NCBI GenBank assembly: GCA_046715155.1 | Contig: JBKJZI010000236.1 | Coordinates: 1-54,332 of the forward strand | Origin: Chthonomonadales bacterium | GTDB taxonomy: Bacteria > Armatimonadota > Chthonomonadetes > Chthonomonadales > CAJBBX01 | DNA: 54,332 nucleotides | Reading direction: 5' to 3' | Part shown: piece after piece, positions 1-54,332 of the stretch | Layout: the number at the start of each line of letters is the position of its first letter | How positions within the stretch are numbered: the first letter of the stretch is position 1 | Position numbers and translations under genes: made by a program | The notes under the pieces: model-generated | Told to the model about the DNA's origin: nothing | The model's input: the letters and a program-made list of their open reading frames with translations, nothing else | Databases searched by the model: none

Positions 1-1211
1 CTGAATGCGCGCCGGAGCCGCTGGATTCCGAGCATACGCTGTTCATCCTCTATACCTCCGGCTCGACCGGCAAGCCGAAGGGAATCCAGCACACGACCGC
101 CGGATACCTGACCGGAGTCTACGCGACCACCAAGTGGGTTTTTGACCTGAAGGAAGACGACATCTACTGGTGTACGGCGGACATCGGCTGGGTCACCGGG
201 CACTCCTATATCGTCTATGGTCCGCTGGCGAATGGGGCGACTTGCGTGATGTACGAAGGCGCGCCGGATACGCCGGAGCGCGACCGGTTCTGGAAGATCA
301 TCGAGAAGCATAAGGTCACTATCTTCTACACGGCGCCGACGGCGATTCGGACCTTTATGAAGTGGGGCGACGAGTATCCGGGGCGGTGCGACCTGTCCTC
401 CCTCCGGCTGCTCGGTTCTGTTGGCGAGCCCATCAATCCGGAAGCCTGGATGTGGTACCAGGAGCACATCGGCTGGGGCCGCTGTCCCGTCGTGGATACC
501 TGGTGGCAGACGGAGACCGGGCACATTCTGATCACCCCACTCCCCGGAATCACCAGCACGAAGCCCGGTTCGGCGACCTTCCCCTTCCCTGGAATCGAGG
601 CGGACGTAGTGAACGACCGCGGCGAATCCGTGCCGCTCGGCGGGGGCGGTTACCTGGTCATCAAGAAGCCGTGGCCGGGAATGCTTCGCACGCTGTGGGG
701 AAATGACGAGCGTTACCGCGATGTCTACTGGAGCCGATTTCCGGGAGTGTACTTTCCTGGCGATGGGGCGAAGCGGGATGACGAGGGCTACTACTGGCTG
801 CTTGGCCGCGTGGACGACGTGATGCTGGTGGCCGGCCACAACATCAGCACCATGGAGGTGGAATCCGCGCTGGTGGAGCACCCGGCGGTCGCCGAGGCCG
901 CGGTCATAGGCAAGAAACACGACATCAAAGGCCAGTCCCCCTGCGCATTCGTCACCGTCCGCGAGGGATTCCAGACCGGCGATGCGTTGGCCGATGAGCT
1001 CAAGGCCTTCGTCGGCAAAAAGCTCGGCGCCGTGTGCCGCCCGGACGATATTCTCTTCACCGCAGACCTCCCCAAGACTCGCAGCGGCAAGATCATGCGC
1101 CGATTGCTGAGAGACATCGCCGAAGGCCGCGCCCTTGGGGATACAACGACGCTCGCCGACCCCGCCGTAGTATCCGGCCTCAAAGAAAAGTACGAATCTG
1201 AGGAAGGCTAA
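1..1211 (+). CDS. acs: acetyl-CoA synthetase (AMP-forming), last ~400 codons; the 5' end lies upstream of the window
   Basis: The frame is open from nt 3. The translation contains [24 protein letters not shown] (AMP-binding signature), WWQTETG and the C-terminal [14 protein letters not shown]. Stop TAA at 1209-1211. ORF-track entry 246..1211 is only the part after an internal Met. Confidence 0.93.
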
Positions 1212-1217
1212 ACCGCA

Positions 1218-2711
1218 GTGTCCGAGCGACGACCACACGAAAACTGTTATTGGGTAGACGAAGCTTTGCTCGCTGGTGAATACCCGGGGGACAAGGATGC
1301 CGGTAAGGCGCGCGCAAAGATCGGAAGCATCCTGGACGATGGCGTCACTTGTTTTTTTGATCTCACCATGGAATGCGAGCTGGTACCGTACGAACAATCC
1401 CTTAATTCTGAATCCGCCAAGCGGGGTACAGTCACAGAATACCAGAGATTCCCGGTTCCCGATCTCGGGATTCCGACGGCTGACCAGATTACTGCGATCC
1501 TTGATGCAATTCAAGCGGCGGCAAGGATAGGGCGAAAATCATATATCCACTGTTGGGGTGGCGCCGGAAGGACCGGCGTCGTCGTTGGATGTCTCTTCGT
1601 GCGGCGCGGGATGTCTGGGACCGAAGCGCTCGAAACGGTATCACGACTCTGGTCCAGTGTAGAAAAAGCGTATCGAAGTCCTGCATCGCCTCAAACCGGC
1701 GGTCAAAGAAAGGCGGTTCTGGAATGGAGCGAGCCTTCTCGCCGGATGAATGCCGGAAAGGTTAATATTAATCGGCAAACCATAAGCCGATTCCGCGGTT
1801 GTCTACTCGGTCTAGCCGTCGGTGATGCAGTGGGAACGACTCTGGAGTTCAGAAGTCCGGGAACATTTGCGCCCATCAAGGACTTGGCAGGCGGAGGACC
1901 CTTTCGTTTGTCACCGGGCGAGTGGACTGACGATACGTCGATGGCGCTTTGCCTCGCTGCAAGCTTGATTGAATGTGACGGTTTCGACCTTAAAGATCAG
2001 ATCGAGCGATATGTGCGGTGGTGGAAATCGGGTTACCTTGCATCAAACGGGCGTTGTTTTGATATCGGAAACACCGTTCGTAGAGCACTGGAATCCTATA
2101 CACAGACGGGCAATCCTGAATCTGGACCAACAGACACGATGTCGGCTGGGAATGGGAGTATTATGCGGCTGGCTCCGGTAGCAATGGCCCACTTCTATGA
2201 TCCTGGTGAAGTCGCGAGTAAAAGTGAGCTTAGCTCGCGAACTACGCATGGGACTAAGACAGCCCTGGATGCGTGTCGTTTCTTTGGCGTCTTGCTGGCT
2301 GGTGCCTTGAACGGAGCGACCAAGGATGACCTCCTAGCGCCAGACTTCGAACGCGCTTCCAAGGTCTTCACCGAATCGCCGCTTCATCCGGAGATCATGA
2401 GGGTAGTGTCCGGCTCGTACAAGACGAAGAATCCGCCGGAGATTCGCGGAACCGGTTATGTCGTGCAGTCGCTGGAAGCGGCACTCTGGGCATTTTACAA
2501 TAGTACGTCTTTCGAGGAAGGCTGTTTGATGGCTGTGAATCTCGGTGATGACGCCGATACCACTGGCGCGGTGTACGGGCAGTTCGCCGGCGCCTATTAC
2601 GGGGAAGACAGTATTCCAATTAAGTGGCGAGAGAAGCTGGCCCATAGAATCGCCATCGAGCTTTTGGCCGAGCAAGTGTACGCGCTTGCTCGGCGAAACG
2701 GCGCTGGTTAG
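1218..2711 (+). CDS. fusion protein: N-terminal Cys-based (PTP/dual-specificity-like) phosphatase domain plus C-terminal ADP-ribosylglycohydrolase (ARH/DraG family) domain
   Basis: GTG start 6 nt after the acs stop. The N-domain has HCWGGAGRTG, an HCX5R(T) phosphatase P-loop. From about aa 190, FRGCLLGLAVGDAVGTTLEF, GEWTDDTSMALC, GNGSIMRLAPV and DADTTGAVYGQFAGAYYG are ARH-family blocks. Confidence 0.85.
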   Translation: MSERRPHENCYWVDEALLAGEYPGDKDAGKARAKIGSILDDGVTCFFDLTMECELVPYEQSLNSESAKRGTVTEYQRFPVPDLGIPTADQITAILDAIQAAARIGRKSYIHCWGGAGRTGVVVGCLFVRRGMSGTEALETVSRLWSSVEKAYRSPASPQTGGQRKAVLEWSEPSRRMNAGKVNINRQTISRFRGCLLGLAVGDAVGTTLEFRSPGTFAPIKDLAGGGPFRLSPGEWTDDTSMALCLAASLIECDGFDLKDQIERYVRWWKSGYLASNGRCFDIGNTVRRALESYTQTGNPESGPTDTMSAGNGSIMRLAPVAMAHFYDPGEVASKSELSSRTTHGTKTALDACRFFGVLLAGALNGATKDDLLAPDFERASKVFTESPLHPEIMRVVSGSYKTKNPPEIRGTGYVVQSLEAALWAFYNSTSFEEGCLMAVNLGDDADTTGAVYGQFAGAYYGEDSIPIKWREKLAHRIAIELLAEQVYALARRNGAG

Positions 2712-2786
2712 TGTAGACTCGATTGGGCGATGGCGGCGACAATCCGGAAAACTTGCATGTAGACCTGAAAGTAGGACGTTTAGAGA

Positions 2787-3035
2787 ATGGCGTTGGACAT
2801 AGACACCGCGAGAATACGACGCAAGCAGTCGAAATCCAAAGCGAAAAATCCCATGACCGCATGCCCGCCTCTTGATATGCTCGTTTTGCCAAAGAACGCG
2901 AAGGAGCCGCCTGATTTCGAGGCGCTGCTACAGTCTCTTCCTCGGTTTGATGCAGCGGAAGCGCAAAGCATGCGCAAAGCAATAGCGGACGAACGTGTGG
3001 AGAGGCGCCGGCATTCTCGCGAGACGGCCGATTGA
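2787..3035 (+). CDS. putative antitoxin partner of the downstream PIN toxin (fold not recognisable from sequence alone)
   Basis: An 82-aa ORF whose stop TGA (3033-3035) overlaps the TTG start (3032) of the PIN gene by 4 nt, the classic type II TA arrangement. The start is uncertain; an alternative ATG lies at 2853. Confidence 0.55.
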   Translation: MALDIDTARIRRKQSKSKAKNPMTACPPLDMLVLPKNAKEPPDFEALLQSLPRFDAAEAQSMRKAIADERVERRRHSRETAD

Positions 3036-3436
3036 ATCTGCGCGTCATCGACACAAACATTGCGAGCATTATGATGGACCTGAATCCATTGCTGGCTCGC
3101 TATCAGCCCTACCTGATCGGATTCCGACTCGTATTGAGTTTCCAGTCCATAGCGGAAATGCGGCTCGGTGCGCTCAACGCCCGATGGGGCAAGAAACGGC
3201 TTCAGAAATTGGAATCCTTCCTCAGCGGGTTTACAATTGCAGTCTATACCGAAGAGCTTGGGAGAGCCTGGGCACAAGTCATGAATGATGCCAGACGCGC
3301 GGGAAGGCGGTTGGAGGCGGGTGACGGTTGGATCGCGGCAACAGCGCTCGTTCTCGGCGTACCCCTTGTGTCGGATGATAGGGACTTCGATGACGGTGCA
3401 TGCCCTTCAATAATGGTGTTACGACCAATACCCTAG
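3032..3436 (+). CDS. vapC: PIN-domain ribonuclease toxin (VapC family)
   Basis: MNLRVIDTNI... gives the N-terminal acidic residue. SIAEM, GDGWIAATALVLGVPLVSDDRDF match the PIN acidic quartet layout. 134 aa, with a 4-nt overlap on the upstream small ORF. Confidence 0.8.
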   Translation: MNLRVIDTNIASIMMDLNPLLARYQPYLIGFRLVLSFQSIAEMRLGALNARWGKKRLQKLESFLSGFTIAVYTEELGRAWAQVMNDARRAGRRLEAGDGWIAATALVLGVPLVSDDRDFDDGACPSIMVLRPIP

Positions 3437-3497
3437 CGATTCTGTCAGGTGCAGGCATCACTGGATAGAGTTGTTTTTGAAATCGAGTAAGAACTCT

Positions 3498-3782
3498 ATG
3501 GACGATAGGGCGTTTGTACAGTACCGTGGGATGCGCGTCAATCGGGATTGGGTCGAGGAGATCAAAAGGGCGCAGGAGAAGGCGACCTATCTGATCAACG
3601 GCGATGTTTTCGAACGCGTGGCGTTCGGCGAAGAACGGCATCTAACCGAGCGACCGAAGAATCCGTGCCTTGGCTGCGCCGTCCGTCCCGGCGAGTATCA
3701 CGTTTCCGGCTGCGAATACGAGCGCTGCCCTGCCTGCGGCAAGGTGGCACTTGAATGCGACTGCCAATACTCGGATGAGTGA
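3498..3782 (+). CDS. hypothetical Cys-rich (probable zinc-ribbon) protein
   Basis: ORF 3471..3782; the first ATG is at 3498. The C-terminus CLGCAVRPGEYHVSGCEYERCPACGKVALECDC carries 8 Cys in CxxC-like pairs. No family recognised. Confidence 0.45.
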   Translation: MDDRAFVQYRGMRVNRDWVEEIKRAQEKATYLINGDVFERVAFGEERHLTERPKNPCLGCAVRPGEYHVSGCEYERCPACGKVALECDCQYSDE

Positions 3783-3815
3783 ACATCGGTCAAATCCGAC
3801 GGATCGGTAGGATCA

Positions 3816-6176
3816 CTAAGGGTTGACGTAGGCTACTTCGCCGGAATCGCCTACGGCGCGGCGGGCGGCGATGAGCTTGCCGGCGGGGGTGGCTATGAAG
3901 CGGGATTCGGTTGGGGTGAGACTATCCTGATGGCGGAATCCGCGGATGGCTTTTGGCGTGGTGCTCGCCGCATGGGCGAGGATCAGTTTTGGGTTGGAGG
4001 GGTGGGACTGTATGGAAAGTCCCCACAGCTCCGTACCTCGCGTAGTGAGCCCGGACTTTGTGTCAACGATGGCGGAATCCGAGTAGCGCAAGGGGAGCTT
4101 CGACGTCAGGGCCGCCGGAATCCGGAGGTTCTGCGGCTTGCCGATCAGGAATACGCTGGACGCGCTGAGGTCTCTGGTGGTAACGGAACGGTCTGATTGA
4201 GTGCGTATTCGGGCGGTTGGAACTACGGAGGCGACCCACGCCGCTGCGGATTTGACCGCGCTTACCTCTGAGGCGGACCCGCCGGTGGCGTAAACGACCA
4301 ATAGCAGTCCGACGGATGTGTGGAGACGCAGCAGATTAGGGCCCGGTGGGACCTCGGTGTCTGCGCGCAGGCTCTCACGCTGCGGGTCCAGCCAGACGGA
4401 ATTGGGCGGGTTGGTCGTCTCGATGCGGAAGGGCGCGGCGGAGCCTTTAACCTGGATGTGTACGCTTCGGGAGCCGCCCGTGCTCTGAACCACCAGTGGA
4501 AGGCTGATCCAGAACGGCGGGGCAGGCTGGCTTATGGCTCCGGTGATCACATACTTCCCGTTTTCTTTTGCTGCTTTGACGTCAACCAGGCGCAGTTTGG
4601 GTAAGTCTGAGCGGTTGAGCCAGGGCGGGAAGAAGGCAGCCCATTCTTCGCCGGCCTCCTCCGTGACGGCTTTGATGAAGTCCTGCCATTCGGCGTCCTC
4701 GCACTGGCGGTGATTCCGGATGAACCGCCGCATGCAGGCGAGCGTCTTCTCCTGGCCGAGCAGCCGCTCGAGATTCTCCAATACCACGCTGCCCTTGCCG
4801 TAGCCGATGATCGATTCCGTCATCTCCATCGCATCGTTGGCGGTAGCCAGGGTGGCGCTCTTGAGCATCGGAATCATCGCGCCCATGACCTTCGTGTTGA
4901 ATTCATGCAGCCCGGGTTTGCCGTTAACTCGCCCGTAGAGTCCGTCTGAATACTCGGCGAAAGACTCGTTCCAGAGCGTGCGGGTGTAGGTGTTCGGGAC
5001 GACCCCGCCCCACCAGGTGTGCGCGACTTCGTGGACAATGGCGAGCGGGACATAATTCGCGGCGCACAGCGTCCAGGAATAGCACTCCAGCGCGGCCGGG
5101 AAGACGTCTGTCTCAACCACGGCGTAACTCGAGTAGGGATAGGGGCTGAGATTCCGGGCAAACCATTCGATGGCGTCGCCCGCGGTCTGGATCGCGGATT
5201 CGGCGCGCTCCGCGTTTGGACGCAGGAGCCACGCGGAGACGTTGATTCCGCCGATCTTGCGCGTGGTGACGGTGTACTTTCCGGCGGCGATGGTGAAGTA
5301 ACTGACGGCCAGCTTGTTCGAGAACGAGTAGGTCGTTTCCGTTTCGCCGACGTTTTTGCCGAGCAGTTCTCCCTGGCCAATGGCTGACCAGCCGCGCGGG
5401 ACCGTGATTGCGACCTCGTGCGTGGCGGGCAGGCGTCCGGTGTGGGCGTACCAGTAGGCGGTTAGCCCTGCCTGATTGTCCTTAATGTAATCTTCCGGAC
5501 CTTCTCCGATCTTCGCTGTGAAAGCCAGGTCATAAACCGCATGGTCGCCTTCAGCCGGCTTTACCGCCAGGATTCCGCCCGCTTGCCGGAACTCGACCGG
5601 CGCTCCGTCGCGAGTTACGGCTGTGACATTGTAGATCGAGTTAAGGCGGAGGAAGGCGGCCGGCAGTCGGTCAGTCTTTTGCTCGACTTTTATGCGGTCC
5701 GTGATATGGACTCGGCGGTTAGGGAGATCGAAACGCACGGCCAGTTTGTGGTCGCGGATTCGGTACCCCGTAGTATCGGTCTCCGGAATCTCCCTCCCCA
5801 GCTTTGGGCCGGATTCCGTTTGCGAGATCGGATACAGATGGTCACCCGTCGATTCGCACGGGTGGTACTTGGTGACGTTGACGAAGGTGTTCCGGCCGGG
5901 CTCGGAAATCCAGGGGACCTCCAACCGCTTGACCTGCCAGGCCCGATCCGGGGCGACGAGGCTTTTGCCTTTAGTGGCCCACCGGAAGTCGTTCTCAACT
6001 CCGGACTGGGTCATCGCCTTTAAGGCACCGGCATCCTGCCGGTTCACGGCAAATGATAGTTTGGTTAAGAATGCCGGGTCGATTGCGGCGGCTCGCTGCG
6101 AACAGGCGGAAGCGCACGCCGCGACGAGGAGGCTCAGCGCAACTATTGGTTTGCCAAGGATAACGGGGAATCTCAT
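3816..6176 (-). CDS. M1-family zinc aminopeptidase-like lipoprotein
   Basis: Gluzincin signature IVHEVAHTWWGG...(18 aa)...WNESFAEY (HEXXH-X18-E). The N-terminus MRFPVILGKPIVALSLLVAACASAC looks like a lipoprotein signal peptide. 786 aa. Confidence 0.9.
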   Translation of the reverse strand: MRFPVILGKPIVALSLLVAACASACSQRAAAIDPAFLTKLSFAVNRQDAGALKAMTQSGVENDFRWATKGKSLVAPDRAWQVKRLEVPWISEPGRNTFVNVTKYHPCESTGDHLYPISQTESGPKLGREIPETDTTGYRIRDHKLAVRFDLPNRRVHITDRIKVEQKTDRLPAAFLRLNSIYNVTAVTRDGAPVEFRQAGGILAVKPAEGDHAVYDLAFTAKIGEGPEDYIKDNQAGLTAYWYAHTGRLPATHEVAITVPRGWSAIGQGELLGKNVGETETTYSFSNKLAVSYFTIAAGKYTVTTRKIGGINVSAWLLRPNAERAESAIQTAGDAIEWFARNLSPYPYSSYAVVETDVFPAALECYSWTLCAANYVPLAIVHEVAHTWWGGVVPNTYTRTLWNESFAEYSDGLYGRVNGKPGLHEFNTKVMGAMIPMLKSATLATANDAMEMTESIIGYGKGSVVLENLERLLGQEKTLACMRRFIRNHRQCEDAEWQDFIKAVTEEAGEEWAAFFPPWLNRSDLPKLRLVDVKAAKENGKYVITGAISQPAPPFWISLPLVVQSTGGSRSVHIQVKGSAAPFRIETTNPPNSVWLDPQRESLRADTEVPPGPNLLRLHTSVGLLLVVYATGGSASEVSAVKSAAAWVASVVPTARIRTQSDRSVTTRDLSASSVFLIGKPQNLRIPAALTSKLPLRYSDSAIVDTKSGLTTRGTELWGLSIQSHPSNPKLILAHAASTTPKAIRGFRHQDSLTPTESRFIATPAGKLIAARRAVGDSGEVAYVNP

Positions 6177-6284
6177 TATCGTCTCGCTTTCGACCGGGCT
6201 AGACTCAGTATGCCGCCCATCGATTACGAATACGAGAACGATTACGAATCCACGCCGAGACTCGAAGAAATCGGGACTTCTCCG

Positions 6285-6719
6285 TCAGTTCAACTTCTTT
6301 CCGCACGCAGGGCAGAACAGCCAGCCCGGCCTTCGATCACAGCGACAACTGCGGGCCGCGCGCCGTTCGAGAGGCGGATGGACCTTCTTTGCGTGATTGA
6401 AAACGTAATAGGTCCGGCCGAGCATGCGGTAGCCACCGCAGACCTTGTCCAGCACAATGCGCAGAGCCGTTGTTGGGTCCGTGCCTCGGATGCATACGGT
6501 GATCCGTCCTGCGAAGTCGGGGGCCAGCATGTACGGAGCGCCGCCGCATTGATTGAACAGCTCCTGAACAACTCGCCGAGCATCGGCTTCCTTCGCATCG
6601 ACCGATACCGCGCCGTATTGGCGGTCGTAGCGGACGAGGAGCGATTCCGCGCGGGCGGGGAGGGAAAGAACGGCCACACCCAGCACGACGGCCGGCAGCG
6701 AGAGACGGATGGATCGCAT
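6285..6719 (-). CDS. hypothetical exported protein with C-terminal zinc-ribbon
   Basis: ATG at 6719 is preceded by AAGGAGAG. It starts with signal peptide MRSIRLSLPAVVLGVAVLSLPARA and ends with CRCDRRPGWLFCPACGKKL. Preferred over the overlapping + strand ORF 6210..6725, which has no such features. Confidence 0.6.
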   Translation of the reverse strand: MRSIRLSLPAVVLGVAVLSLPARAESLLVRYDRQYGAVSVDAKEADARRVVQELFNQCGGAPYMLAPDFAGRITVCIRGTDPTTALRIVLDKVCGGYRMLGRTYYVFNHAKKVHPPLERRAARSCRCDRRPGWLFCPACGKKLN

Positions 6720-6919
6720 GGCTAACTCTCCTTTGGGGAAATGGTGTGATAGTCCTAACGCCCCCTCGGTCATTCCGTGACGCGCGGCCGAGCAGAGCGG
6801 AAGGGCGCTACCGCCGGGAACATGCGGTTCGGCCGCCGCGTCTTCCGAGAGTTGGAGTGCGGATAAGCGGACGCGTAGGGAAATATGCCGCCGCGCGAGG
6901 GCGGCGCTGGAGGTTCGGA

Positions 6920-7687
6920 ATGGGAATGGTTAAGGAATGCTGGGCGATGACTCGAGGTGTGGCGCTGGGCGCCGGGCTGATGTACCTCCTGGATCCCGTG
7001 GCCGGCCGGCGCAGGCGCGCCATGATTCGCGACAAAGCAGTCAGCACGCTCTATGACGCGGAAGACCTGCTGGAGGGGGGAGTGGAAGACCTGGCGAATC
7101 GCGCTCGAGGCGCGGCGGCGGAAGCCATAAGCGCAGTGCGTAAGGATCCTATCTCGGACCAGACGCTTCACGACCGCATTCGGGCGATGATGGGCCGGAT
7201 CGTCTCCCATCCACGTGCCATCGAAGTATGCGTCGATTGTGGGCGCGTTACTTTGAGCGGCGCGATCTTTTCGGACGAAGCGCCGAAGTTGATCTACGCG
7301 GTCTCGGGGATGCGCGGAGTCAATGGCGTCGAGAATCTGCTCGAGAAACACGGAGTGCCGACGGACCATCCCGCCCTTCAAGGACACGCCGCTTCAACCG
7401 GGCCACAGCCCGAATTCTTGCAGACTTATTGGACCGACGGTCCTCGACTGGTGGCGTGTCTCGCTGGATGCGCGCTCGTCTTGCGAGGAGCAAGAGCAGG
7501 CGGAGCGCTCGGTCTCACCGCCGCGCTTGGCGGAATCGCGTTGATGAGCGAAGCGGCCGAGCGCACTCCAAAAGCGGACCAGCCTAAACTGAGCAAACGC
7601 AGATCGCAGCCGGAGTCCGAGATTCGGCGCTACGATTTGCCGGCAATGGAGCAGGCGCCGGATTTAATGGAGGCGGACGCAGCGTAG
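6920..7687 (+). CDS. BON-domain (OsmY-like) membrane protein
   Basis: ATG 6920 lies 7 nt after GGAGG. An N-terminal hydrophobic helix is followed by LHDRIRAMMGRIVSHPRAIEVCVDCGRVTLSGAIFSDEAPKLIYAVSGMRGVNGVENLL, a BON-domain pattern. There is a C-terminal hydrophobic segment. Confidence 0.75.
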   Translation: MGMVKECWAMTRGVALGAGLMYLLDPVAGRRRRAMIRDKAVSTLYDAEDLLEGGVEDLANRARGAAAEAISAVRKDPISDQTLHDRIRAMMGRIVSHPRAIEVCVDCGRVTLSGAIFSDEAPKLIYAVSGMRGVNGVENLLEKHGVPTDHPALQGHAASTGPQPEFLQTYWTDGPRLVACLAGCALVLRGARAGGALGLTAALGGIALMSEAAERTPKADQPKLSKRRSQPESEIRRYDLPAMEQAPDLMEADAA

Positions 7688-7688
7688 G

Positions 7689-9215
7689 CTATTGAAGCGG
7701 CGCCGGCGCCGAGGCGCGCCAGCCGGCTTTGAGTTGGGCGCGAAGGCGTTCGACCAGGTCCTTGTTTTCAGGCCGCGCGGCGACGTTCTCATTCTCGACG
7801 GAATCCGCATGATGGTCGTAGAGTTCCACTCCTACCGATTCGCCTGCTGCTGAGGCCCATTCAGTGAAACGGTACCGCTCAGTGCGTATGGAGCGGCCCA
7901 TTACTCCGCTCGCTCGTGGGTACTGGCTGAAGGCGGCGCTTTTCCAGGCGCGGTTTGGATTCTCCATCAGCGGAACCAGGCTTGTACCCTCGATCCCATC
8001 CGGCACGGGCAGGCCGGCGAGCTGCGTCAGAGTCGGATAGACGTCTACGAACTCCACCAGGCGGTCGGTCTTAGCGCCCCGCGTTTTCTGACCGGGAGCG
8101 CTAACAATGAGCGGGGAGCGGGTGGCGACCTCGAAGTTGCTGTGCTTGCACCAGAGCCCGTGCTCTCCCAGGTGCCAGCCGTGGTCTCCCCACAGGACGA
8201 CAATGGTGTTTTCACGCTGGCCGTTCTTCTCCAGGGCGTCAAGGACCCGGCCGACCTGCGCATCCATGTAGCTGGCCGCAGCGTAATAGGCGCGAATCAA
8301 TTCGCGCGCTTTGTCCGTGGGGACCGGCCCCTCCCTGGGAATATCCGAGTACTGGCGCAGCTCACCGGAGTTGTGCAGGGCGGCCGGTGGGCAGTCCTTC
8401 GGCGCATGGTAGTTGTCGGGAAGCTTTATGGATTCCGGTGGGTAAAGATCGAAGTACTTCTTCGGCGCGATGAACGGCAGGTGGGGCTTGTGGAAGCCGA
8501 CTGCCAGGAAGAATGGCGATGTCTCCGCCTTGTACTCGGCCAGCAGATCGACGGCCCTATCGGCAATCTTTCCGTCGCCAAGCCCATTGTCCGCGGAATC
8601 CGCCGCTTCCCAGGACGTCCCTCGCACCGCGCGGCCGGGGCGGGCGACCTTTAGCGCCGCGCCGGTTTTCGGATCGCGCTCGAGGACCTGCTCGCTGCGC
8701 AGCCTGCCGCCCGCGGCCCGAATCCGCGCGCGCTCTTTCTGAATAGCCTCCCTTGTTGCCGGGTTGGTGTATTCCTGGCCGCGCGGATTCCAGGTTGGGG
8801 CGCTCCACGATAACGGGTCGTCCAGTCCGGGATGATAGATCTTGCCGAGGGACTGCGTGTGATAGCCGTTGTTCTTGAAGTGCTGCGGCAGCGTCACTAC
8901 GTCCGGCAGGTTCAGCCGCAGATGCGTTTCCAGGTCGTATACCTTCGTGGTATCGGGCCGCCGTCCTGATAATAGCGAGACTCGCGACGGGTTACAAACT
9001 GCCTGCTGGCAATAGGCGCGTGAAAACAGGATTCCGCCGGCGGCCAGCGCATCGATGTTCGGCGTCTTGATCATACCGCCATAGCACCCGAGCTGGGGCC
9101 GTAGGTCGTCCACGGCGATGAATAGGACATTCGGGCGCCGCGAAGGATTCTGGCCCGCGGCCGGAATTGCGAACATAAGTGAGGTAAGTAGAAAAACTGT
9201 GCGGATCCCAAGCAT
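7689..9215 (-). CDS. formylglycine-dependent sulfatase (arylsulfatase/iduronate-sulfatase-like), exported
   Basis: PNVLFIAVDDLRPQLGCYGG and CNPSRVSLLSGRRPD (C-x-P-x-R FGly motif), then GDHGWHLGEHGLWCKHSNFE. The ATG at 9215 gives signal peptide MLGIRTVFLLTSLMFAIPAAGQ. The ORF track extends further, to 9410. Confidence 0.9.
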   Translation of the reverse strand: MLGIRTVFLLTSLMFAIPAAGQNPSRRPNVLFIAVDDLRPQLGCYGGMIKTPNIDALAAGGILFSRAYCQQAVCNPSRVSLLSGRRPDTTKVYDLETHLRLNLPDVVTLPQHFKNNGYHTQSLGKIYHPGLDDPLSWSAPTWNPRGQEYTNPATREAIQKERARIRAAGGRLRSEQVLERDPKTGAALKVARPGRAVRGTSWEAADSADNGLGDGKIADRAVDLLAEYKAETSPFFLAVGFHKPHLPFIAPKKYFDLYPPESIKLPDNYHAPKDCPPAALHNSGELRQYSDIPREGPVPTDKARELIRAYYAAASYMDAQVGRVLDALEKNGQRENTIVVLWGDHGWHLGEHGLWCKHSNFEVATRSPLIVSAPGQKTRGAKTDRLVEFVDVYPTLTQLAGLPVPDGIEGTSLVPLMENPNRAWKSAAFSQYPRASGVMGRSIRTERYRFTEWASAAGESVGVELYDHHADSVENENVAARPENKDLVERLRAQLKAGWRASAPAPLQ

Positions 9216-9358
9216 CACGCGCCTCCGATCCACAATGTGGTCTCCTCCGAATTCTTCGTCAAAGCCGTCATCCCTCCCCGCCGGCAGGTTGTGTAACGCT
9301 GTACGGTGAATTGACGGTAGTGTTTGAGCGAACCGACCCCTACGATGGAGAATGCCTC

Positions 9359-12034
9359 TTGAACTTCCTCTTCTTTTTCGTGATGATTCTCTGCGCCGTT
9401 GGCGTTTCACATGCCGATTTGAAAGCTGTGAATCTGCGCTGCGAGTCCCTCGTCAATCCGCTCGGAATCGAATCCGTCAAGCCCCGGCTGAGCTGGATGC
9501 TCGAATCGGGCGAGCGTGGACAGTTGCAGACGGCCTACCAGATTCTGGTCGCCGGCGACGAGAAGAACCTCCGCTCGAACAAGGGCGACGCGTGGGATTC
9601 CGGCAAAGTGGCCAGCGATGAATCTCTGCACATCGATTACGCGGGCAAACCGCTAGAAGCGATGAAGCGCTACTATTGGAAGGTGCGCGTGTGGGATAGA
9701 GACGGGAAGGCATCCGCATACAGCCGGCCCGTTCGATGGGAGATGGGACTTCTGAATCCGCGCGGCGAGGGGCTGAAGTGGATCGGCCGGACCCTTGACA
9801 AGGACGTGCGGCCGGCGCCACTGCTTCGAAGACAGTTCAAATTGAGCGGTCCGGTTGAGCGCGCGACGGCCACCATCTGCGGCCTCGGATATTACGATCT
9901 TCGCATAAACGGCCAACGTGTAGGAGATCATCGGCTCGATCCCGGTTATACGCGCTACGACCGCCGCGTTCTTTATGTGACTCATGATGTGACGAAGCTT
10001 CTAAGGAAGGGGGAGAACGCGGTCGGAGTCGTCCTCGGGTCCGGTTGGTACAACTTTCATCCGCTCGCGGTTTGGAACTTCGACAAGGCGCCCTGGCGCG
10101 CCGCGCCCAAACTCTGGATGCAGGTCGCGGTCCGTTATGCGGATGGGAGTTCCGAGATAGTCCAAACCGATGAGAAGTGGAAGACGTCTTCGGGTCCTAT
10201 TACGTACGAATCGGTCTATAGCGGCGAGACGTACGATGCGCGCCTGGAGAAGCCCGGATGGGACACCGTCGGTTACGACGACCGAGATTGGCAGCCGGCC
10301 CTGGTGGTCGCTCCACCCGGAGGAAAACTGGTATCCCAGCAGATGCCGCCGATTCGGGTAACGAAGACACTGAAACCCGCTCGGATTCTGGAGCCTTCAC
10401 CGGGCGTGCATGTCGTGGATTTCGGGCAGAATCTGTCCGGTTGGGCGGAGATCAGTGTCAACGGTCCGGCGGGAACCGAAGTAACGCTCAAGTACGCTGA
10501 AAAGATCAAGTCGGACGGGAACCTCGACCGGAGCAACCTTGACGTCCACATGATCAAAACGAATCCACCGCAGCGATTCCAGACTGATGCTTATATTCTC
10601 AAGGGCGGCGGCACGGAACGCTGGGAATCTTCGTTTGAGTACAACGGATTCCAATACGTGGAGGTCACCGGATTCCCCGGCAAACCGACGGTTGAGAACT
10701 TTCGGGCGAAGGTATGCAACAGCGCGGTTGAGCCGGTGGGGGAGTTCTCTTGCTCGAACGAGCTGCTGAATAAGATCTGGGAGGCAGGGCGTTGGGCGTT
10801 TCTGAGTAATTTGCAATCGATTCCGACCGACTGCCCCCATCGGGAGAAGAACGGCTGGACAGGCGACGCGCATCTAGCCTGCGAGATGGGGTTGTTCAAT
10901 TACGACGCAGCGACAGTCTATGCCAAGTGGATCAATGACCTGGAGGATGAGCAGAAGCCGACCGGCGAGCTGCCCGGAATCGTGCCGACTAGCGGCTGGG
11001 GTTATGAGTGGGGCAACGGTCCGGCCTGGGATTCCGCCTATCTGCTGGTTCCCTGGTACGTCTATGTGTACACCGGCGACAAGCGGATTCTGACCGACCA
11101 CTACGACGGATTCAAGCGGTATGTCGACTACTTGACGACGAAAGCGGACAAGGGAATCGTCTCGATAGGTCTCGGCGATTGGGCGCCCTGGAAGACAGAG
11201 ACTCCGGTGGCCGTGACCTCGACCGGCTATTACTATGTCGACGCCGTGATCGTATCGAAGACTGCGGAGCTGCTGGGAAAAGTGGACGAGTCGATCCGGT
11301 ATCGCGAGCTGGCGGACTCCATCAAGAAGGCGTTCAATGTCCGCTTTGTAAACCGCGAAACAGGAAACGTCGCGAACGGCTCTCAGACGGCGTTGAGCTG
11401 CGCCCTCTATCAAGACCTATTGGACTCCGAAACGCGCCCGAAGACGCAAGCGCGCTTGGTGGAAGCGGTGCAGAAGACCGATGGCCACATCGATACTGGA
11501 ATCCTTGGCGCCAAGTACATTCTGAACGTGCTGACGGATATGGGTCGGGCGGACGTGGCCTATGGAATTGCGAGCAAGGAGACGATTCCGAGCTGGGGCT
11601 GGTGGATCAAGCAGGGCGCGACAACGCTTTGGGAACAGTGGAACGGCACAGAATCGCGAAATCACATCATGTACGGCGACATCCTCGCGTGGTTCAATAA
11701 AACCCTCGCCGGAATCAACCCCGACCCCGCCACTCCCGGTTTCAAGCGGTTCATCATCAAGCCGCACCTTCCACCGGGTTTACGAGCAGTCAAGGCAAGT
11801 TATCGGTCCGCACGCGGCGCCGTTCGAGCGGGATGGACTCGAAATGGGGACACGATTCTGCTTAATGTTGAAGTCCCGGCAAACACATTTGCCGTAGTCT
11901 ACGTGCCGGCGCGTGATAAGCGGTCAGCCTTTGGAGGGTCGGGTGGGCCAATTCGATACGAGCACGGGTATGCGGTATTCGAGGTTGGTTCCGGCAAGTA
12001 CAGCTTCATCAGCAGTTTGAAAGTGCCCAAGTAA
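9359..12034 (+). CDS. alpha-L-rhamnosidase (GH78)
   Basis: The N-terminal block LRCESLVNPLGIESVKPRLSWML...QTAYQILVA...WDSGKV...YYWKVRVWD is typical of GH78. DCPHREKNGWTGDA lies in the catalytic (alpha/alpha)6 region. The start is uncertain: TTG 9359 after GGAGAA gives a signal peptide, and ATG 9383 is an alternative. Confidence 0.9.
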   Translation: MNFLFFFVMILCAVGVSHADLKAVNLRCESLVNPLGIESVKPRLSWMLESGERGQLQTAYQILVAGDEKNLRSNKGDAWDSGKVASDESLHIDYAGKPLEAMKRYYWKVRVWDRDGKASAYSRPVRWEMGLLNPRGEGLKWIGRTLDKDVRPAPLLRRQFKLSGPVERATATICGLGYYDLRINGQRVGDHRLDPGYTRYDRRVLYVTHDVTKLLRKGENAVGVVLGSGWYNFHPLAVWNFDKAPWRAAPKLWMQVAVRYADGSSEIVQTDEKWKTSSGPITYESVYSGETYDARLEKPGWDTVGYDDRDWQPALVVAPPGGKLVSQQMPPIRVTKTLKPARILEPSPGVHVVDFGQNLSGWAEISVNGPAGTEVTLKYAEKIKSDGNLDRSNLDVHMIKTNPPQRFQTDAYILKGGGTERWESSFEYNGFQYVEVTGFPGKPTVENFRAKVCNSAVEPVGEFSCSNELLNKIWEAGRWAFLSNLQSIPTDCPHREKNGWTGDAHLACEMGLFNYDAATVYAKWINDLEDEQKPTGELPGIVPTSGWGYEWGNGPAWDSAYLLVPWYVYVYTGDKRILTDHYDGFKRYVDYLTTKADKGIVSIGLGDWAPWKTETPVAVTSTGYYYVDAVIVSKTAELLGKVDESIRYRELADSIKKAFNVRFVNRETGNVANGSQTALSCALYQDLLDSETRPKTQARLVEAVQKTDGHIDTGILGAKYILNVLTDMGRADVAYGIASKETIPSWGWWIKQGATTLWEQWNGTESRNHIMYGDILAWFNKTLAGINPDPATPGFKRFIIKPHLPPGLRAVKASYRSARGAVRAGWTRNGDTILLNVEVPANTFAVVYVPARDKRSAFGGSGGPIRYEHGYAVFEVGSGKYSFISSLKVPK

Positions 12035-12050
12035 CGCAAGGGGAGTAACA

Positions 12051-13160
12051 GTGTCTTCCGTTCCGATCTTAGTATTGCCGGATCAAACCGAATCTTGCCG
12101 CGCGCGCATGGAATCCGATCCACTGAACGCGGAAGCGCTTGGCGAGCTGCGAGAGGCGCTACGGCTCGACGGGGGGAAGCTTGGCGCTCTCGAAGCCCTC
12201 TCGAAGGTGTGCGACGTTCTTGATGGCGGTAATTCCGCAGAATCCGATTCCGAGCCCCTGCGTAAGCCGTTGAATAAGGCAGAACATGAAGGGCTGGTGG
12301 TGCATCCGCGGGAGAAGCAGGAGCGCCGGCATAAGCTTGCCTCGCTTCTCGGGCGCGTGCTTCACCTTGTTCAGGGCGATGAAGCGGCGAAGACGGTCAC
12401 GCGGGTTTGTGAGAGCGGGACCGATACGACCTATCCGGCGCTTGATTTGGCGAATAAGGCTTGCTCGGGATTCCTGGGCGTGCAGCCACCCGCCGTGTAT
12501 GTCGCTCGGGGAGAGGAGCCGTTATTTGTGGCTATGCTGGACCGCGCTCCGTTTCTCTGCGTTCATCATGATTACGTGGCGGAGTCCAATCGCAAGCTAT
12601 CGGAGTCGGAGCTCCGATTCGGGCTGGCGCACCAACTGGAGCACGTTAAGAGCGGTCACACGGCTTTGCTGCAGATCAGTCCGGAGAGGCTGGAAGCGCT
12701 GATGCTCGACCAGGTCCCGTTCCTCTTCCGCACGCCTATTCAGCTCGCTAGCAAGGCGGTGGGGTTTAGCCGGGCGAATCTGGCGGCGAAGAAGATCGGT
12801 GATTGGCTGCCCGACAACTCGCGAACGGCGAAAGTGTTTGACACGGTCGGCGACCTGCTGCCGGACAAGGACCAGGAAACGATCTTGCCGGAAGTGGTGC
12901 ACGATTGGGTGCGCGCGTGGATTCAGGCCGTAGAATACAGCGCTGACCGCGCCGGCCTTGTCGCTTGCGGCAGCGTAGGCTCCGCGGTTTCGGCCATTGT
13001 CGCACTCTCACCTGAGCTTGCGGCAGCGAAGCACAAGATTCCCACATTGCGACGCCTACTCTCAGATTGCGAACGCACCGATCGCGCCACTGCCGACCGA
13101 ATTCGTGAGCTTCTCCGCTTCGCCTTTTCACGGGAATATCTTACTTTCGCGGCGGGATGA
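12051..13160 (+). CDS. hypothetical protein with degenerate M48-like metalloprotease core (HQLEH instead of HEXXH)
   Basis: GTG start. RFGLAHQLEHVKSGHTALL resembles the M48 helix (HELxHxxxxH), but the Glu is shifted. 369 aa. Confidence 0.6.
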   Translation: MSSVPILVLPDQTESCRARMESDPLNAEALGELREALRLDGGKLGALEALSKVCDVLDGGNSAESDSEPLRKPLNKAEHEGLVVHPREKQERRHKLASLLGRVLHLVQGDEAAKTVTRVCESGTDTTYPALDLANKACSGFLGVQPPAVYVARGEEPLFVAMLDRAPFLCVHHDYVAESNRKLSESELRFGLAHQLEHVKSGHTALLQISPERLEALMLDQVPFLFRTPIQLASKAVGFSRANLAAKKIGDWLPDNSRTAKVFDTVGDLLPDKDQETILPEVVHDWVRAWIQAVEYSADRAGLVACGSVGSAVSAIVALSPELAAAKHKIPTLRRLLSDCERTDRATADRIRELLRFAFSREYLTFAAG

Positions 13161-13185
13161 CGCGCGACTTTAGGGCTCCACGGCG

Positions 13186-14115
13186 CTAGGGACGACGCCG
13201 ATGGTCGCGCCTGGGGTCGTACGCCGCTCCGGGAGCTCCTGGCGCCTCCGCCAACCACGCGGGCTTGAACTTTGGCCCGTACGGGCCGGAGGTAAATTCG
13301 AAGTTGCCCATCTCACCCCAATGGCCGGAATAGTTGAGCCAGCTCGGATTCGTCCGGTCGACCCACTCCAGCCTTTCCCAGGTGCGCCAAACGGGCCCGG
13401 ATGCGTCCATATGGTCAAACGATTTGCGTCCGGCCGTGGGAAAACTCGCGTGGCTGTGATGCGCGGAGTAAACTACCGGACGTCCTTCCGAGTTCATGCA
13501 ACTCGCCGCTGGATGCCACTCGCCGCCGTTGTGCGCCGCGTAGTAGACGTGGCTCGCCTTGCCGTTAATCACTCGCACCGTTATATGCTCGAAATCCCCT
13601 TCGTGACCGACGATCTCCACGCCAGGGATGTGCGACTTGCCGAGAACGGGATCGCCGTTGTAGGCATAGAAGAACCAGTACTGGATGTCCAGGTAGCCCC
13701 GACCCTCGATGGTATGCGCGTAGCAAACGGCCGAGGCGAGGTCTCCCTGGCGCGTCGTCTTTTCATCCCGGTCATTAGGAATTTGTAGGAAGAAGTCGCT
13801 TTTGCTGCGACCGCCGGAGCTCTGGCCGCGGCGAGATTGGGCGGCGATGGCCGCCGGCGTCACCTGCCCCTTATTCAGGACCTGGTCGTCGCTCCGCAGG
13901 CGACGGTGCAGGCGCATGTGTACGCGCTGCATGTACCATAGAGTTGACGCTGGACGGTAGGAATCACGCGAGTGGAGCCGCACTTCGGGGGCAAGCTGGC
14001 GCACCAACGTCTCCGTATCGGTCGGCCTGGGAATTGCGCCCTTCTGAACTTCCGCCTGACCGGCGGCATAACCCGAAATCAAACAGATGCCGATGGAAAC
14101 AATCGCCCACTTCAC
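13186..14115 (-). CDS. exported Vps62/DUF946-like protein
   Basis: Signal peptide MKWAIVSIGICLISGYAAGQA. YLDIQYWFFYAYNG and GHEGDFEHITVRV match the Vps62 (PF06101-like) core motif H-x-G-D-[WF]-E-H. Confidence 0.8.
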   Translation of the reverse strand: MKWAIVSIGICLISGYAAGQAEVQKGAIPRPTDTETLVRQLAPEVRLHSRDSYRPASTLWYMQRVHMRLHRRLRSDDQVLNKGQVTPAAIAAQSRRGQSSGGRSKSDFFLQIPNDRDEKTTRQGDLASAVCYAHTIEGRGYLDIQYWFFYAYNGDPVLGKSHIPGVEIVGHEGDFEHITVRVINGKASHVYYAAHNGGEWHPAASCMNSEGRPVVYSAHHSHASFPTAGRKSFDHMDASGPVWRTWERLEWVDRTNPSWLNYSGHWGEMGNFEFTSGPYGPKFKPAWLAEAPGAPGAAYDPRRDHRRRP

Positions 14116-14191
14116 GGCAGACCCTCCCGGAGTTTCTCTAGTGTCTTCTGTGGATAGACACTCGATAACGCTCCGGCGTGGGTCTCGTTTA

Positions 14192-15271
14192 TTATGGATT
14201 CGGGCTCAGAGAGCGTTGGCGGCGCGGGGCCTTTTTGATCTCGCAGCCGAACGCTTTGGTCTCCGGCGTGGCGACGGGTTTGCCCGCGAGAACGGAATCG
14301 AGGGCGTCCTTCAGGTAGCGCTGTTTGACGGCGGCGGGATCCTGATTGTCATCGATAGAGCCGCTATAGACCGCGGTTCCTTTTGCATCCACCACCCAGA
14401 CGGTCGGAGTGAACTCAACGGCGAATCGGTTCGCGAGGCTGTTCCGCATATCGCGCGCCACCGGGAAGCCGATCTTACGTTCTTCCGCGCGCGCTTTGAT
14501 CGCCACGGTCCGTTCGCCCTGGTTGGGATAGAGCCCGAGGAACGCCACGTCTTTGTAGGCCGGATCTGTGGCGAGCTCAGATAGGCGCTCCTCATACGCC
14601 TTCGTTACAGGACAATCCACGCTGAGGAAGAGGACCGCTGAAACCTTTTTGCCGGCCGGAAGCAGGGTGGCGGTCTTTGCGTTGACATCCTTCACCGAAA
14701 AGCTTGGGACCGGCTGGCCGACCTTGCCCTTCCAGTTGGAAAGCAGCAGGGCGAGGTTTTCGCCGTGGCGGGTGGTGAAAGCGCCGCCGGTGCGGTCGAA
14801 CTGGGCGTTGACATTGCGGTCGATGTGGGTGATTGTGCCCGTAGTTCCGATCACGAAGGTAACACGCGCGGCGCGGCCACTGGGCTGCAGAACGCCATAG
14901 GCTTCGCTCATCTTCTTGTCGGAATCGGCAAGCAGTGGGAAGTTCAGCATCTCCTTCTCGTGGAACGCTTTCTGGGCTTCCACGGTGTCGGTGCTGATTC
15001 CGAATACGACGGCGTTACGCTCCTGAATGCGGCCCATCACGTCCCGGAGGGCCTTAACTTCGCACGTTCATCCAGGCGTCCCGGCGCTGGGATAGAAGGC
15101 AAGCACAACGCGCTTGCCGCGGTAATCACTGAGCTTCTGGAATTTGCCGGAATGGTCGGCCATTTCAAATTCCGGCGCTTTCTGGCCGACTTCCAACTCC
15201 GCGCCCTTGGCGCCGGGCGCCAGGGCCAGCGTGCAGATTATGGCCGGAACGACCCCTCGCAATGAGATCAT
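14192..15271 (-). CDS. candidate selenoprotein: exported Bcp-type peroxiredoxin (TGA at the peroxidatic position, 15068-15070) fused to a TlpA/redoxin-like thioredoxin-fold domain
   Basis: ORFs 15068..15343 and 14192..15040 share one frame. Read-through gives VVLAFYPSAGTPG-[TGA]-TCEVKALRDVMGRIQERNAVVFGISTD, the Prx active-site block. ATG 15271 follows AAGGAG and starts a signal peptide, MISLRGVVPAIICTLALAPGAKG. The second domain has SVDCPVTKAY and the C-terminal FGCEIKK. Confidence 0.7.
15028..15064 (-). promoter_or_regulatory. candidate SECIS-like stem-loop downstream of the peroxiredoxin TGA
   Basis: RNA UGCG-AAGUUAAG-GCCC-UCCGGGACGUGAU-GGGC-CGCA forms two 4-bp helices separated by an 8-nt bulge. 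It starts 4 nt after the UGA. Drawn by eye only and not scored against a bSECIS model. Confidence 0.2.
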
Positions 15272-15425
15272 AATTGCTCCTTGAGATTGCCTGAATCCGA
15301 CGACGAACCATGGAGCCGGACCATAATCCAGGCGGTAATCCATCTGACTAAGTGTAATCCACAGTCGCGCGCGGGGTCAATGCGTCTGTGGCATAATCGT
15401 TTTAGCGTTCCAGAAGGAGTGGATT

Positions 15426-16250
15426 GTGAGCGAAGCGCGGGCCGTGGTAATCGCTAATGTCGCGCCGATGAGGGGCGAACCAGGCAGCCGATCGGAACAG
15501 ACGAGCCAGGCGATCTTTGGCGAGACGGTGCGGGTCCATGAGGAGTCGGGCGAGTACACGCGGATTCAGACTCCGGATTCCTACTCCGGCTGGATACGGT
15601 CATCTCAGCTCTGGGTGCTGGAGACTGATGAGCGGTACCCAAACCCGACGCGCGCCGCCATGGTCTCATCGCTCATTCTTCCGGTCTTTCGCGAGCCATC
15701 CGGACGGTCGGAGCGGATTACGCTGCTTACTCTGGGCACTGCGGTCGAGCTGGCGGACGGGGATGCGGGATCCGCGTTCTTCCCCATCCGGTTTCCGGGT
15801 GGGGAGATCGGATACCTGGAGAGCTCAGCGCTCATCGTGCCGCACTACCCACCGCCGGAAGAGCTGGGTCCGAATCTGGCCGTCGTTGCGCGCGGCCTGA
15901 TTGGGGCGCCGTATCTGTGGGGTGGGCGTACGCCCTTCGGGATCGACTGCTCCGGATTCACGCAGCGGGTTTACTGGCTGTGCGGTCACGTGATTCCGCG
16001 TGACGCCTATCAGCAGGCCGCGTTCGAACAGTTTGAATCCGTGGAAAAGGACGAATTGCGCACGGGAGATCTAGTCTATTTTGCCGCAAAGGAAGACCCG
16101 CGCAACAGAGGCGTTACTCATGTGGGCCTTATGGTGGACTCCGCGCGGTTCATTCACGCGTCGGGACGATACAATGGAGTCTCGATCAGCCCGCTGGAAG
16201 ACGTCCATTACGGGCCGGTCTATTGGGGGGCGCGGAGGATGAAGAAATGA
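15426..16250 (+). CDS. NlpC/P60 (C40) cell-wall peptidase with N-terminal SH3b-like domains
   Basis: GAPYLWGGRTPFGIDCSGFTQRVYW (catalytic Cys) and THVGLMV (His). GTG start. Confidence 0.85.
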   Translation: MSEARAVVIANVAPMRGEPGSRSEQTSQAIFGETVRVHEESGEYTRIQTPDSYSGWIRSSQLWVLETDERYPNPTRAAMVSSLILPVFREPSGRSERITLLTLGTAVELADGDAGSAFFPIRFPGGEIGYLESSALIVPHYPPPEELGPNLAVVARGLIGAPYLWGGRTPFGIDCSGFTQRVYWLCGHVIPRDAYQQAAFEQFESVEKDELRTGDLVYFAAKEDPRNRGVTHVGLMVDSARFIHASGRYNGVSISPLEDVHYGPVYWGARRMKK

Positions 16251-16251
16251 A

Positions 16252-16335
16252 CAGTTATCAATATCAATTATCAATAAGCCCCCATCCTACATTGATAATT
16301 GATAATTGATAATTGATAACTGATAATTGACAATT
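16252..16335. repeat. hairpin built from tandem ATTGATA heptamers, between convergent gene ends
   Basis: Left arm cagttatcaatatcaattatcaat (16252-16275). Loop aagcccccatcctac. The right arm is (attgata)x4-actgata-attgaca (16291-16335) and can pair with the left arm in several registers. Confidence 0.85.
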
Positions 16336-17172
16336 CTAGGGGTGGAGCCCGCCCGGAATCCCCTTCGGAAACGTTTGCTGGATGGCTTCCTTGATCCGCT
16401 CCGTGCGCTTATCCGGATTCGGGTGGGTGCTGAAGAATTCGGGTTGGCGGCCTCCGCCTCCGGCGGCTTTTTTGAGGACCTGCATGACGGTTAGCATGGA
16501 ACGAGGGTCGTAGCCTGCCTGGGCCATGTAGCGGACTCCAAGTTTGTCGGATTCCAGCTCATCCTCGCGGCCGAAGCGCATATTGACGAGCTGGCCGATG
16601 GCCGCGGCGACCGCGGCGCTGTTGCGGCTGCCGGCGTTGTTCGGATCATAAGTGGCAATTACTGCGGCACCGGTCAAGCCGGCGGTCAACTCCTGCTTGG
16701 CGAGGTGCTCGGCTCCGTGGCGGCCCACGACGTGGCCGATCTCATGGCCCAATACCCCGGCGAGCTGGCCGCGCGAATCCAGTTTATGGAGCAGCGCCTC
16801 GGTGATGAAGATCTGGCCGCCGGGAAGGGCGAAAGCGTTTACGGTTTTCTCGTCGTCCAGCAGGTGGAACTCGAATCGATAGGGACTCTTTTTCGCGTCC
16901 GATTCCGCCACGATTTCCTGCCCCACTTCATGGACTAATTGCCGACCTTTCGGGTCGTTGGATTCCCCCCCGAACTGCTGCGCGAGCTGCGGCGCTGCTT
17001 GAAGTCCGAGGGCAATTTCCTGATCGGGTTTAATGCTGACCCGCTGCTTCTCGCCGGTGACGGCGTTGATCTGTTCCGAGCCGTAGTATCTCCAGAGCGC
17101 GAAGCCGGCGATCAAAAGCGCAATGATCAGCTTCGCGCCGCCGAATCCACCGCCCGATCGTTGGTAGTTCAT
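16336..17172 (-). CDS. M48-family zinc metalloprotease, membrane anchored
   Basis: HEIGHVVGRH (HEXXH), followed by a downstream ELESDKLG-type third ligand region. ATG 17172 follows GGGGGAAGGA. N-terminal TM helix AKLIIALLIAGFALW. Confidence 0.88.
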   Translation of the reverse strand: MNYQRSGGGFGGAKLIIALLIAGFALWRYYGSEQINAVTGEKQRVSIKPDQEIALGLQAAPQLAQQFGGESNDPKGRQLVHEVGQEIVAESDAKKSPYRFEFHLLDDEKTVNAFALPGGQIFITEALLHKLDSRGQLAGVLGHEIGHVVGRHGAEHLAKQELTAGLTGAAVIATYDPNNAGSRNSAAVAAAIGQLVNMRFGREDELESDKLGVRYMAQAGYDPRSMLTVMQVLKKAAGGGGRQPEFFSTHPNPDKRTERIKEAIQQTFPKGIPGGLHP

Positions 17173-17383
17173 TGTCCTTCCCCCTTCCATCAAGCCGCCA
17201 AGGCAGCAGAAGCAAAGACGCAATCCCCTCATTCAAGGGTTCCAACCCGCGTTCCTCTCCGCAGAGGTTGGCTGAGAGGACAGCGCAAGTACGAAAAACG
17301 AAAACAGAATCAGCTACGTACTCAAAGAAATGAAACGAAACCTTGTGAAATTGGAGACGTAATGGGTGCATACGGGAGGAAGT

Positions 17384-17773
17384 ATGAACCGAGCGCTGTC
17401 GTGCTGCCCCGTCTGTTCGACCTCGCTGTACGTTTCGGAGCTGGCGTGCGGATCGTGCGGCACCAGGGTCAGCGGTTCGTTTGCTGGTTGCAGCTTCTGC
17501 CGTCTCTCACTGGAACAGTTGCAGTTCGTGCAGATATTCCTATCGAACCGCGGCAATCTCAGCGGAGTCGGCGGCGAGCTTGGAATCTCCTACCCTACCG
17601 TGGCAAAGCGTCTCGACGCCGTGCTGTCGGTGTTGGCGTTGAACGGTGATCGGTCGGATCAGCCAGATCGGACGGATCAGCATTTGGAAGGCGAACGGCT
17701 TCAGATTCTGGAGCAGCTAGACCGAGGCGAGATCACGGCGGACGAGGCGACGAAAAGACTAAAGGACCTCTGA
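17384..17773 (+). CDS. DUF2089-family zinc-ribbon/HTH protein with C-terminal SHOCT-like tail
   Basis: CPVCSTSLYVSELACGSCGTRVSGSF..CSFC, then LEQLQFVQIFLSNRGNLSGVGGELGISYPTVAKRLD. ATG 17384 follows GGGAGGA. Confidence 0.8.
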   Translation: MNRALSCCPVCSTSLYVSELACGSCGTRVSGSFAGCSFCRLSLEQLQFVQIFLSNRGNLSGVGGELGISYPTVAKRLDAVLSVLALNGDRSDQPDRTDQHLEGERLQILEQLDRGEITADEATKRLKDL

Positions 17774-17783
17774 GGGAGCGAAT

Positions 17784-19241
17784 ATGGAAGAGCATATTTC
17801 TCGCATATTGAAGATGTTGGAGGAGGGGAAGATATCGGCTACGGAGGCGCAGACGTTGATCTCCGCGCTGAAGGCCGATCCTCCTCCGGGCGCACCCACT
17901 TCGCAACCGCGGGCAGCGGACGGAAACTCCAGCGCTCGGGCGGAATCGCCGCCACGGGAAGAATCCGGTAAGGCGAAATCCTTTGAATTCGAATGGAGCC
18001 AGCGCAAAGCATTCCCTTTCGATTTGAGTGGCCTTGGGAAACAGATCAGCGACGCGGTCAAGAAGATCGACCCGGAGAAGATGGTCCGCGAGGCCAGGGC
18101 GGGATTTCAAAAGGGCGGAAAAAGGTTCAACGAACGGTTCAAGGGCTGGGCTTTCTTTGGAGATGGGGAGGACGGGCGGCCCGAAAACGTCTCCGGCCAT
18201 CCGACCGCAAGGACAAGCGAGACGATCGATCTTGAGCTGAAACCGGATTCTCTGGTGCAGATGGAGAACTCATTCGGCTCGATCGCCGTTTTCGGCGGCG
18301 CGGAATCCGCGCGGGTGGAGATTGATAAAGAAGCCTGGGCGCCGGTGGAAGAAGAGGCGGAGGCACGGCTGAAAGAGCTCATGGTAGAGACGAACGACTT
18401 CAGCCCGGACATCGGCATCCCGCGCCTCGAGGTGAAAGTTACGGGCCCCGAGCAGTTCCGGGACGGATTTGTGAATCTGAGGCTGCACGTGCCGGATTCC
18501 GTTGCGCTGCGGCTCGGAACGATCTTCGGCGAAATCCGGGTGGAGAACCAGGCCGGCGCGGTGGAGGCGCACACTATCAGCGGCGCGGTCTCCTTCGACA
18601 ACCTGAAGGGCGATGCGCGCGCGGAGGGAATCAGCGGCGACATGCGGGCCGCCAACATCGGCGGAGCGCTTAATCTGGCCAGCAAGAGCGGCAACATTCG
18701 GGCGGAATCGCTGAGCCGCGGCGCGACGGTTACCTGCGTGAGCGGAGATATTTCCATCACCGGCGTCGAGGGCGGTCGGTTGGAGGCTAAGTCCGTTTCC
18801 GGCGACGTGAAAATCGAAAAGGCCGGCAAGGAGAGCCCCCTCGACCTGACCGCGGAATCCGTCTCCGGCGATATCAGCCTGAAAGGGGCGGGCGGGAACA
18901 TCACCCTGAAGACCGTCTCCGGCGACGTATCCGGCGATGAGCTGAACGCGCTCACTCTGCAGGCCCAGACGGTGTCTGGCGACGTGAAGGTCTCGCTGAC
19001 CGCGCCGTTTGCAGGGACGCTCTCGACGAACACGGTCTCCGGCGACGTCAGCATCGCCGCCCCCACCGGTAGCAACTTTCGCTTCAGCATCGGCACCCAA
19101 TCCGGCGACCTCTCCTGCGACTACGAAGCTCACGACACCACCAAAACCGACACCCTCTGGACCGGCACCATCGGCACCGGCACCGGCAACGTCAACATCC
19201 AGACGCGCACCGGTGACGTGAAGCTCGCCAAAGCTCCCTAA
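17784..19241 (+). CDS. DUF4097-family beta-repeat protein (putative adhesin-like) with N-terminal SHOCT-like segment
   Basis: Repeated GxISGD/VSGDV/VSGDI strands along the C-terminal 250 aa. It shows the usual pairing with a DUF2089 gene. Confidence 0.82.
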   Translation: MEEHISRILKMLEEGKISATEAQTLISALKADPPPGAPTSQPRAADGNSSARAESPPREESGKAKSFEFEWSQRKAFPFDLSGLGKQISDAVKKIDPEKMVREARAGFQKGGKRFNERFKGWAFFGDGEDGRPENVSGHPTARTSETIDLELKPDSLVQMENSFGSIAVFGGAESARVEIDKEAWAPVEEEAEARLKELMVETNDFSPDIGIPRLEVKVTGPEQFRDGFVNLRLHVPDSVALRLGTIFGEIRVENQAGAVEAHTISGAVSFDNLKGDARAEGISGDMRAANIGGALNLASKSGNIRAESLSRGATVTCVSGDISITGVEGGRLEAKSVSGDVKIEKAGKESPLDLTAESVSGDISLKGAGGNITLKTVSGDVSGDELNALTLQAQTVSGDVKVSLTAPFAGTLSTNTVSGDVSIAAPTGSNFRFSIGTQSGDLSCDYEAHDTTKTDTLWTGTIGTGTGNVNIQTRTGDVKLAKAP

Positions 19242-19333
19242 GCGTTGGGCGTTGGGCATTCGGAACCACACTTCACGCGGCTTCTCGCGGATTCCGGAGT
19301 CTGAGTATCGTGGAACAGCCGAAGGAGCCTGGG

Positions 19334-19858
19334 ATGACGAACGAAGCCAGCCTGCATGTCGGTGACGACGAGTATCAAGCACGGACCGCGAGTTTCAAGC
19401 GAGCAAGCGACTGGGTCGGCCTGGCCGCATTCTGCCGTAATGTCGAGAAGCGAATTGCTCGTTCGATACGCCGGGGCACCACATCCGAGGATGACCAAAG
19501 ACTCCGCATTGGTGCCCTACTGGACTTGCAGATTGCGTACAGTGTCCTAAGACGACCAGACGAGGAGGTGGCGGCGGGGCAGGAAGCGATTCGCGCCGCC
19601 AAGCGCATTCCCTTGGACCCAATCAACATGCACTTCATGTATTTGATGTTGGCGCGGGCTTACAAGCATGCAGGTGCGACGGAGAAGTCGCGTGAAGCGA
19701 TCGGCCGTGCAATTACCAGCGTGCTCACAAAGTCTCAAACAGAGTTTGTTTTATGTGGCCTTGAAGAACTGGAGGCTGCCAACTCAGGTGCCATTACCCT
19801 CCGGGAACTCGCGGAGATCCTTAAGAAGGCGAGAAGAGTGGCGAGCAGGTCAGAATAG
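19334..19858 (+). CDS. hypothetical helical protein
   Basis: ATG 19334 lies 6 nt after AAGGAG. 174 aa. No recognisable motif. Confidence 0.55.
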   Translation: MTNEASLHVGDDEYQARTASFKRASDWVGLAAFCRNVEKRIARSIRRGTTSEDDQRLRIGALLDLQIAYSVLRRPDEEVAAGQEAIRAAKRIPLDPINMHFMYLMLARAYKHAGATEKSREAIGRAITSVLTKSQTEFVLCGLEELEAANSGAITLRELAEILKKARRVASRSE

Positions 19859-19959
19859 TTGCGCCCAGAGGTTTGGACATTGATGGCGGAGAGGCTTGTG
19901 AGATGTGTGGGTCCGTGGCGGCATAATGATTATGGAGACTTTTGAAACGGGGTGATTCG

Positions 19960-20220
19960 GATGGCGACGACCAGAGACATCTTGCTTGAGGAGACGGAAG
20001 ATGCGCCGGAAGAGTTCTCCGCAGCGTTATAGATTACATGCGGTTCCTGAAGCGCCGAATCCATGACGAACGGAACGAGCCCATGCTGCTGGCGGAATCC
20101 GCGCTGGCGAAGGATTGGCTCAGATAGGAAGAAGACGAGGCGTGGAAAGACCTGTAAAAGGGGATATCGTCGTCAATTCTTTTGTCAATAGTCGGTCGGG
20201 CATTTTGAATGTGGCGTCTG
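19960..20220 (+). pseudogene. decayed type II TA remnant: DUF2281-like antitoxin (frameshift plus in-frame TAG) followed by the first ~20 codons of a MazF/PemK-like toxin
   Basis: Frame a reads MATTRDILLEETEDAPEEFSAAL*. Frame b continues DYMRFLKRRIHDERNEPMLLAESALAKDWLR*EEDEAWKDL*, then KGDIVVNSFVNSRSGILNVASA*. The pieces match the antitoxin and toxin N-terminal consensus only when frames and stops are bridged. Confidence 0.5.
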
Positions 20221-20251
20221 CGTAGAATCAGAAGTCCGTTCGAAGGGGAGC

Positions 20252-21184
20252 CTGACGACCGATTGCGAATCGCAATGGCCGAGCCTACCGCTAGAGGAAT
20301 GGAGCGATACCTGCGCAACGCTGCATCTGTGGACGCAAATCGTTGGAAAGATCCGGATGGAGCAGAGTCCGTGGGTGGATCATTCGTGGGGTGTTACGCT
20401 GTATGTGACTTCACGGGGCCTTACTTCGTCGCCGATTCCGCACGGTACGCGCATCTTTGAGATCGAGTTTGACTTTATCGAGCATGAGTTGGCGATCCGA
20501 TCGAGCGATGGCGGCACGGGACAGATCCCGCTGCGGCCGCAGTCGGTTGCGGCCTTCTATCGAGAATTGATGGGCGAGATGGACCGGCTCGACCTTCACG
20601 TCAAGGTCGACCCGATCGCCAACGAGATTCAGGATACTGTCCGGCTTGACCAGGATGAGTCCCATGGGTCGTATGATCCCGAGTATGCGAATCGGTTCTG
20701 GCGGATTCTGGTGCAGGCGGATCGGGTGTTCAAAGAGTTTCGTTCGAGATTTATCGGCAAGTGCAGTCTGGTGCATTACTTCTGGGGCGGGCCGGATCTG
20801 GCGGTGACGCGGTTCTCCGGGCGGACCGCCCCGCCGCATCCCGGCGGAGTCCCCCACTTGCCGGACCGCGTTGCGCGCGAGGCCTACTCGCATGAGGTGA
20901 GCAGCGCCGGGTTCTGGCCAGGAGGCGGTTCGATTCCGTATCCGGTCTTCTACTCCTACGGTTATCCCGAGCCGGCGGGATTCCGGGATGCTACCCTCAA
21001 GCCGGATACAGCGTTTTACAGCCAGGACTTGCGGGAGTTCGTCCTGCCGTACGAAGCGGTCCGCCAGGCGGGGAATCCGGATGAGACGCTGTTGGATTTC
21101 CTGCAGACGACGTATGAAGCAGCAGCCATTCACGGAAACTGGGACCGGGATGCGCTGGAGAGACCGGCTGGATGGCACGTTTAG
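20252..21184 (+). CDS. DUF5996-family protein
   Basis: The conserved N-terminal block QWPSLPLEEWSDTCATLHLWTQIVGKIRM lies upstream of the first ATG (20357). The frame is open back to 20192 with no ATG, GTG or TTG; CTG 20252 is the only near-cognate codon. The 5' end is therefore uncertain or damaged. Confidence 0.7.
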   Translation: MTTDCESQWPSLPLEEWSDTCATLHLWTQIVGKIRMEQSPWVDHSWGVTLYVTSRGLTSSPIPHGTRIFEIEFDFIEHELAIRSSDGGTGQIPLRPQSVAAFYRELMGEMDRLDLHVKVDPIANEIQDTVRLDQDESHGSYDPEYANRFWRILVQADRVFKEFRSRFIGKCSLVHYFWGGPDLAVTRFSGRTAPPHPGGVPHLPDRVAREAYSHEVSSAGFWPGGGSIPYPVFYSYGYPEPAGFRDATLKPDTAFYSQDLREFVLPYEAVRQAGNPDETLLDFLQTTYEAAAIHGNWDRDALERPAGWHV

Positions 21185-21198
21185 GAGGGCCACCTGCG

Positions 21199-21456
21199 AT
21201 GTGTGAGCATATCGGTGCCGTTGTTGAAATGAAGGCGGCGAAGGAGTTTGCTTGCGAGGAGTGCGTGAAGACGGGGGATACGTGGGTCCACCTGCGCACG
21301 TGCCAGACGTGCGGGCAGACTCTCTGCTGCGATTCGTCTCCGAATCGGCATTCGACCCGGCATGCGATGGCCTCAGGGCATCCGGTTATCGCTTCGGCTG
21401 AGCCGGGGGAACGCTGGCTTTACTGCCACGTAGATGAAGAATTCGGAGAATACTGA
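21199..21456 (+). CDS. UBP-type zinc-finger protein
   Basis: CEHIG...CEECVKTGDTWVHLRTCQTCGQTLCCDSSPNRHSTRHAMASGHPV. ATG 21199 follows AGGAGG. Confidence 0.8.
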   Translation: MCEHIGAVVEMKAAKEFACEECVKTGDTWVHLRTCQTCGQTLCCDSSPNRHSTRHAMASGHPVIASAEPGERWLYCHVDEEFGEY

Positions 21457-21472
21457 ACTCTGGAGGTTGGCA

Positions 21473-21802
21473 ATGGCAGAGCAGGCGCCTGAATCGCTGC
21501 GCGGTAAAACGGTCCGCTGGAGCTTTAACGAGGGTCCGACGAAGGGAAAGACTTTCGAGCATGTCTTTAACGAAGATGGCTCGGCGAAGTACAACGAAGT
21601 GGGCGGCAATGGCCAGGGGGAGACGGTTCGGAAATGCGCGGTGGAGAAGGTGACGCGCGATGTTCACGTGGTCTCCTATCTCTCGGAATCCGGATACACG
21701 CTCACAGCGGTATTGAACTTTGCCGATATTACGGTACTGTCGTTCGCTTCGAATGAGAAGGGTTGGTTTCCGGCGCGGGGGACCTTCGAGATGGTAGAGT
21801 AA
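21473..21802 (+). CDS. MoaF-N-terminal-domain-like small beta protein
   Basis: GKTVRWSFNEGPTKGKTFEHVF...VHVVSYLSESGYTLTAVLNF. ATG 21473 lies 6 nt after GGAGG. Confidence 0.55.
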   Translation: MAEQAPESLRGKTVRWSFNEGPTKGKTFEHVFNEDGSAKYNEVGGNGQGETVRKCAVEKVTRDVHVVSYLSESGYTLTAVLNFADITVLSFASNEKGWFPARGTFEMVE

Positions 21803-21836
21803 GCCCTCTCGCAGTTGTGATGAGGAGGAAGAGACA

Positions 21837-23141
21837 ATGAGGTCTGCCGTATTTGCGCTATCGACAGTGGTCGGTTTTTTCGCTTTTGGCCAGTCGTCGC
21901 GAGCCGAACAAGAGGCTCCGGCAACTCCGGAATCCTTGACCGCGAAAATCGAGACGCTGCGGCCTAAACAGCTCGTCTGGAGAGAGATCGGCTGGAACCG
22001 GTGCCTGCTCGATGGGCTGAAACAATCGCGTGAGCAGAAAAAGCCGGTGCTGCTCTGGGCGTTCATCAACGCGGATCCGCAAGGGGAGCGGTGCTGAGTG
22101 TTCGCAGGAGCTGCCCGTGAGGCGGTCTTCTCCAACCCGACGGTGATCCGTCGGCTGAACGCCGAATTCATTCCGGTTTCGGTCAGCGCCGCACGGATGC
22201 ATACACCGCCGCAAGATATTGAAGGGCGTTTGCTCCAAGCGGCCGGTCGCGTCGCGCCCGCTCCACAGGGAATCGCCGTGTTGAACTCCGACGGGCAGCC
22301 GCTCGCCTGGACCCTGATGTTCGACAGCGACTCCGCGGTTCTCGACTTTCTGGACTACGCGAAGCGCCGATTCCGGGAGTATGGCGACAGGTCGCGGCCA
22401 TTCGAGAGCGAGCGATTCCAGCGCTTTCCTTCCATGCGCGAGCCGGATGCCGCGTACACGGGCGGGTTACGCGCTCCGGCAAGTCATCCTCAAGGGGAAG
22501 CGTGTCCTGGCCGTCCCCAGCATCCGAAGGGCACGCTCCGGGTGCAGGTTATCGGGCGCGCTCTGGACGACCGCGGGCAGCCCGGCGCGGATACGCTCCA
22601 CCAATCGCAGTACGTTCAAGACCAGTTCGAGATTCCGGTGCCGATGCAGCGGCTGATAGCCGCGGCGCTTTCCGGCGCGGAATTCGGCCCAATCCGCGTT
22701 CCGGATGGTTTCGCCCGGATGCTCGTCTTCCACGCTTTCCTGGGGCAGATCGACGTCCGTCCGCTGGAGAATCCGAATGGGGGCCATTCAAAGATAGCTG
22801 TGTACGAGTTCTGGGCCCAGCGAACGAGTGGGAAGGACGGAAAGTCAGTCCTGCGGCTAGATGGAACCTCTCACCTTGTTACCGATGCTGCACCGCAAGG
22901 CGAAATGCAGCACTTCCGACACTCAGTGAAGCTCACGTGGGAAGGGTTCCTGGAACTGGATGGAAACCGGATTACTCGCCTGATACTGTCCGGCGAAGGC
23001 ACGGAGCGATTGACATGGAACGCGCCGCAGCCACCCACAGGAACTCTATCAGAGGTCGCTTTTCTTCCCGCCGGCCGCTCTATCAACTTCGATGGAAAAG
23101 TGCGCTACGGATTGATAGGCAAGCCGACTGGTAGCGATTGA
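21837..23141 (+). CDS. candidate selenoprotein, exported; thioredoxin-like N-domain with in-frame TGA (22095-22097) plus ~340-aa domain of unknown function; paralog of 49130..50350
   Basis: ORFs 21837..22097 and 22098..23141 are contiguous in one frame. The first has a signal peptide and ends ...KKPVLLWAFINADPQGERC-[TGA]. The second has no RBS, spacer or signal peptide and continues VFAGAAREAVFSNPTVIRRLNAEFIPV. Confidence 0.65.
22111..22125 (+). promoter_or_regulatory. candidate SECIS-like apical hairpin
   Basis: CUGCC-CGUGA-GGCGG: a 5-bp stem including one G-U, with a loop 19-23 nt after the UGA. A stronger 7-bp hairpin, CCGACGG-UGAU-CCGUCGG, lies at 22137-22154. Neither was scored against a model. 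Confidence 0.2.
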
Positions 23142-23161
23142 GTGTATTGGTTGCATAAGGA

Positions 23162-23192
23162 CGCCCCGACGGAATCCGATTCCGCCGGGGCG
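23162..23192. terminator. GC-rich hairpin between convergent genes (probable bidirectional terminator)
   Basis: cgccccgacgg / ccgccggggcg give 10 of 11 bp, with loop aatccgatt, followed by gtcttctttgg. Confidence 0.5.
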
Positions 23193-23212
23193 GGTCTTCT
23201 TTGGTACGGAAT

Positions 23213-25207
23213 CTATTTGCTCGCTTTGAGCCGGGCGTAGATTTCCTGGAGGTCGCGGGCGGGGATCGCGTAGGTGCTGGTGCGGTCGGCGCGGGCGATA
23301 TTCAGGCCGAGAAGCCGGCCCTCGGTATCCAGCACGGGTCCGCCCATCTGCGCGGGGCGCAGGATCGCGTCGTGGTGGATCACCCTCGGGAACGGGCCGG
23401 ATACCCGGCTGACCTCGCCCGATAGCATCTCCGGCAGCCCTCCCCGGCCGGGTAGGTCTGCCGGGCGGGTGGTGAGGTTGATAGTCGCCTCGATACGCTC
23501 CTCGCCGCGGGCCAGGCGAACGGTCACGGTGTCCCCCGGTTTTTTGTTCACCATCAGGTCCATGAAGGTGTCCGGATCGTCCACCGGTTTTCCCTCTACC
23601 TCCACCACGATATCACCCGTTCGGATTCCGGCGCGGTCGGCGGGGAGATCGGGCTGCACGAACATGCGGACTCCCTGCTTGATCTTCAACTCGTCCAGCG
23701 TCTCCCGGTCTACCGGAGCAAGGCTTACGCCCATGTAGGCGCGGCTAGTAGGTCGCGGAGCAATTCCTTTGCCGCGGACCGGCATTTCGGCCACTCCCAC
23801 GATTCCGATGGCGGCAAGTCCGCCGGCGGAATCCGGTGTGAAGGTCCAGTGACCGGGCGGCGCGGAATCGGACTTTATCGCCGTCTGTAATCCGCTCGCT
23901 TTCACGCGTAGAAGGGCAACGTCCCATCCGGTTTCCGTCCCTACGCGCTCGGCGATAAGAGACCGGCCATCCGACAGGATGACAGTGAGAATCCCTTCAG
24001 GAAGCTCACTCGCCTTTGTGAGTATGTCGCCGTCGGCGGACATGAGGGTCCCAAGCGCGACATCCTTCTCGTCAGTGCGAATCCGGACCACTCCGCGAGC
24101 GAGGCTCGCGGCGGCGCTGCCGGCGGCGGAAAGCAGCAGCCGGTCCCCTTTGCGCTGACCCGGAATCGTATTAAGATTGTCGAGCCGGTCCAGGAGCCGG
24201 GTTACGGAGGCGAGGCGGGTCACCGTGGAGAAGTCGGGGTCGCTTCGGATGAATTCCGGGTCGTTGAATCCGCGATCGGCGGCATCGACCAGCGCAGCGG
24301 CGGCCAGGTCCGGCTTTCCCATCTTGGCGTAGGCGCGCGCCATCAAGATCGGGGCGGCGGCGCTGGCGGGGTCGAGTCGGACAGCCTCGCGAGCGTGGCG
24401 TATAGCATCGGCATGTCCGGCATCCCTTAGCGCGGCGCCCGCTTCCGTCAAAGCATCGCGGTAGGCCGCGCTCGGGCCGCTCCAGGTGCGGGTTTCCTCG
24501 CCCTTCTTTGCTGCTTCCACTGCTGCTTTCGCGAGGTTGACGGGCACGTGGATGCTGGCCATGCGGCGGCCCGCCGAGGTGATCATGGAATTGATTCCGA
24601 CCACTCGGCCATTGAGGTCGAAGAGCGGGCCGCCGCTGTCGCCGCTAATGAGCGGGGCGTCTGTGCTGACGCGTACGGGCTCGGATTCGTCTCGCGAGCG
24701 CATCAGGCTGATGATGCGGCCGATTCTGAGTACGGGTGGACGGTCCTTCATCTGGCCGAGTGGGTGTCCCATAGCAAGAAGCCACTGACCGCGGCGTAAG
24801 GTGGAGGAATCTCCGAGTGGGGCAACGGGCAAGTCCTGCGCTTCGTTGATTTTTACGAGGCCAAGGTCGCTTTCGCGGTCGGACCCGAGGTACGTCGCCG
24901 GAAGATTCCGTCCATCCGGCAGGGTCACCGTGCATCGGCTGCTGCGCCGGCCGCTGATAACGTGGCCGGCGGTGAGCACGAGGCCATCGGCCGAGATGAT
25001 GACTCCCGAGCCGGTAGCGCCCGCCATCCGGAGGTTCACGACGGTCTTCACCAGCGCCGGTTGAATCGCCTCTACCTGATTCTGGATGGCGAGAAATCCG
25101 TCGCGCGGCCCAGCCTGCGAAGCCGCGCCAAACAGCGCGAAAACAAGCAACATGATCGCTGCCGCTGCGTGGGTCCTGCGAGGTAGAGCGTATGTACGTG
25201 TTTGCAT
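23213..25207 (-). CDS. HtrA/DegP-like trypsin-fold serine protease with TPR-like linker, second degenerate protease-like domain and PDZ domain
   Basis: GSGVIISADGLVLTAGHV (His), DLGLVKI (Asp), GDSGGPLFDLNGRVVGINS (Ser). PDZ-like GIRTGDIVVEVEGKPVDDPDTFMDLM. ATG 25207 gives signal peptide MQTRTYALPRRTHAAAAIMLLVFALFGAASQAG. Confidence 0.88.
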   Translation of the reverse strand: MQTRTYALPRRTHAAAAIMLLVFALFGAASQAGPRDGFLAIQNQVEAIQPALVKTVVNLRMAGATGSGVIISADGLVLTAGHVISGRRSSRCTVTLPDGRNLPATYLGSDRESDLGLVKINEAQDLPVAPLGDSSTLRRGQWLLAMGHPLGQMKDRPPVLRIGRIISLMRSRDESEPVRVSTDAPLISGDSGGPLFDLNGRVVGINSMITSAGRRMASIHVPVNLAKAAVEAAKKGEETRTWSGPSAAYRDALTEAGAALRDAGHADAIRHAREAVRLDPASAAAPILMARAYAKMGKPDLAAAALVDAADRGFNDPEFIRSDPDFSTVTRLASVTRLLDRLDNLNTIPGQRKGDRLLLSAAGSAAASLARGVVRIRTDEKDVALGTLMSADGDILTKASELPEGILTVILSDGRSLIAERVGTETGWDVALLRVKASGLQTAIKSDSAPPGHWTFTPDSAGGLAAIGIVGVAEMPVRGKGIAPRPTSRAYMGVSLAPVDRETLDELKIKQGVRMFVQPDLPADRAGIRTGDIVVEVEGKPVDDPDTFMDLMVNKKPGDTVTVRLARGEERIEATINLTTRPADLPGRGGLPEMLSGEVSRVSGPFPRVIHHDAILRPAQMGGPVLDTEGRLLGLNIARADRTSTYAIPARDLQEIYARLKASK

Positions 25208-25494
25208 CTTGTTTTCTATTCCACTAGTATGCGAGCGTCCCGATACCGATAGCTGCGAATACGAACGCGCCAGCGTAGTAGGTTCCGGCACTGGAGTTAA
25301 TGCGGTACGCCAGGCAAGGGATACCTTCCTTGACGAAGACTGTTCCCCGTATGTGACACGTTCTGTTGACGTAGACTTTCGCCGCGCGCGTCAGTAACAG
25401 GTTTTGAAGGATTCCTGCATTCGATGGCGAACGCTCACATTACATTCGCCGCATCGCCCCACTCTACCCCCGGCGCTCTCAAGGAGGAACGCCT

Positions 25495-25830
25495 ATGAAA
25501 CAAAAGGTGTCGCTGCCGGTCGCTATTGCCGCAGTACTTGCCGTTATCGGAATTGCAGCCTTCGTCTGGTTCCGGCTGGCCGGCAGCCCACAAGGAAACG
25601 CGGCGGGAGGACCCCCGCCAATTCCATCGAGCGCGGCCGCCGCGCTTCAGACGATTCAGCCACCCACGGGTAAGACGGCGCCCACGGGATCAGGTGGACC
25701 TCCATTACCCGGTGGCATGATGCCGCCAGGGATGGGCGGCGGTATGACTGCGCCACCTGGAACGGGAGGTGCAATGGGTGCGCCTCCCGGAATGGGAGGT
25801 ATGACCGCGCCACCAATGTCCGGCAGATAG
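25495..25830 (+). CDS. small single-pass membrane protein with Pro/Gly/Met-rich tail
   Basis: A strong RBS AAGGAGG precedes ATG 25495. TM helix VSLPVAIAAVLAVIGIAAFVWF. Tail PPLPGGMMPPGMGGGMTAPPGTGGAMGAPPGMGGMTAPPMSGR. Confidence 0.75.
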   Translation: MKQKVSLPVAIAAVLAVIGIAAFVWFRLAGSPQGNAAGGPPPIPSSAAAALQTIQPPTGKTAPTGSGGPPLPGGMMPPGMGGGMTAPPGTGGAMGAPPGMGGMTAPPMSGR

Positions 25831-25894
25831 TAGTTCGGAACAATTGCGCCAGGACAAGCTTTCCCTGGCGGCTTTCTAAGGAAGGGAGTCGGGA

Positions 25895-26719
25895 ATGAAA
25901 CGAAGTGGTTTTACTCTGATCGAGCTGCTCGTGGTTATCGCGATTATTGCCATTCTCGCCGCAATCTTGTTCCCAGTTTTCGCTCAGGCAAGGGAGCAGG
26001 CGCGCTCCACCTCGTGCCTGTCAAACGTGAAGCAGATAGGCCTCAGCGTCAAAATGTACGCAACGGACTATGACGAGGCGTTTCCGATGGGAACTTACAA
26101 CGGTCCCCGCAACTGGGAAGTCAACATGGACGTGCCGCAGCAGAACCTGGGGTGGAATGACTGCTGGGCCGATCCCGTGTCTGGCGGTCCGATGAGATGG
26201 CTGGGATTTAACCCTGGAGACGGCGGCCCCAACTATGTTGGTTGTGGCTACGGCGGAGAGTTTTACCGGACGCTCATGACAATACAGCTCGGCCCCTACC
26301 AAAAGAACAAACAGATCTGGTACTGCCCCTCCGACAAGTACCGAACGCCGAGCCCGCAGAACATCACTACCGGAATGCAGTCCTACCAGTGGTTCCCGAA
26401 CTGGATCTACAACGGTTGCTGCGGAATCGACGTCCGCTATCCGGAAGGGTTCATTAACCTGATCTCGGACAACCCGTCGGAGAAATCGGACCGGGTGGCG
26501 GAGCGAATGCTCTTCACGGAGCGCGGTACGTTTGGCTGGGACGGGGCGGACGCCCAGAACGGTGCCTGCCAACCGTGGACAGATCGTCGCGGAATCTTCA
26601 ATCACCCGCGCGGCTACAATGCCATCTACTTCGACGGTCACGCCAAGCTGGTCCCGTACGGCCGGAAGTGGCGCACGATTCCGGCATCCGGGTGGGGCAT
26701 CGGCTGCCGGCCGCAATAG
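25895..26719 (+). CDS. prepilin-type N-terminal cleavage/methylation domain protein, DUF1559 family (type IV pilin-like)
   Basis: [29 protein letters not shown] (class III signal, G-F-T-L-I-E) and the C-terminal YFDGHAKLV motif. Confidence 0.92.
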
Positions 26720-26736
26720 ACCTACGCCGAACGTAT

Positions 26737-26775
26737 CACACCGAAGGCCGCGACAGAATCGCGGCCTTCGGTGTG
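26737..26775. terminator. perfect 17-bp hairpin between convergent genes (bidirectional terminator)
   Basis: cacaccgaaggccgcga-cagaa-tcgcggccttcggtgtg. Confidence 0.7.
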
Positions 26776-26803
26776 AGTCCCCTTACACAACGGCGACAAG
26801 CGC

Positions 26804-28012
26804 CTAGCGTCTCAATTCAAGCAAGTCCAGTTCGATGATCTCATCGCAGTCGGCGCGGATTCCGGCGAGGAGGGCGGAATCCGGGGGGCCGTCGAGGTTG
26901 ATGCGGGCTACGGCGGCTTCGGCGCCCTCAAAGACCACGTTTTCCATTTCCTGGACGTTGATGTGGGCGGCGCGGAGGGCGTTGAGGACAATGGCGAGGA
27001 CACCGGGACGGTCGCGGTGGCGTACTACCAAGCGGTGGGTGGCGGGCGTCTTCGTTGCTAAATTGACTACGTTTGGGACGCTGCCGGTCTCCTTGAAGGT
27101 CGTAATTATGCGAACTGTTTCGGCGGCGATTGCTTCCTGGGCCTGCTCAGTGGATGCGCCGATGTGGTGGGTGCCGTATAGATTCGGCTCTTCGCGAATG
27201 GGGTCTGTGAACTCGCCTGTCCCGCCGCTGGGCTCAGTGGCGTACACGTCCAAGCCGGCGCGGATTCCACGGGAGCGCATCGCCTCCACCAGCGCGGCCT
27301 GATCCACCACCTCGCCTCGGGATGTGTTGATGAAGTACGCACCCTCCTTCATGGCGCCGAAGAATTCCGCCCCGATGATTCCGCGCGTCTCCGGGTTCAA
27401 CGCTATGTGCACGCTGACGACGTCGGATCGCTGAGCGACGTCTACGGGAGACTCCGCGAACTCTATTCCGAGGCGCGCGCCTTCTTCGGCCGTCAAGCTG
27501 CGGCTCCAGCCGACGACCTTCATTCCAAACGCCTTCGCGCACGGAATCATCTCCTGTCCGATCTTACCCAGTCCCACTAGGCCAATCGTGCGGCCGAATA
27601 GTCCGCGCGCTTCGGAGAAAGCCTTCTTGTTCCACTCGCCCTTGCGCAGGGCGATGACATTGTCGGCGACTCTCCTGTCCAGTGAAAGGATGAGGGCGTA
27701 CGCCAGTTCTGCGACCGCGATGGAGTTCGCACCGGGGCAGTTGGAAACGTAGATTCCTTTACGGGAGGCAGCGGCCACGTCGATGGTGTTGTAGCCGGCG
27801 CCCGCGCGGACCACGAGCTTCAGGTTCCCGACTTCCAACGCCTTCTCGGAGACTTCGGTGGACCGAACGACCAGGATGTCCGCGACGGAATCCGCTAGCG
27901 CTTTCTCAAGCGATTCGTCCTTGGCGTCCGGATGATAAACAACTTCACAGCCCGCGGACTCTAAACCTGCAATACCAGATTCTTCGAAGCTATCCGCGAT
28001 CAACACGCGCAT
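26804..28012 (-). CDS. serA: D-3-phosphoglycerate dehydrogenase with C-terminal ACT domain
   Basis: D-2-hydroxyacid dehydrogenase fold: GLVGLGKIGQEM NAD-binding site, SRGEVVD, and catalytic HIGASTEQAQ. It has a ~75-aa ACT-like tail. 402 aa. Confidence 0.88.
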   Translation of the reverse strand: MRVLIADSFEESGIAGLESAGCEVVYHPDAKDESLEKALADSVADILVVRSTEVSEKALEVGNLKLVVRAGAGYNTIDVAAASRKGIYVSNCPGANSIAVAELAYALILSLDRRVADNVIALRKGEWNKKAFSEARGLFGRTIGLVGLGKIGQEMIPCAKAFGMKVVGWSRSLTAEEGARLGIEFAESPVDVAQRSDVVSVHIALNPETRGIIGAEFFGAMKEGAYFINTSRGEVVDQAALVEAMRSRGIRAGLDVYATEPSGGTGEFTDPIREEPNLYGTHHIGASTEQAQEAIAAETVRIITTFKETGSVPNVVNLATKTPATHRLVVRHRDRPGVLAIVLNALRAAHINVQEMENVVFEGAEAAVARINLDGPPDSALLAGIRADCDEIIELDLLELRR

Positions 28013-28040
28013 TCATCTCTCCTGGCGAATGTAGAACGGC

Positions 28041-28122
28041 GATTAAGAGAAAGATTAAGATTAAGATTAAGATCAAGATTAAGACCCAACGACCCACCGA
28101 CCCACGACCGACCCAACGACCC
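28041..28122. repeat. two abutting simple-sequence arrays in a divergent promoter region: (GATTAA)n then (CGACCCAM)n
   Basis: GATTAA at 28041. GATTAA x3, GATCAA and GATTAA at 28053-28082. Then gacccaac-gacccacc-gacccac-gacc-gacccaac-gaccc at 28083-28122, followed by the partially complementary attggtcggttg. Confidence 0.85.
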
Positions 28123-28221
28123 ATTGGTCGGTTGACGAATCCGGGGGGCTGTGATACACTGACACGACTGCCGCCAGGCAATTCTTCGAGGCCGGCGGAA
28201 TCGTTCCCCCCGAGAGTCTGG

Positions 28222-28572
28222 ATGTTCGCCCTCAACTTTTACACCGATCTCTATGAAGACGTTCTGCGCACGGGTCGCAAATCGGCGACGATACGTCTGG
28301 GCGACAAATCGGACAAATACCAGACGGGGCAGATTTGCTGGGTCACCGTCGGCCAGCGGTTCGGGAAGCGCCAGAAGCTCTTCTCCGCGATTCTTGACAG
28401 CGTCGAAGTGAAGCTGGTTGCGGACATCTCACCGCGTGACATCACGAAAGAGAATCCGGAATTTCGCTCGCGAGACGAAGTCCTGCAGCTTCTCCGCCGC
28501 ATTTACGGCCCTGAGATCAACCTTGAAGACACCGTCACGGTGGTCTATTTCTCCCCGGTCAGCGAGTACTAA
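28222..28572 (+). CDS. ASCH (PUA-like) domain protein
   Basis: MFALNFYTDLYEDVLRTGRKSATIRLGDKSDKYQTGQICWV...VTVVYFSPV. The first plausible ATG is at 28222, within ORF 28132..28572. Confidence 0.65.
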   Translation: MFALNFYTDLYEDVLRTGRKSATIRLGDKSDKYQTGQICWVTVGQRFGKRQKLFSAILDSVEVKLVADISPRDITKENPEFRSRDEVLQLLRRIYGPEINLEDTVTVVYFSPVSEY

Positions 28573-28577
28573 CCCCT

Positions 28578-31205
28578 ATGCGCCGTTTAGCCTACGCCGT
28601 TCTCGCCGTCGCCCTCGCGTTCGTCCCGCTCCGCCTGTTATCTTCACAGCAGCCCGCAACCGGAGGGGTTTTTACGGACCGGAGCGGCGCTAAACACGCG
28701 TGGAACATTAACTCATCCCACGCGCTGACGTGGGACCGAGAACCCTATATCCCTGTGGGTGGGGTCTTCTGTCCGCGTTACCTGGCCGAGGGCCAGACGG
28801 AATCAAACTGGGCCGCCGACGCGAAGGCGCTGGATTCCCTCAAAGCGAAGGGAATGCAGGACATCCTTATAAACCCCGTGGTCTCTGCCGCTGAGATTCC
28901 GGCCGCCGCGTGGCAGAAACTGATCGACTACCTGGACGCGAACGGATTCCGGTATGGGATTTCATTCGGCCTGGGAATCCGCGCTCCTCTGACAGGGACG
29001 CTTATCAAGCCACAGAGCTACCGCCAGCCCAACATTCGAGAAGGCGCGGAGATCAACTGGAAGGTCTCCGACGCGGATTCCGCCCGCTTTGTAATTGCCG
29101 ATGGGGAAGGGACCGTCCACGACTCGCGCGATATCCAATTCACCAGCGGAAAGGCGACCTTCGTCCCCGACACGAGCGTACTTCCCGGCTCGGTTGCGCT
29201 GCTGTTTCCGCGAAAGACGCTGAAGCCCCACGCGGATGGTTGGCTGCCGGACGTCTGGTCGGATTACGATTCGTATCGCGACCGATTGCTTCGAAGCCTC
29301 GGCGCAGTAAAGTTCGGGCCAGGTCTGCGATTTTTCCTTGACCCGCTGGCGCATCCGTTGCGAATCAGCCTGGAGGCGGACGACCTGGTGCCTGACTCCG
29401 CGGGATTCCGTCTCGAGTGGGAGGCGTACCTGTCGCGGAAATACCGAAGCGCGGACGAGCTGCTGGCGAGCTGGGCGATCCTGGATCGCGAGGTGGATAC
29501 GTACGCCCATGCTGCCGCGCTTGTCCCACTCTGGTCTCGCGGCCGAGGAGTGCCGTACATGCTCGATCCGATCAAGAACCGGCTGATCGAGATGGACCGG
29601 AACTCCGCCGATCAGTCCCGTTTCTGGCAAGATCTCCGACTGTGCCGCCATGAGTCGCTGGCGTACTACATGAACAATGCGGCCGATCTGTTGAAGCGCC
29701 ATATCGCGGACGTTCCGGTCATCTACACCTATACGGATCAGCACCGGATGTTCACCAACTTCCAGCCGGCAGGCGGATTCGACGGTATCGGAATTGCGGC
29801 GTATGGGCGCGGTACTGCCCTTGTCAGCGGCGGCGCGAGCGCCGCCTACTCGCAAGCGAATGAGAGCAAGCGGCCGTCTTGGCTGATAGTGACCGAAATG
29901 CTGGACGGGCCGATCCAATCAAAATTGACGCCCGGATACGAATCCGAACAGGGAATGACGCGCGACCTGGACTGGCTGCGCGGAATCGGCGCCAAAGGGT
30001 TCTTCGTCAACGGGTTTCAGCTTTTGCCCGACGCATCTGCCGCCAACGCGCAGCTCCTCAAAGCCCCCGAGCAGATCGACTGGCTGAAGCGATACGCCGA
30101 CCGCGTGCAGCGCGAGAACGTGGCGCACAATCGGCCGGTCACTCTCCCCTATCCGGCATGCGCTGCGGGGCTGGTAAGCGAAGGACCCATCGGAAGTGGA
30201 AGTGTGTGGTGGGTGCCGTCCCTTTCCGCCGGAAGATCGCTCGAATTCGGGACGTCCTACGCGGGTTACGTCATTGCGATGCCGGAGGGAGATACCACAG
30301 TCCTCTGGTCCCTCGCCGGCCCGCGCGAGACGCGTCTGTACGTCGCCGATCCTCGTACGGTCCAGGTCATGACCGCGGATTTAAAACCCCTATTGACAAA
30401 GGCGAACCTGAAGAAGCGCACCGTAACCGTGGTCATAGATAAGAATCCGGTGGTGATCCGGGGAGCTGGGGAAAACTTTCTACCGCTCGAAGCGGTCGAG
30501 GATTCGCTGCAACAGCTTTACGCGCTGCTGCAAGAAGCGGAAGCCGGCAAGATCCCGGTGCACGAAGCGCGCAACTCATTCGAGAGCGCGCTGCGATCCA
30601 TGAACAACAACCAGCCGCTAATGGCTTTCACCGCCGCGGTGGACGGTCTGAATAAGGCCGGGGCCGCGCTTCAGCCCTATACCTGGATCGAGGCGGAATC
30701 CGCCCAGAACCACAGCTTCAGCGAGGCCAACCACGATGCGGCAGCGTCCGGCGGGGGATTCCTGGCGCTCAACACCGAAACGAATCCGCCCGCCGCCGGC
30801 TACTCCGCGCAGTTCCAGTTCTCGGTGCCGCGGGAAGACGTCTATATGGTTTGGGCAGCCGCAACGCCTCCCGGCACGGAATCATCGCCGTTCTACTGGA
30901 CCATCGATTCCGACGATCCGCAGACCAGCGCTCAGGCGGTACCGATAGGCGGCACGTACTTGCACGACCGGCTGATCTGGCTTCGCCTGGGACGCACGCG
31001 GCTTAAAAAGGGCGACCATACGCTCACCCTGCGCGTGACAGACCGGGCCGCTCCAGAGGGCCGATTCCACCTGGCCCTCGATTCCATCATGGTAACGCGT
31101 TACCCATTCACCCCCTCGGGAATTACAAAACCTCCCCTCGCGCTACTCACCGGCAAGCCGATTCCGCTAACCGACATGTCCAAACGCGCGCGTCCCTCCA
31201 AGTAG
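28578..31205 (+). CDS. large exported hypothetical protein, possibly glycoside-hydrolase-like with a C-terminal carbohydrate-binding-type domain
   Basis: Signal peptide MRRLAYAVLAVALAFVPLRL. 875 aa. C-terminal WIEAESAQNHSF...AAASGGGFLALN resembles CBM-type sugar-binding modules. The family assignment is weak. Confidence 0.8.
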   Translation: MRRLAYAVLAVALAFVPLRLLSSQQPATGGVFTDRSGAKHAWNINSSHALTWDREPYIPVGGVFCPRYLAEGQTESNWAADAKALDSLKAKGMQDILINPVVSAAEIPAAAWQKLIDYLDANGFRYGISFGLGIRAPLTGTLIKPQSYRQPNIREGAEINWKVSDADSARFVIADGEGTVHDSRDIQFTSGKATFVPDTSVLPGSVALLFPRKTLKPHADGWLPDVWSDYDSYRDRLLRSLGAVKFGPGLRFFLDPLAHPLRISLEADDLVPDSAGFRLEWEAYLSRKYRSADELLASWAILDREVDTYAHAAALVPLWSRGRGVPYMLDPIKNRLIEMDRNSADQSRFWQDLRLCRHESLAYYMNNAADLLKRHIADVPVIYTYTDQHRMFTNFQPAGGFDGIGIAAYGRGTALVSGGASAAYSQANESKRPSWLIVTEMLDGPIQSKLTPGYESEQGMTRDLDWLRGIGAKGFFVNGFQLLPDASAANAQLLKAPEQIDWLKRYADRVQRENVAHNRPVTLPYPACAAGLVSEGPIGSGSVWWVPSLSAGRSLEFGTSYAGYVIAMPEGDTTVLWSLAGPRETRLYVADPRTVQVMTADLKPLLTKANLKKRTVTVVIDKNPVVIRGAGENFLPLEAVEDSLQQLYALLQEAEAGKIPVHEARNSFESALRSMNNNQPLMAFTAAVDGLNKAGAALQPYTWIEAESAQNHSFSEANHDAAASGGGFLALNTETNPPAAGYSAQFQFSVPREDVYMVWAAATPPGTESSPFYWTIDSDDPQTSAQAVPIGGTYLHDRLIWLRLGRTRLKKGDHTLTLRVTDRAAPEGRFHLALDSIMVTRYPFTPSGITKPPLALLTGKPIPLTDMSKRARPSK

Positions 31206-31331
31206 GGGCGAGTCCCTTGCGGCCGCCACCGGCTTGTCACCGGACTGGCAATCGTAGGGGCGGCCCTGTGTGGCCGCCCTTATCCTGTGTAAACTGACAC
31301 GCGAGGCAGGCCACACAGGGCCGCCCCTACG
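31202..31331. repeat. REP/REPIN-like element: GTAG-headed GC-rich palindromes in inverted orientation between convergent genes
   Basis: cGTAGGGGCGGCCctgtgtGGCC (31253-31275) is the exact reverse complement of GGCCacacagGGCCGCCCCTACg (31309-31331). The left copy also folds on itself (GGGCGGCC-ctgtgt-GGCCGCCC). A degenerate third copy, GTAGGGGCGagtcccttgcGGCCGCC, lies at 31202-31227. Confidence 0.8.
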
Positions 31332-31338
31332 AATACCG

Positions 31339-32493
31339 TTATACGACGCCCTTCCGCAATTCATTGAGCGGGTAGAGGGTGCCGCGCCAGAGGACCCCGC
31401 CCTGCCGGTAGGTGATCCACATCGACTTCAGCATCGTATAGAGAATAAGGATTCCAGCCAACGGATATCCCAGGCCGATAAGTGGTGATATTCCCATCGT
31501 AAGGCCGGGCGCGGCTGCGGCGGCGGCCATCATCAGCCATGTGGCGCAGCAGATAAGGCGCGGTCCGATCGGCCCTGCGAACGCTCCGATCGCCGGCCAG
31601 ACGGCGAAGAAGAATAGCATCGCACACGAAACAACCACTCGGTCCGGGCGGAATCCGAGACCGGCGAACATGTTCTTCGTTAGCCCGTTTATGGCCCCGC
31701 CGAGGCCAGAAATCCAACGGACCTTGACCATCTCGCGGGATGCGATCACGTCGCACCGGGCGCCACTGCGTTTGAAGAGCTTGCCGAGCTTGACGTCGTC
31801 CGCCACTTCCAGCGGGAGCGCGGCGTGGCCGCCCATTTTTCGATAGGCTTCCGTCCTTACGAGGTTGAAGGCGCCCACCCCAATATACGCGGAACTCATC
31901 GGATTTCGGACGTCCCATGGACGGAATCGAGCGCTGAAGATAACTCCGAAGAAGCTGACAAATAGCGTTTCCCAGAATCCGCGCAGCAAGACCCGTGGAA
32001 AAAGGGCTAGATGGTCCAGGTTTCGGTCCACCGCGAATCCGACCGCACGTCGAAGCGCTCCCGGGTCAAAATGGACGTCGGCATCAGTGAACAGAATCCA
32101 TGGGGTCTTGGCGAGAGACGCGCCGGTCCAGAGCGCGTGATTCTTTCCAAGCCAGCCTGGTGGCAGCTCTGTCACGTGGATGACGGTCAGCCGGTCCGCG
32201 GCCGTGGCAAGTTCATCGAGAGTCCGCCCTGTCCCGTCAGTCGAACGATCGTCGACCGCTATGACGGTGAGCTCGGGGTAATCGCTTGCAAGTAAGGATC
32301 GCATGGCCGGATCTATCGTTTCCTCCTCGTTGAGGGCCGGAACGATAACGGCGAGCGCGGGAAGACTCCCATCCGTCGCTGGTGGGATGCTTTCAAGCGC
32401 CAACTCGCTGCGGAAGTATCGGTGGAAGAGGAACGTGAGTCCCGTCCAAGCACTGAGTGAGAAGAGGGCGGCGACCCACCAGGCGAGAGTCAT
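31339..32493 (-). CDS. family 2 glycosyltransferase, integral membrane
   Basis: LAVIVPALNEEETI...VIAVDDRSTDGT...GWLGKNHAL...FTDADV (GT-A DxD region), followed by several C-terminal TM helices. Confidence 0.85.
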   Translation of the reverse strand: MTLAWWVAALFSLSAWTGLTFLFHRYFRSELALESIPPATDGSLPALAVIVPALNEEETIDPAMRSLLASDYPELTVIAVDDRSTDGTGRTLDELATAADRLTVIHVTELPPGWLGKNHALWTGASLAKTPWILFTDADVHFDPGALRRAVGFAVDRNLDHLALFPRVLLRGFWETLFVSFFGVIFSARFRPWDVRNPMSSAYIGVGAFNLVRTEAYRKMGGHAALPLEVADDVKLGKLFKRSGARCDVIASREMVKVRWISGLGGAINGLTKNMFAGLGFRPDRVVVSCAMLFFFAVWPAIGAFAGPIGPRLICCATWLMMAAAAAAPGLTMGISPLIGLGYPLAGILILYTMLKSMWITYRQGGVLWRGTLYPLNELRKGVV

Positions 32494-32504
32494 TGGCCAG
32501 CGAG

Positions 32505-35500
32505 TCAGGCGACCAACTGTTCCAGGGGCTCCGTGTCGTCACAGTGAAGGGCGAGTGCGACGGCGCGGTCCAACGACAATGCTGCGCCCGCGGCCCACGC
32601 TGCCGCGAAGTCCTCCTCCCGCAGCTCCGCCTTCATCGCGCGGATGTCCAACTCACGGAGGCTCCGCGCACGCTCACCCAATGGAATCCCGAGCTTGGCT
32701 TGGGCGGATTCCGCCGCCGCCATGAGCTTCGCCGCGGTGTACGGCTGGGACTCGCAGCGGGCCACGTTTCCCAGACTCGCGATGGTCTCCGCCATACCGG
32801 CTTTGTCGCCCAGGTCGCGATTCATGTGAAGGCTTTGCTCGAAATGCTCCCTGGCGCGGCGAAGGTCCCCCTGGCGCAATCTCACTTCGCCGATATTGTG
32901 ATGGAGTAAGGCTTCGCCCCAACGGTTTCCCAGCTCTCTGAATAGGTCGAGGCTGTGCTGGTAACAGACGTACGCAGGGCGGAACTTGAGCTGCTCGAAT
33001 GCGGCGCTGCCTTCGTTGTTGAGGACTATCGCCGCCTGCGACCGGTCGCCGAGCTGCTCGAATAGCTGGCGGCTCCGGCGATAGTAGTCGATGGCAGTAA
33101 GGTGGTCATCCTGGTCCTGAGAGATACGGCCGAGGTTGTTCAGGCAGGCTGCTTCCCCCCATCGATCTCCCATCTTCTTACGAAGGTCCAGGCAGAGCTC
33201 GTAGTTCTCCCGCGCCGTTCGGCTATCGCCGCGATCACCCGCCAATACGCCGAGATTATTGTAAGCCTCCGCCTTAGCAGATGCGTCACGGAATCGCTTC
33301 GCGAGGTTCAGACTGCTTGTCAAGGCGGATTCCGCGCACTTCTGATCTCCCAAATGATAGGCCAGCACGCCCAGTCCGTTGAGCGCTCTGGCTCGCGTGA
33401 TTGTTGGCTCCTGGGAACCGGCAAGGGCGACTTCGAGCCACTGACGGCCTTCACCGACGTAACCGCGCACGAACCAGAAACGCCAAAGTGCGGCCGCCAG
33501 TCGCAGACCGATCTCGTCGTTTGTAAACCGTGACAGCGCTGCTCGGAAGTTGTCGTGTTCCATCTCGATGCGGGTGTACGCCGAAGTCGAATCCGCGCTT
33601 CGGAATGACGACTCAGCCGATTCCGCTATCTGAAGAAAATGCTCGGCATGAAGACGATAAAGCGACCTGCGATCGGCTTCATCCAGCATTTCGTCCGTAT
33701 ACTCCCGAAGTGTTTCGAGAATGCGGAAGCGCATATCGTCTTCAGCGAGAAGCTCGGTAACAATGAGCGAGCGCTGCACCAGCGCGTCAACGAGCTCGAA
33801 GGCGTCCGGTATCCCGCACACCTGCTGCGCCTGCTCCAGGGTCCATGTCCCGCGAAAGACCGAGAGTTGTGAATAGAACCGAGCCATGTCCGCCGGCAAG
33901 AGGTCGTAACTCCAGGCAATCGCTGATCTTATGGATTGGTGTCGGGGTTCTACGTTCTTCTTGCGACTCACCAGGAAACTCAGCCGCCGCCCCAACTGGC
34001 TGAGCATTTGCGTTGGGCTGATCGATTGCGCCCTGGCTGCGGCCAGCTCGATAGCCAGAGGGACTCCTTCGAGCTTTTCACATATCGCGGCGACGACCGG
34101 CGCATTGCGCGACGTGATTTGAAAGTCCGGGCTTACGGCCTGCGCGCGGTCGACGAACATCTGTACGCACGCAAACTCCATCAGCCGGTCCGGCGTGCCG
34201 GGTCGAGACGGTATGGGAAGGGGCCTGAGGGGAATGACGACTTCGCCTTGCAGATCGAGCGGTTGGCGAGAAGTGATAAGGCAGGTAAGCGTTGGCGCCT
34301 TCTGGAGTAAACCCCAGACCCACTCGGCCGCCTCTGGCTCGAGGTGCTCGAAGTTGTCGAACACGACAAGCGCTGGAGCGCCCGCCAGCGCGTTGACGGT
34401 CATCAGCTCTAAGTCTCCGACGGGTGAACGCGGAACGCCTAGCGCATTTGCGAGCGCGTCAGGAAGGGAGCGCGCGTCATGGAGATCCGCCAGCGGGACG
34501 AAATAGACCCGCTGGGCATAATCGGCGGAGATACGGTGGGAGAGCTCCAGGGCCAGCCTGGTTTTCCCCGCGCCGCCAGGGCCCGCAAGCGTCACCAGCC
34601 GCTCGGCTCCTTGCTGGAGGGCTTCCAGAAGGCGCTGCAGTTCAACCTCACGGCCAAAGAATCGTGTGAGAACCAGGGGCAGGCGTACGGGTTCGGGTGA
34701 TTTCGATGCCTGCTCCGGTTTCGGCAAATCCTCAGCCGGCGTGCTCGCGACAACGCTGCCGGGTGGTCGAGTCGCGCGGTAAGCTGGATCCCGCCGCACG
34801 AGGATTCCGGTTTGCAGCCGAATCAGCTTCGTTAGCTCGACTATCTCCGGACTGGGGCGTAGGCCGAGATCGCGACGGAGAATGCGGGACAGTCGGCGAT
34901 ACTGCTCCTGCGCGTCATGCGGCCGGCCGAGCTTCAGGTATAGCCGCATGAGATCATAGTGCGCTTCCTCGGAGTCATGCGCAGCGGAGATGGCCCGCAG
35001 TCCAAAGTCGAGGGCATCCTGGTAGGAGCCTCGTTCCTCGAGGTGCAATACGATCTGCCTGAGGGCCTGAAGATGCATCACCAGAAGTCGCTCGCGCGAG
35101 ACGAGCACCCAGTCGTCGTAGCAGCCCGGAAGGAATCCGCCATGATACATCTCGACTGCCCGAAGATGAAGTTGGAGTTTTTCGTCGGGATCGTCCGTCG
35201 ACTTAGCGCTCTCGATGAGGCTCAGAAACTCAGCGACATCGGTCGTGATGCTAGAAGGGTTAAGGCGGGCGAAACGCCGAGGAGCAATGAGGAAAGTCGA
35301 TAGGGGAACTCCCGGGGGTTCTAGCTGCTTGCGAAGCGATGTCAGCGCCTGGCTGAGGCTCTGGCTGCCGCGATCCCATTCGGAATCGGGCCAGAATAAC
35401 TCCATAAGCTCATCGCGGGAGTGGTCTTCCCTCAGGTTGTAGGCGAGATAGGCGAGGAGGAGACCGGTCTTGCGCGTCTGGAAGCGAACGATCTCGCGCC

Positions 35501-35555
35501 CATCGCTAATCGCCCTTAAGCCTCCAAAAAACTCGATTCTCCACGGCGTAATCAT
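32505..35555 (-). CDS. BTAD/SARP-type transcriptional regulator with NB-ARC-like ATPase and TPR domains
   Basis: The N-terminal winged-helix plus BTAD region has LLAYLAYNL and YHGGFLPG. Walker A is LAGPGGAGKTRLALE. The C-terminal ~400 aa are TPR repeats. The start is set at ATG 35555 (MITPWRIEFFGGLRAI); the ORF is open to 35780. Confidence 0.85.
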   Translation of the reverse strand: MITPWRIEFFGGLRAISDGREIVRFQTRKTGLLLAYLAYNLREDHSRDELMELFWPDSEWDRGSQSLSQALTSLRKQLEPPGVPLSTFLIAPRRFARLNPSSITTDVAEFLSLIESAKSTDDPDEKLQLHLRAVEMYHGGFLPGCYDDWVLVSRERLLVMHLQALRQIVLHLEERGSYQDALDFGLRAISAAHDSEEAHYDLMRLYLKLGRPHDAQEQYRRLSRILRRDLGLRPSPEIVELTKLIRLQTGILVRRDPAYRATRPPGSVVASTPAEDLPKPEQASKSPEPVRLPLVLTRFFGREVELQRLLEALQQGAERLVTLAGPGGAGKTRLALELSHRISADYAQRVYFVPLADLHDARSLPDALANALGVPRSPVGDLELMTVNALAGAPALVVFDNFEHLEPEAAEWVWGLLQKAPTLTCLITSRQPLDLQGEVVIPLRPLPIPSRPGTPDRLMEFACVQMFVDRAQAVSPDFQITSRNAPVVAAICEKLEGVPLAIELAAARAQSISPTQMLSQLGRRLSFLVSRKKNVEPRHQSIRSAIAWSYDLLPADMARFYSQLSVFRGTWTLEQAQQVCGIPDAFELVDALVQRSLIVTELLAEDDMRFRILETLREYTDEMLDEADRRSLYRLHAEHFLQIAESAESSFRSADSTSAYTRIEMEHDNFRAALSRFTNDEIGLRLAAALWRFWFVRGYVGEGRQWLEVALAGSQEPTITRARALNGLGVLAYHLGDQKCAESALTSSLNLAKRFRDASAKAEAYNNLGVLAGDRGDSRTARENYELCLDLRKKMGDRWGEAACLNNLGRISQDQDDHLTAIDYYRRSRQLFEQLGDRSQAAIVLNNEGSAAFEQLKFRPAYVCYQHSLDLFRELGNRWGEALLHHNIGEVRLRQGDLRRAREHFEQSLHMNRDLGDKAGMAETIASLGNVARCESQPYTAAKLMAAAESAQAKLGIPLGERARSLRELDIRAMKAELREEDFAAAWAAGAALSLDRAVALALHCDDTEPLEQLVA

Positions 35556-35840
35556 CGTGCCGGAGTCCCTCAACAGAAGAAACGCGCGGATCTCAGGTCC
35601 ATCCAGACCCACGGCATGAGGACGCACGCTCATCGATAACATTCTCGATACGTCACGTTCACGGTAGGCTGGATCAATTCCTCTGAATTCGCAAGATTCC
35701 GTCACGCCTCGGTCTGTCCCGGCTTCTTGTGAAGCGCCCCCAATGAAGTGTGGCGAACTGAATGATCGAGTAGACGGCATCTCCGCTTCGGCGTGCCGGC
35801 CCCTGAGCTACCTCGAGGGTAACCGGCGGATTCCGGTAGG

Positions 35841-36431
35841 TCAGACGCTCCGGCGCTTCGGAGTTGGGATGGCCGCTCTCTCGCCAGCCGGAGGTTGGGA
35901 GGAGGGAGCCTTACGCATGGCGTGGGTCCGCAGCGTCCGGAAAACCAGGTCGGCGAGTGGAAAAACGACGTTGAGGTTAGTGCCGTGGTTCTTGTGATGG
36001 AGCCGATGGTGCTCGTTCAGGAACCTGAAGAGACGGGTCCGCTCGATCCAGCGATCACGCGGTACGTGCATAACGTAGTGCATGCCTTCGTAGCAGCAGT
36101 AGTAGAAGGTGATGGAGGCCATCGCTCCCCAGAGGCTTGGGATTCCGGTCAGCTTCTGGGCGAGCCAGGCGAAGGGAAAGTGGAATCCGAGGAAGAGCGG
36201 GAGGGCGAACCAGTCCATCATGATATGGTGGCCGTGCGGGTCGTCTTCGCTCGGCAGATCGTAGCTATCGTCGCCCCGGTACATGCCGTGGTGCGTGAGC
36301 GCATGCGCCTTGTAGGTGGCCGGAATCAACTTCGGGCTATGGAACAGATGCTTATGAAACACCCACTCAAAAAAGCTCCCATAGACGAACCACGCGACGA
36401 ACGCACCGGCCTGATACAGAACAAAAGTCAT
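35841..36431 (-). CDS. fatty-acid hydroxylase/sterol-desaturase superfamily membrane protein
   Basis: His boxes HKHLFH, HALTHHGMY and HHRLHH. ATG 36431 follows GGGAGAAG. Confidence 0.8.
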   Translation of the reverse strand: MTFVLYQAGAFVAWFVYGSFFEWVFHKHLFHSPKLIPATYKAHALTHHGMYRGDDSYDLPSEDDPHGHHIMMDWFALPLFLGFHFPFAWLAQKLTGIPSLWGAMASITFYYCCYEGMHYVMHVPRDRWIERTRLFRFLNEHHRLHHKNHGTNLNVVFPLADLVFRTLRTHAMRKAPSSQPPAGERAAIPTPKRRSV

Positions 36432-36597
36432 GCTCGATCTTCTCCCTACTTCGCATCGTTCCTCAACCCGAGTTCGGCACGCCGCAAAAAAGCCCCGGCG
36501 CGTTGCGCGGTAAACGTGCGCGCATCGACAGCTTGAGGCTCTCACTTAGTGCGCGGCTGATGTGCGTGGCGCAGCCTGACGCCGCCGCTAGTATACC

Positions 36598-37728
36598 TTA
36601 ACCGATATCCCGGCCCTGCCCGCCGTCACCGATTGCCGCCGGTTCTTTGAGAAGCTCCCGCGCGCGCTGACGGAGCCGATCCAAGGGCTGATATTCAATG
36701 CCTGTTTCGGGGCGGGCCATCCATGCAGTCCAGCCATTGCAGCCCGCAGCGCCCAGAAGATGGGCGCCAACGAAATGGATACTCCCGCGTGCGCCGTTAG
36801 AAGATATAGTGCCGTCAGCGTGGATCAATCCGAATAGTGGTCCGCTGCCAAGACGCAGCCGGTCCCCTTCCCTTACGAGACCCAATTCCAACAGGACGGA
36901 GAAAGCGACACGCTCCGGCTGAGGCGGAGGCGGCGCTAGGGATTCATCCGGCGCGGGCGTCACGGATTCGATCCTCATGCGGCCAGCGTCAACATAAGCG
37001 TCCTCGCGTTCGATTCCGATAAACCGGCGGCCCAGCCGCTTTGCGACCGACGCCGTGGTGCCCGCTCCTAAGAAAGGGTCCAGAACGGTATCGCCAGGAT
37101 TTGTGCAGCTTCGGATGATGCGATGCAAAAGGGCTTCCGGCTTCTGGGTGGTGTGGACTTTACCGTTCGCGTCGCGGAGTCGCTCTCTCCCCTGGCAGAT
37201 CGGCAGATACCAATCGCTGCGCGCCTGCAGATCTTCGTTGCCGGCCTTGAGCGACCCGTAATGAAATGTATAGCGCTTCTGTTCCGCCGACTTCTTCGCC
37301 CAAATCAGAGTTTCGTGCGCGTTGCAGAATCGGACCCCGCGGAACTGCGGCATGGGATTGGATTTGACCCAGCAGATGTCGTTGAGAATCCAATATCCGA
37401 GGTCCTGAAGGATGGAGCCGACTCGGAAGATGTTATGGTAGGTGCCGATAACCCAAATAGTCCCCGTGTCTTTCAACACGCGGCGGCATGCCAGGAGCCA
37501 CTCTCGGGTGAACCTATCGTAGGCTTCAAAGCTCATGAACTGGTCCCAACCGTCATTCACCGCATCAACGCGCGACATATCGGGCCGGTAGAGCTCTTTG
37601 CGAAGCTGAAGGTTATACGGAGGGTCCGCAAAGACGAGGTCCGCGCACTGCTCAGGGAGCGACTGCATAACCTGAATGCAGTCGCCCTGGATGATGTCAC
37701 CGCCGTCCATTTCGATCTTCACGTTCAC
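36598..37728 (-). CDS. ccrM: CcrM-type beta-class N6-adenine DNA methyltransferase (predicted GANTC specificity); no adjacent endonuclease
   Basis: LVFADPPYNLQL (motif IV DPPY), VLDPFLGAGTTASVAKRLGRRFIGIERE (motif I). There are long collinear blocks I recall from Caulobacter CcrM: DAVNDGWDQF, YDRFTREWL, RRVLKDTGTIWVIGTYHNIFRVG, NPMPQFRGVRFCNAHETLIWA, KRYTFHY, TQKPEALL. The CcrM-specific C-terminal domain is also present (GSIHFVGA...CNGWTAW). Confidence 0.9.
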   Translation of the reverse strand: MNVKIEMDGGDIIQGDCIQVMQSLPEQCADLVFADPPYNLQLRKELYRPDMSRVDAVNDGWDQFMSFEAYDRFTREWLLACRRVLKDTGTIWVIGTYHNIFRVGSILQDLGYWILNDICWVKSNPMPQFRGVRFCNAHETLIWAKKSAEQKRYTFHYGSLKAGNEDLQARSDWYLPICQGRERLRDANGKVHTTQKPEALLHRIIRSCTNPGDTVLDPFLGAGTTASVAKRLGRRFIGIEREDAYVDAGRMRIESVTPAPDESLAPPPPQPERVAFSVLLELGLVREGDRLRLGSGPLFGLIHADGTISSNGARGSIHFVGAHLLGAAGCNGWTAWMARPETGIEYQPLDRLRQRARELLKEPAAIGDGGQGRDIG

Positions 37729-37744
37729 GACCCCCGGTCGTTTA

Positions 37745-37803
37745 GTAATTAACTAATCAGTCAACAGTAATGGCCCTTACTGATCACTGTTTACTGATTA
37801 CTG
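37745..37803. repeat. imperfect hairpin of ACTGATN heptamers between ccrM start and fmt stop
   Basis: cagtcaacagtaa (37758-37770), loop tggccc, ttactgatcactg (37777-37789): 11 of 13 bp. The right arm continues as actgatc-actgttt-actgatt-actg and overlaps the fmt stop codon. Confidence 0.7.
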
Positions 37804-38738
37804 CTTTCCGTCTCAAATCGGTCACCCGGTGAAATGCGAGCCCCGCGAGCCCACTCTGCGCCGGACATTCGGCGGCTGTTTTCGGGCTGCACTTCCAATA
37901 GATCAACAGCGCCATTCCCGGTTCCTACGGTCACGGAATCGCGGCTGCTGGAAACGACGGTTCCAGGCTCTTTCTCCGGAAGGGGAGATACCGCTACCGA
38001 CCACAACTTGATCCTGCGCCCGCGGAAGTAGGCGAAGATGCCCGGCCGAGGTGAGAGCGCCCGCACCCGGTTGCGAATTCTCGTCGCGGGCTCGTTCCAT
38101 CGGACAGCAGTGTCTTCAGGTGTGATAGCAGGGGCGTGTGTTGCGAGCGCGTCGTCTTGCGGAATCCGCGCGATAGTCCCTTCCTGAATCTGCCTAAACG
38201 TCTCCAGAAGCAGCTCGGCGCCTGCGGCGGCCATCCTGGGGACGAGCGTGCCGGTTGTATCCTCCGGATCGATCGGAACTTCCAGTTTGAGCAGAATATC
38301 TCCGGTATCCAGAGTTGCGTCCATCCACATGGTGGTTACGCCCGTTACGGTCTCGCCGTTCAAGATAGCGTATTGTATCGGAGCAGCTCCCCTATATGCC
38401 GGAAGCAATGACCCGTGCACGTTGATAGGGCCCTTCGGCGGTAGATCCAGCAGCGCCTGCGGAATGATCTGCCCAAACGCCGCGAGCGCCAGCGCCTCCG
38501 GATTCATCTCCCTCGCCTGTAAGATGAACGATTCCGCTCGCACCCGCTTCGGCTGCAGGACGGGCAGACCCAACCGGAGAGCCGCGTGTTTGACCGGTGA
38601 GAACGCCACCTTTAAACCTCGTCCTTGCGGCCTGTCCGGCTGAGTAACGACCGCCAAAACTTCATGTCGGCCGGATTCCGCCAGCGCCTCTAAGGAAAGC
38701 ACCGCGAACTCAGCCGTCCCGAAGAAAAGCACGCGCAT
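37791..38738 (-). CDS. fmt: methionyl-tRNA formyltransferase
   Basis: MRVLFFGTAEFAV..., VVTQPDRPQGRG, HGSLLPAYRGAAPIQYAILNGE, TGVTTMWMDATLDTGDIL. Confidence 0.93.
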   Translation of the reverse strand: MRVLFFGTAEFAVLSLEALAESGRHEVLAVVTQPDRPQGRGLKVAFSPVKHAALRLGLPVLQPKRVRAESFILQAREMNPEALALAAFGQIIPQALLDLPPKGPINVHGSLLPAYRGAAPIQYAILNGETVTGVTTMWMDATLDTGDILLKLEVPIDPEDTTGTLVPRMAAAGAELLLETFRQIQEGTIARIPQDDALATHAPAITPEDTAVRWNEPATRIRNRVRALSPRPGIFAYFRGRRIKLWSVAVSPLPEKEPGTVVSSSRDSVTVGTGNGAVDLLEVQPENSRRMSGAEWARGARISPGDRFETESSNQ

Positions 38739-38739
38739 T

Positions 38740-38767
38740 GAGAATTAGCCGCAAATGAACGCGAATG
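38740..38767. repeat. left arm of a 27/28-nt inverted repeat bracketing the GxxExxY insert
   Basis: gagaatTAGCCGCAAATGAACGCGAATG is the reverse complement of 39154-39180, apart from one extra T. Confidence 0.9.
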
Positions 38768-38780
38768 GACGGGAATGGAT

Positions 38781-39166
38781 TCAAAAGTCAAGAACGATTC
38801 GTTTCCATTCCATGCGTGGGTGCTGAAAGTTTATTAGGAGGGCGATCTTGATGTTGGTCGCCCGAAGGTAATTTAGGCATTGAGCCATGTGTTCATCACT
38901 GAAGCATTCAACACACTTTAGCTCAATGACCAGGCAGCCCTCGATTAGAATGTCGGCGAAATACTCACCGACGAGTTCCCCCTTATACAGGACAGGGACC
39001 GGAACCTGGGACTCGGCCCTGATCCCAATTGAACGAAGTTCCTGAATAAGCGCCCGCTCATCACTTTCTCAAGAAATGCGGCGCCCAGCACATTGGAAAC
39101 CTCATAGGCGGCTCCAATTACCCGGCGAACCAGGTCGTTCAAGTATTCGCGTTCATTCGCGTTCAT
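38781..39166 (-). pseudogene. GxxExxY-family (PD-(D/E)xK-like) protein gene, interrupted by a 1-nt frameshift near 39060-39064
   Basis: Frame 1: MNANEREYLNDLVRRVIGAAYEVSNVLGAAFLEKV. After the frame shift (one base missing, near 39060-39064): ERALIQELRSIGIRAESQVPVPVLYKGELVGEYFADILIEGCLVIELKCVECFSDEHMAQCLNYLRATNIKIALLINFQHPRMEWKRIVLDF*. Restoring one base (..EKV-Y-ERAL..) gives a complete 128-aa family member. Confidence 0.8.
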
Positions 39167-39180
39167 TTGCGGCTATTCTC
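39154..39180. repeat. right arm of the inverted repeat bracketing the GxxExxY insert; overlaps the def stop and the GxxExxY start
   Basis: CATTCGCGTTCATTTGCGGCTAttctc. It contains the tandem decamer (TCGCGTTCAT)x2 that encodes the MNANERE N-terminus on the minus strand. Confidence 0.9.
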
Positions 39181-39745
39181 GCATCTCCGGATCGTCTTCT
39201 TCATCCAGCTCCGATTCGACGAGCCAGTGAAGGGTCTCGCGCTCGGCTCGCTGGAAGAAGAGGATTCCGTCCAGGTGGTCGATTTCGTGCTGGATAACGC
39301 GCGCTTCGAGCTCACGGGCGCGGCGGCGGAACGGCCGGCCGAGAAGGTCCATGCCTTTGACGATAACTTCATTGGCGCGTTTGACCTCGCCCTGCAGGCG
39401 CGGAATAGAGAGGCAGCCCTCCGTTCCGATCTGTTCTCCTTTCAAGGAGACGATCTTCGGATTCACCACCACTCGCACCGGTTCATCCTCCTCCGGAAGC
39501 CTGTAAATGATTACGCGCTCCGAGACCCCGATCTGAGGGGCGGCGAGTCCGATGCCGCGCCAGTCGGCCATCGCCTGTTTCATCCGGTCGACGAGCTGAC
39601 GCGTTGCAGCAGTCGGCTTAACGACCGCAGTTGACGGCCGTTCCAACACCGGATCCGGATACTTGACGATGGGGCCGTCCAACTCATCCCACAGCGCCCG
39701 GATATCGGGCGGAATCTCGAGTTGGAACTCTTTGTCGATCAGCAT
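39173..39745 (-). CDS. def: peptide deformylase
   Basis: GIGLAAPQIG, EGCLSIP, HEIDHLDG (the three PDF motifs). Confidence 0.93.
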   Translation of the reverse strand: MLIDKEFQLEIPPDIRALWDELDGPIVKYPDPVLERPSTAVVKPTAATRQLVDRMKQAMADWRGIGLAAPQIGVSERVIIYRLPEEDEPVRVVVNPKIVSLKGEQIGTEGCLSIPRLQGEVKRANEVIVKGMDLLGRPFRRRARELEARVIQHEIDHLDGILFFQRAERETLHWLVESELDEEDDPEMRE

Positions 39746-39810
39746 GGGGAGTTTCTACCGGCAGTCTCTCCCGTCAGTATACCTTGACGCGAGTCCACGT
39801 GTTTGTGAGA

Positions 39811-39883
39811 GTGTGGAGTGATGGAAGCGTTGGCGTATTGGAGTGATGGGTCGCAATACTCCATCACTCCCTTACTCCATACC
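39811..39883. repeat. hairpin of GGAGTGAT-type octamers between the kinase-like gene stop and the def start
   Basis: The core is a perfect 10-bp stem, GGAGTGATGG (39840-39849) / CCATCACTCC (39861-39870). The flanks repeat ggagtgatgg / ctccat units. Confidence 0.75.
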
Positions 39884-39888
39884 ACTTG

Positions 39889-40821
39889 TCATCGCGGCTG
39901 GATTCGCAACAGGTCCATCTGGGACAGGGAATAATCGGCGAGAGTGTGGCGTTTCTGCGCATGATACCGGCCGAATTCCGCGGCGGAAACCATGCCGGTG
40001 CGCACTTCGAGAGGGGCGCGCTGCTGCTCCAAATCCGAGATGGCTTCCGCCGCAGTCTCGTAACGATAGCTTGGCGACTTGGCGAGCATCTTCGCCAGGA
40101 CGTCTCGAACGAAGGGCGGCTGATTCAGCAAGGGCGCCGGGATACTGGAGCGTACTTTTGCGACGACCTCGTGGCCGGTCTCACCGGTGAATGGGGCCTT
40201 GGCGCTCAGCAATTCATACATGACTGCGCCCATCCCGTATACGTCTGAGCGAAGGTCACCTTCGAATCCTGCAAGCTGCTCGGGCGAAACGTATGGCGAG
40301 CCGGTCTTGTCGCGCGTGTGGCCCAGGCCAAAATTGATCACCCTCACGCTGCCGTTAGGCGTCAGCAAGATATTGTATGGCGTGATATCGGTGTGGCACT
40401 GGCCGTTGGCGGCCGCGTAGTCCACTGCGTCCGCCACCTGGCGGAAGACTTCAATGGCAAATGCCAGCGGCTGCGGCCCGTCGTTGTCGATGATGCTGCG
40501 GATGGTGCGGCCGTCGAAGTATTCGGTGGCGACATAGAAAAGCGCGCCTTGCTCTCCGAAGGCAAAGATCTTCTGTATGGCCGCATGAGAATCCACGCGC
40601 TCGTGAGCGGCGAGGAGCTCCCTGAAACGGTCAACGGCCTGCGTCCATTGTTCCTCGTCCGCGCCGGCGGGCCGGGCGAATCCACGGAAGACCGCAATCC
40701 GGCCCGTGGCTATTTCGCGGGCTCGATAGACTTTTCCCAGGGGGCCGCGTCCGAGCTCGCCATGAATCTCATATCCGGCGATGACGGGCAGTCCCTGGCT
40801 GGCTACGGATTCCGCGGGCAT
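39889..40821 (-). CDS. Hanks-type Ser/Thr kinase-fold protein lacking key catalytic residues (probable pseudokinase)
   Basis: G-loop GELGRGPLGKVY. VAIK is replaced by IAVFR (no beta3 Lys). HRD becomes HTDITPYN. DFG becomes INFG. APE-like SPYVSPEQ is retained. Confidence 0.8.
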   Translation of the reverse strand: MPAESVASQGLPVIAGYEIHGELGRGPLGKVYRAREIATGRIAVFRGFARPAGADEEQWTQAVDRFRELLAAHERVDSHAAIQKIFAFGEQGALFYVATEYFDGRTIRSIIDNDGPQPLAFAIEVFRQVADAVDYAAANGQCHTDITPYNILLTPNGSVRVINFGLGHTRDKTGSPYVSPEQLAGFEGDLRSDVYGMGAVMYELLSAKAPFTGETGHEVVAKVRSSIPAPLLNQPPFVRDVLAKMLAKSPSYRYETAAEAISDLEQQRAPLEVRTGMVSAAEFGRYHAQKRHTLADYSLSQMDLLRIQPR

Positions 40822-40918
40822 GGCTCTCCTGGTAGGGAAGGGTTACGAGGTTGTTTTCGTTCGCTTGCGCGCCGTGATAATATCACGCACACGGCGGCTT
40901 GGTCAACGCGCGGGGCCT

Positions 40919-40988
40919 CGTGAGTGGTGAGCCAGTGATTGAGAGTAAGTTGTCCGTAGTTCACTCACTCACTCAACCGCTCACACAC
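40919..40988. repeat. imperfect hairpin of GTGAGTG / TCACTCAC units in a divergent intergenic region
   Basis: Left arm cgtgagtggtgagccagtgattgagagtaag, loop ttgtccgtagt, right arm tcactcactcactcaaccgctcacacac. Confidence 0.6.
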
Positions 40989-41028
40989 AACATGGAACAA
41001 CTTTTCATTCCACCCTGGAGAAACTGTT

Positions 41029-41460
41029 ATGAGGCACACGGTCCTGCTGGCTTTTGCGCTGCTGGTTGTTATCACCTCGGCGAGCGCGATCGCTCCGCGG
41101 AAGCGGTATGTTCGGCGGTCTTCGGCCGCCGGCCTAACGCGGTCTCTTTTGGCGCAGAGCAGCCGGTACCTGGCTGGAGTTCGAGCGGAGTGGAAACGCC
41201 AGCCGGTGCGGGTAGGGGGCGGCTTCAAGCGGTACGCGCCGTTCACCGTCGTCTCTACCGCAGCCGACGTTGAAAAGTCTGATTCCGCGTCCGCGCCATT
41301 CCGTGGGCATCTGACTATCAAGGTGAAGTACCGCGAGACGGCATTGCATGAGAATCCCCGTGAAGCGCTGCGCGCTCCGCTGCGCGCCGAGCGGGAGTTC
41401 GCTTTCGAGCCGGCTTTCGCATTCCGTCACGGCAAGTGGGTGGCGGCGTCGGAAGAATGA
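41029..41460 (+). CDS. hypothetical exported protein
   Basis: RBS GGAGAA. Signal peptide MRHTVLLAFALLVVITSASA. 143 aa. Confidence 0.65.
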   Translation: MRHTVLLAFALLVVITSASAIAPRKRYVRRSSAAGLTRSLLAQSSRYLAGVRAEWKRQPVRVGGGFKRYAPFTVVSTAADVEKSDSASAPFRGHLTIKVKYRETALHENPREALRAPLRAEREFAFEPAFAFRHGKWVAASEE

Positions 41461-41544
41461 GTGTGGAAGTGTGGAGGTGTGGAAGTGTGGAAGATTCTGG
41501 GGTCGTGTCTTGCATACCTCCACACTTCCACACTTCCACTCTTC
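41461..41544. repeat. hairpin of GTGTGGAA octamers immediately after a stop codon
   Basis: Left arm (gtgtggaa/gtgtggag)x4 at 41461-41493. Right arm cctccacacttccacacttccactcttc at 41517-41544. One register gives a perfect 15-bp pairing, 41479-41493 with 41525-41539. Confidence 0.85.
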
Positions 41545-41591
41545 GAATCGGCTGGATCCTAAAAAATTAGCGCAAATTTGTCCCCCGGCCG

Positions 41592-41620
41592 TTGACAATC
41601 GTCGATATACTCCATATAAT
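41592..41620 (+). promoter_or_regulatory. perfect consensus sigma70-type promoter, TTGACA-17 nt-TATAAT
   Basis: TTGACA at 41592-41597, a 17-nt spacer, TATAAT at 41615-41620. An A/T-rich tract (taaaaaattagcgcaaatttg, 41560-41580) lies upstream. The next ATG with an RBS is 41660. Confidence 0.7.
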
Positions 41621-41659
41621 GGAGGAAATGTAGAAGATTGTACACTGGAAAGGACGGCA

Positions 41660-42229
41660 ATGGAACATTCGCAACCATTCTCGGACGAGCAGCTTGCCCT
41701 GGAGCGCGTGGCCGACCGCATCCTGGAGACCTTCCCTTCGGACCCCGACCGTCCCGCCTATACCGAGCGGCAGTTGGCCCGCCACGGCAAACACCTTGTT
41801 GTTGTGAGCATCTACAGCCTGTCCGAAAGGATGGTGGCTGAGCCCCAGGAGTTCCGCGACGAGCTGCGATTCCTCATGTCCGTCACCCGGTTACGGCCGG
41901 AGCAGCGGCGCTGCCTTCGATTGTGGGTGGATGGCTGGAGCCAGTGGGAAATAGCCACGGCCTACGGCGTTCCGCAGCAAACAATCTCTTACCGAATCCG
42001 CCGCGCACTACGCGCTTGCTATGATTCCGCCCCCCTATCCTTCCGCCGCTTCAGCTATCACAGCATCTATCGTAAGCCTCGCAATGGCCGCGACTTCACT
42101 ATTCTGCGCAAGTGCACACACTGCGAGGACGCGTATTCCCTGGGAGTCGGGTTGGGGCGCTACTGCTCTCTCCGCTGCCGGGAGGCCGCCCGCCATTCCA
42201 GCGCGGAAAAAATCGCAGCTCCATATTGA
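41660..42229 (+). CDS. sigma-70 region-4-like HTH protein with C-terminal zinc-ribbon
   Basis: ATG 41660 follows GGAAAGGA. LRPEQRRCLRLWVDGWSQWEIATAYGVPQQTISYRIRRALRA (r4/LuxR-type HTH). C-terminal CTHCEDAY...YCSLRCREAA. Confidence 0.7.
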   Translation: MEHSQPFSDEQLALERVADRILETFPSDPDRPAYTERQLARHGKHLVVVSIYSLSERMVAEPQEFRDELRFLMSVTRLRPEQRRCLRLWVDGWSQWEIATAYGVPQQTISYRIRRALRACYDSAPLSFRRFSYHSIYRKPRNGRDFTILRKCTHCEDAYSLGVGLGRYCSLRCREAARHSSAEKIAAPY

Positions 42230-42860
42230 CTCTCGCGACGAAAAGTGGGAATATGGTCACGTCGCACGTTCGCCGGTGGCCAGAAACTCTCAGCAACGCC
42301 GCCGGCACTTGCTGCCGAACAAGGAGGGCCTACGGTTTTGATACCGCCGGACAGTCTAACGGAAAGCAGCCGGGAGAGGGCCTGACCCTGACTGAACGTC
42401 GCCGAGCTACCGCCACCGTCCCACGGGACAGCGACGGCTCCGACGAGACTCCAGGCGCAGAGAACGCGCACGAAAAGGGCGGCTCTCTCCCGGTTTCCCG
42501 TTTGCACCCCCTCCTCTTCGCAATCACCTCGGAACCATTTCGCAATCCAGCCTTCGCCTGACCCGGATTACCCTCAATTCTGTCGGAACTACCATTCGCC
42601 GGATTATCGGATTTCACGGACTTCGACCCCCTACCAGAGGGATGAATATCCGGCGACTGAACTGCCCTGTCCCGCCCAGGCCCCTCAAAAACCTCAAAAA
42701 CCGCCCCGAACGGCCAAAAAACCCCAAAAAACTTCAAGAAAAGTAGCGCGTGAACCGAAAACGGCTTAATCTTGAAGTTCCCTTGAAGTTCCACTCTCTA
42801 TAATGGCTCATGCAGCATAACGAATATCGTTTGCTCGCATCCCATAGGGAGGGAAACTGA

Positions 42861-43298
42861 ATGAACCGCACCACCGGCAGCACCGTATCCAGCCCAACGT
42901 TCCGCTCTCGCTTCGCCCGCATCGTCACGGCGTTCTACCTGCTCACCGTGTCCACCGCGGCGCTTGCCGTGGTGGTGACCATCCCGATCCACATCTCGAC
43001 GCCGTCCTCCGTAACCGGCGGGAACAACTTCACGACGACTGTAGGCACGGGATCCGCAATTTCACAGAACGGAGCGGTACTGGTCAGCACCACGCGCCCG
43101 GACATCCTTACCTCGCCGACTGCGAGCTGGCCCTACACCCTGACCATCCCGGCAAACACGACGAGCGGCGCATTCTCGGTCAGCGCATCCAGCGTCAGCT
43201 CCTCGCAGAACGCCACGATCGTCACCTGCGCAACCAACGAAGACATCTCGAATCCGAACAACTGGCGCGCAACCTTCAGCGTGACCGTCAATCCGTAG
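42861..43298 (+). CDS. hypothetical membrane-anchored Ser/Thr-rich protein
   Basis: RBS GGGAGGGA. TM helix IVTAFYLLTVSTAALAVVVTI. 145 aa. Confidence 0.65.
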   Translation: MNRTTGSTVSSPTFRSRFARIVTAFYLLTVSTAALAVVVTIPIHISTPSSVTGGNNFTTTVGTGSAISQNGAVLVSTTRPDILTSPTASWPYTLTIPANTTSGAFSVSASSVSSSQNATIVTCATNEDISNPNNWRATFSVTVNP

Positions 43299-43330
43299 TC
43301 GCCTTTCGGCCGGAATGAGGCTCGGCAGAA

Positions 43331-43396
43331 CTGGAGTAATGGAGCATTGGAGTAATGGGCCCAACTCACTCCAACACTCCATCACTCCATCACTCC
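43331..43396. repeat. hairpin of TGGAGTAA / CACTCCAT octamers after a stop codon
   Basis: Left arm ctggagtaatggagcattggagtaatgg, loop gcccaact, right arm cactccaacactccatcactccatcactcc. Same unit family as 39811-39883. Confidence 0.8.
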
Positions 43397-43456
43397 GTTG
43401 CCCTCCTCCGGCCGGACCCGACGGTGCCTGGGCCGGCGACAGACCCACGGCACCCC

Positions 43457-43488
43457 GCGGGCGGGCGGACTGGGAGACGCCCGCCCGC
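43457..43488. other. GC-only 11-bp hairpin
   Basis: gcgggcgggcg-gactgggaga-cgcccgcccgc. No T-tract follows. Confidence 0.5.
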
Positions 43489-43707
43489 ACTTACAGATCG
43501 AGGACAATCGGCTTCGTATGGCGGCGCCTTGGATCATAAATCTGCCCCGCTATAGTTGAATGAGTCCCGAATCTTGCGCCCGGCTCGCATCATCTGTTCA
43601 TATACTCTCCCGACCTGCGGAACAACTATACTTGGAATGGAACCGGTGACCGCGGATTCCGTCGCGTCTTGAAGCTGGATCCTGTTCTGATACGGCCGTG
43701 GATTCCG

Positions 43708-43736
43708 TTGCAAAGCTCAGCCCGGTATGGTAAGAT
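43708..43736 (+). promoter_or_regulatory. candidate promoter of tRNA-Ser
   Basis: TTGCAA (43708-43713), a 17-nt spacer, TAAGAT (43731-43736). The tRNA 5' end is at 43750. Confidence 0.5.
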
Positions 43737-43749
43737 AGCGCGTTGTCGC

Positions 43750-43838
43750 GGAGAGGTGGCTGAGTGGTCGATAGCGGCGGTTTGCTAAACCGTTATAGGC
43801 TTTAAACCCTATCCCGGGTTCGAATCCCGGCCTCTCCG
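43750..43838 (+). tRNA. tRNA-Ser (anticodon GCU), class II with long variable arm
   Basis: Acceptor GGAGAGG/CCTCTCC, D-arm GCTGAGTGGTCGATAGC, anticodon stem-loop GCGGT-TTGCTAA-ACCGT, variable arm TATAGGCTTTAAACCCTAT, T-arm CCCGGGTTCGAATCCCGG, discriminator G. The CCA end is not fully encoded. Confidence 0.93.
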
Positions 43839-43848
43839 CCGGGAAACA

Positions 43849-43935
43849 CAGTAATCAGTTATCAGTGTTCAGTCATCAGTAAAGGCCGCAAAACTGATCA
43901 CTGATTACCGATCACTGATCACTTACGATCATCAG
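43849..43935. repeat. long imperfect hairpin of CAGTNAT / ACTGATC heptamers directly after the tRNA
   Basis: Left arm cagtaatcagttatcagtgttcagtcatcagt (43849-43880), loop aaaggccgcaaa, right arm actgatc-actgatt-accgatc-actgatc-acttacg. About 26 of 32 positions are complementary. Confidence 0.8.
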
Positions 43936-45087
43936 GTGAGGGGACATGCCTTGAGGCCTCCGGTTCCTCGCCCGCCGCATTGCTTGGAGGCGCTTCTCTT
44001 GGGTTTTATTCAGCGTGTAATCTTCGTTCTAGGCGTACTGATCATCCCCGCATCGGCGTTTGCCGTCTCGCCGGAGGAGTACCTTAAGCTCCGCGCGAAG
44101 CATCGACCCGATCACCGTCTCAGCTATTCGGCGATCCAGCAGTCGCCCGGCGAGTATGTGGGCAAGGTGTTCGAGCTGCGCGGCGTGGTCGATGGATTCG
44201 TGCGGCGGGACTCCGTGCTCGGATTCATGCTCAGCCTGGAAGGCCGCCAGGCGGCGTTGGTCAACGGGACCGAAGTGGATTCCGTGGTGATCACCAGCCC
44301 CAGCAAGCAGCGGCTGCGTGTCCTTGCGAAAGTAGCGGATTCCGGCTCGGGCAACGTCGCTTTGCTGGATGCGCTCGCGGTCGCGAATGAAGCCGAATTG
44401 ACGATACTGGAGCGCGAGCTTGCCCGAAAAGCATCGCCAACCGCGCCCAATCCCGCGCCGAACCGCAAAGCTTCACGCCCGTCCGTCGCGAATGGGACGC
44501 GAGGGATATCGCCGAGCCGGAGCGGCGCGACCCTCACCTCCATGGGAGTCTCCGCGCTGGCAGCGCGCGTACTCTCCGCCGAAGCGCAGCAGATCTACCC
44601 GTATTACCGCGACCACGTTTGGAGCTGCAATAAGCGGCTGAATCAGGACGAGGTCGACGCCATCGCCGTCAGCCTGCTTTACTACTGCCAGGCGTGGCAG
44701 GTCGACCCGCGGCTTGCCGTGGCGATGATCATGGCGGAATCCGACTTCCGGCCCAACATCACCTCGCACAAGGGCGCGATGGGGCTGGGACAGATTATGC
44801 CGGACGAGGCGCGCGTACACCGGCTTCAGAATCCGTACGACCCCGTAGAGAATCTCGGCGCGGCCATCCGGATTCTGCGCGGCAAGCTGGACCGCTACCG
44901 TGACCACAGCTTCCCACCCGGTCAGTACACGCTTAACCAGATAAGGCTCGCCCTCGCAAGCTACAACGCCGGCCCCGGCGCGGTCCGAAAATACGGCGGC
45001 GTCCCGCCGTACAAAGAAACGCAAAACTACATTAAGAAGATCCTTCGAATCTATTCCGAGCTCTGCGGAGATCCATCCATCAGGTAA
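43936..45087 (+). CDS. lytic transglycosylase (SLT domain) with N-terminal signal/anchor
   Basis: AMIMAESDFRPNITSHKGAMGLGQIMPDEA (catalytic Glu block) and LASYNAGPGAVRKYGGVPPYKETQNYIKKI. The GTG start at 43936 is uncertain. Confidence 0.85.
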   Translation: MRGHALRPPVPRPPHCLEALLLGFIQRVIFVLGVLIIPASAFAVSPEEYLKLRAKHRPDHRLSYSAIQQSPGEYVGKVFELRGVVDGFVRRDSVLGFMLSLEGRQAALVNGTEVDSVVITSPSKQRLRVLAKVADSGSGNVALLDALAVANEAELTILERELARKASPTAPNPAPNRKASRPSVANGTRGISPSRSGATLTSMGVSALAARVLSAEAQQIYPYYRDHVWSCNKRLNQDEVDAIAVSLLYYCQAWQVDPRLAVAMIMAESDFRPNITSHKGAMGLGQIMPDEARVHRLQNPYDPVENLGAAIRILRGKLDRYRDHSFPPGQYTLNQIRLALASYNAGPGAVRKYGGVPPYKETQNYIKKILRIYSELCGDPSIR

Positions 45088-45110
45088 GCGAGAACTGCTC
45101 GCTCGATATC

Positions 45111-45146
45111 ATGGGGTGCTGAATCAGTGCAGATTCCGCACCCCAT
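45111..45146 (+). terminator. stem-loop after the SLT gene
   Basis: ATGGGGTGC / GCACCCCAT form a 9-bp stem with an 18-nt loop, followed by ttcacttctgtt. Confidence 0.45.
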
Positions 45147-45237
45147 TTCACTTCTGTTCCCTTACCGCCGCGTCGCATAGGATTCCGACGCCCTCGGACG
45201 GAATCTTCCCAGCAGTTACGTTCTCAGGAGACTATCC

Positions 45238-46755
45238 ATGCCACGACATCTCTTTCAATCAGCTCTTGTAATTGCACTTTGCGCCGCGCCGGCATTCGGC
45301 AAGGCGGACGTCAAGCCGAACGGGTTATTTGCCGATAACTGCGTGCTGCAGCGTGGAGTACAGGTGCCCGTGTGGGGTACCGCGGATTCCGGCGAGAAGG
45401 TGACCGTGGAGTTCCAGGGTCAACCTGTTTCGACAATGCCGGAGGACGGGCGCTGGCGCGTGCTGCTCAAGCCGCTCAAGACCGGTGGTCCCAATACCCT
45501 CACGATCAAGGGCTCCAACTCCATTGAGATCAAGAACGTGCTGGTGGGCGAGGTGTGGCTGTGCGGCGGGCAGTCGAACATGCAGTGGGCGATCTTTCAG
45601 AGCGATGACCCCGAGAAGCACATCGCGTCTGCGCAGGATTCCCTGCTGCGCCTGGTGACCGTTCCGCGAACCTCCAGCGATACTCCGCTCACCAGCGTGA
45701 ACCTGCAGTGGAAGGAAGCCGTCGGCGAGAACATTCGTGACTTTTCGGCGGTCGCATATCACTTTGGCAAGCGGTTACGAGAACATTTGAAAGTGCCGGT
45801 GGGACTCATCAGCAGCAACTACGGCGGGACGCCGGCGGAAGCCTGGATGCGGCGCGAGGCGCTGGAGCAAGTACCCGAGCTGCGCGGAATCCTGGCGGAT
45901 CATCAGAAGCGAGTGGACGAATTCCCGGCGCAGCTCAAAGCGCATGAGGACGCCGTTCTGAAAGCCAAGGCAGAGGGCAAGCAGTCGCCCGCCCCGCCGC
46001 GCGACCCTAAGACGAATCCTCAACGGCCAACCGGACTCTACAATGCAATGATCGCGCCGCTCTCTCCCTACGGCATCAGGGGCGCTATCTGGTATCAGGG
46101 CGAATCAAACGCTGGGCGCGCCTACCAGTACCGCACGCTCTTCCCCGAAATGATCTACAACTGGCGCCGGGCGATGGGAAACCGCGACTTCCCCTTCCTC
46201 TTCGTCCAGCTCGCGCCCTTCATGGCCATTAACCCGGAACCGATGGATTCCGCCTGGGCCGAGCTCCGCGAAGCGCAGCTATTAACGACGAAGGAAGTGC
46301 CCTACGCGGCGATGGCCGTTATTACCGATGTCGGTCACGAAACGGATATCCATCCCAAGCAGAAGGAACCCGTAGGCGAGCGCCTCGCTCTGGCTGCCCG
46401 TGCGCTAGCTTACGGCGAATCCGTCAAGTGGTCCGGTCCCGAGTTCGATGCGATGAAGGTGGAGAACGGCAAGGCGATCCTACGATTCCGTCCAAGAGGT
46501 GGAAGCCTGGAAACGCCGAACGGGGAAGATCTGAAGGGATTCACCATCGCAGGCGACGACCGCAAGTTTGTGAACGCCAAGGCGAAGATCGACGGGAACA
46601 CGGTCGTTGTCTGGAGCGAAAACGTACCGACTCCGGTCGCGGTCCGCTACGGCTGGGCCAACTACCCGGTGGTCAACCTGCGAAACAAGGAGGGCCTCTG
46701 GGCCTCCCCCTTCCGCACCGACACCTGGCCCGGAGTTACTCAACCAAAACCATAG
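45238..46755 (+). CDS. sialate O-acetylesterase-like carbohydrate esterase (SASA/DUF303, SGNH-like)
   Basis: Signal peptide. GEVWLCGGQSNMQW (GQSN nucleophile block), IRGAIWYQGESN, FLFVQLAP. Confidence 0.88.
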   Translation: MPRHLFQSALVIALCAAPAFGKADVKPNGLFADNCVLQRGVQVPVWGTADSGEKVTVEFQGQPVSTMPEDGRWRVLLKPLKTGGPNTLTIKGSNSIEIKNVLVGEVWLCGGQSNMQWAIFQSDDPEKHIASAQDSLLRLVTVPRTSSDTPLTSVNLQWKEAVGENIRDFSAVAYHFGKRLREHLKVPVGLISSNYGGTPAEAWMRREALEQVPELRGILADHQKRVDEFPAQLKAHEDAVLKAKAEGKQSPAPPRDPKTNPQRPTGLYNAMIAPLSPYGIRGAIWYQGESNAGRAYQYRTLFPEMIYNWRRAMGNRDFPFLFVQLAPFMAINPEPMDSAWAELREAQLLTTKEVPYAAMAVITDVGHETDIHPKQKEPVGERLALAARALAYGESVKWSGPEFDAMKVENGKAILRFRPRGGSLETPNGEDLKGFTIAGDDRKFVNAKAKIDGNTVVVWSENVPTPVAVRYGWANYPVVNLRNKEGLWASPFRTDTWPGVTQPKP

Positions 46756-46818
46756 CCCGTTTATGTCCGAAGGACGGGCGAGCAACCGCCGCGAATCTCA
46801 AGCGGGTACGCGGCGGTT

Positions 46819-48465
46819 TTGTTTGTCTGGTTGGAAGGAGCGGAATTTCCTTTGGAAGCAATCGCAACGCGCGTCGACTCGAACGCGCCCGGATTCCGGG
46901 ATAATGCTGCGTTTCATGCGAAGCTGGCGACGGAGCTAAAGCAGCGGATTACAGAAGCGCACAAGGGTGGAGGTGCGGAATCCGTCGCGAAGCATACTGC
47001 CCGGGGCAAACTGCTGGCGCGAGAGCGGATTGACTCACTCATCGACCCCGGCTCCCCTTTCCTGGAATTCAGCGCACTGGCCGCCTATGAGATGTACGAG
47101 GACGAAGCGCCGGGTTCGGGAATCGTCACCGGAATCGGATCGGTGCAGGGGCGAGAATGCATCATCGTCGCCAACGACGCCACAGTCAAGGGCGGCACCT
47201 ACTTCCCGATCACCGTCAAGAAACACCTGCGGGCGCAAGAGATCGCCGAACAGAACCATCTGCCCTGCATATACCTGGTCGATTCCGGCGGCGCGTACCT
47301 GCCACTTCAGTCCGAGGTCTTCCCGGACCGCGAGCACTTCGGGCGTATTTTCTATAACCAGGCGCGCATGTCGGCGCTGGGGATTCCGCAGATCGCGGCG
47401 GTGATGGGTAGCTGCACGGCGGGCGGCGCCTACGTGCCCGCAATGTCAGACCAGACGATCATCGTTAAAGGCACCGGCACCATCTTTCTTGCCGGACCGC
47501 CTCTCGTGAAGGCCGCAACGGGCGAGGAAGTCTCAGCAGAGGAGTTGGGAGGGGGAGAGACCCACACTAAGATAAGCGGTGTAGCCGATTACCTGGCGGA
47601 GGACGACGCGCACGCCCTTTCGTTGGTGCGCGAAATTGTCAGTGGACTCAATAGGCCCAAACGCATTGATCCGCCCGCCGACATTGCACCCCCGGAAGAA
47701 CCGCTCTACGCGGCCGAAGAGATCTACGGAATCCTCCCTAAAGACCGCCGCCAGCCGTTCGAAGTCCGCGAGGTCATCGCCCGCCTGGTGGATGGCAGCC
47801 GATTCCACGAGTTCAAGCCGTTATACGGTCCCACCCTCATCTGCGGATTTGCGCGCTGGATGGGCTATCCGGTCGGAATCCTCGCGAACAATGGCGTGCT
47901 ATTTTCCGAGAGCGCGCTAAAGGGTACGCATTTCATCGAGCTCTGCTGCCAGAGGCGGATTCCGCTCGTCTTCCTACAGAACATCACGGGATTCATGGTG
48001 GGGAAAAAGGCAGAACACGAAGGGATCGCCAAGCACGGCGCAAAGATGGTTATGGCCGTATCCAACGCCGAAGTACCCAAGTTCACAGTGATCATCGGCG
48101 GCTCGTTCGGAGCAGGCAACTACGGGATGTGCGGCCGCGCCTTCGGTCCCCGCCAGCTCTGGATGTGGCCCAACGCCCGCATCTCCGTCATGGGCGGCGA
48201 GCAAGCCGCGAATGTCTTATTGACCGTAAAGAGGGACCAGCTTGACACGAAGGGCACGAAGATGACGAAGGCGGAAGAAGAGGAACTGACGGGGCCGGTA
48301 TTGGAAACCTACGAGCGCGAAGGCAGTCCCTACTACTCCACCGCCCGCCTCTGGGACGACGGAATCCTCGACCCGATCGACACCCGAATGGCAATCGCCC
48401 TAGGAATCTCCGCCGCCTACAACGCCCCCATCCCCCAAACCCGCTTCGGCGTCTTCCGGATGTAG
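46819..48465 (+). CDS. acyl-CoA carboxylase carboxyltransferase (beta) subunit, methylcrotonyl-CoA carboxylase-like
   Basis: [83 protein letters not shown] and the C-terminal RFGVFRM. The start is uncertain (TTG 46819 or downstream TTG codons). Confidence 0.9.
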
Positions 48466-48501
48466 GACCCGCATGATAGAATTATATCGGGAGGCGAACA
48501 C

Positions 48502-48771
48502 ATGAGGAACTTGACTCAGGAGGAGAAGGAGTCGATTGCGCGGCGGGCAGACCAGATGTACGATGAGAAGATCAAGCCGCTAGAGGCCGAATTTGAGGGA
48601 AAGATTGCGTCCGTGGATCTCGACACGGGTGATTACGAGATCGCTGATACTCCACTCCTGGCGACCACGAAACTCCGCGAGCGGCGACCCAATGGAAACT
48701 TCTTTGCGTTCCGAATAGGCTATGACGCGGTTTATGCCATAGGCGCGAGGCTGCACCGGCGGAGTAAATGA
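48502..48771 (+). CDS. small hypothetical protein, upstream partner of the retropepsin-like protease
   Basis: 89 aa. GKIASVDLDTGDYEIADTPLLAT...FFAFRIGYDAVYAIG. The stop overlaps the next start (ATGA). Confidence 0.7.
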   Translation: MRNLTQEEKESIARRADQMYDEKIKPLEAEFEGKIASVDLDTGDYEIADTPLLATTKLRERRPNGNFFAFRIGYDAVYAIGARLHRRSK

Positions 48772-49133
48772 TAAGAGGCGTGGTGGGCGGCCTTCAAGCA
48801 TTAGTGAGCCTGGAAGTCATTGATGCGTACGGTCGACCGCTTTCGTTGGAGGGAATCGTCGATACAGGGTTCGCCGGATATCTAACACTGCCTTCGGACC
48901 TTATTCAAAAGCTCCAGTTGCGTTGGACTCACCGCATGTACTCTCGTTTGGCGGGGAATATACCGATGCTGTCCGAGGTTTACGAAGCTACGGTCCACTT
49001 CCGCGATGTCAAGGAAAGAATCGAAGTTTTGGAGATGGAAGACGACATCCTGCTCGGCATGTCACTCTTGATCGGAACCGAAATTCGAATCCAGGTGGAG
49101 GAAGGTGGACTTGTGGAAATTGAGCCTTTATGA
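48768..49133 (+). CDS. clan AA (retropepsin-like) aspartic protease
   Basis: IVDTGFAGYLTLPSDL (D-T-G active-site triplet). 121 aa. ATGA overlaps at both ends. Confidence 0.78.
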   Translation: MIRGVVGGLQALVSLEVIDAYGRPLSLEGIVDTGFAGYLTLPSDLIQKLQLRWTHRMYSRLAGNIPMLSEVYEATVHFRDVKERIEVLEMEDDILLGMSLLIGTEIRIQVEEGGLVEIEPL

Positions 49134-50350
49134 ACGTCAGGATGTTCGGAATCATCGCCAGCTTACTCGCTTCTGCAATCCTGTGGGCCAGCGGGGACAC
49201 GATATCGGAACTGGAGGGGAAGATCGCCGCGGTATTGCCGACCGCCGAGGAAGATGCTTTTCTGCAGATTCCGTGGCGGATGAATGTGCTTCGAGCCCGG
49301 GCGGAATCTGCTCGGACGGGGAAGCCATTGTTCATCTGGTCTATGAACGGGCATCCTTTCGGCCACACTTGAGCGAACGGTCTGCGGAACCGGCGGTTGA
49401 CGCTGAATCATCCTGAAATCCGGCGAAAGCTCACGTCGGACTTCATTCCCACGGTAGCGCCCAGCACCGATCCCTCTTTCAGCGACAGCGAGGCTGGAAA
49501 ATGGTTCTTCCGCATGGCCGATACGAACAAGGAGTCGGGCGGGCATTACCAGGGCTTTTACATCGTTAACGCCGACGGAATTGGTCCCACACGCCATTTT
49601 GATCCGATCGGCCATTACCCCACCGGTCCGCTGCTCAAGTTCATGGACGACGCTTACAGAGTCGTCCGGGCGAAACCAGTATCCAAGACCGAGATTTCGG
49701 AAAGCCAGCTCAGCCTGCCGCCGATGGCCCGCCCGGACCCGTCGACTTCCGTGCTTCGGATCGTGAACCGCATTGTTGGCGCACCTGCCGACCCCCACCT
49801 TCTCAACAATGCGCCGGACCGAGACTTCATCTGGGTTTTGCGCGAAGAGGTCAAGGAAATCGTACAACTCGCGCGCCAGGGAGGTGAATTCGCTCTTCCC
49901 CGACCGATGGTCGGCCGTCTCGTCCGCTATCACCTCGTGGACAACCTGGGCGGCCGAACGCAGTTCTTCATGGGTGCGCGGGAAGTCAAGCGGGCGGATT
50001 TCCGGGCACGCGTCCTGCGCGTAGGACCACGATTCCTAGAGCTAAGTCTGAACGGAACTTACGCGTCCACTCAGGAAAAGAACGCTTTCGGAATCGAAGG
50101 CGAGATCCAAGGTGAATTGAGAATTGACACTCAAACGCTGCGGATCACGCGCCTTCGCGCATTCGCTACATCACAGGCGTGGGGCGGTCCGGTCAATGGG
50201 GCTGAGACACCTCCCCCGGGAAAGTTCAAGATAATCCACGCCCTGACCGAGGCAGACGACGTGATCGCCCGCAACGTCCCTCCCGCCTACGGCTATTCCA
50301 CAACCTACCTCGACGCCGGCTACCGGAGTCTTCCGAAGTACACCCCCTAA
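49130..50350 (+). CDS. candidate selenoprotein, exported; paralog of 21837..23141 with in-frame TGA at 49370-49372
   Basis: ORFs 49130..49372 and 49397..50350 share one frame, with only sense codons between them. Read-through gives GKPLFIWSMNGHPFGHT-[TGA]-ANGLRNRRLTLNHPEIRRKLTSDFIPTV. The TGA-to-FIP spacing (24 residues) is identical to the paralog. Signal peptide MNVRMFGIIASLLASAILWASG. Confidence 0.65.
49374..49395 (+). promoter_or_regulatory. candidate SECIS-like hairpin
   Basis: CG-AA-CGGU-CUGCGGA-ACCG-G-CG: 6 bp with a small internal loop, starting 2 nt after the UGA. Drawn by eye only. Confidence 0.2.
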
Positions 50351-50411
50351 AGGAATCAGCGAACTTCAGACGGAATCAACCGTCCGTACAAATCCCGACG
50401 GAGGTTTACCC

Positions 50412-50900
50412 ATGTACGCAATGGAATGGCAAGCCGGCATAATCGAGCGCGCGGCCAATACGCTGGCCTATTGGATAGAGACCACGCCGGAGGATAAGTT
50501 GGGCTGGTGCCCGGCGGCCGACGCGTCTTCGAAGACACGATGCATCAAGGAACAGATGCAGGAGTGCATCGGCCTGAATAGAGGCGTGGCGGCCAAACTT
50601 CGAGGAGATGGCGCAGCGCCGTCCAGCGACCAGCCCAGGGCTGAAGACCAATCACTTCTCGTTCGAGAGATCGCCTCCAGCGGCCGAGAGCTCGCCGAGG
50701 CCGTTCGCAACACGAAGCCGGAGGACCTCGGGCGGGAACACGACCTCGGATTCGGCCCTTTCCCGGCGGCCTTTCTCATCGAAATCGCCACCGGAAACAT
50801 GTTCTACCACGGCGGCCAGCTCAACTTTATCCAGACCCTTTATGGAGATACCGAATTCCGCTTCCCGGGGCCGGATTATAACCCCTTGAAAGACGCCTGA
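50412..50900 (+). CDS. DinB-family (DinB_2-like) four-helix-bundle protein
   Basis: C-terminal FYHGGQLNFIQTLYGD resembles the DinB H-x-G-Q helix. 162 aa. Confidence 0.6.
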   Translation: MYAMEWQAGIIERAANTLAYWIETTPEDKLGWCPAADASSKTRCIKEQMQECIGLNRGVAAKLRGDGAAPSSDQPRAEDQSLLVREIASSGRELAEAVRNTKPEDLGREHDLGFGPFPAAFLIEIATGNMFYHGGQLNFIQTLYGDTEFRFPGPDYNPLKDA

Positions 50901-50904
50901 GCCC

Positions 50905-51657
50905 ATGTTCTTTTCGCTTGAAGGACACGGAGCCGTTGTCACTGGCGCCGCGCGCGGAATCGGATTCGCGATCGCCCGGCGGCTGGCGCGGGCCGGGGCG
51001 GGCGTGGTTATAGCAGACATGGACGAATCAGCGGCCAAGAAGGCGGCCGAATCGCTTCGCGGTGAAGGTCTAAATGCGGACGGAATCCGCGCGGATGTAA
51101 CGCAGCCTCAGGATGCCGAGGCCATGGTGGCGCAAGCCGTGGAGCTTTACGGCAACCTCGGAACGATGGTGAACAACGCCGGTATCGCTGGAAAGTCCGC
51201 GCCGATCTGGGAGACCAGCAACGAGGATTGGTCGCGGGTAATCGAGGTGAACCTGACCGGCGTATTCAACTGCTGCCGGGCGGCGATAAAGCAGATGCGC
51301 GAGCAGAAGTCCGGCGCCATCGTCAATATCGCCTCCATTTCCGGCAAGGAGGGGAATCCGAACATGATTCCCTACTCCACTTCCAAGGCCGGCGTCATTT
51401 GCCTTACGAAAGCTCTCGCCAAAGAAGTAGTAGGCGACGGGATCCGCGTCAACGCCGTGGCCCCCGCCGTCATCGAGACCGAGATACTGCAGCAGCTCAG
51501 CAAAGAGACGGTCGAGTACATGTGCAGCAAGATCCCCATGGGCCGCCCAGGCACCACCGAAGAAGTCGCCGCCGTCGTCCACTTCCTCGCCAGCCCCGAC
51601 GCCAGCTTCGTCACCGGCCAATGCTACGACGTGAGTGGGGGAAGAGCGACGTACTGA
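50905..51657 (+). CDS. short-chain dehydrogenase/reductase (FabG-like)
   Basis: VVTGAARGIGFAIARRL (TGxxxGxG), NNAGI, and catalytic YSTSKAGVICLTKALA (YxxxK). Confidence 0.9.
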   Translation: MFFSLEGHGAVVTGAARGIGFAIARRLARAGAGVVIADMDESAAKKAAESLRGEGLNADGIRADVTQPQDAEAMVAQAVELYGNLGTMVNNAGIAGKSAPIWETSNEDWSRVIEVNLTGVFNCCRAAIKQMREQKSGAIVNIASISGKEGNPNMIPYSTSKAGVICLTKALAKEVVGDGIRVNAVAPAVIETEILQQLSKETVEYMCSKIPMGRPGTTEEVAAVVHFLASPDASFVTGQCYDVSGGRATY

Positions 51658-51856
51658 GTGTGTGGCTGAATCGTTCTCTTACTCGTAATCGTGATCGGCC
51701 GTTTCAAGCATCATGCCCCTGAGGAAGTAGTCCGGGGCAGTTGTTTTACACCCCGGACTGGATTAAGGCGAATACCCCGGCGACGCATGGCGCGAGAAAC
51801 TGGACCATGAGCTAGCTGTCTAACAATACTTTCATCGCAGGGTGAAACATTTTTAC

Positions 51857-51892
51857 TGGTACGCCCGTCTATTATAATAGGCGGGCGTACCA
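51857..51892. promoter_or_regulatory. 36-nt palindrome with TATAAT at its centre (operator and/or hairpin)
   Basis: tggtacgcccgtctattataataggcgggcgtacca gives 17 Watson-Crick pairs plus one T-G. TATAAT is at 51873-51878. It lies 74 nt upstream of the multi-HTH gene. Confidence 0.6.
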
Positions 51893-51901
51893 CATTTGGC
51901 C

Positions 51902-51946
51902 CCGTCTAATCTTTCCGATCCGTCTGATATGTCCGATCCGTCGGAT
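51902..51946 (+). promoter_or_regulatory. three direct CCGTCNNAT repeats at exact 18-bp spacing
   Basis: CCGTCTAAT at 51902, CCGTCTGAT at 51920, CCGTCGGAT at 51938. A fourth copy, CCGTCTATT, lies at 51865 inside the palindrome, with an inverted imperfect copy at 51876-51884. Confidence 0.55.
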
Positions 51947-51965
51947 CAAGTCTTAAGAGGAAGAC

Positions 51966-53450
51966 ATGCCAAGAAACGACAACCTTTTCCAGGACCCGGA
52001 TTCTCTCCGAAAGAAAGGCTGGTTGCCGCAATCCGAAGCCGCCAGGCTCCTCGGACTCCCCCCAACTGAAATGATCAGTTGGGACTTCATCGACGCCGAG
52101 CAGCGAACCGAAGACGGCGGCAACTGGGTCAAGCTCCTCCCCGAAGTCGCCGCCAAACACGGCCTCACAAAACCGCCCAAGCCGTCACCCGCCACCCGTC
52201 CTCCGTCCAAAAGTCCAAAATCCAAAATCCAAAATCCAAAAATAGATAACCCCCGTATCGTCGAGCTGAACCACCAGAAACTCCTACGTCCCTGGTTCAA
52301 CGGCGCCTACGCCCGAACCGTCCGCGAAGCCGCTGAAGAGTTGGGCGTCTCCGCTGCCTACATTCAGGGAATCGCCCGGAACCGTCTCAACGCCATCAAA
52401 CGTGAGGGCATCCTCTGGATTCCCCAGGACGAGATCGACCTTCATCGCTGGCGGCAGGAGCGCTGGGCCGAGCTGGGGGGTCAATGGACTTCTTATGGCC
52501 GGAAGTGGAAAAAAGGCACGGAACCCGTCCCGGAGCCGGAGCCGGAGCTCACGCTCGACGATCTTGGAGAGCCCGTTGGCGCCGACGTCTGGATAACTGC
52601 CAGGGAAGCAGCCGCCATTCTCGGATTCAATCCTCCATTCGTCAATCAACTTGCGCGGCAGGGAAAACTCAACTTTCGAGTGGAGTCCGCGCCCGATAGC
52701 ACGCGCGGTAGAGGGCATTTACTGAGCCGCAAGCGGCTTGTGTACAATATGGCCGAAGTGCTCAAATACGAAATGCGGCGAGCGGAAGAAAGCTGGAAGC
52801 GGAATATCTCGCCGAAGGAATGGAACCATGACCGGCGTCGCCCCATTCTTCGTAGCTGGCGCGACATACCCCCGACCGTAAACCTGATCTCCGCCCGCAA
52901 GGCGGCGCAAATCCTCGGCGTTTCCAAGCAGACTCTCGCCGGCATCGTTAAGCGCGGCCGCCTGTTCATATGGAGCGCCCGACACGGTAAGCGCGGCGCG
53001 CCAACATTCAACAGCGAAGATCAAGTAATGCGATACGCCTCCAATCCCGATCGCCTGGCAAGGAGAGCGGCCTACTTTAGTCCCCCGAAAGAGAAGCAAC
53101 CCTATGCCGAGGACGGCCTGCTGAAGGAGTGGGCAGACTGGCAAGAGGATAACGGACTGTTAGACCACCACCCGAACCCCAAAAAGGCGCGCGACGTCGG
53201 CGAATTCTACACCACGCGCCAGGCTGCACAGGTTCTTGGGGTAAGCGCATCCGCGGTCCGGGCCATGCGGGATAGGCGGCGGATTAAGGGTTACCGGAGC
53301 CGCAAAACCTGGATCCGTGAGAACCCAAACTCCTACTGGTTCTTTAAGAAAGAAGACATCCACGCCCTGCTACACGACGAGAAATACCGTCGCCTGCGCG
53401 ACGACGCAAAACGGAAGAACTTCGAAACCCAACGCCGCCGCTCCTCCTGA
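51966..53450 (+). CDS. protein with five tandem excisionase/MerR-type HTH (HTH_17-like) domains
   Basis: RBS AAGAGGAAG. Five units of pattern x[ST]xx[EQ]AAxxLG[VLF]-x8-10-G-x-[LI]: LPQSEAARLLGLPPTEM, RTVREAAEELGVSAAYIQGIARNRL, ITAREAAAILGFNPPFVNQLARQGKL, ISARKAAQILGVSKQTLAGIVKRGRL, YTTRQAAQVLGVSASAVRAMRDRRRI. Confidence 0.75.
   Translation: MPRNDNLFQDPDSLRKKGWLPQSEAARLLGLPPTEMISWDFIDAEQRTEDGGNWVKLLPEVAAKHGLTKPPKPSPATRPPSKSPKSKIQNPKIDNPRIVELNHQKLLRPWFNGAYARTVREAAEELGVSAAYIQGIARNRLNAIKREGILWIPQDEIDLHRWRQERWAELGGQWTSYGRKWKKGTEPVPEPEPELTLDDLGEPVGADVWITAREAAAILGFNPPFVNQLARQGKLNFRVESAPDSTRGRGHLLSRKRLVYNMAEVLKYEMRRAEESWKRNISPKEWNHDRRRPILRSWRDIPPTVNLISARKAAQILGVSKQTLAGIVKRGRLFIWSARHGKRGAPTFNSEDQVMRYASNPDRLARRAAYFSPPKEKQPYAEDGLLKEWADWQEDNGLLDHHPNPKKARDVGEFYTTRQAAQVLGVSASAVRAMRDRRRIKGYRSRKTWIRENPNSYWFFKKEDIHALLHDEKYRRLRDDAKRKNFETQRRRSS
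52206..52241 (+). repeat. TCCAAAA heptamer array inside the multi-HTH coding sequence
   Basis: TCCAAAA at 52206, a single g, then four perfect tandem TCCAAAA units at 52214-52241. It encodes the linker SKSPKSKIQNPKI. Confidence 0.9.
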
Positions 53451-53533
53451 TACCGCAGCTCGATTACGTTCATGCGCCTCAACATCACGGGAAGCGTATA
53501 CCCTCCCGCGCGTCCGGAGGACGATTTTCCCAG

Positions 53534-53553
53534 CCGGGGATTTGAATCCCCGG
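53534..53553 (+). terminator. 8-bp hairpin plus T-rich tail after the multi-HTH gene
   Basis: ccggggat-ttga-atccccgg, followed by ttctgctt. Confidence 0.55.
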
Positions 53554-53568
53554 TTCTGCTTAACGCCT

Positions 53569-54332
53569 TCAGATTCCGGCCGTCAATACTCGCTCTGTAG
53601 CTTCCAGCGTCGCGTCGATGTCGGATTCGGTGTGTGCGGTGGAGATGCTTCCCTGTTTGGTGGGGAGGGGGAAATTGTAGATACCTTCCTCGATGAGAGC
53701 GCGGCGGTAGCGAAGGTCGCGGGGCATGTCGTGGTTTTCGGCGAGGTCGTGCCAGTCTTGCGGGTCGTGGTCCATAAAATACGCGCAGAAGGCGGATCCC
53801 TGTCTTCCTACAGTGGCCGCGATTCCGTGCGTGCGGAATAGGTCAGTCAGCCCCTCTTCCATGCATTTACCCATTCTCTCTAGCCGTGGGTAAATGTCTT
53901 CTTCCTCCCGAATTAGCTTCTCTAGCGTGGCGATGGCGGCGGCGACGGGAATCGGATGGCCGTTGTAGGTCCCTGATATCATCACTCGGCGCGCGGGGTC
54001 CGGCTGCGAAAAAAAGTCCATGATCCCGGCTATCCCACCGATGGCCCCCAGCGGGTAGCCGTTCGCGATAGCCTTGCCGAAAATCGAGAGATCGGGCGTC
54101 ACGCCCGCGATAGATTGATATCCGCCCAGCGCGTGTCGGAATCCGGTCTTTACCTCGTCGAAAACGAGGACCACGCCGAATTGGTCGCAAAGCGCGCGCA
54201 GACCTGCAAGGTACCCCGGCAGCGGCTTCACCACACCAATGTTCTGTAGAATCGGCTCCGTGATAAGGCAGGCGGCCGGATTCCGCTCGAAGACCCACTG
54301 AACGGAATCGAGATCATTGAAGTTCACGACGT
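53569..54332 (-). CDS. class-III PLP-dependent aminotransferase (GSA-aminomutase-like), C-terminal part; the 5' end lies beyond the window
   Basis: VLVFDEVKTGFR (PLP-Lys block) and TYNGHPIPVAAAIATLEKL. The ORF is open to the window edge. Confidence 0.88.
   Translation of the reverse strand, partial: VVNFNDLDSVQWVFERNPAACLITEPILQNIGVVKPLPGYLAGLRALCDQFGVVLVFDEVKTGFRHALGGYQSIAGVTPDLSIFGKAIANGYPLGAIGGIAGIMDFFSQPDPARRVMISGTYNGHPIPVAAAIATLEKLIREEEDIYPRLERMGKCMEEGLTDLFRTHGIAATVGRQGSAFCAYFMDHDPQDWHDLAENHDMPRDLRYRRALIEEGIYNFPLPTKQGSISTAHTESDIDATLEATERVLTAGI

Follow-up and report, generated by a model that had tools for sequence, protein, structure and literature searches.

Which process can drive a short DNA word to very high density in a bacterial genome? 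For the cyanobacterial word HIP1 the question has stood unexplained for about 30 years, and HIP1 is usually treated as a cyanobacterial peculiarity. We analyzed a 54,332-nt stretch of DNA (the window) from a soil Armatimonadota bacterium, in which a first-pass annotation had flagged the word GGAWTCC, and found a second, independent case of a hyper-abundant word in another phylum and with a different orphan methylase, one whose motif is normally avoided by genomes and not accumulated. From such a case it would follow that words built on methylation sites can more generally be driven to very high density. We found no earlier account of over-represented GGAWTCC or GANTC, nor of GANTC in Armatimonadetes, in the literature.

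Abundance of the word

The hyper-abundance of GGAWTCC in the window is confirmed. The exact count was 89 (38 GGAATCC and 51 GGATTCC), identical to the approximate hand count of the first-pass annotation, whose coordinates also agreed, and its zero-order estimate of ~7 copies and a ~12-fold excess corresponds to a computed expectation of 7.0 and a ratio of 12.6x. The longer CGGAWTCCG occurred 39 times against a zero-order expectation of 0.6 (62x), while the control word GGASTCC (n = 13, 1.2x) showed no comparable excess. Dinucleotide shuffles produced 12.1 ± 3.3 copies of GGAWTCC with a maximum of 22, and Markov models of order 1, 2, and 3 predicted 12.2, 19.3, and 28.7 copies (7.3x, 4.6x, and 3.1x). 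At orders 4 and 5 the ratios were merely 1.4x and 1.0x because the word's own enriched 6-mers soak up the signal. Codon-aware null models were run within 35 crudely called genes, which held 78 copies. Neither synonymous-codon shuffles (16.4 ± 3.7, z 16.8) nor codon-order shuffles (10.2 ± 3.2, z 21.5) reproduced that count. Measurements of the excess cover the 54 kb of the window and 13 kb of one relative.

Anatomy of the word

The essential part of the word is GAWTC; at the outer G/C and C/G positions the preference is soft. GAWTC was over-represented 4.4x in the window, with 348 occurrences vs 92 for GASTC. Any substitution within the core abolished the excess (0.4–1.7x), which upholds the original identification of GAWTC, a subset of GANTC, as the core, while variants at outer positions kept 4–8x enrichment. 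The one-base relaxations that had been called frequent were indeed so (NGAWTCC, 4–5x), and the CG flanks ascribed to most sites were present on at least one side of 75/89 GGAWTCC. Across all GAWTC sites, 236/348 were preceded by CG on one strand or both (CGGAWTC or GAWTCCG). GASTC was not enriched and was depleted solely where it is a synonymous competitor of GAWTC. Whatever reads the sites must therefore tell W from S, a distinction that canonical CcrM does not make.

The first-pass annotation had described a quasi-palindrome. The symmetric consensus, cgGAWTCcg, stands, but it does not appear to be a cooperative unit: left and right flanks were statistically independent, with 89 GGAWTCC observed vs 90.2 expected and 39 CGGAWTCCG vs 39.2. 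The unit therefore appears to be 5'-cgGAWTC-3' on each strand. In the window, sequence information did not extend past ±2 bases from the core, and models with a variable spacer or cooperative half-sites (GGATCC, GGANNTCC, GGANNNTCC) were unsupported there. A depleted one-off precursor of the kind left by Vsr was sought among the variants of the word and not found.

Distribution of sites

GGAWTCC occurred in all three codon phases, as first noted (31, 12, and 35 sites in phases 0, 1, and 2), and the coding opportunities were used about equally in each (2.4x, 2.5x, and 2.8x expectation). Glycine preceding ATC or TTC was encoded as GGA in 74% of cases vs 21% elsewhere. Sites lay on both coding strands and in intergenic DNA; the three intergenic examples given earlier (23171, 43654, 43700) do fall in strictly intergenic segments, and spacers as a whole were enriched in both GAWTC (42 vs 22.6 ± 4.2) and the 7-mers (22 vs 4.0 ± 2.1). 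Table 1 lists these and the other features of the window.

Table 1 Positions of word sites and methylase-locus genes in the window.
Feature	Position	Strand	Remarks
GAWTC site field	1..54332	.	348 sites, 6.4 per kb
Intergenic GGAATCC	23171..23177	.	Within strictly intergenic segment 23142-23212
Two copies in coding DNA	26856..26884	.	GGATTCC 26857 and GGAATCC 26876, 19 bp apart, in serA-like gene
Stand-alone (orphan) CcrM-family N6-adenine DNA methyltransferase, predicted	36598..37728	-	NF050803, 6PBD, and Pfam matches
fmt	37791-38738	-	Housekeeping; part of conserved def-fmt-ccrM order
def	39173-39745	-	Housekeeping; part of conserved def-fmt-ccrM order
Longest GAWTC-free stretch, 1227 bp	42023..43250	.	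Low coding score; downstream of sigma-70 region 4 (sigma-factor-like) ORF
Two intergenic GGATTCC	43654..43706	.	Upstream of tRNA-Ser

The failure of the shuffles, the equal phases, and the enriched spacers together show that the force acts on the DNA word. They bear out the initial view that no favored dipeptide or codon pair can explain it. The codons GAA, GAT, ATC, TTC, and TCC are common, and zero-order GAWTC ratios are 1.2–2.4 in many unrelated genomes, so the excess might have been expected to follow from codon usage, codon-pair bias, or favored dipeptides. This reading is refuted by the same three results and by relatives of the same order that match the window in GC content and codon usage yet show baseline frequencies; we give it almost no credence. 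The first-pass annotation had gone further and spoken of selection on the word. A DNA-level force is what the data support, and selection and molecular drive are indistinguishable with the present data.

This force also shifts protein sequence: Glu/Asp-Ser dipeptides were doubled, at 10.7 per 1000 codons vs 5.6 and 4.9 in relatives that lack the excess. Altered codon choice and dipeptide content matter when codon usage or selection is analyzed in genomes of this kind.

GAWTC sites were present in every called gene and the excess was uniform over all genes of the window. The + strand carried 110 CGGAWTC vs 126 GAWTCCG, with similar proportions in each third of the window and no skew, and a Chi/KOPS-type skewed oligomer was rejected on this lack of orientation bias. 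Spacing between sites was near-exponential, and we found no periodicity in the window at 3 bp, at the helical repeat, or up to 300 bp.

These patterns bear on whether the word could be bound, irrespective of methylation, by an abundant dimer-forming DNA-binding or nucleoid protein for which the chromosome is selected to hold many sites. The core has dyad symmetry, the window encodes a 494-aa protein with multiple HTH_17 repeats, and Xu et al. (2018, PMC5861425) suggested a nucleoid role for HIP1. However, a dimeric binder predicts cooperative half-sites where the flanks are independent, variants with other spacers (GGATCC, GGANNTCC) are not enriched, spacing lacks periodicity, and the core exactly equals a known methylase and restriction-enzyme specificity. 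We consider such a protein improbable, and the least probable of the explanations that the data do not refute.

A CcrM-family methylase in the window

The CcrM-type gene reported earlier has a full-length match to the CcrM family. Its product matched NCBIfam NF050803 at 519.8 bits over profile positions 5–349 of 350 and the CcrM structure 6PBD at 446 bits across residues 11–357. The NF050803 score falls below the cut-off of 830, which makes the protein a homologue and not an alphaproteobacterial (Caulobacter CcrM) equivalog. It is a beta-class enzyme with a DPPY motif and a C-terminal RAMA domain (PF01555 and PF18755). In the pocket that receives the central base, L38-G39-G40-D41-L42 of C. crescentus CcrM is replaced by L-R-K-E-L, and GAWTC-specific CcrM homologues carry the same Gly40→Lys change (Hiraoka et al. 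2022, PMC8919816). Judged from these residues, GAWTC rather than GANTC is the likely target of the resident methylase. Introducing D49G into a GAWTC-specific enzyme failed to switch its specificity (Hiraoka et al. 2022, PMC8919816). The pocket residue is therefore a correlate only, and among relatives the identity of position 40 (K, N, G, or Q) did not track the excess.

No nuclease gene adjoins the methylase, so the locus does not qualify as a type II restriction-modification system. Its neighbors are fmt and an FA_hydroxylase-like membrane protein, and this arrangement, again with no nuclease, was alike in the relatives L001 and L132. The def-fmt-ccrM gene order was found in L001, L132, and L133.

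Restriction to a narrow clade

The first-pass annotation had asked whether relatives share the word. The syntenic L001 does (GAWTC 69 vs 32.1 ± 4.7), while other Chthonomonadales-like and Armatimonadota relatives, including carriers of the methylase, had no excess. L133 has the same def-fmt-ccrM order, yet no excess. The methylase alone is therefore insufficient. L132 and L260 had zero-order ratios of 4.7x and 6.7x that were not significant against synonymous shuffles, so the firmly enriched clade consists of the window and L001, and the excess is confined to a narrow clade. Close relatives that carry this methylase and do not differ in GC content or codon usage, yet show no excess, provide a contrast for finding the responsible factor.

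At 78% nucleotide identity, ~60% of sites were not common to the window and L001, and the differences were ordinary transitions across all core positions. Sites common to both amounted to 40% vs 30% for control 5-mers, and about 40% vs 19% for control 7-mers; this higher sharing is no proof of selection, since each lineage could have exploited identical coding opportunities on its own.

Such rapid turnover would suit a pure mutational or repair bias unrelated to CcrM, for example through a GAWTC-preferring mismatch-repair or nicking enzyme that converts near-cognates and leaves functionless sites. Additive per-strand contributions, an excess uniform over all genes, and a patchy occurrence across phyla, as expected of a mobile enzyme, agree with it. 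Methylase-linked bias is known to act on oligomer frequencies genome-wide in E. coli, where Vsr/Dcm very-short-patch repair shapes CCWGG-related words; there the bias follows m5C deamination, has modest effects, and depletes a T-containing precursor. The window differs in that no one-off precursor is depleted as CTWGG is under Vsr repair. Moreover, the differences from L001 are of this ordinary kind and not confined to particular core positions, the window holds no candidate enzyme, and the match between the core and the predicted site of the resident methylase would be left unexplained. We regard this bias as unlikely.

Comparison with known systems

HIP1 is a closer analogue than the DUS/USS uptake sequences. 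Like HIP1 (GCGATCGC) and the alternate HIPs of cyanobacteria, the window word is short, symmetric, GC-flanked, and hyper-abundant in genes and spacers and in all frames (Elhai 2015, PMC4390886; Xu et al. 2018, PMC5861425). The excess extends beyond composition models (z 17 vs synonymous shuffles), and one-base deviations concentrate at outer positions (4–8x vs 0.4–1.7x in the core), as they do for HIP1 (Elhai 2015, PMC4390886). The HIP1 core is the site of a resident orphan methylase, as is predicted for GAWTC, and both words are lineage-specific with patchy loss or replacement. With zero-order excesses of 12.6x (7-mer) and 62x (9-mer), the window word ranks near the bottom of the range for HIP1. 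It differs in its independent flanks, with a palindrome that does not appear to be a cooperative unit, and in its core, a 5-bp predicted m6A site of the beta-class CcrM family in Armatimonadota vs the cyanobacterial GATC/CGATCG core. It is not HIP1 proper, a word of cyanobacteria with GATC and CGATCG methylases: word and phylum differ, and GATC and GGATCC stood at 1.5x and 0.8x in the window.

The Alphaproteobacteria share the enzyme family (CcrM/GANTC and GAWTC-specific homologues), its orphan status, and the Gly40→Lys change, but there methylated GANTC/GAWTC is depleted, with log2 O/E of about -1 to -1.7 (Hiraoka et al. 2022, PMC8919816; Albu et al. 2011, PMC3287173). The window, from a host outside the Proteobacteria, shows the opposite. 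This depletion of the same motif counts against our best explanation and makes the case unusual.

Neisseria DUS and Pasteurellaceae USS occur about once per kb and in all frames of coding DNA, where they affect peptides. They are thought to spread by molecular drive. The word could likewise be a self-recognition tag for transformation or recombination (DUS/USS or Chi-like), possibly read only if methylated, such that tagged DNA is preferentially taken up or recombined. Its density (0.7–6 per kb) and all-frame presence resemble uptake sequences, the dipeptide shift is of a kind known for USS, methylated HIP1 raises transformation in Synechococcus 7002, and the window contains prepilin-type genes. 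However, N_methyl prepilin-like proteins are widespread in the phylum and do not attest to competence, and we know of no uptake receptor or competence in Armatimonadota. The DUS/USS class requires an asymmetric, cooperative 9–12-mer enriched over its full length, whereas the window word is a short, degenerate, symmetric 5-bp core with soft, independent flanks. The absence of strand skew argues against Chi or KOPS, inverted pairs at terminators are lacking, and the same word recurs in unrelated phyla. A tag is doubtful, about on a par with the repair bias above.

Proposed explanation

We propose that the window carries a HIP1-like hyper-abundant word centered on a predicted methylation site and maintained by DNA-level drive or selection, a reading to which we assign roughly even chances. 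The resident orphan CcrM-family m6A methylase would target the GAWTC core, as suggested by its Gly40→Lys pocket; almost every one of the ~6 sites per kb would then bear methyl groups on both strands. The excess would be built site by site through a weak, additive DNA-level bias that favors GAWTC plus a 5' CG, independently per strand; the independent flanks fit an additive enzymatic preference of this kind. The bias would act with equal force in every codon phase and in intergenic DNA, and would be strong enough to shift synonymous codons and dipeptides. Its source may be a process in which the methylated site is read, for instance repair or recombination that depends on methylation, or the handling of incoming DNA, and a process of this type has likewise been proposed for HIP1. 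We identified no reader or repair gene in the window. Because the methylase alone is insufficient, a second, clade-limited factor is probably needed.

Occurrence in other phyla

Genome contigs were scanned for two CGGAWTCCG within 5–35 bp, which returned at least 120 matches. Those listed were mostly single chance matches from unrelated taxa, and weaker dispersed excesses of the same word were present in at least about 10–15 loci from scattered MAGs of other phyla. Among the viral contigs listed for the same paired pattern, 3/120 loci were enriched and none was linked to the clade of the window. No CcrM gene was found in the other-phylum loci, which at 8 kb each are too short to test co-occurrence.

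The excess at L063 and L074 was inflated by (CCGGAAT)n tandem arrays. Arrays of this sequence at two loci from other phyla would suit a dispersed repeat (REP element, MITE, or tandem array) as the source of the word. Sites in the window instead fall within ordinary genes, in all frames, and form no arrays, and the lack of information beyond ±2 bases refutes a REP or MITE, so that a repeat origin has next to no probability.

A tentative extension of the methylation-site reading, which we think rather unlikely to hold in full, is that cgGAWTC hyper-abundance may recur across phyla (Armatimonadota, Fibrobacteria, Planctomycetota, Acidobacteriota, and others) where a CcrM-family GAWTC methylase together with a possibly mobile reader or repair factor would give rise to a methylation-dependent drive that repeatedly floods genomes, a general mechanism with HIP1 as the cyanobacterial instance. 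Comparing gene content between enriched and non-enriched lineages, both here and in the phyla with weaker signals, makes the question directly testable. A search of metagenome contigs with the methylase protein recovered six short loci.

Abundance and anatomy of the word

The first-pass annotation had described about 89 copies of GGAWTCC as a HIP1-like quasi-palindrome present in all codon phases, on both coding strands and in intergenic DNA. An exact search of the 54,332-base window (60% GC) returned 89 copies, at the positions that the annotation had listed, 38 as GGAATCC and 51 as GGATTCC, against 13 copies of the GGASTCC control. Expected counts were 7.0 from a zero-order model, 12.1 ± 3.3 (maximum 22) from dinucleotide shuffles, and 12.2, 19.3 and 28.7 from Markov models of orders 1, 2 and 3. 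Thirty-five genes, called crudely from codon statistics, covered 82% of the window and held 78 copies, in three phases and both orientations. Codon-preserving shuffles, by which the annotation had proposed that its observation might be refuted, fell far short, with 16.4 ± 3.7 for synonymous codons within genes (z 16.8) and 10.2 ± 3.2 for codon order. The 7.3 kb of strictly intergenic DNA contained 42 GAWTC sites against 22.6 ± 4.2 in dinucleotide shuffles, and CGGAWTC and GAWTCCG together reached 22 against 4.0 ± 2.1. The hyper-abundance of GGAWTCC is confirmed.

When all k-mers were ranked, the top 6- to 10-mers all derived from one motif. The logo of 348 GAWTC sites carried information at −2, −1, +1 and +2 only (c-g-GAWTC-c-g), so the motif is not a longer repeat. 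GAWTC stood at 4.4x zero order and GASTC (92 copies) at 0.8x, in agreement with the core first proposed. One-base relaxations were indeed frequent: GGAATCC with an outer base changed kept a 4–8x excess, while changing any base inside GAATC lowered the ratio to 0.4–1.7x, and no clear depletion was found among its one-off variants in the window. The two flanks were statistically independent, as left G and right C occurred together 89 times against 90.2 expected and CG on both sides 39 times against 39.2, while within one flank C-2 and G-1 were associated (135 vs 105.9). The enriched unit thus appears to be 5'-cgGAWTC-3' on either strand, with the quasi-palindrome as the outcome of a symmetric core plus a per-strand preference. 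Flank independence also explains why the 7-mer signal is taken up by Markov models of orders 4 and 5. CGGAWTC and GAWTCCG showed no strand skew in the window (110 vs 126), and the sites had neither 3-bp nor helical periodicity. Sites were present in every called gene, with near-exponential spacing and a mild scarcity of gaps <20 bp. Half-sites with other spacers were not enriched in the window (GGATCC 0.8x, GGANNTCC 1.5x).

Use of the word in coding DNA

Where synonymous choice permitted GAWTC, phases 0, 1 and 2 used it in 66%, 40% and 32% of cases, against 28%, 16% and 11% expected (ratios 2.4, 2.5 and 2.8). The glycine codon preceding ATC or TTC was GGA in 76 of 103 cases, compared with 21% elsewhere. 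GASTC was depleted in phase 0 only, the phase in which GAS-TCN competes with GAW-TCN as a synonymous alternative. With codon shuffles falling short and spacers enriched, a force acts on the DNA word 5'-cgGAWTC-3' itself, as had been suggested. The window had 10.7 Glu/Asp-Ser dipeptides per 1000 codons and non-enriched relatives 5.6 and 4.9, a comparison that spans different genes and is therefore only indicative that the word has also shifted protein sequence.

Features of the window and of individual database loci
Feature	Location	Strand	Remarks
Tri1/DraG-like ADP-ribosylarginine hydrolase	window 1218-2711	+	N-terminal extension of ~160 aa; GC3 unusually low (0.55 vs ~0.72); word density normal
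ASCH-domain ORF	window 28132-28572	+	Adjoins the 875-aa protein, pair kept in L001; ASCH has a PUA-like fold, a fold that includes modified-base readers
875-aa protein	window 28578-31205	+	No family match
CcrM-family methylase, full-length ORF	window 36598-37728	-	NF050803 and 6PBD matches
tRNA-Ser(GCT)	window 43750-43840	+	Sole RNA gene detected in the window
494-aa protein	window 51966-53450	+	At least 3 HTH_17 (excisionase/MerR-like) repeats; low GAWTC density (2.7 per kb)
(CCGGAAT)n tandem heptamer array	L063 4101-4142		Acidobacteriota MAG; array built from the same word
(CCGGAAT)n tandem heptamer array	L074 6705-6739		Isosphaeraceae MAG; array built from the same word
Searched 9-mer pair, three times	L019 1713-1946		Gaiella MAG; copies spaced at a period of 105 bp, suggesting a tandem repeat that includes the word

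The resident methylase and its host

The window genes were not alphaproteobacterial in kind (sulfatase, rhamnosidase, prepilin-like protein, Ser/Thr kinase and TPR proteins), and the named homologues of two separate window proteins belonged to Armatimonadota (Chthonomonadales, Chthonomonadaceae, Capsulimonadaceae, Armatimonadia and Fimbriimonadales). The CcrM-type gene noticed earlier proved to be full length. It scored 519.8 bits against NF050803, aligning from position 5 to 349 of the 350-position profile but falling short of the equivalog cut-off (830). Its match to C. crescentus CcrM (6PBD) reached 446 bits and spanned residues 11-357, with the DPPY motif and C-terminal domain both covered. 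The methylase is an orphan flanked by fmt/def and an FA_hydroxylase-like gene, a gene order repeated in the relatives L001, L132 and L133.

The central-base pocket, L38-G39-G40-D41-L42 in CcrM, reads L-R-K-E-L in the window methylase. Gly40 is kept in GANTC enzymes, all experimentally GAWTC-specific homologues have Lys or Asp, and a D49G mutant did not switch specificity (Hiraoka et al. 2022, PMC8919816). Since canonical CcrM has no central-base preference and the window pocket carries Lys, the W-specific excess would match a W-specific variant of the enzyme. We infer a well-motivated link between the force on cgGAWTC and the resident methylase. Across relatives, the position-40 residue (K, N, G or Q) did not track the excess.

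Distribution among relatives

The word was shared by the syntenic contig L001, with CGGAATC as its top 7-mer, and GGAWTCC was at baseline in L133, L134, L135, L002, L004 and L256-L259. L001, L132 and L260 derive from samples of forest and farmland soil. Because relatives with the methylase lie at baseline and L001 is enriched, the excess is a young trait limited to a narrow clade, and the methylase is older than the excess and not sufficient for it. L256 and L004 had a bare GAWTC core at 1.7x over synonymous shuffles (z 4.7 and 5.1) without G/C flank enrichment, possibly a milder or less advanced form of what the window shows.

GAWTC and GGAWTCC in database loci (the last six rows against synonymous shuffles, two selecting sites included in each count)
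Locus	Description	GAWTC	GGAWTCC
L001	Syntenic contig, other sample; methylase 83% identical, ~78% nucleotide identity	69 vs 32.1 ± 4.7 (synonymous shuffles)	11 vs 3.6 ± 1.8
L132	Methylase 71% identical	Not significant (synonymous shuffles)	4.7x zero order
L260	Carboxyltransferase 87% identical	Not significant (synonymous shuffles)	6.7x zero order
L133	Methylase 66% identical, gene order as window	Baseline	Baseline
L134, L135, L002, L004	Methylase 59-62% identical		Baseline
L256-L259	Chthonomonadales-like; carboxyltransferase 78-81% identical		Baseline
L086	Fibrobacteria		12 vs 3.5
L046	Planctomycetaceae		7 vs 1.5
L013	Acetatifactor (Lachnospiraceae)		9 vs 2.3
L108	Alphaproteobacteria MAG		5 vs 1.1
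L100	Bacteroidota		7 vs 2.2
L067	Acidobacteriota		7 vs 3.0

The window and its close relatives had 40% of GAWTC sites in common vs 30% for same-GC control 5-mers, and ~40% of 7-mers vs 19% for controls. With so large a share of the coding opportunities taken up, sites gained separately in conserved amino-acid contexts could yield such sharing, which we accordingly do not take to prove selection. Non-shared sites differed by ordinary transitions over all core positions.

The Fimbriimonadales loci L004 and L005 (AP024673.1) contained 69 copies of GCGCGCC in 21 kb, with related CpG-rich 7-mers dominant and 0 copies of GGAWTCC despite a CcrM homologue. This lineage may have another over-represented word.

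Comparison with known systems

HIP1 is the closest analogue. This symmetric word has GC flanks and an orphan-methylase site at its core, its one-off variants gather at the outer positions, and its distribution across lineages is patchy. The present case differs in phylum, word, predicted CcrM-family m6A core and non-cooperative flanks. HIP1 has been proposed to be created by methyl-dependent repair (Elhai, PMC4390886), and selection and a nucleoid role have been argued for it (Xu et al., PMC5861425); transformation has been shown to be more efficient with methylated HIP1, which acts in the manner of Chi or an uptake sequence (Kamoku and Nielsen). The sharpest contrast is with Alphaproteobacteria, where methylated GANTC or GAWTC is under-represented roughly two- to three-fold, whereas GAWTC is in excess in the window. 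A literature search for the GGAWTCC word or GANTC over-representation found no paper describing either. The window word lacks a defining feature of DUS/USS, of Chi/KOPS and of REP elements, and the window lacks one of a type II R-M system.

The original interpretation is supported with refinements, the methylase link being the inferred part. The step from methylation to accumulation may run through repair, recombination, uptake or binding, and probably needs a clade-specific second factor.

Other phyla and viral contigs

Genome contigs were scanned for two 9-mers within 5-35 bp, giving at least 120 matches. At least ~15 loci among the matches listed had at least 5 extra GGAWTCC per 8 kb where ~1 was expected, with the two selecting sites discounted. 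Part of the count in L063 and L074 was owed to (CCGGAAT)n arrays; in others, the last six in the table above, the sites were dispersed and above synonymous shuffles. With selecting pairs masked, pooled enriched loci had 3.4 GAWTC per kb vs 1.8 in the remaining listed loci, and they showed the same G-1/C+1 preference as the window. The signal was weaker than the window's and came from short loci with selection bias, and it is therefore only suggestive of an independent rise of the same word in other phyla.

One 8-kb Fibrobacteria MAG locus (L059, DAOPYN010000011.1) had GGAWTCC at 11x, 32 copies of GGATCC (11.7x), five of GGAATTCC, and GGANNNTCC at 6.6x. Its half-site GGA..TCC seems to be enriched with several spacers, unlike in the window. 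Two IMG/VR viral contigs (L217 and L245) were enriched in GGAWTCC, with GAWTC at 1.8–1.9x, and had 1 copy of GASTC (GAGTC/GACTC) vs ~20–30 by base composition, as if a restriction enzyme specific for GAGTC were being avoided.

Follow-up and report, generated by a model that had tools for sequence, protein, structure and literature searches.

A probable exported two-domain selenoprotein of the peroxiredoxin family in a Chthonomonadales bacterium

We identified a gene in a 54,332 nt stretch of Chthonomonadales DNA (the window) that is interrupted by an in-frame TGA. Positions 15271-14192 of the minus strand very probably constitute one gene for a real, unannotated, exported two-domain selenoprotein that gene callers have cut in two. 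Comparison with related sequences supports a single open reading frame, a UGA that aligns with cysteine, a peroxiredoxin active site, a conserved hairpin and a two-domain fold.

Reading frame and gene calls

The gene and its predicted ribosome binding site are located as follows.

15271-14192, minus strand: recoded gene, 359 codons including Sec68, from the ATG at 15271 to the TAA at 14194-14192
15282-15277, minus strand: Shine-Dalgarno-like AAGGAG, ending 5 nt before the ATG at 15271 (read from the sequence)

A second in-frame TAA (14191-14189, minus strand) directly follows the stop codon. As originally predicted, the ORFs listed at 15343..15068 and 15040..14192 share one minus-strand frame, and the gap between them consists of the TGA (15070-15068) and nine sense codons (15067-15041). 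The read-through product from the ATG at 15271, ...KRVVLAFYPSAGTPG[TGA]TCEVKALRDVMGRIQERNAVVFGISTD..., is exactly that given in the prediction. A start at 15343 is disfavored relative to the ATG at 15271. The latter is the likely start because the upstream piece of a close relative was called at 67 aa.

Two-domain relatives for comparison included three from a species-representative genome collection (L001-L003) and six more from a metagenome scan; ordinary single-domain BCPs, which made up the majority of the other returned loci, were left out. There are 68 clusters of two-domain homologs, 11 of which are full-length with cysteine at the TGA column. The others were called as proteins of ~261-312 aa that start just after this column. 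The full-length cysteine homologs (345-391 aa) match the 359-codon gene end to end in the alignment. An AhpC-TSA fragment of 59-74 aa was called 30 nt upstream in eight loci that were looked up.

Thus, orthologs split at the same point, which the original prediction had held up as evidence against recoding, are present in the gene calls, but the "spacer" between the pieces is a conserved active-site helix, and we attribute the split to annotation. In the protein alignment, the nine codons between the called ORFs (TCEVxALRD) form part of this helix. The upstream piece has, as had been claimed, a ribosome binding site (AAGGAG), a signal-peptide-like N-terminus and only part of one thioredoxin fold.

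Were the TGA a true stop, the locus would represent a split or decaying gene that yields a 67-residue exported fragment and an independently initiated 282-residue protein. Automated annotation calls two ORFs in every relative examined, and a GTG or ATG occurs nine codons past the TGA, both in keeping with such a split. However, each piece would then carry part of one thioredoxin fold, with the catalytic threonine and arginine on separate pieces, and the amino acids encoded by the nine "intergenic" codons are highly conserved. The downstream piece lacks translation signals of its own, as was predicted: its start codon is not kept across loci (leucine replaces methionine in L002, L085, L086 and L161), and no Shine-Dalgarno motif precedes it. 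The upstream piece shows the synonymous-only variation that is typical of a translated frame, the stop is invariably TGA over 37-92% identity, and the cysteine forms are contiguous. We consider a true stop very improbable, and proceed with the reading of one recoded gene.

The TGA at the peroxidatic position

15070-15068, minus strand: in-frame TGA at the peroxidatic residue, proposed to encode selenocysteine (U68); TGA in 18/18 loci

The only in-frame TGA of the gene falls in the motif PxxxTxxU of a BCP/PrxQ-type peroxiredoxin. The context of residue 68 is VVLAFYPSAGTPG-X-TCEVK, where X is encoded by UGA. Alignment with the 11 full-length homologs, all of which have cysteine at this column, bears out the original assignment of the TGA to the position of the peroxidatic cysteine. 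The DNA of 17 other assemblies has TGA at the same column (18/18 with the window), and neither TAA nor TAG ever occurs there. These 17 loci are Armatimonadota/Chthonomonadaceae-like, mostly derive from soil, and encode proteins of 37-92% identity. In this alignment, such conservation of the TGA is far beyond chance. Two cysteine forms were read at the DNA level (L172 and L173), and both have TGC at the column; L172 is nested among the putative Sec forms. Within the fusion family, UGA-truncated forms outnumber cysteine forms by ~5 to 1.

Both flanks of the TGA are conserved as protein across loci, and synonymous variation is ~0.5 per pair in the upstream and downstream pieces alike. Thus, coding selection acts on both pieces in a single frame.

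Elsewhere TGA is an ordinary stop, as had been stated: it ends 6 of the 26 listed ORFs of the window, most of them with Pfam matches (e.g., NlpC/P60, 16248-16250), and all three stop positions offered earlier as examples are TGA codons. Global reassignment of TGA (genetic codes 4 and 25) was considered and rejected, given that TGA ends Pfam-matching genes (NlpC/P60, STAND-type ATPase) and that the column aligns with cysteine.

Among bacterial stop codons UGA is the most prone to leak, and a single contig by itself cannot exclude a base error. These considerations would be in keeping with SECIS-independent, leaky read-through (e.g., by a near-cognate tRNA-Trp) or a sequencing or assembly error in the contig. 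However, the same TGA in 17 independent assemblies rules out error. Insertion of tryptophan as the peroxidatic residue would inactivate a peroxiredoxin, yet the remaining active site is strongly constrained, and leaky read-through does not explain why a hairpin is conserved at the distance canonical for a SECIS (see below). We regard leakiness or error as extremely improbable, and site-specific recoding of the UGA as the preferred explanation.

SECIS-like hairpin

15053-15031, minus strand: SECIS-like hairpin GGCCCUCCG-GGA-CGUGAUGGGCC, 9 bp with two 1-nt bulges

The apical loop of the hairpin (GGA, 15044-15042, minus strand) lies 23 nt after the UGA, and the folding energy is -11.9 kcal/mol. 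The bacterial SECIS constraints that we used are those of the bSECISearch consensus (PMC13188914, Fig. 2): an apical loop of 3-9 nt that has G in its first two positions, a stem of 4-16 bp, a spacing of 16-37 nt, and a minimum free energy of -7.5 kcal/mol or lower. The region 3' of the TGA, to which the original prediction had pointed, contains in the window a hairpin that lies within all four constraints (PMC13188914). The energy threshold is passed by 14/18 sequences; the other four (L081-L083 and L163) fold at -5.9 kcal/mol, which is weaker than -7.5.

In 16 of the 18 sequences, the minimum-energy fold places the loop at the same position. Across all 18, 85% of the cells of the stem are paired, compared with 27-51% in slid registers. 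Changes on both sides of the stem were found at three pairs, and the covariation score exceeds that of 500/500 shuffles. One such swap exchanges GCC...GGC in the clade of the window for GCU...AGC elsewhere; another exchanges CUC+GNG (N = U, C or A) for CUG+GCA, and includes the synonymous alanine pair GCG/GCA. Few independent events probably underlie this covariation.

Hairpin stability by itself is not compelling, and is borderline when compared with synonymous recodings. The 69 nt after the UGA have no excess stability relative to dinucleotide shuffles (z = +0.81). The fraction of synonymous recodings that are at least as stable is 0.03-0.12 in most sequences and ~0.5 in L081-L083 and L163. 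Because the folding energy is unexceptional, we rely on positional conservation and covariation. Similar hairpins are kept in the cysteine-form loci L172 and L173, so coding constraint or recent ancestry may account for some of the structure. Synonymous-site conservation in codons +2 to +13 is only slightly lower than in the rest of the gene, a difference so mild that we do not count it as strong evidence.

A permissive Rfam search of positions 14900-15200 returned no SECIS family and only chance-level matches (E above 4), and a search of the whole window at gathering thresholds returned only tRNA-Ser. The hairpin resembles the E. coli-type SECIS (the fdhF paradigm) in its location inside the ORF just 3' of the UGA, its stem with a bulged U, its small apical loop with G first and then G or U, and its spacing within 16-37 nt. 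Unlike the fdhF element, to which it has no sequence similarity, it has an apical loop of just 3 nt and no Rfam match.

Predicted signal peptide and N-terminal peroxiredoxin domain

15271-15203, minus strand: predicted Sec-type signal peptide, residues 1-23 (MISLRGVVPAIICTLALAPGAKG|AELEVG), by inspection
15190-14825, minus strand: BCP/PrxQ-type peroxiredoxin domain, residues 28-149 (Pfam AhpC-TSA)
15064-15062, minus strand: Cys70 (U-T-C), candidate resolving cysteine, with the role inferred
14824-14717, minus strand: inter-domain segment, residues ~150-185 (..NVNAQFDRTGGAFTTRHGENLALLLSNWKGK..), from the alignment

By inspection, the stretch ahead of the peroxiredoxin domain combines a basic residue with a hydrophobic core and a small-residue site, and it lacks a twin-arginine motif. 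The N-termini of homologs are equivalent: they are hydrophobic and end in A-x-A just before [DA][LV]E[VI]G. These features agree with the signal peptide that had been proposed. Residues 1-30 of a modeled homolog with cysteine at the column (P0010) are disordered (pLDDT <50). A lipoprotein signal was considered and rejected, as there is no lipobox before Cys13 and Cys13 is not conserved.

With the TGA read as cysteine, the N-terminal domain matches Pfam AhpC-TSA (PF00578) with an E-value of 8e-52 (174.8 bits, cut-off 26). The predicted active site comprises P61-x3-T65-x2-U68 and Arg136, which is invariant in alignment A1. The best relatives of the domain in the PDB are Sulfolobus Bcp1 and Bcp4 (3drn and 3hjp; E-values of 6e-24 and 3e-22), and Foldseek gives Bcp1, Bcp4 and PrxQ as the best structural relatives. 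The NCBIfam BCP model (PRK09437) scores 116 bits against a cut-off of 140, and the PrxU equivalog (NF040737) 62 bits against a cut-off of 270.

In a typical BCP the resolving cysteine is found five residues after the peroxidatic residue (+5). The protein of the window has no cysteine at +5, and thus differs from the BCP pattern in this respect; instead, it has one at +2 (U-T-C). This residue, Cys70, is present in 17/18 Sec-type loci and in the nearest cysteine forms (CTCE), whereas distant forms have L, M or A instead. The inter-domain segment is kept in closer homologs and diverged in distant cysteine forms. It is modeled with high confidence in P0010 as strands and a helix.

C-terminal domain

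14716-14222, minus strand: C-terminal PrxL/PRX_like1-type thioredoxin-fold domain, residues ~186-350 (PDB and Foldseek matches)
14614-14612, minus strand: Cys220 in S-V-D-C-P, aligned with the CP cysteine of 2ywi (CNHCP) and 3u5r (SNRCP)
14245-14243, minus strand: Cys343 in ..KAFGCEIKK.., aligned with GCSIKW and GCNIKW of 2ywi and 3u5r

The C-terminal half was originally predicted to be a second redoxin domain of the TlpA type. The presence of a second thioredoxin-fold domain held up (Pfam, residues 208-306), whereas the type appears to be PrxL rather than TlpA. The motif is SxxC and not WCxxC, and the NCBIfam TlpA model scores only 22.8 bits (cut-off 230), on the N-terminal domain only. The best-scoring stretch for the NCBIfam ResA model (78 bits, cut-off 170) is likewise on the N-terminal peroxiredoxin domain. 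The closest PDB sequence matches of the C-terminal domain are 2ywi (E-value of 1.9e-13), 3u5r (5.8e-12) and 2cvb (7e-12), and the target-normalized TM-scores of the domain against these three structures in Foldseek are 0.79-0.81. The modeled structure is that of the cysteine homolog P0010 (pLDDT 92.6, pTM 0.87). It has two thioredoxin-fold domains, which match BCP/PrxQ structures (N-terminal) and 2cvb, 3u5r and 2ywi (C-terminal). Based on homology and this model, the C-terminal half is a PrxL/PRX_like1-type domain and not TlpA. We use the label PRX_like1/cd02969 because of the homology to 2ywi, 3u5r and 2cvb and because of the published Prx_like1 motif, LLVMFICQHCPFVK (PMC3514251).

We propose, from the alignment, that Cys343 may be the redox partner of Cys220. 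Among 69 family members, 36 have both cysteines, 31 have neither, and two are discordant (one of them truncated). Both cysteines are missing in half of the family, and the fused domain therefore cannot be an obligatory thiol reductant.

Selenocysteine machinery and genome context

Neither the 54-kb window nor ~190 kb of related flanking sequence yielded genes for selA, selB, selD or tRNA-Sec (Pfam, ARAGORN). Pfam searches of ~38 ORFs of the window recovered no sel gene and no DsbD, CcdA or ScsB; ARAGORN recovered no tRNA-Sec in the window and 21 related loci. There is also no gene for TlpA, ScsB, DsbD or CcdA near the recoded gene. One related locus (L166) has a DsbA-like neighbor, with no counterpart at 19250-20400 of the window. 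Sec-type hydrogenases and canonical tRNA-Sec have been reported from Armatimonadota MAGs, and selABCD are frequent among surveyed Sec-type genomes (PMC13582414).

The window contains two other genes with a conserved in-frame TGA (at 22095 and 49370) and a hairpin with a G[G/U] loop 18-23 nt downstream. The occurrence of two more such genes on the contig argues that the organism recodes UGA.

Recoding could also insert a residue other than selenocysteine. A tRNA-ReC (SelC*)-type tRNA might insert cysteine, or a selenium-dependent mix of selenocysteine and cysteine, via SECIS and SelB, and the product would be a Cys-peroxiredoxin. tRNA-ReC-like tRNAs occur beside canonical tRNA-Sec in 5/5 Armatimonadota genomes with UXXU hydrogenases (PMC13582414), and, according to evidence cited in that paper, such tRNAs decode SECIS-linked UGA as cysteine. 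The nesting of L172, with its UGC, among the Sec forms is consistent with this, as the family switches easily between UGA and UGC. However, a plain UGC would suffice for cysteine, yet UGA is retained in 18/18 diverged lineages, and the genomes reported in PMC13582414 have the canonical tRNA-Sec as well. We consider insertion by such a tRNA improbable, and prefer selenocysteine as the residue at position 68.

Comparison with known systems

Sec-containing peroxiredoxins (PF00578, TxxU) are an established selenoprotein family, as had been noted in the original prediction (PMC13188914, PMC2398784). Their motif is PxxxTxxU (PMC13188914), and 253 members were counted in the GOS metagenomes (PMC2398784). 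PrxU of Eubacterium acidaminophilum is cited as an experimentally verified Sec-peroxiredoxin (Sohling et al. 2001, cited in PMC13188914). The protein of the window resembles peroxiredoxin selenoproteins in the predicted replacement of the peroxidatic cysteine by selenocysteine in PxxxTxxU, the AhpC/TSA fold, the hairpin within the ORF after the UGA, and the existence of cysteine homologs. It is not the PrxU equivalog; it appears to fall in the BCP/PrxQ branch and has a predicted signal peptide, a cysteine at +2 and a second thioredoxin-fold domain. The excess of UGA-truncated over cysteine forms in the fusion family is the reverse of the usual pattern in the literature (PMC1794560). In the literature searched, the only reported peroxiredoxin fusions are with a PP2C-like phosphatase (PMC2398784), and we found no description of a fused, exported Sec-peroxiredoxin.

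The closest characterized system is that of the Caulobacter envelope proteins PprX, TlpA, ScsB and PrxL. TlpA and ScsB mediate the reduction of PprX (a periplasmic PrxQ-type peroxiredoxin) in Caulobacter crescentus (Cho et al. 2012, PMC3322552). PrxL (peroxiredoxin-like1, cd02969) is exported, has two distant redox-active cysteines that are kept reduced by ScsB, and is of unknown function (PMC3322552). Both are envelope proteins that a transporter of the DsbD family maintains in the reduced state. The N-terminal half of the protein of the window resembles the exported PrxQ-type peroxidase (PprX), and the C-terminal half resembles PrxL, with its two distant cysteines. Unlike in Caulobacter, these are parts of a single polypeptide, the peroxidatic residue would be selenocysteine instead of cysteine, and both PrxL-type cysteines are lost in about half of the fusion family.

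Available PRX_like1-type structures are 2cvb and 2ywo (Thermus thermophilus, oxidized and reduced), 2ywi (Geobacillus kaustophilus) and 3u5r (Sinorhizobium meliloti SMc02350). The C-terminal domain aligns with these over ~165-175 residues, including the xxxCP and C-terminal GCxIK cysteines, and 3u5r shares its SxxC...GC arrangement. The known structures are of stand-alone proteins of ~190 aa whose function is uncharacterized, with no peroxiredoxin fused to any of them. The two domains of the protein of the window do not occur together in any PDB entry (the best query-normalized TM-score is 0.43).

Proposed mechanism

We infer a route that extends from the identity of residue 68 as selenocysteine and the export of the protein to the roles of Cys70 and of the Cys220/Cys343 pair and the nature of the electron donor. 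The UGA at 15070-15068 would be recoded in translation, with the hairpin that starts 14 nt downstream serving as a bacterial SECIS. This element would recruit SelB with Sec-tRNA(Sec), leading to insertion of selenocysteine at residue 68. The signal peptide would target the protein to the Sec translocon for export to the cell envelope. There, Sec68 would act as the peroxidatic residue of the BCP/PrxQ-type domain, held by the Pro61/Thr65/Arg136 site, and would reduce H2O2 or organic hydroperoxides while being converted to selenenic acid. Cys70 (in the U-x-C arrangement) probably resolves the selenenic acid to a selenenylsulfide, and the fused PrxL-type domain, via the Cys220/Cys343 pair, probably returns electrons to the active site. 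The PrxL-type domain may in turn be re-reduced by a membrane transporter of the DsbD/ScsB/CcdA type, as in the Caulobacter PprX pathway.

A more elaborate scenario is conceivable, although we think it unlikely. The protein could be a self-contained, selenium-based scavenger of peroxide in the envelope, with the PrxL domain as a dedicated reductase or relay for the Sec-PrxQ site, so that the fusion would be a "Rosetta stone" for PrxL. UGA might even be read as selenocysteine or as cysteine (tRNA-ReC) depending on selenium supply, giving one gene with two chemistries.

Significance

For this gene and at least 50 public relatives, annotation gives either two fragments or a "peroxiredoxin" truncated at its N-terminus, and the databases are without the catalytic residue and predicted signal peptide of this enzyme. 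Current understanding is not overturned, as Sec-peroxiredoxins are already well established. The enzyme class is known, and it is the fused, putatively exported form that we did not find in the literature searched. Selenium use would thereby reach Armatimonadota/Chthonomonadaceae-like bacteria of soil, and the 54 kb probably contain three selenoprotein genes; in earlier genome surveys, Sec forms were tied to low-oxygen conditions (PMC1794560). Clear mutational targets are offered by the U-x-C arrangement and by the two C-terminal cysteines, which are lost together. In the fusion, a putatively periplasmic PrxQ-type peroxidase is linked to a PrxL-type domain, which suggests that PrxL proteins work with envelope peroxiredoxins.

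Reading frame of the TGA-interrupted gene

Minus-strand ORFs 15343..15068 and 15040..14192 lie in one common frame and are separated by a TGA (15070-15068) and nine sense codons. The original prediction described this TGA-split frame exactly, and only the start codon shifts. Read-through from ATG 15271 gives 359 codons with one internal stop at codon 68 (...KRVVLAFYPSAGTPG[TGA]TCEVKALRDVMGRIQERNAVVFGISTD...). The start is at 15271 rather than 15343, in agreement with a close relative whose annotated upstream fragment is 67 aa long. Elements of the gene are:

15282-15277, minus strand: AAGGAG, upstream of ATG 15271
15053-15031, minus strand: hairpin GGCCCUCCG-GGA-CGUGAUGGGCC, beginning fourteen nucleotides past the UGA
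14612-14614, minus strand: Cys220 (S-x-x-C-P)
14243-14245, minus strand: Cys343 (G-C-x-I-K)

As had been claimed, TGA is an ordinary stop in this contig (60% G+C). It terminates six of the 26 listed ORFs, most of these with Pfam hits, which excludes a reassigned genetic code. In this small sample of 26 ORFs, stop usage is TAG 11, TAA nine and TGA six. For a G+C-rich bacterium, it seems unusual to have TAG as the most used and TGA as the least used stop; the low TGA usage may be tied to UGA recoding.

Comparative evidence for translation of the TGA

The read-through sequence was used as query against 5.8 billion proteins. Some 56 homologue clusters (47-92% identity), called at ~261-312 aa, align with the query solely beyond the TGA, and 11 clusters (345-391 aa) span the query end to end. 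The full-length homologues have Cys in the TGA column (..TPGCTCE.., ..TPGCTLE..), which places the TGA at the peroxidatic-Cys position, as originally proposed.

DNA was read for 17 relatives, drawn from different assemblies: eight contigs reached by exact protein look-up, six metagenome contigs, and three GTDB MAGs, of which two carry the name Chthonomonadaceae. In all 17 that column reads TGA, with no instance of TAA or TAG. At the Cys-form loci L172 and L173 it reads TGC. In the relatives, the upstream frame runs into a conserved segment (..[DA][LV]E[VI]GxxAPxFxLxDxxG....L....GK.[VL][VI]LAFYP...T.G) with a hydrophobic N-terminus ahead of it. Gene callers report this region as an AhpC-TSA fragment of 59-74 aa, 30 nt 5' of each truncated protein, and the protein search found only the truncated proteins in public annotations, NCBI-sourced entries among them. 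Synonymous differences (~0.5 per comparable pair) are equally frequent on both sides of the TGA. Thus, with amino acids conserved and synonymous variation on both sides, both pieces are translated in this frame.

This evidence rejects sequencing error, since the TGA is present in the DNA of all 17 relatives, and pseudogenisation, since both flanks are conserved as protein with synonymous variation. The possibility that orthologues are split into two independently initiated genes also fails: they are called as split, but the putative downstream start is not kept (Leu in homologous loci L002, L085, L086 and L161). Moreover, the nine codons after the TGA (T-C-E-V-x-A-L-R-D), intergenic under a two-gene arrangement, rank among the most conserved of the protein. 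We conclude that this is, with very high probability, a single UGA-recoded gene.

A candidate SECIS element

Scanning 3' of the TGA, as had been suggested, we identified a hairpin of nine pairs with two single-base bulges, a GGA apical loop lying 23 nt past the UGA, and a folding energy of -11.9 kcal/mol. It agrees with four of four published bacterial SECIS constraints: a 3-9 nt loop on a 4-16 bp stem; a G at loop position one or two, in most cases with G or U after it; a spacing of 16-37 nt; and an MFE of -7.5 kcal/mol or lower (PMC13188914). The same three nucleotides form the loop of the minimum-energy fold in 16 of 18 sequences. In the gap-free alignment of these 18, standard pairs fill 85% of pair cells, versus 27-51% with the 3' partners slid by 1-3 columns, and the covariation score is above 500 of 500 shuffles. 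Both-sided changes occur at three pairs. Most clearly, pair 21-37 joins Ala GCC and Gly GGC in the window clade versus Ala GCU and Ser AGC in the other sequences, and pair 24 with 33 or 32 joins Leu CUC with GUG, GCG or GAG versus Leu CUG with GCA, changes that take in a purely synonymous Ala GCG/GCA choice. A neighbour-joining tree suggests that the covariation rests on few independent events. Stability is unremarkable versus dinucleotide shuffles (z = +0.81) and only borderline versus synonymous recodings; in four relatives the folding energy is only -5.9 kcal/mol. Rfam models gave no match at the hairpin region.

The Cys-form loci L172 (10001-11146) and L173 (10001-11056) retain a similar hairpin where the SECIS would lie. 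In the tree, L172 falls within the Sec forms, and its hairpin differs from the Sec type by one stem-breaking G-to-A change. From sequence, this locus seems to have changed from Sec to Cys recently, and its SECIS to be decaying. The hairpin at 15053-15031 is a good SECIS candidate, short of proven, and together with the TGA/Cys column and the TGA conserved in relatives it supports the original selenoprotein interpretation.

Sec machinery and further TGA genes

Pfam scans of ~38 window ORFs identified no SelA, SelB or SelD, and the only tRNA in the window is tRNA-Ser(GCU). No tRNA-Sec was found in the flanks of 21 related loci, nor were sel genes found in the flanks of related loci. Scanning the window for further single in-frame TGAs identified two more selenoprotein candidates:

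21837-23141, plus strand: second TGA gene, TGA at 22095-22097
49130-50350, plus strand: third TGA gene, TGA at 49370-49372

They are paralogues (BLASTP E 2e-7 across the TGA) with both TGAs aligned. The second gene (..KPVLLWAFINADPQGERC[TGA]VFAGAAREAVFSNP.., with a C-U dipeptide) encodes a candidate exported protein with a weakly DUF255/thioredoxin-like N-terminus; Pfam and NCBIfam gave nothing above cut-off. Its listed matches (at least 120 homologues, 39-89% identity) are all restricted to the part downstream of the TGA. Among these matches one bears the name Pirellulales, many have lengths of 550-570 aa, and none is a Cys form. In two homologous loci, L174 and L175, a TGA aligns with the one at 22095 within a conserved ..KPVLLWAFINxDPxxERC[TGA]VFAGA.., and the frame upstream of it is conserved. 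In the second gene, the UGA is followed after 18 nt by a hairpin whose loop reads CGUGA. The third gene (..KPLFIWSMNGHPFGHT[TGA]ANGLRNRRLTLNHPEIRRKL..) has a signal-peptide-like N-terminus and, 23 nt past the UGA, a hairpin whose loop reads GUUGA. These two conserved-TGA genes lend indirect support to Sec machinery in the host.

A second indirect support is that Sec-type hydrogenases and canonical tRNA-Sec have been reported in Armatimonadota MAGs, and that selABCD were frequent in the Sec-type genomes surveyed (PMC13582414). Such MAGs also contain tRNA-ReC-like tRNAs able to decode SECIS-linked UGA as Cys (PMC13582414), and for this reason decoding of the UGA as Cys rather than Sec stays a minor rival. 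Sec is the likely residue at this position.

Domain architecture

The N-terminus (MISLRGVVPAIICTLALAPGAKG|AELEVG) resembles a Sec-type signal peptide, from which export is predicted. In homologues the hydrophobic segment closes with A-x-A directly ahead of the peroxiredoxin domain, and residues corresponding to the N-terminal 30 are disordered in the model of P0010, a Cys homologue. With the stop replaced by Cys, Pfam places AhpC-TSA at residues 28-149 (E 8e-52). This peroxiredoxin domain is probably of the BCP/PrxQ type. Its closest solved structures are Sulfolobus Bcp1 (E 6e-24) and Bcp4 (E 3e-22), and its top NCBIfam model is the BCP equivalog (116 bits, below the cut-off of 140). At 62 bits versus 270 for the PrxU selenoprotein equivalog, the protein is not PrxU. 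P61-x3-T65-x2-U68 matches the Prx selenoprotein motif PxxxTxxU (PMC13188914). Arg136 is invariant in the homologue alignment. Cys at +2 (U-T-C) occurs in 17 of 18 Sec forms and the nearest Cys forms, and is missing in distant Cys forms; domain 1 lacks Cys at +5 from U68, the usual BCP position.

A second thioredoxin-like domain spans residues 208-306 (Pfam, stop replaced by Cys). It had been described as TlpA-like, an identity we reject given its SxxC motif and TlpA and ResA scores far under their cut-offs. It matches 2ywi, 3u5r and 2cvb/2ywo (E 1.9e-13 to 7e-12). These are stand-alone thioredoxin-like proteins in which the Prx_like1 (cd02969) motif, as quoted in PMC3514251, is present. Cys220 (..DCP..) and Cys343 (..FGCEIK..) align with their ..CP.. 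and ..GC[SN]IKW cysteines. Among 69 family members, both are kept in 36, both lost in 31, and discordant in two (one truncated); being kept or lost together implies, at the sequence level, a functional pair.

The AlphaFold2 model of P0010 (53% identical) is a confident two-domain unit (pLDDT 92.6, pTM 0.87). Foldseek matches the N-terminal half to BCP/PrxQ/AhpE and the C-terminal half to 2cvb/3u5r/2ywi, and found no PDB entry spanning both halves (top query-normalised TM-score 0.43).

Genomic context

Local synteny (window 13186-17232; homologous loci L165-L167) is kept in close relatives only, and more distant homologues have unrelated gene contexts. No redox partner or sel gene adjoins the gene in the window or in the homologous loci examined. 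Neighbours and other genes of the window include:

13186-14115: Vps62-domain protein, downstream of the gene
15426-16250: NlpC/P60 protein, divergent from the gene
16336-17232: M48 peptidase
1218-2711, plus strand: fusion of ADP-ribosylglycohydrolase and DSP-type phosphatase domains
25895-26719: DUF1559/N-methyl prepilin-type protein, which fits an Armatimonadota- or Planctomycetota-like origin
32505-35780, minus strand: BTAD/STAND-ATPase/TPR regulator, 1091 aa
36598-37728, minus strand: N6/N4 DNA methylase with RAMA domain
51966-53450, plus strand: 494-aa protein with several HTH_17-type motifs

Comparison with known selenoproteins and proposed function

Peroxiredoxins with Sec form an established and abundant class of selenoproteins (PMC13188914; PMC2398784; PMC1794560), with 253 members in GOS (PMC2398784), so the core of the finding is not new in kind. 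Unlike known members, this protein is probably on the BCP/PrxQ branch rather than PrxU, has a predicted signal peptide and a U-x-C motif, and is fused to a PrxL-type domain (the sole Prx fusion found in the literature is with a PP2C-like phosphatase; PMC2398784). Also different are the excess of UGA-truncated over Cys forms in its family and the host lineage, soil Armatimonadota.

The comparative, hairpin and machinery evidence suggests that Sec68 would be inserted in a SECIS- and SelB-dependent manner, and the protein then probably exported via the Sec pathway. The selenolate would reduce peroxide in a canonical Prx active site, as expected from established Prx chemistry and the conservation of the catalytic residues, and Cys70 may resolve it to a selenenylsulfide, given the conserved U-x-C. 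In Caulobacter, the exported PrxQ-type PprX is reduced via TlpA and ScsB; an exported PrxL there, with two distant Cys and without peroxidase activity, is kept reduced by ScsB, its function not being known (PMC3322552). By analogy, and purely as a reasoned hypothesis for the role of the fused PrxL-type domain, electrons could return through Cys220/Cys343 from a DsbD/ScsB/CcdA-type transporter. This last step cannot be universal, because about half of the family has dropped the pair yet retains the Sec/Cys active site. In those members the fused domain may have a structural role or dock a separate reductant.

Follow-up and report, generated by a model that had tools for sequence, protein, structure and literature searches.

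The question raised by this locus is whether the TGA at 22095-22097 ends a short gene or encodes selenocysteine (Sec) within a longer one. The window, which is the whole stretch of DNA that was analysed, comprises 54 332 nucleotides of a contig from a Chthonomonadales bacterium. On its forward strand, 21837-23141 forms one reading frame of 434 codons plus a stop, open on both sides of a sole break, a TGA that falls right after a Cys codon. The best explanation, to which we assign a probability of about 0.9, is that 21837-23141 is one gene encoding an exported thioredoxin-fold selenoprotein in which the UGA is read as Sec; we infer a mechanism for it below.

A Shine-Dalgarno-like AGGAGG (21823-21828), identified by reading the sequence, lies 8 nt 5' of the ATG at 21837. 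The N-terminus MRSAVFALSTVVGFFAFGQSSRA (21837-21905) resembles a signal peptide when judged by eye, as the initial annotation had proposed, with likely cleavage after SRA, and relatives of the protein also have hydrophobic N-termini. The stretch that precedes the TGA (..KKPVLLWAFINADPQGERC) closes with TGC at 22092-22094; the frame resumes immediately after the TGA at GTG 22098 and runs to the stop at 23139-23141, which is again TGA, the same codon as the in-frame one. GC3 is similar before and after the break (0.66 vs 0.69). The initial annotation had described a TGA directly after Cys with the same frame continuing from 22098, which is what is found at these positions, and had read the two ORFs as one gene split by the TGA, a reading that agrees with the homologues, in which the two halves are always adjacent and in frame.

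Relatives of this gene (family 1) were located at 60 genome loci, mostly in Planctomycetota and Verrucomicrobiota, and all carriers found are metagenome-assembled genomes (MAGs). The TGA is present at the column in 57 of the 58 instances obtained from these loci, in the context ..RC-TGA-VFAGAAR.., and R-C-TGA-V is invariant across the 58 aligned sequences apart from a change of TGA to CGA in one of them (L061). This sequence was considered as a non-Sec form and rejected, as it is a decayed gene from which the rest has been lost. Other MAG relatives are also damaged, by frameshifts (L043, L056 and L062) or by partial deletion (L057 and L060, as well as L061). Conservation extends over both halves of the gene in 57 relatives, invariant residues flank the TGA column on both sides, and the family-1 comparison indicates strong purifying selection both before and after it. 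One metagenome contig carries a two-module fusion, a single frame of 691 codons with two such TGAs.

In the database records inspected, which amount to hundreds of clusters, the gene is always called as an ORF of ~86 aa and a 'hypothetical protein' of ~300-350 aa. The best 120 protein-database matches of the joined query cover only the ~80% that follows the TGA, and all nine of the records inspected among them begin at the codon after it. When the N-terminal 86 aa were used as the query, the pre-TGA Cys was the last residue of the match in 129 of the 150 best matches; 18 of the remaining 21 are short fragments or alignments that break off early, with nothing past the column, and three continue as frameshift junk. 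P0146, P0244 and P0278, considered as read-through or Cys forms, turned out to be frameshifted junk and were set aside. No Cys form of family 1 was present among the 185 matches of the joined protein and the 175 matches of the N-terminal 86 aa, drawn from 5.8 billion proteins. Since family 1 appears to lack a Cys form, it escapes discovery methods built on Sec/Cys pairs and illustrates the kind of family that they overlook.

A paralogue is located at 49130-50350 on the same strand (406 codons), with its ATG overlapping the stop of ORF 48768-49133 and an in-frame TGA, presumed to encode Sec, at 49370-49372 (..GHPFGHT-TGA-ANGL..). BLASTP of the joined proteins places the two TGAs of the window in one column (E 2e-7, 26% identity over 189 aa). 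The initial annotation had claimed for this second copy both a TGA at the same column and a Cys before it; the shared column stands, whereas the preceding residue is actually Thr. The paralogue belongs to a minor HT-U-ANG subtype of a sister family (family 2), which is homologous to family 1 (hhalign probability 98.1%, E 8.5e-14). Family 2 has TGA in all of its 77 metagenome instances, 72 of which carry the motif GC[T/G/V]-U-NN[G/V]. It also includes a clade of Cys forms, ~35 full-length proteins with GC[TV]CNNG at the column. A search for homologues with Cys or Sec at this position, as advised in the initial annotation, thus gave a Cys clade in the sister family and none in family 1; because no family-1 Cys form was detected among 5.8 billion proteins, the pairing of Sec with Cys is found via the sister family only. 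In family 2, signal peptides occur on the Sec forms but are absent from the Cys forms, which offers a built-in comparison for exploring the reason for selenium use.

A core hairpin of the bacterial SECIS (bSECIS) type, GCUGCC-CGUGA-GGCGGU, is formed by 22110-22126 (+; loop 22116-22120), its stem beginning 12 nt after the UGA. The published description of bSECIS elements specifies a loop of 3-9 nt, G in the first two loop positions, a UGA-to-loop distance of 16-37 nt and an MFE of <= -7.5 kcal/mol (PMC13188914). The hairpin falls within these limits, with a UGA-to-loop spacing of 18 nt and a core energy of -7.5 kcal/mol in the window and -9.7 kcal/mol for the family consensus. In family 1, 99.4% of the cells of the 6-bp core are paired, with compensatory changes at three of the six pairs; none of 500 shuffles equalled it, and slid registers were only 33-69% paired. 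The codons within the hairpin are frozen (CGT for the loop Arg in 58/58, GAG in 55/58 and GCC in 50-51/58), while outside it the same amino acids use all of their codons, indicating a synonymous-site constraint within the hairpin. The initial annotation had suggested looking for a bSECIS just downstream of the TGA, and a hairpin is indeed there, with covariation. A possible lower-stem extension (22106-22131, with U 22126 bulged; -11.6 kcal/mol in the window) is paired in 82% of cells among relatives, with its outer pairs often broken, and because it is not well conserved we claim the 6-bp core only.

The family-2 hairpin occupies the same position as that of family 1 and has the loop CGUGN; with 76 doubly changed cells, it scores 0.594 for covariation, compared with 0.286 when shuffled. 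In the paralogue, just 3 bp survive at the usual family position (49385-49401), a weakened version of the consensus hairpin, and a candidate hairpin CGGCG-GUUGA-CGCUG (-7.6 kcal/mol) lies at 49391-49405 (+). An Rfam scan of the window returned only a tRNA, and Rfam has no model for this hairpin. A recoding element this compact, its CGUGN loop fixed in both families, might set the rule for SelB recognition in Planctomycetes and Verrucomicrobia and aid recoding work.

The window contains a further gene of relevance to the decoding of UGA. A predicted selenocysteine peroxiredoxin of textbook type (AhpC/TSA), joined to a thioredoxin-like domain, is encoded at 14192-15271 on the reverse strand, with TGA 15068-15070 at the peroxidatic position. 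Its motif, ..FYPSAGTPG-U-TCE, corresponds to PxxxTxxU as described in PMC13188914, and its presence on the same contig is independent evidence for the decoding of UGA as Sec in this organism. No selA, selB, selD or tRNA-Sec gene was detected in the 54-kb window or in the flanks of 52 loci, ARAGORN being used for tRNA-Sec; selABCD have been reported in Gemmata, Isosphaera and Rhodopirellula-like Planctomycetes (PMC4807772). Clustering of the flanking ORFs of ~60 family-1 loci and the window gave no conserved neighbour that would suggest a substrate or reductant. The apparent neighbour clusters were discarded, as they consist of overlapping frames of the gene itself together with sulfatases at eight loci.

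Structural interpretation is based on AlphaFold2 (AF2) models of P0129, a natural full-length Cys homologue, and of P0001, which represents the post-TGA part. The P0129 model is a single b-a-b-a-b-b-a thioredoxin fold that spans the column (E49-55, C62/C64, H65-75, E88-94, H104-115, E126-130, E136-140 and H145-157), and C62-T63-C64 sits just before helix 65-75. The active-site loop has a pLDDT of <50, so that the model supports the order of the fold rather than the local geometry of the site. Foldseek matched P0129 to 7tkv (Thioredox_DsbH) with a probability of 1.00 and to AGR2/AGR3 with 0.98-1.0, and the Pfam families PF03190 and PF13899 scored 12.0-17.1 bits, under the gathering threshold of 27. 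Together, the P0129 model, the Foldseek matches and the sub-threshold PF03190 match define a thioredoxin-like domain at 21954-22382 (+), with approximate limits transferred through alignments A2 and A4. Its elements are a helix (VWREIGWNRCLL), b1 (KPVLLWAF), the active-site loop, a1, b2 (FIPV), an APQG loop, b3, b4 and a3. The Cys-Sec dipeptide (22092-22097, +; TGC 22092-22094 and TGA 22095-22097) is predicted from the model to lie at the N-terminus of helix a1 and to form the redox centre.

The remainder of the protein (22383-23138, +) is a beta-rich C-terminal domain of ~250 residues (~200 in the full-length Cys homologue) that holds an H..G..CP segment specific to family 1. The P0001 model (pLDDT 89, pTM 0.84) is beta-rich; a fold search against the PDB gave no match at E<1e-3, returning only scattered beta-barrel proteins, and the family profile retrieved no PDB sequence. 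For P0129, weak START, lipocalin and Bet v 1-like matches had probabilities of <=0.14 and were not used as evidence. The domain has no Pfam or NCBIfam match either, in line with the initial annotation, which could place it in no named family. Fusions in relatives involve LTXXQ (CpxP/Spy-like) and PD40-like domains, which are of envelope type and, together with the signal-peptide-like N-termini, speak for a location in the envelope.

Three alternative readings of the TGA deny that it encodes Sec. In one, an exported peptide of 86 aa ends at 22095-22097 and a separate protein of 347 aa starts at GTG 22098 by termination-reinitiation. Automated gene callers annotate the gene in this way in every database record, and in the window the codon after the TGA is GTG with GGGGAG ~12 nt upstream. 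That codon is GTC, GTA or GTT in 20 of the 58 family-1 genes, however, and AAC or AAT (Asn) in most instances of family 2, none of which can start translation. The division would cut the modelled thioredoxin fold between strand 1 and helix 1 and would leave the post-TGA part without a signal peptide, even though relatives attach envelope-type domains, and it accounts neither for the Cys-form homologues, which are single polypeptides across the column, nor for a hairpin conserved with covariation; we regard two genes as extremely improbable. It is very unlikely that a reassigned code or near-cognate read-through makes the UGA a standard amino acid such as Trp or Gly. The JGI record P0123 does have Trp at the column, but this is not reproduced under table 11: the codon is a plain TGA, and the source used another genetic code. 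TGA also terminates this gene and many of its neighbours in the ordinary way, homologues have Cys at the column, the SECIS-type hairpin is kept at a fixed distance and, on the same contig, UGA stands at the catalytic Cys position of the peroxiredoxin. A pseudogene, in which a Cys codon has turned into a stop, would need one base change only (TGC to TGA), and the frameshifts and deletions show that some MAG relatives are clearly damaged. The chance of this is negligible: the comparative sequence data already contradict it, with the same TGA in 57/58 and 77/77 independent sequences under strong purifying selection on both sides, and with the sole non-TGA instance coming from a gene whose remainder is gone. 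The initial annotation had likewise considered a TGA shared by two paralogues hard to explain as a nonsense mutation, and its retention in both families is far beyond chance.

For the selenoprotein encoded by 21837-23141 we infer export, a catalytic cycle, a type of substrate and a reductant as follows. SelB with Sec-tRNA(Sec) would be expected to bind the hairpin at 22110-22126 and insert selenocysteine in place of termination, giving a product of ~410 residues that would be exported by means of its signal peptide. The N-terminal domain, of the DsbH/Thioredoxin_7 type, would present a vicinal Cys-Sec pair at the start of helix 1, where ordinary thioredoxins have CxxC. The selenolate could then attack an oxidized envelope substrate, for example a disulfide, sulfenic acid or peroxide; the neighbouring Cys would resolve the adduct, forming an intramolecular selenenylsulfide to be recycled by an envelope reductant, and the C-terminal domain may supply substrate or ligand binding. 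A bolder proposal, which we consider possible but doubtful, is that family 1 is an obligate-Sec envelope enzyme whose chemistry is beyond the reach of Cys and whose substrate is peculiar to Planctomycetes and Verrucomicrobia, combining a vicinal Cys-Sec selenenylsulfide inside a thioredoxin fold with a novel, possibly ligand-binding beta-rich domain. If it is true, the natural tandem fusions would belong to the small set of bacterial proteins that carry two Sec residues in repeated modules.

A genuine selenoprotein might instead use the site to hold a metal or metalloid. A soft metal such as Hg, Cu, As or Cd would then be chelated in the envelope by the Cys-Sec pair of family 1 or the His-x3-Cys-x-Sec of family 2 (GHPLGCTU), with the C-terminal domain as a carrier or sensor. 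Several catalogued CU-motif bacterial selenoproteins are metal-related, among them HgcA, the MerB-like SaoL, MbdU and a 2Fe-2S binding family (PMC13188914). Conserved residues near the site, His in GHPLGC of family 2 and H217 and C223 of family 1, are consistent with such a role, and the near-obligate use of Sec points to a property that is out of reach for Cys. On the other hand, the modelled site coincides exactly with the redox-motif position of thioredoxin-fold oxidoreductases, family 1 reads ..DRPxDDxRCU.. and is without the His of family 2, and the family-1 loci have no conserved metal-resistance genes nearby. We consider a metal site unlikely and the redox function outlined above the better reading.

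The family was compared with Pfam, NCBIfam release 20 and a 2026 catalogue of 119 families of prokaryotic selenoproteins (PMC13188914, Table 1), of which every entry was read, while the scan with models covered the entries that have an NCBIfam or Pfam model. It is absent from all three, as the initial annotation had supposed in calling it unassigned, and it also differs from the new selenoprotein families of the GOS study. We conclude that this is a large family of Planctomycetes and Verrucomicrobia that is new with respect to the catalogues checked, while belonging to a well known general type of selenoprotein. A single profile and a single SECIS model would put its annotation right in Planctomycetota and Verrucomicrobiota alike.

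Among curated selenoprotein models, only VPGUxxT types 1 and 2 (NF041382 and NF041383; 'hypothetical protein OS_HP5') gave a signal, and six joined proteins had no other NCBIfam match at E<=1. The scores were 14-21 bits against cut-offs of 350 and 275 and covered only the N-terminal ~70 profile positions. Both families are thioredoxin-like with Sec and the match spans the strand-1 region; in contrast, the motif here is RCU-VFAG or GCTU-NNG and the C-terminal 250 residues are unmatched. The Sec peroxiredoxin of the window (PF00578, PxxxTxxU) has a similar gene anatomy, in that a TGA stands in for the catalytic Cys codon and breaks the called ORFs apart, but it is of an unrelated family. The hairpin resembles the bacterial SECIS of the fdhF type (the Zhang and Gladyshev model in PMC13188914) in lying within the coding region just 3' of the UGA and in its 5-nt apical loop, whose second and third nucleotides are G and U. 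It differs in its very short stem (5-6 bp) and in the fixed loop CGUGN, which is common to two protein families.

The closest structural relatives of the N-terminal domain are Thioredox_DsbH/DUF255 (PF03190; 7tkv, Brucella Bab1_2064), Thioredoxin_7 (PF13899) and AGR2/AGR3, which share the fold order and an active-site loop before helix 1 and give their weak Pfam matches in the same region. These families use CxxC or CxxS, whereas the present proteins have C-U or CxU, with the partner Cys N-terminal to Sec, and a different second domain. Such a Cys-Sec or Cys-x-Sec arrangement is unusual for a thioredoxin fold, and the attached domain has no solved relative. An adjacent Cys-Sec pair is also present in mammalian thioredoxin reductase (Gly-Cys-Sec-Gly), where it can form an eight-membered selenenylsulfide ring and may serve as an analogy for cycling in family 1. 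The reductase pair lies on the flexible C-terminal tail of a flavoenzyme and is decoded with a eukaryotic 3'-UTR SECIS; the two proteins are not homologous, and in family 1 the pair is placed within a thioredoxin fold and is followed by an in-frame hairpin of the bacterial SECIS type.

The gene at 21837–23141 (+) has an AGGAGG sequence, read from the sequence, 8 nt 5′ of the ATG at 21837, and the first 23 residues of its product, MRSAVFALSTVVGFFAFGQSSRA, are signal-peptide-like as judged by eye. The frame preceding the TGA ends in ..KKPVLLWAFINADPQGERC, with the Cys codon TGC at 22092–22094 followed directly by the in-frame TGA at 22095–22097; the frame is unchanged, resumes with GTG at 22098 and stops at a TGA at 23139–23141. 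The GC3 values on the two sides of the internal TGA are 0.66 and 0.69. The sequence thus bears out the initial annotation in describing one frame with a TGA straight after a Cys. The annotation also reported a paralog at 49130–50350 (+), and BLASTP of the two joined proteins (both halves translated through the TGA) does place its TGA (49370–49372) in the same column, but the residue preceding it is Thr (GHT-TGA-ANG) rather than Cys. We refer to the relatives of the first gene as family 1 and to those of the second copy as family 2.

The joined window sequence gave 185 matches in 5.8 billion proteins; all of the best 120 cover only the ∼80% of the query after the TGA, and 9/9 inspected begin at [M/V]FAGAAREAVFSNP, the codon directly 3′ of the TGA. 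Searched exhaustively with HMMER, the N-terminal 86 residues matched 175 representative clusters, and the pre-TGA Cys is the final residue of the match in 129 of the best 150. The only three of these 150 that run past the column (P0146, P0244 and P0278) were rejected, as their tails are frameshift-like junk. A scan limited to one genome per species yielded 60 family-1 loci, nearly all in Planctomycetota (Pirellulales, Gemmataceae and Isosphaerales) and Verrucomicrobiota, with a few in MAGs labelled Armatimonadota or Acidobacteriota. The column holds TGA in 57/58 instances, always within ..DDxRC-TGA-VFAGAAR.., and the frame 5′ of it is open with a hydrophobic N-terminus. The sole exception (L061) has CGA and has lost the remainder of the gene, including the C-terminal domain.

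Two separate genes, with termination at the TGA and reinitiation at the next codon, are excluded by two observations: the codon 3′ of the TGA is GTC, GTA or GTT in 20/58 sequences, and on a 2076-nt metagenome contig (L002, JGI 3300022563; 2–2074) two complete family-1 modules and two in-frame TGAs lie within one frame of 691 codons, each TGA in ..GRC-TGA-V[CY]AGAVRE... By its sequence, L002 appears to be a natural two-selenocysteine fusion. Homologues arranged as two separate genes were looked for, and this arrangement does not hold. Elsewhere, locus L013 contains two family members (205 and 2498) within 2.3 kb, and the N-terminal pieces P0141 (350 aa) and P0133 (215 aa) carry 150–280 extra unrelated residues before the conserved ..VAWREIAWK.. 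helix. Some MAG copies are damaged by frameshifts (L043, L056 and L062) or internal deletions (L057, L060 and L061) and are either pseudogenes or assembly errors.

The ungapped alignment of 58 family-1 sequences around the TGA reveals a hairpin, 5′-GCCGCC-CGUGA-GGCGGU-3′ (window 22110–22126), that begins 12 nt after the TGA. Its cells are paired in 99.4% of cases and three of the six pairs show two-sided changes (C-G to U-A or G-C); 0/500 shuffles match these values and sliding the partner strand out of register reduces pairing to 33–69%. The RNA-level constraint is directly visible at synonymous sites inside the hairpin. The loop Arg codon is CGT in 58/58, compared with CGC 30, CGT 11, CGA 9 and CGG 8 for the Arg before the Cys; the hairpin Ala codons are GCC in 50/58 and 51/58 and GCG in 49/58, compared with GCC 35, GCG 12, GCA 7 and GCT 4 for the Ala encoded two codons 5′ of the stem; and the Glu codon is GAG in 55/58. 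The hairpin fits the bacterial SECIS model (PMC13188914), with a 5-nt loop and G-U at loop positions 2–3, and the UGA-to-loop distance is 18 nt. The calculated energy is −7.5 kcal/mol for the core as it stands in the window, −9.7 kcal/mol for the consensus and −11.6 kcal/mol for the extended window form; no conserved longer lower stem was found below the 6-bp core across the family-1 relatives. Position, covariation and agreement with the published model support the bSECIS anticipated just 3′ of the TGA.

Close relatives of the second window copy are few (11 matches), and a metagenome scan with the family profile gave 395 relatives, of which 80 loci were kept. TGA occupies the column in 77/77 instances with readable upstream sequence, within the motifs GCT-U-NNG (61), GCG-U-NNV (9), GHT-U-ANG (3; the type of the second window copy), GCV-U-NNG (2), GST-U-NNG (1) and GCT-U-GNG (1). 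The family-2 hairpin lies at the same distance from the TGA as in family 1, with a CGUGN loop; 76 of its cells are changed on both sides, and it scores 0.594 for covariation versus 0.286 for shuffled alignments. The second window copy itself retains 3 bp of the consensus stem and has an alternative candidate hairpin at 49391–49405, so its decoding efficiency is uncertain. One 2-kb contig (L063; 419 and 1775) carries tandem family-2 genes, of HT-U-ANG and then CT-U-NNG type, the first TGA being rendered as Trp in the JGI translation.

The two families align over 252 columns spanning both domains (profile–profile probability 98.1%, E = 8.5e-14). Cys homologues at the TGA column occur in the sister family, as a clade of ∼35 full-length proteins (369–387 aa) with an invariant SGHPLGC[TV]CNNG motif, but none was detectable for family 1 among the 185 joined-protein matches and 175 N-terminal clusters. 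Since the Cys clade belongs to a family homologous to family 1, the superfamily as a whole would qualify as a classical Sec/Cys pair. The Cys forms (P0129 and P0282–P0314 in alignment A8) start with MT..D.IT..EF and lack a hydrophobic leader or signal peptide, whereas the Sec forms have a signal peptide; a Gemmatimonadales label places one of the Cys forms outside the PVC group.

No Pfam model scores above threshold (Thioredox_DsbH and Thioredoxin_7 reach 12–17 bits against a cut-off of 27), and in NCBIfam only the VPGUxxT thioredoxin-like selenoprotein models respond, with 14–21 bits against cut-offs of 275 and 350. The predicted structure of P0129, a natural Cys homologue, has a pLDDT of 79 and a pTM of 0.80 and adopts a β-α-β-α-β-β-α thioredoxin fold, with the KPxxxW-type strand as strand 1 and Cys62-Thr63-Cys64 directly before helix 65–75; the pLDDT of the active-site loop is below 50. 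For its N-terminal domain, Foldseek gives 7tkv, a Thioredox_DsbH protein, and AGR3/AGR2 as matches (probabilities 1.00 and 0.98). With the site before helix 1 in this model, Sec would occupy the position of the thioredoxin nucleophilic cysteine. The partner Cys is N-terminal to Sec: in family 1 it is the immediate neighbour, and most family-2 members have it at −2. In the model of the window protein beyond the TGA (pLDDT 89, pTM 0.84), the remainder of the thioredoxin fold leads into a domain built of long antiparallel strands, for which we found no PDB fold match at E < 1e-3 and no PDB sequence relative. Many relatives (e.g. P0008, P0016 and P0028) and 5/5 inspected longer forms (∼540–620 aa) contain a C-terminal LTXXQ (CpxP/Spy-like) region; this region is N-terminal in five loci (L011, L027, L029, L032 and L038), and in L044 a C-terminal PD40/TolB-like propeller takes its place. 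Placement before or after the core by lineage would represent domain shuffling and points to the cell envelope. No conserved neighbouring gene was found around the family-1 loci.

The 54-kb window contains no selA, selB, selD or tRNA-Sec. The product of a third interrupted gene (14192–15271, −) is an AhpC/TSA peroxiredoxin that starts with a signal-like stretch and has a thioredoxin-like domain at its C-terminus; the TGA of this gene (15068–15070) coincides exactly with the peroxidatic Cys (..FYPSAGTPG-U-TCE), and a possible hairpin lies on its 3′ side. As PxxxTxxU is the signature of known Sec-peroxiredoxins (PMC13188914), this gene appears to encode a known selenoprotein type. The gene content of the window (DUF1559 with an N-methyl motif, sulfatase) fits a planctomycete; full selA/B/C/D sets are reported for Gemmata obscuriglobus, Isosphaera pallida and two planctomycetes associated with Porphyra (PMC4807772). 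A reassigned code, in which TGA 22095–22097 is read as something other than Sec, is argued against by the use of TGA as the ordinary stop of the same gene. Near the second selenoprotein gene, a 121-aa ORF (48768–49133, +) with a weak retropepsin-like match (gag-asp_proteas, E = 8.5e-4) has a stop that overlaps the ATG of that gene (ATGA, 49130–49133), which suggests possible translational coupling. The window also encodes a 1091-aa STAND-type protein with BTAD, AAA (NACHT-like) and TPR regions (32505–35780, −) and, nearby, a RAMA-domain DNA methylase (36598–37728, −).

The single gene, its conserved UGA, the SECIS-type hairpin, the thioredoxin fold that places the site at helix 1 and the Sec/Cys pairing of the sister family support the initial proposal of a thioredoxin-like selenoprotein, and we put the probability that the gene truly encodes selenocysteine and belongs to an uncatalogued family at about 0.9. 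SelB would insert Sec at UGA 22095–22097 and the protein would be exported to the envelope, where the selenolate may attack an oxidised substrate, the neighbouring Cys would form a selenenylsulfide with Sec and a reductant would recycle it, with the C-terminal domain perhaps helping to hold the substrate. This specific redox mechanism we regard as an even bet. Metal binding by Cys-Sec in family 1, or by His-x3-Cys-x-Sec, is a real alternative, as several catalogued CU selenoproteins are metal-related (PMC13188914).

That the family is unassigned holds against Pfam, NCBIfam release 20 and the 119 prokaryotic selenoprotein families tabulated in May 2026 (PMC13188914), although a mention in supplementary lists is possible; all inspected database records of these proteins read ‘hypothetical’. 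The new selenoprotein families from the GOS data differ from family 1, and family 1 would have escaped that study because it relied on Sec/Cys pairs. The finding carries substantial weight in selenium biology and in annotating these phyla, yet, with its function proposed from sequence and models, what it adds is a further family of familiar type. Selenoproteins of bacteria that combine a thioredoxin fold with an in-frame SECIS are known, and both families belong to that type; they differ from the known members in the C-U or CxU site with its partner Cys N-terminal to Sec, in the second domain without an assigned family, in the near-obligate Sec of family 1 and in the natural two-Sec fusions.

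Follow-up and report, generated by a model that had tools for sequence, protein, structure and literature searches.

A CcrM-type methyltransferase gene and an over-represented GAWTC word in an uncultured Armatimonadota lineage

Described systems and the present locus

CcrM is the textbook cell-cycle epigenetic methylase, and to our knowledge its target is depleted in every host studied and serves sparingly as a switch. Depletion of GANTC or GAWTC is documented in Alphaproteobacteria (PMC3973325, PMC8919816), and CcrM-like proteins with the C-terminal domain have already been noted sporadically outside this class (PMC3973325). The functional roles of the CcrM residues have been described, including the Gly39/Gly40 pocket that accepts the central (N) base (PMC6787082). 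Members of the CcrM family from SAR11 and marine Rhizobiales, among them M.PspCM15mP30I and M.RspCM15mP111I, are GAWTC-specific by experiment and carry Lys or Asp at the Gly40 equivalent (Hiraoka et al. 2022, PMC8919816). In the sole mutagenesis test, reverting the Gly40-equivalent residue left GANTC specificity unrestored (PMC8919816). GANTC methylation has been reported for Fimbriimonadia, another class of Armatimonadota (2026 preprint). The literature searched contained neither a CcrM described from Armatimonadota nor a GAWTC-rich genome.

Short palindromes can also be hyperabundant. Cyanobacterial HIP1 (GCGATCGC) and the alternate HIPs occur in all reading frames and in non-coding DNA (Elhai 2015, PMC4390886; Xu et al. 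2018, PMC5861425). HIP cores are the recognition sites of conserved orphan methylases, and deviations from the palindrome concentrate at its outer positions (PMC4390886).

The locus described here lies in a 54,332-nt stretch of DNA (the window). It encodes a protein with the same two domains as Caulobacter CcrM, in which DPPY, the strand-separating loops 2B and 45, the dimer-interface residues and the C-terminal domain are conserved. Like the alphaproteobacterial genes, it is an orphan that appears to be vertically inherited within its clade. It differs from Caulobacter ccrM in belonging to Armatimonadota and in sitting in a def-fmt string, whereas expression of the Caulobacter gene is confined to part of the cell cycle by CtrA/GcrA control, with turnover by Lon. 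The behavior of the target differs as well. In Alphaproteobacteria the target is depleted overall and relatively over-represented between genes (PMC3973325), whereas in the window it occurs 4.5 times as often as expected, with equal density inside and outside coding sequences. As in SAR11 and marine Rhizobiales (PMC8919816), GAWTC and GASTC behave differently in the genome. However, GAWTC is strongly depleted in those bacteria (log2 O/E about -1.7, PMC8919816) and is the most enriched word in the window. Their enzymes branch among the alphaproteobacterial CcrMs and have a measured specificity, while the window protein falls in an Armatimonadota clade and its specificity is predicted. M.HinfI and M.TfiI are likewise beta-class DPPY enzymes for GANTC or GAWTC; in contrast to them, the window gene has no adjacent endonuclease, a CcrM C-terminal domain, housekeeping synteny and an enriched target. 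This conserved DNA-binding domain, some 80-90 aa long, sets CcrM proper apart from the HinfI-type enzymes.

The likeness to HIP extends to a hyperabundant short palindrome found in all frames and in non-coding DNA, to one-nucleotide deviations concentrated outside the core, and to a patchy spread among related lineages. The core GAWTC corresponds to the specificity predicted for the orphan methylase. The differences lie in the enzymes, which are Dam-like plus m5C methylases in cyanobacteria and a CcrM-type m6A enzyme in the Armatimonadota window, and in the enriched unit: the 5-bp core, with 6.4 sites per kb, far exceeds HIP1 in density, and the longer palindrome is lineage-specific. Quasi-periodic spacing and positional conservation in excess of neutral have been reported for HIP1, whereas the window sites are Poisson-spaced and their positional conservation is modest (41% vs 26%).

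The ccrM-like gene, its neighbors and its predicted specificity

The gene and its parts are as follows.

36598..37728, minus strand: ccrM-like gene, an ORF of 376 aa with a GTG start, predicted orphan beta-class N6-adenine DNA methyltransferase
36985..37641, minus strand: catalytic methyltransferase domain, aa 30-248 (Pfam PF01555 N6_N4_Mtase, E 1.5e-63)
37615-37626, minus strand: DPPY motif, aa 35-38, read off the sequence
37597..37602, minus strand: codons for Arg43-Lys44, in place of the CcrM Gly39-Gly40 central-base pocket (alignment)
36658..36939, minus strand: C-terminal CcrM-type non-specific DNA-binding domain (RAMA), aa 264-357 (Pfam PF18755, E 4.6e-10)

Residues 11-357 align with residues 15-362 of the Caulobacter CcrM chain 6pbd (446 bits, E 9.5e-133). 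This end-to-end alignment takes in the DPPY, TQKPEALL and FxGxG blocks and the C-terminal domain (GSIH, CNGW). TQKP lies at aa 194-197 and FLGAG at aa 219-223 of the window protein, with DPPY N-terminal to both. Identity to the Caulobacter/alphaproteobacterial CcrM family is about 56-62% across the full length. The NCBIfam CcrM model NF050803 also aligned over its full length, with a score of 519.8 bits, which is below its 830-bit equivalog cut-off. By sequence, the protein is a member of the CcrM family but not an NCBI equivalog. The best PADLOC model was 'orphan methyltransferase' (514.7 bits). Taken at face value, the conserved features predict an active, stand-alone CcrM-family N6-adenine DNA methyltransferase. 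The named relatives of both CcrM and fmt belong to Chthonomonadaceae and other Armatimonadota, and the host lineage is an uncultured soil Armatimonadota close to Chthonomonadales.

The neighborhood consists of the following features.

39173..39745, minus strand: def (peptide deformylase), first gene of the def-fmt-ccrM string (Pfam and NCBIfam)
37791..38738, minus strand: fmt (methionyl-tRNA formyltransferase), directly upstream of ccrM (TIGR00460, 292 bits; Pfam)
37729..37790, minus strand: 62-nt AT-rich spacer from the fmt stop to the ccrM start, containing an inverted repeat (sequence)
35841..36545, minus strand: histidine-box membrane protein (fatty-acid hydroxylase superfamily), downstream of ccrM, not an endonuclease; its orthologue in the related locus L012 matches PF04116 FA_hydroxylase

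The window copy of the histidine-box protein had no Pfam or PADLOC match. The 62-nt spacer of the window, which may contain an internal promoter or operator, contrasts with the relatives, where the end of fmt and the start of ccrM share 1-4 nt. No terminator-like site was found on the minus strand from def to the genes downstream of ccrM. The gene is probably co-expressed with the housekeeping translation genes def and fmt, presumably by co-transcription. Pfam scans of about 45 window ORFs revealed neither an endonuclease nor a second methylase, and no CtrA- or GcrA-like gene was present among the window ORFs scanned. Thus, the methylase gene is an orphan within the 54-kb window. The stretch at 42.0-43.3 kb, next to tRNA-Ser, is a candidate for recently acquired DNA.

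The def-fmt-ccrM string was found in at least eight related contigs from soil and other metagenomes, with 61-83% CcrM identity. Samples that contain relatives include ERZ1760229 and ERZ1761436. In synteny, def lies upstream at L012, L013, L014, L017, L018, L099 and L100. The neighbors in the window and the eight syntenic loci are def, fmt, and clpS or a fatty-acid-hydroxylase-like protein, and none of these loci has an endonuclease beside ccrM. The CcrM tree and the fmt tree gave the same subclades, and the sequences point to vertical inheritance of ccrM together with fmt.

Of the 29 listed CcrM functional residues, 27 are identical in the aligned window protein. They include the contacts to G1 (Arg44), A2 (Asp31, Tyr34, Thr191, Lys193), T4 (Tyr93, His94, Arg129, Phe63) and C5 (loop 45), as well as the intercalating Pro45. 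Arg replaces Lys126, which is a main-chain contact; the truly different residues are Gly39 and Gly40 only. This pocket position is variable across the Armatimonadota CcrM clade, with R or K followed by N, Q, G, H or K. The enzyme probably prefers GAWTC, or GANTC with a preference for W, rather than plain GANTC, because the Gly39-Gly40 pocket is replaced by Arg-Lys and because enrichment in the window is confined to W-centered sites.

The first-pass annotation had described a full-length CcrM-type enzyme with its C-terminal domain, and the two Pfam domains together with the end-to-end match to 6pbd bear this out. It had also placed the gene as a local orphan in a def-fmt string of a non-alphaproteobacterial host; the neighbors, the ORF scans and the Armatimonadota relatives agree. 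Its assignment to the GANTC type held for the CcrM family but has to be narrowed for the site, since the Arg-Lys pocket and the W-only enrichment favor GAWTC.

GAWTC in the window and in related loci

1..54332, no strand: GAWTC at 348 scattered positions (6.4 per kb), 39 of them within copies of the palindrome CGGAWTCCG (site counts)

GAWTC occurs 4.45 times as often as base composition predicts (348 vs 78). Dinucleotide content alone lifts the expectation from 78 to 164, and dinucleotide-preserving shuffles gave 163.6±12.5 copies, with the observed count reached by 0 of 100 shuffles. GAATC and GATTC rank first and second by O/E among the 1024 5-mers of the window. GASTC is mildly depleted (92 vs 127.6±10.8 in shuffles). 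The whole window has 440 GANTC sites; base composition predicts 195, and a first-order Markov model 313±16. The first 1.2 kb holds 11 GANTC sites where base composition predicts 4.3; the first-pass annotation had counted at least nine against about four.

Codon usage was also examined. Coding sequences contain 296 GAWTC sites compared with 121.6±9.9 after synonymous-codon shuffling (2.4x, z about 17), and the count is 3.2x above codon-order shuffles. The sites are similarly frequent in all three reading frames, with 6.4 per kb in coding and 6.2 per kb in non-coding DNA. Codon choice changes where a site can be formed. The share of GGA rises from 20% to 73% before ATC or TTC, and before TCN the share of GAA rises from 41% to 79% and that of GAT from 35% to 78%. 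The GAWTC excess is therefore a frame-independent word at the DNA level, which overrides codon preference.

The 39 copies of CGGAWTCCG (0.72 per kb) compare with 1.67±1.23 expected, and they lie inside genes, between genes and in every frame. Among its one-mismatch variants, a change in the flank (positions 1-2) leaves a 7-17x excess, whereas a change in the GAWTC core leaves only 1.6-6x. CGGASTCCG is present in 0-1 copies. GAWTC spacing is Poisson, with a coefficient of variation of 1.0 and one site per about 156 bp, and no helical or codon periodicity of the sites was detected. A repeat element or MITE was rejected as the source of the word, given this spacing, the occurrence in all frames and the lack of a shared motif beyond 9 nt. 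In the same DNA, the restriction-type avoided palindrome CAGCTG has 0 copies where 15-18 are expected. The earlier reading of a real GAWTC excess, opposite to the alphaproteobacterial depletion, is upheld by these counts (348 vs 163.6±12.5), and its suggestion of an iterated word now takes the form of a frame-independent core, GAWTC, extended to CGGAWTCCG.

Related loci were gathered by a metagenome scan, which gave at least 80 CcrM-bearing loci, and by a genome-contig scan with a single protein and very specific peptides, which gave 11. About 65 loci of at least 5 kb, among the matches listed, were compared. The five highest GAWTC O/E values among them (2.95-5.53) belong to the window, L012, L013, L017 and L018, all of which carry def-fmt-ccrM. 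About 55 CcrM-bearing loci among the matches listed fall outside the def-fmt-ccrM clade, and none of these exceeds an O/E of 1.9. Three relatives with an intact ccrM and an identical def-fmt-ccrM arrangement show no enrichment (L014, O/E 1.45; L100, 1.76; L099, 0.70). The same is true of the Chthonomonadales-type carriers L001 (1.25) and L015 (0.93), which have Lys at the same pocket position. At L103, a single locus rather than a whole genome, no ccrM lies near fmt and GAWTC is not enriched (O/E 1.14). Among the matches listed, strong enrichment is confined to two subclades of the def-fmt-ccrM clade, and two sister subclades, identical in gene order, lack it. Only about four subclades account for the enriched and non-enriched states, so that few independent events underlie the correlation.

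No other 5-mer separates enriched from non-enriched relatives as well as GAWTC does (3.1x). L017 and L018 are enriched for the bare core with different flanks, with 91 sites vs 24.5±4.3 and 58 vs 21.0±3.7, respectively, under synonymous shuffling. Neither has a conserved word longer than the 5-bp core, and CGGAWTCCG is lineage-specific. Pocket residue 44 was considered as a predictor of enrichment and rejected. Within the def-fmt clade, loci with K, N or G are enriched and those with Q are not, but L101, also with Q, takes an intermediate value, and loci with Chthonomonadales-type enzymes show no enrichment despite K at this position.

Candidate explanations for the word

The best reading of these data, to which about an even chance is given, is a HIP1-like system (HIP, highly iterated palindrome) in which the methylase is of the CcrM type. 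As with Caulobacter CcrM, the enzyme would act as a dimer that opens its 5-bp site and places a methyl group on the adenine in each strand of GA-x-TC. The predicted target would have become a hyperabundant genomic word in the host lineage, and in the window it would have been extended to CGGAWTCCG. On this reading the link between methylase and word would be causal. Sister lineages with the same gene lack enrichment, which indicates that the methylase alone is not sufficient and that at least one further factor is needed. In a bolder form, regarded as rather unlikely, the CcrM-type methylase and a partner would together form a sequence drive by which the methylase's recognition site is inscribed in the chromosome. 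The partner would be a factor of repair or recombination that senses methylation; the enriched subclades would have it and their sister lineages would not, and mutation or gene conversion would be biased towards GAWTC. A HIP-like word would then have arisen independently of cyanobacteria, and the lineages with and without it would be natural on and off states.

The HIP1-like reading would place a close structural relative of CcrM in the housekeeping operon of another phylum, with its predicted target as the most over-represented word. HIP, over whose purpose there has been some 30 years of debate, would gain a second case of independent origin, and one that involves enzymes whose complex with DNA has been solved structurally. 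Sister lineages that share the gene order but differ in the word could reveal the missing factor by comparative genomics and provide a direct test of the idea that a methylase promotes the build-up of its own sites.

Several other explanations compete with a HIP1-like system. Methylase and word may be independent, the enzyme being an ordinary conserved orphan CcrM-like regulator and the word, which would contain the methylase site by coincidence, a product of mutational or repair bias or of the binding sites of an abundant DNA-binding protein; this is considered somewhat unlikely. HIP precedent ties such words to cognate orphan methylases (PMC4390886). What divergent lineages have in common in their enrichment is precisely the CcrM-type core of 5 bp, with flanks that differ between lineages, the restriction to W matches the altered central-base pocket, and O/E never rises above 1.9 in the roughly 55 CcrM loci outside the def-fmt-ccrM clade among the matches listed. 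Independence is nevertheless consistent with the normal GAWTC of L014, L099 and L100, which share the gene and its order, and of L001 and L015, with a phylogenetic correlation of about four subclades, and with the lack of a specifically depleted neighbor word. CGGAWTCCG might instead be a DNA-uptake or self-recognition sequence used in natural transformation, like Neisseria DUS and Haemophilus USS, which the methylase marks or accompanies incidentally. This is improbable, even with a 9-mer at 0.72 per kb in genic and intergenic DNA and in every frame, and with a type IV pilin-like gene at 25895-26719 of the window. DUS and USS have similar densities, and recent preprints are said to link HIP1 to transformation. 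However, uptake words keep the same sequence of about 9-12 nt at about 1 per kb across related species, whereas in L017 and L018 the excess is limited to the 5-bp core, a length insufficient for a specific uptake signal. With 6.4 sites per kb, GAWTC also far exceeds the density of known uptake sequences. DUF1559 pseudopilins, which are common in Armatimonadota and neighboring phyla, are no evidence of competence.

It is very improbable that the gene is the methylase half of a HinfI/TfiI-type restriction-modification pair with its endonuclease elsewhere. The visible sequence is 54 kb only, and HinfI-type systems do use related methylases (PMC3973325), but an adjacent endonuclease is absent from the window and from eight syntenic relatives. 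The housekeeping context is conserved, the phylogeny agrees with that of fmt, and the protein has the C-terminal CcrM domain and 'orphan methyltransferase' as its best PADLOC model. The target is the most over-represented 5-mer in the window, while the avoided CAGCTG has zero copies. Scarcely any weight is given to the excess as a by-product of amino-acid, codon or dinucleotide usage. Dinucleotide content does raise the expectation from 78 to 164, but the count is 2.1x above the dinucleotide-preserving shuffles, none of 100 of which reached it, and exceeds synonymous and codon-order shuffles by 2.4x and 3.2x. The frames are equal, codon choice is bent towards GAWTC, and relatives of equal GC are without the excess. 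The shuffles and the equal non-coding density rule out such an artefact.

If a HIP1-like system is correct, individual GAWTC sites would turn over while their density is held. The most likely cause would be a methylation-linked, genome-wide bias that continually makes GAWTC sites, and it could take the form of a repair or recombination ratchet or of selection for dense methyl marks. A simple repair ratchet predicts a depleted one-off neighbor word. Apart from A/T-run words, which are generally deficient, no specifically depleted word of this kind came to light, which counts against a simple ratchet. Conversion of GASTC to GAWTC by C-to-T change at the enzyme-opened site was rejected, since the GASTC deficit (about 30) is far below the GAWTC excess (about 185). 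Between the window and L012, 29 of 70 sites (41%) are positionally conserved against a baseline of 25.6%, and the densities are equal (70 vs 72). At the 75% nucleotide identity of this pair, such conservation implies that gains of sites predominate. The alternate states at GAWTC sites in this comparison of two genomes, where gains and losses are not polarisable, are spread over all core positions. As a separate minor observation, GASTC is depleted in nearly all ccrM carriers.

CcrM-type methylase and its gene neighbourhood

The methylase gene (ccrM) lies beside two translation-related genes, as follows.

36598-37728, minus strand: ccrM, 376 aa, GTG start
37729-37790, minus strand: AT-rich spacer of 62 nt between fmt and ccrM
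37791-38738: fmt, methionyl-tRNA formyltransferase
39173-39745: def, peptide deformylase

This ORF was correctly placed by the first-pass annotation, which also rightly described a full-length likeness to Caulobacter CcrM and no adjacent endonuclease. The protein consists of an N6_N4_Mtase domain (Pfam, aa 30-248, E 1.5e-63) and a C-terminal RAMA domain (Pfam, aa 264-357, E 4.6e-10), and it aligns with the CcrM crystal structure 6pbd from residue 11 to 357 (chain 15-362, 446 bits, E 9.5e-133). It covers 345 of 350 positions of the NCBI CcrM model with 519.8 bits, short of that model's very stringent 830-bit equivalog threshold, and its top PADLOC model is 'orphan methyltransferase' (514.7 bits). 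Scanned against Pfam, about 45 window ORFs yielded neither an endonuclease nor a further methylase, and no Vsr, MutH, or GcrA-like protein. The other neighbours of ccrM encode a Ser/Thr kinase, a large BTAD/AAA/TPR regulator, and a histidine-box membrane protein, whose orthologue on the related contig L012 matches the FA_hydroxylase family. By itself, a CcrM-type enzyme of this kind is ordinary.

No terminator-like site was found on the coding strand of the def-fmt-ccrM stretch in the window, and the gene arrangement suggests that ccrM is co-expressed with def and fmt. In relatives, fmt and ccrM overlap by 1-4 nt, whereas the spacer in the window contains the inverted repeat CAGTAA...TTACTG and a TTGACT hexamer. 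In the window lineage, ccrM may thus have acquired its own internal promoter or operator.

The CcrM residues that read each base were listed by Horton et al. 2019 (PMC6787082) and were mapped onto the window protein. In CcrM numbering, the kept residues are Arg44 (G1); Asp31, Pro32, Pro33, Tyr34, Thr191, and Lys193 (A2); Phe63, Tyr93, His94, and Arg129 (T4); Met122, Pro123, and Phe125 (G1:C1 and C5); the intercalating Pro45; the dimer residues Asp113, Phe130, and His134; and the phosphate contacts Arg179 and Lys187. The sole difference among the mapped residues is Gly39-Gly40, which is Arg43-Lys44 in the window protein. This glycine pair gives CcrM the flexibility to tolerate any central base (PMC6787082). 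Some CcrM homologues are GAWTC-specific by experiment, and all of these carry Lys or Asp at the Gly40 position, but GANTC specificity did not return when this single residue was changed back (Hiraoka et al. 2022, PMC8919816). Because the contacts are kept, the glycine pair is changed, and the single reversion is ineffective, recognition of GA-x-TC can be predicted securely, while a preference for W at the centre is only plausible. The window protein is therefore confirmed as belonging to the CcrM structural family, and its central-base pocket is non-canonical.

GAWTC as a genomic word

GAWTC (W = A/T) and GASTC (S = G/C) are the two halves of GANTC, the CcrM target. The whole window contains 348 GAWTC sites, against 163.6±12.5 in dinucleotide-preserving shuffles and 78 expected from base composition. 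GAATC and GATTC rank first and second in over-representation among the 1024 5-mers, while GASTC shows a mild deficit (92 against 127.6±10.8). Coding sequences hold 296 GAWTC sites, compared with 121.6±9.9 after synonymous-codon shuffling and 91.7±8.6 after codon-order shuffling. The sites are shared almost equally among the three reading frames, and coding and non-coding DNA carry 6.4 and 6.2 GAWTC sites per kb, respectively. Codon preference is locally overridden by the word. Use of GGA for Gly rises from 20% to 73% ahead of ATC or TTC; ahead of TCN, GAA for Glu rises from 41% to 79% and GAT for Asp from 35% to 78%; and when G precedes and C follows, AAT for Asn rises from 28% to 61% and ATT for Ile from 22% to 63%. 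These shuffles, frames, and codon-choice shifts, together with the relatives described below, refute a compositional artefact. Spacing in the window is Poisson (coefficient of variation 1.0), without 3-nt or helical periodicity.

Biased flanks extend the full word in this genome to the palindrome CGGAWTCCG, which occurs 39 times against 1.67±1.23 expected. One-off variants changed at either of the two outer positions keep a 7-17-fold enrichment, whereas changes at G, A, or the central W reduce it to 1.6-6-fold, and CGGASTCCG occurs at most once. The signal is carried by the GAWTC core. The same pattern, with deviations falling outside the methylase site, is known for HIP1, the highly iterated palindrome of cyanobacteria (Elhai, PMC4390886).

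Within 41100-43840, the longest run of DNA free of GAWTC (42023-43250, 1.2 kb) falls in a region with little coding potential. This region contains a sigma-70 region-4 HTH gene (41348-42229) and is itself located immediately upstream of the single tRNA, tRNA-Ser(GCT) (43750-43840). It may be a remnant of recently integrated DNA in which the word has yet to reach its usual density; taken by itself, the gap is only marginally significant.

Relatives with and without the word

Chthonomonadaceae, Armatimonadia, and Fimbriimonadales MAGs supply the named methylase relatives (about 58-62% identity), and alphaproteobacterial CcrMs reach about the same scores. The top genome match is a Chthonomonadaceae chromosome, and the named fmt relatives (60-66% identity) are also Chthonomonadaceae. 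In a neighbour-joining tree, the methylase falls in a def-fmt-linked clade whose sister is a Chthonomonadales clade, with Armatimonadia, Fimbriimonadales, and alphaproteobacterial sequences branching successively outside. Since the fmt proteins of these contigs yield a tree with the same subclades, the window ccrM looks vertically inherited rather than recently acquired. The first-pass remark on the pseudopilin type refers to a protein at 25895-26719 (plus strand) with an N-terminal methylation motif and DUF1559, which indeed fits an Armatimonadota or Planctomycetota-like lineage; alone, it is no evidence of competence.

The def-fmt-ccrM order is kept on the contigs tabulated below and on the P0006 contig. 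In relatives, clpS is often the next gene, and overlap of the fmt stop with the ccrM start is common. Gene order downstream of ccrM is also shared between window 28132-35780 and L012 3830-11090, covering a 1091-aa BTAD/AAA/TPR regulator, a family-2 glycosyltransferase, an 875-aa protein without a family match, and an ASCH-domain protein.

Contigs with def-fmt-ccrM order: CcrM identity to the window protein and GAWTC observed/expected (O/E)
L017: 61%; 5.53
Window: 4.45
L012: 83%; 4.11
L018: 64%; 3.74
L013: 71%; 2.95
L100: 63%; 1.76
L014: 66%; 1.45
L099: 63%; 0.70

GAWTC O/E was computed for about 65 CcrM-homologue loci of at least 5 kb among the matches listed in genome and metagenome scans and contig look-ups. 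The top five are those in the table from L017 to L013, and in each, GAATC and GATTC rank between 1 and 10 of 1024. Two short contigs are in between (L101, 2.23; L102, 2.57 from only 8 sites). The remaining carriers among these matches reach at most 1.9, and most fall below 1, as expected for Alphaproteobacteria. In L017 and L018, only the bare core is enriched and the flanks are not conserved; the excess is frame-independent and survives synonymous shuffling (91 against 24.5±4.3 and 58 against 21.0±3.7, respectively). GAWTC is also the best single 5-mer separating enriched from non-enriched relatives (3.1-fold), and no one-off neighbour is specifically depleted among the 5-mers compared. L014, L100, and L099 lack enrichment despite intact genes in the same order. 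L103, in which no ccrM was seen and fmt (69% identity) adjoins neither def nor ccrM, is not enriched either (1.14).

The enriched loci occupy two of the four def-fmt-ccrM subclades in both trees, which implies either a single gain followed by two losses or two separate gains. Within the clade, enriched and non-enriched enzymes are split by six alignment columns, including residue 44 (the Gly40 position), where enriched lineages have K, N, or G and the others have Q. This residue was ruled out as a predictor because non-enriched Chthonomonadales-type enzymes also carry Lys there.

GASTC O/E is 0.0-0.7 in nearly all carriers among the roughly 65 loci, usually a stronger depletion than that of GAWTC, and GAWTC-rich lineages are included (L018, 0.35; L017, 0.55). 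The contrast between the GANTC halves extends far beyond SAR11.

In a 12.3-kb syntenic alignment (75% nucleotide identity), the window and L012 match in their number of GAWTC sites (70 and 72). Only 29 (41%) are positionally shared, against a baseline of 25.6% for all 5-mers, and alternate states at the non-conserved sites are scattered over all core positions. At face value, GAWTC decays at about 0.65 of the average rate, which alone yields roughly 1.5-fold enrichment. On these rough numbers, most of the 4.5-fold excess would therefore stem from sites arising at an elevated rate, or from selection that acts on their density and not on individual positions.

Possible link between methylase and word

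The most likely reading, given an even chance, is that the methylase and the word are causally linked in a HIP-like manner. It is favoured because the common denominator of enrichment in divergent lineages is exactly the CcrM-type core, because the W restriction matches the altered central-base pocket, and because enrichment was seen only within the def-fmt-ccrM clade among the matches listed. The CcrM-type enzyme would mark GAWTC, and a second, lineage-restricted factor, required because sister lineages with the same genes are not enriched, would sense the mark or the enzyme-bound site and bias repair, recombination, or selection toward continued GAWTC creation. The association could also be coincidental, with the word produced by some other DNA-level process or by an abundant DNA-binding protein, which is a tentative but real possibility. 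An uptake signal built on the 9-mer CGGAWTCCG is improbable, as L017 and L018 are enriched for the core only. It is very improbable that the methylase is half of a dispersed restriction-modification pair, which is contradicted by the conserved housekeeping synteny. Real avoidance in the same DNA also looks different: the PvuII-type palindrome CAGCTG is absent from the 54-kb window, where 15-18 copies are expected. CAGCTG has 0-2 copies in the clade relatives L012, L013, L017, L018, L014, L099, and L100, and is present outside (10 copies in L001, a Chthonomonadales-type ccrM carrier; 5 in L103), which looks like classic restriction-target avoidance in the def-fmt-ccrM clade.

Helicobacter and some Chloroflexi provide sporadic examples of CcrM-like proteins with the C-terminal domain beyond Alphaproteobacteria (PMC3973325), and GANTC methylation is reported for the Armatimonadota class Fimbriimonadia in a 2026 preprint. 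GAWTC-specific CcrM variants are already known (PMC8919816), as are hyperabundant cyanobacterial palindromes tied to orphan methylases (PMC4390886). The literature search found no CcrM-family host with its target enriched rather than depleted, no HIP-like word outside cyanobacteria built on this family, and no description of the conserved def-fmt-ccrM arrangement. The genomic regime of the window methylase resembles that of HIP1, unlike that of Caulobacter. The earlier observation of an orphan CcrM-type methylase in GAWTC-saturated DNA is confirmed, and its interpretation as a different role is partly supported; activity, specificity, and causality are predictions. The inverted relationship between enzyme and site, together with natural on/off sister lineages, makes the system worth following.

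Two further window genes were noted. A dual-specificity phosphatase-like domain (PTP-SAK / Tc-R-P) is fused to an ADP-ribosylglycohydrolase domain (276 bits) at 1218-2711 (plus strand), reminiscent of polymorphic-toxin or signalling modules. A 494-aa multi-HTH protein at 51966-53450 (plus strand) matches HTH_17 (85 bits), with more HTH matches near aa 118, 309, and 414 and a PADLOC mad1 match in its last repeat; this putative DNA binder is a candidate reader of a short palindrome.
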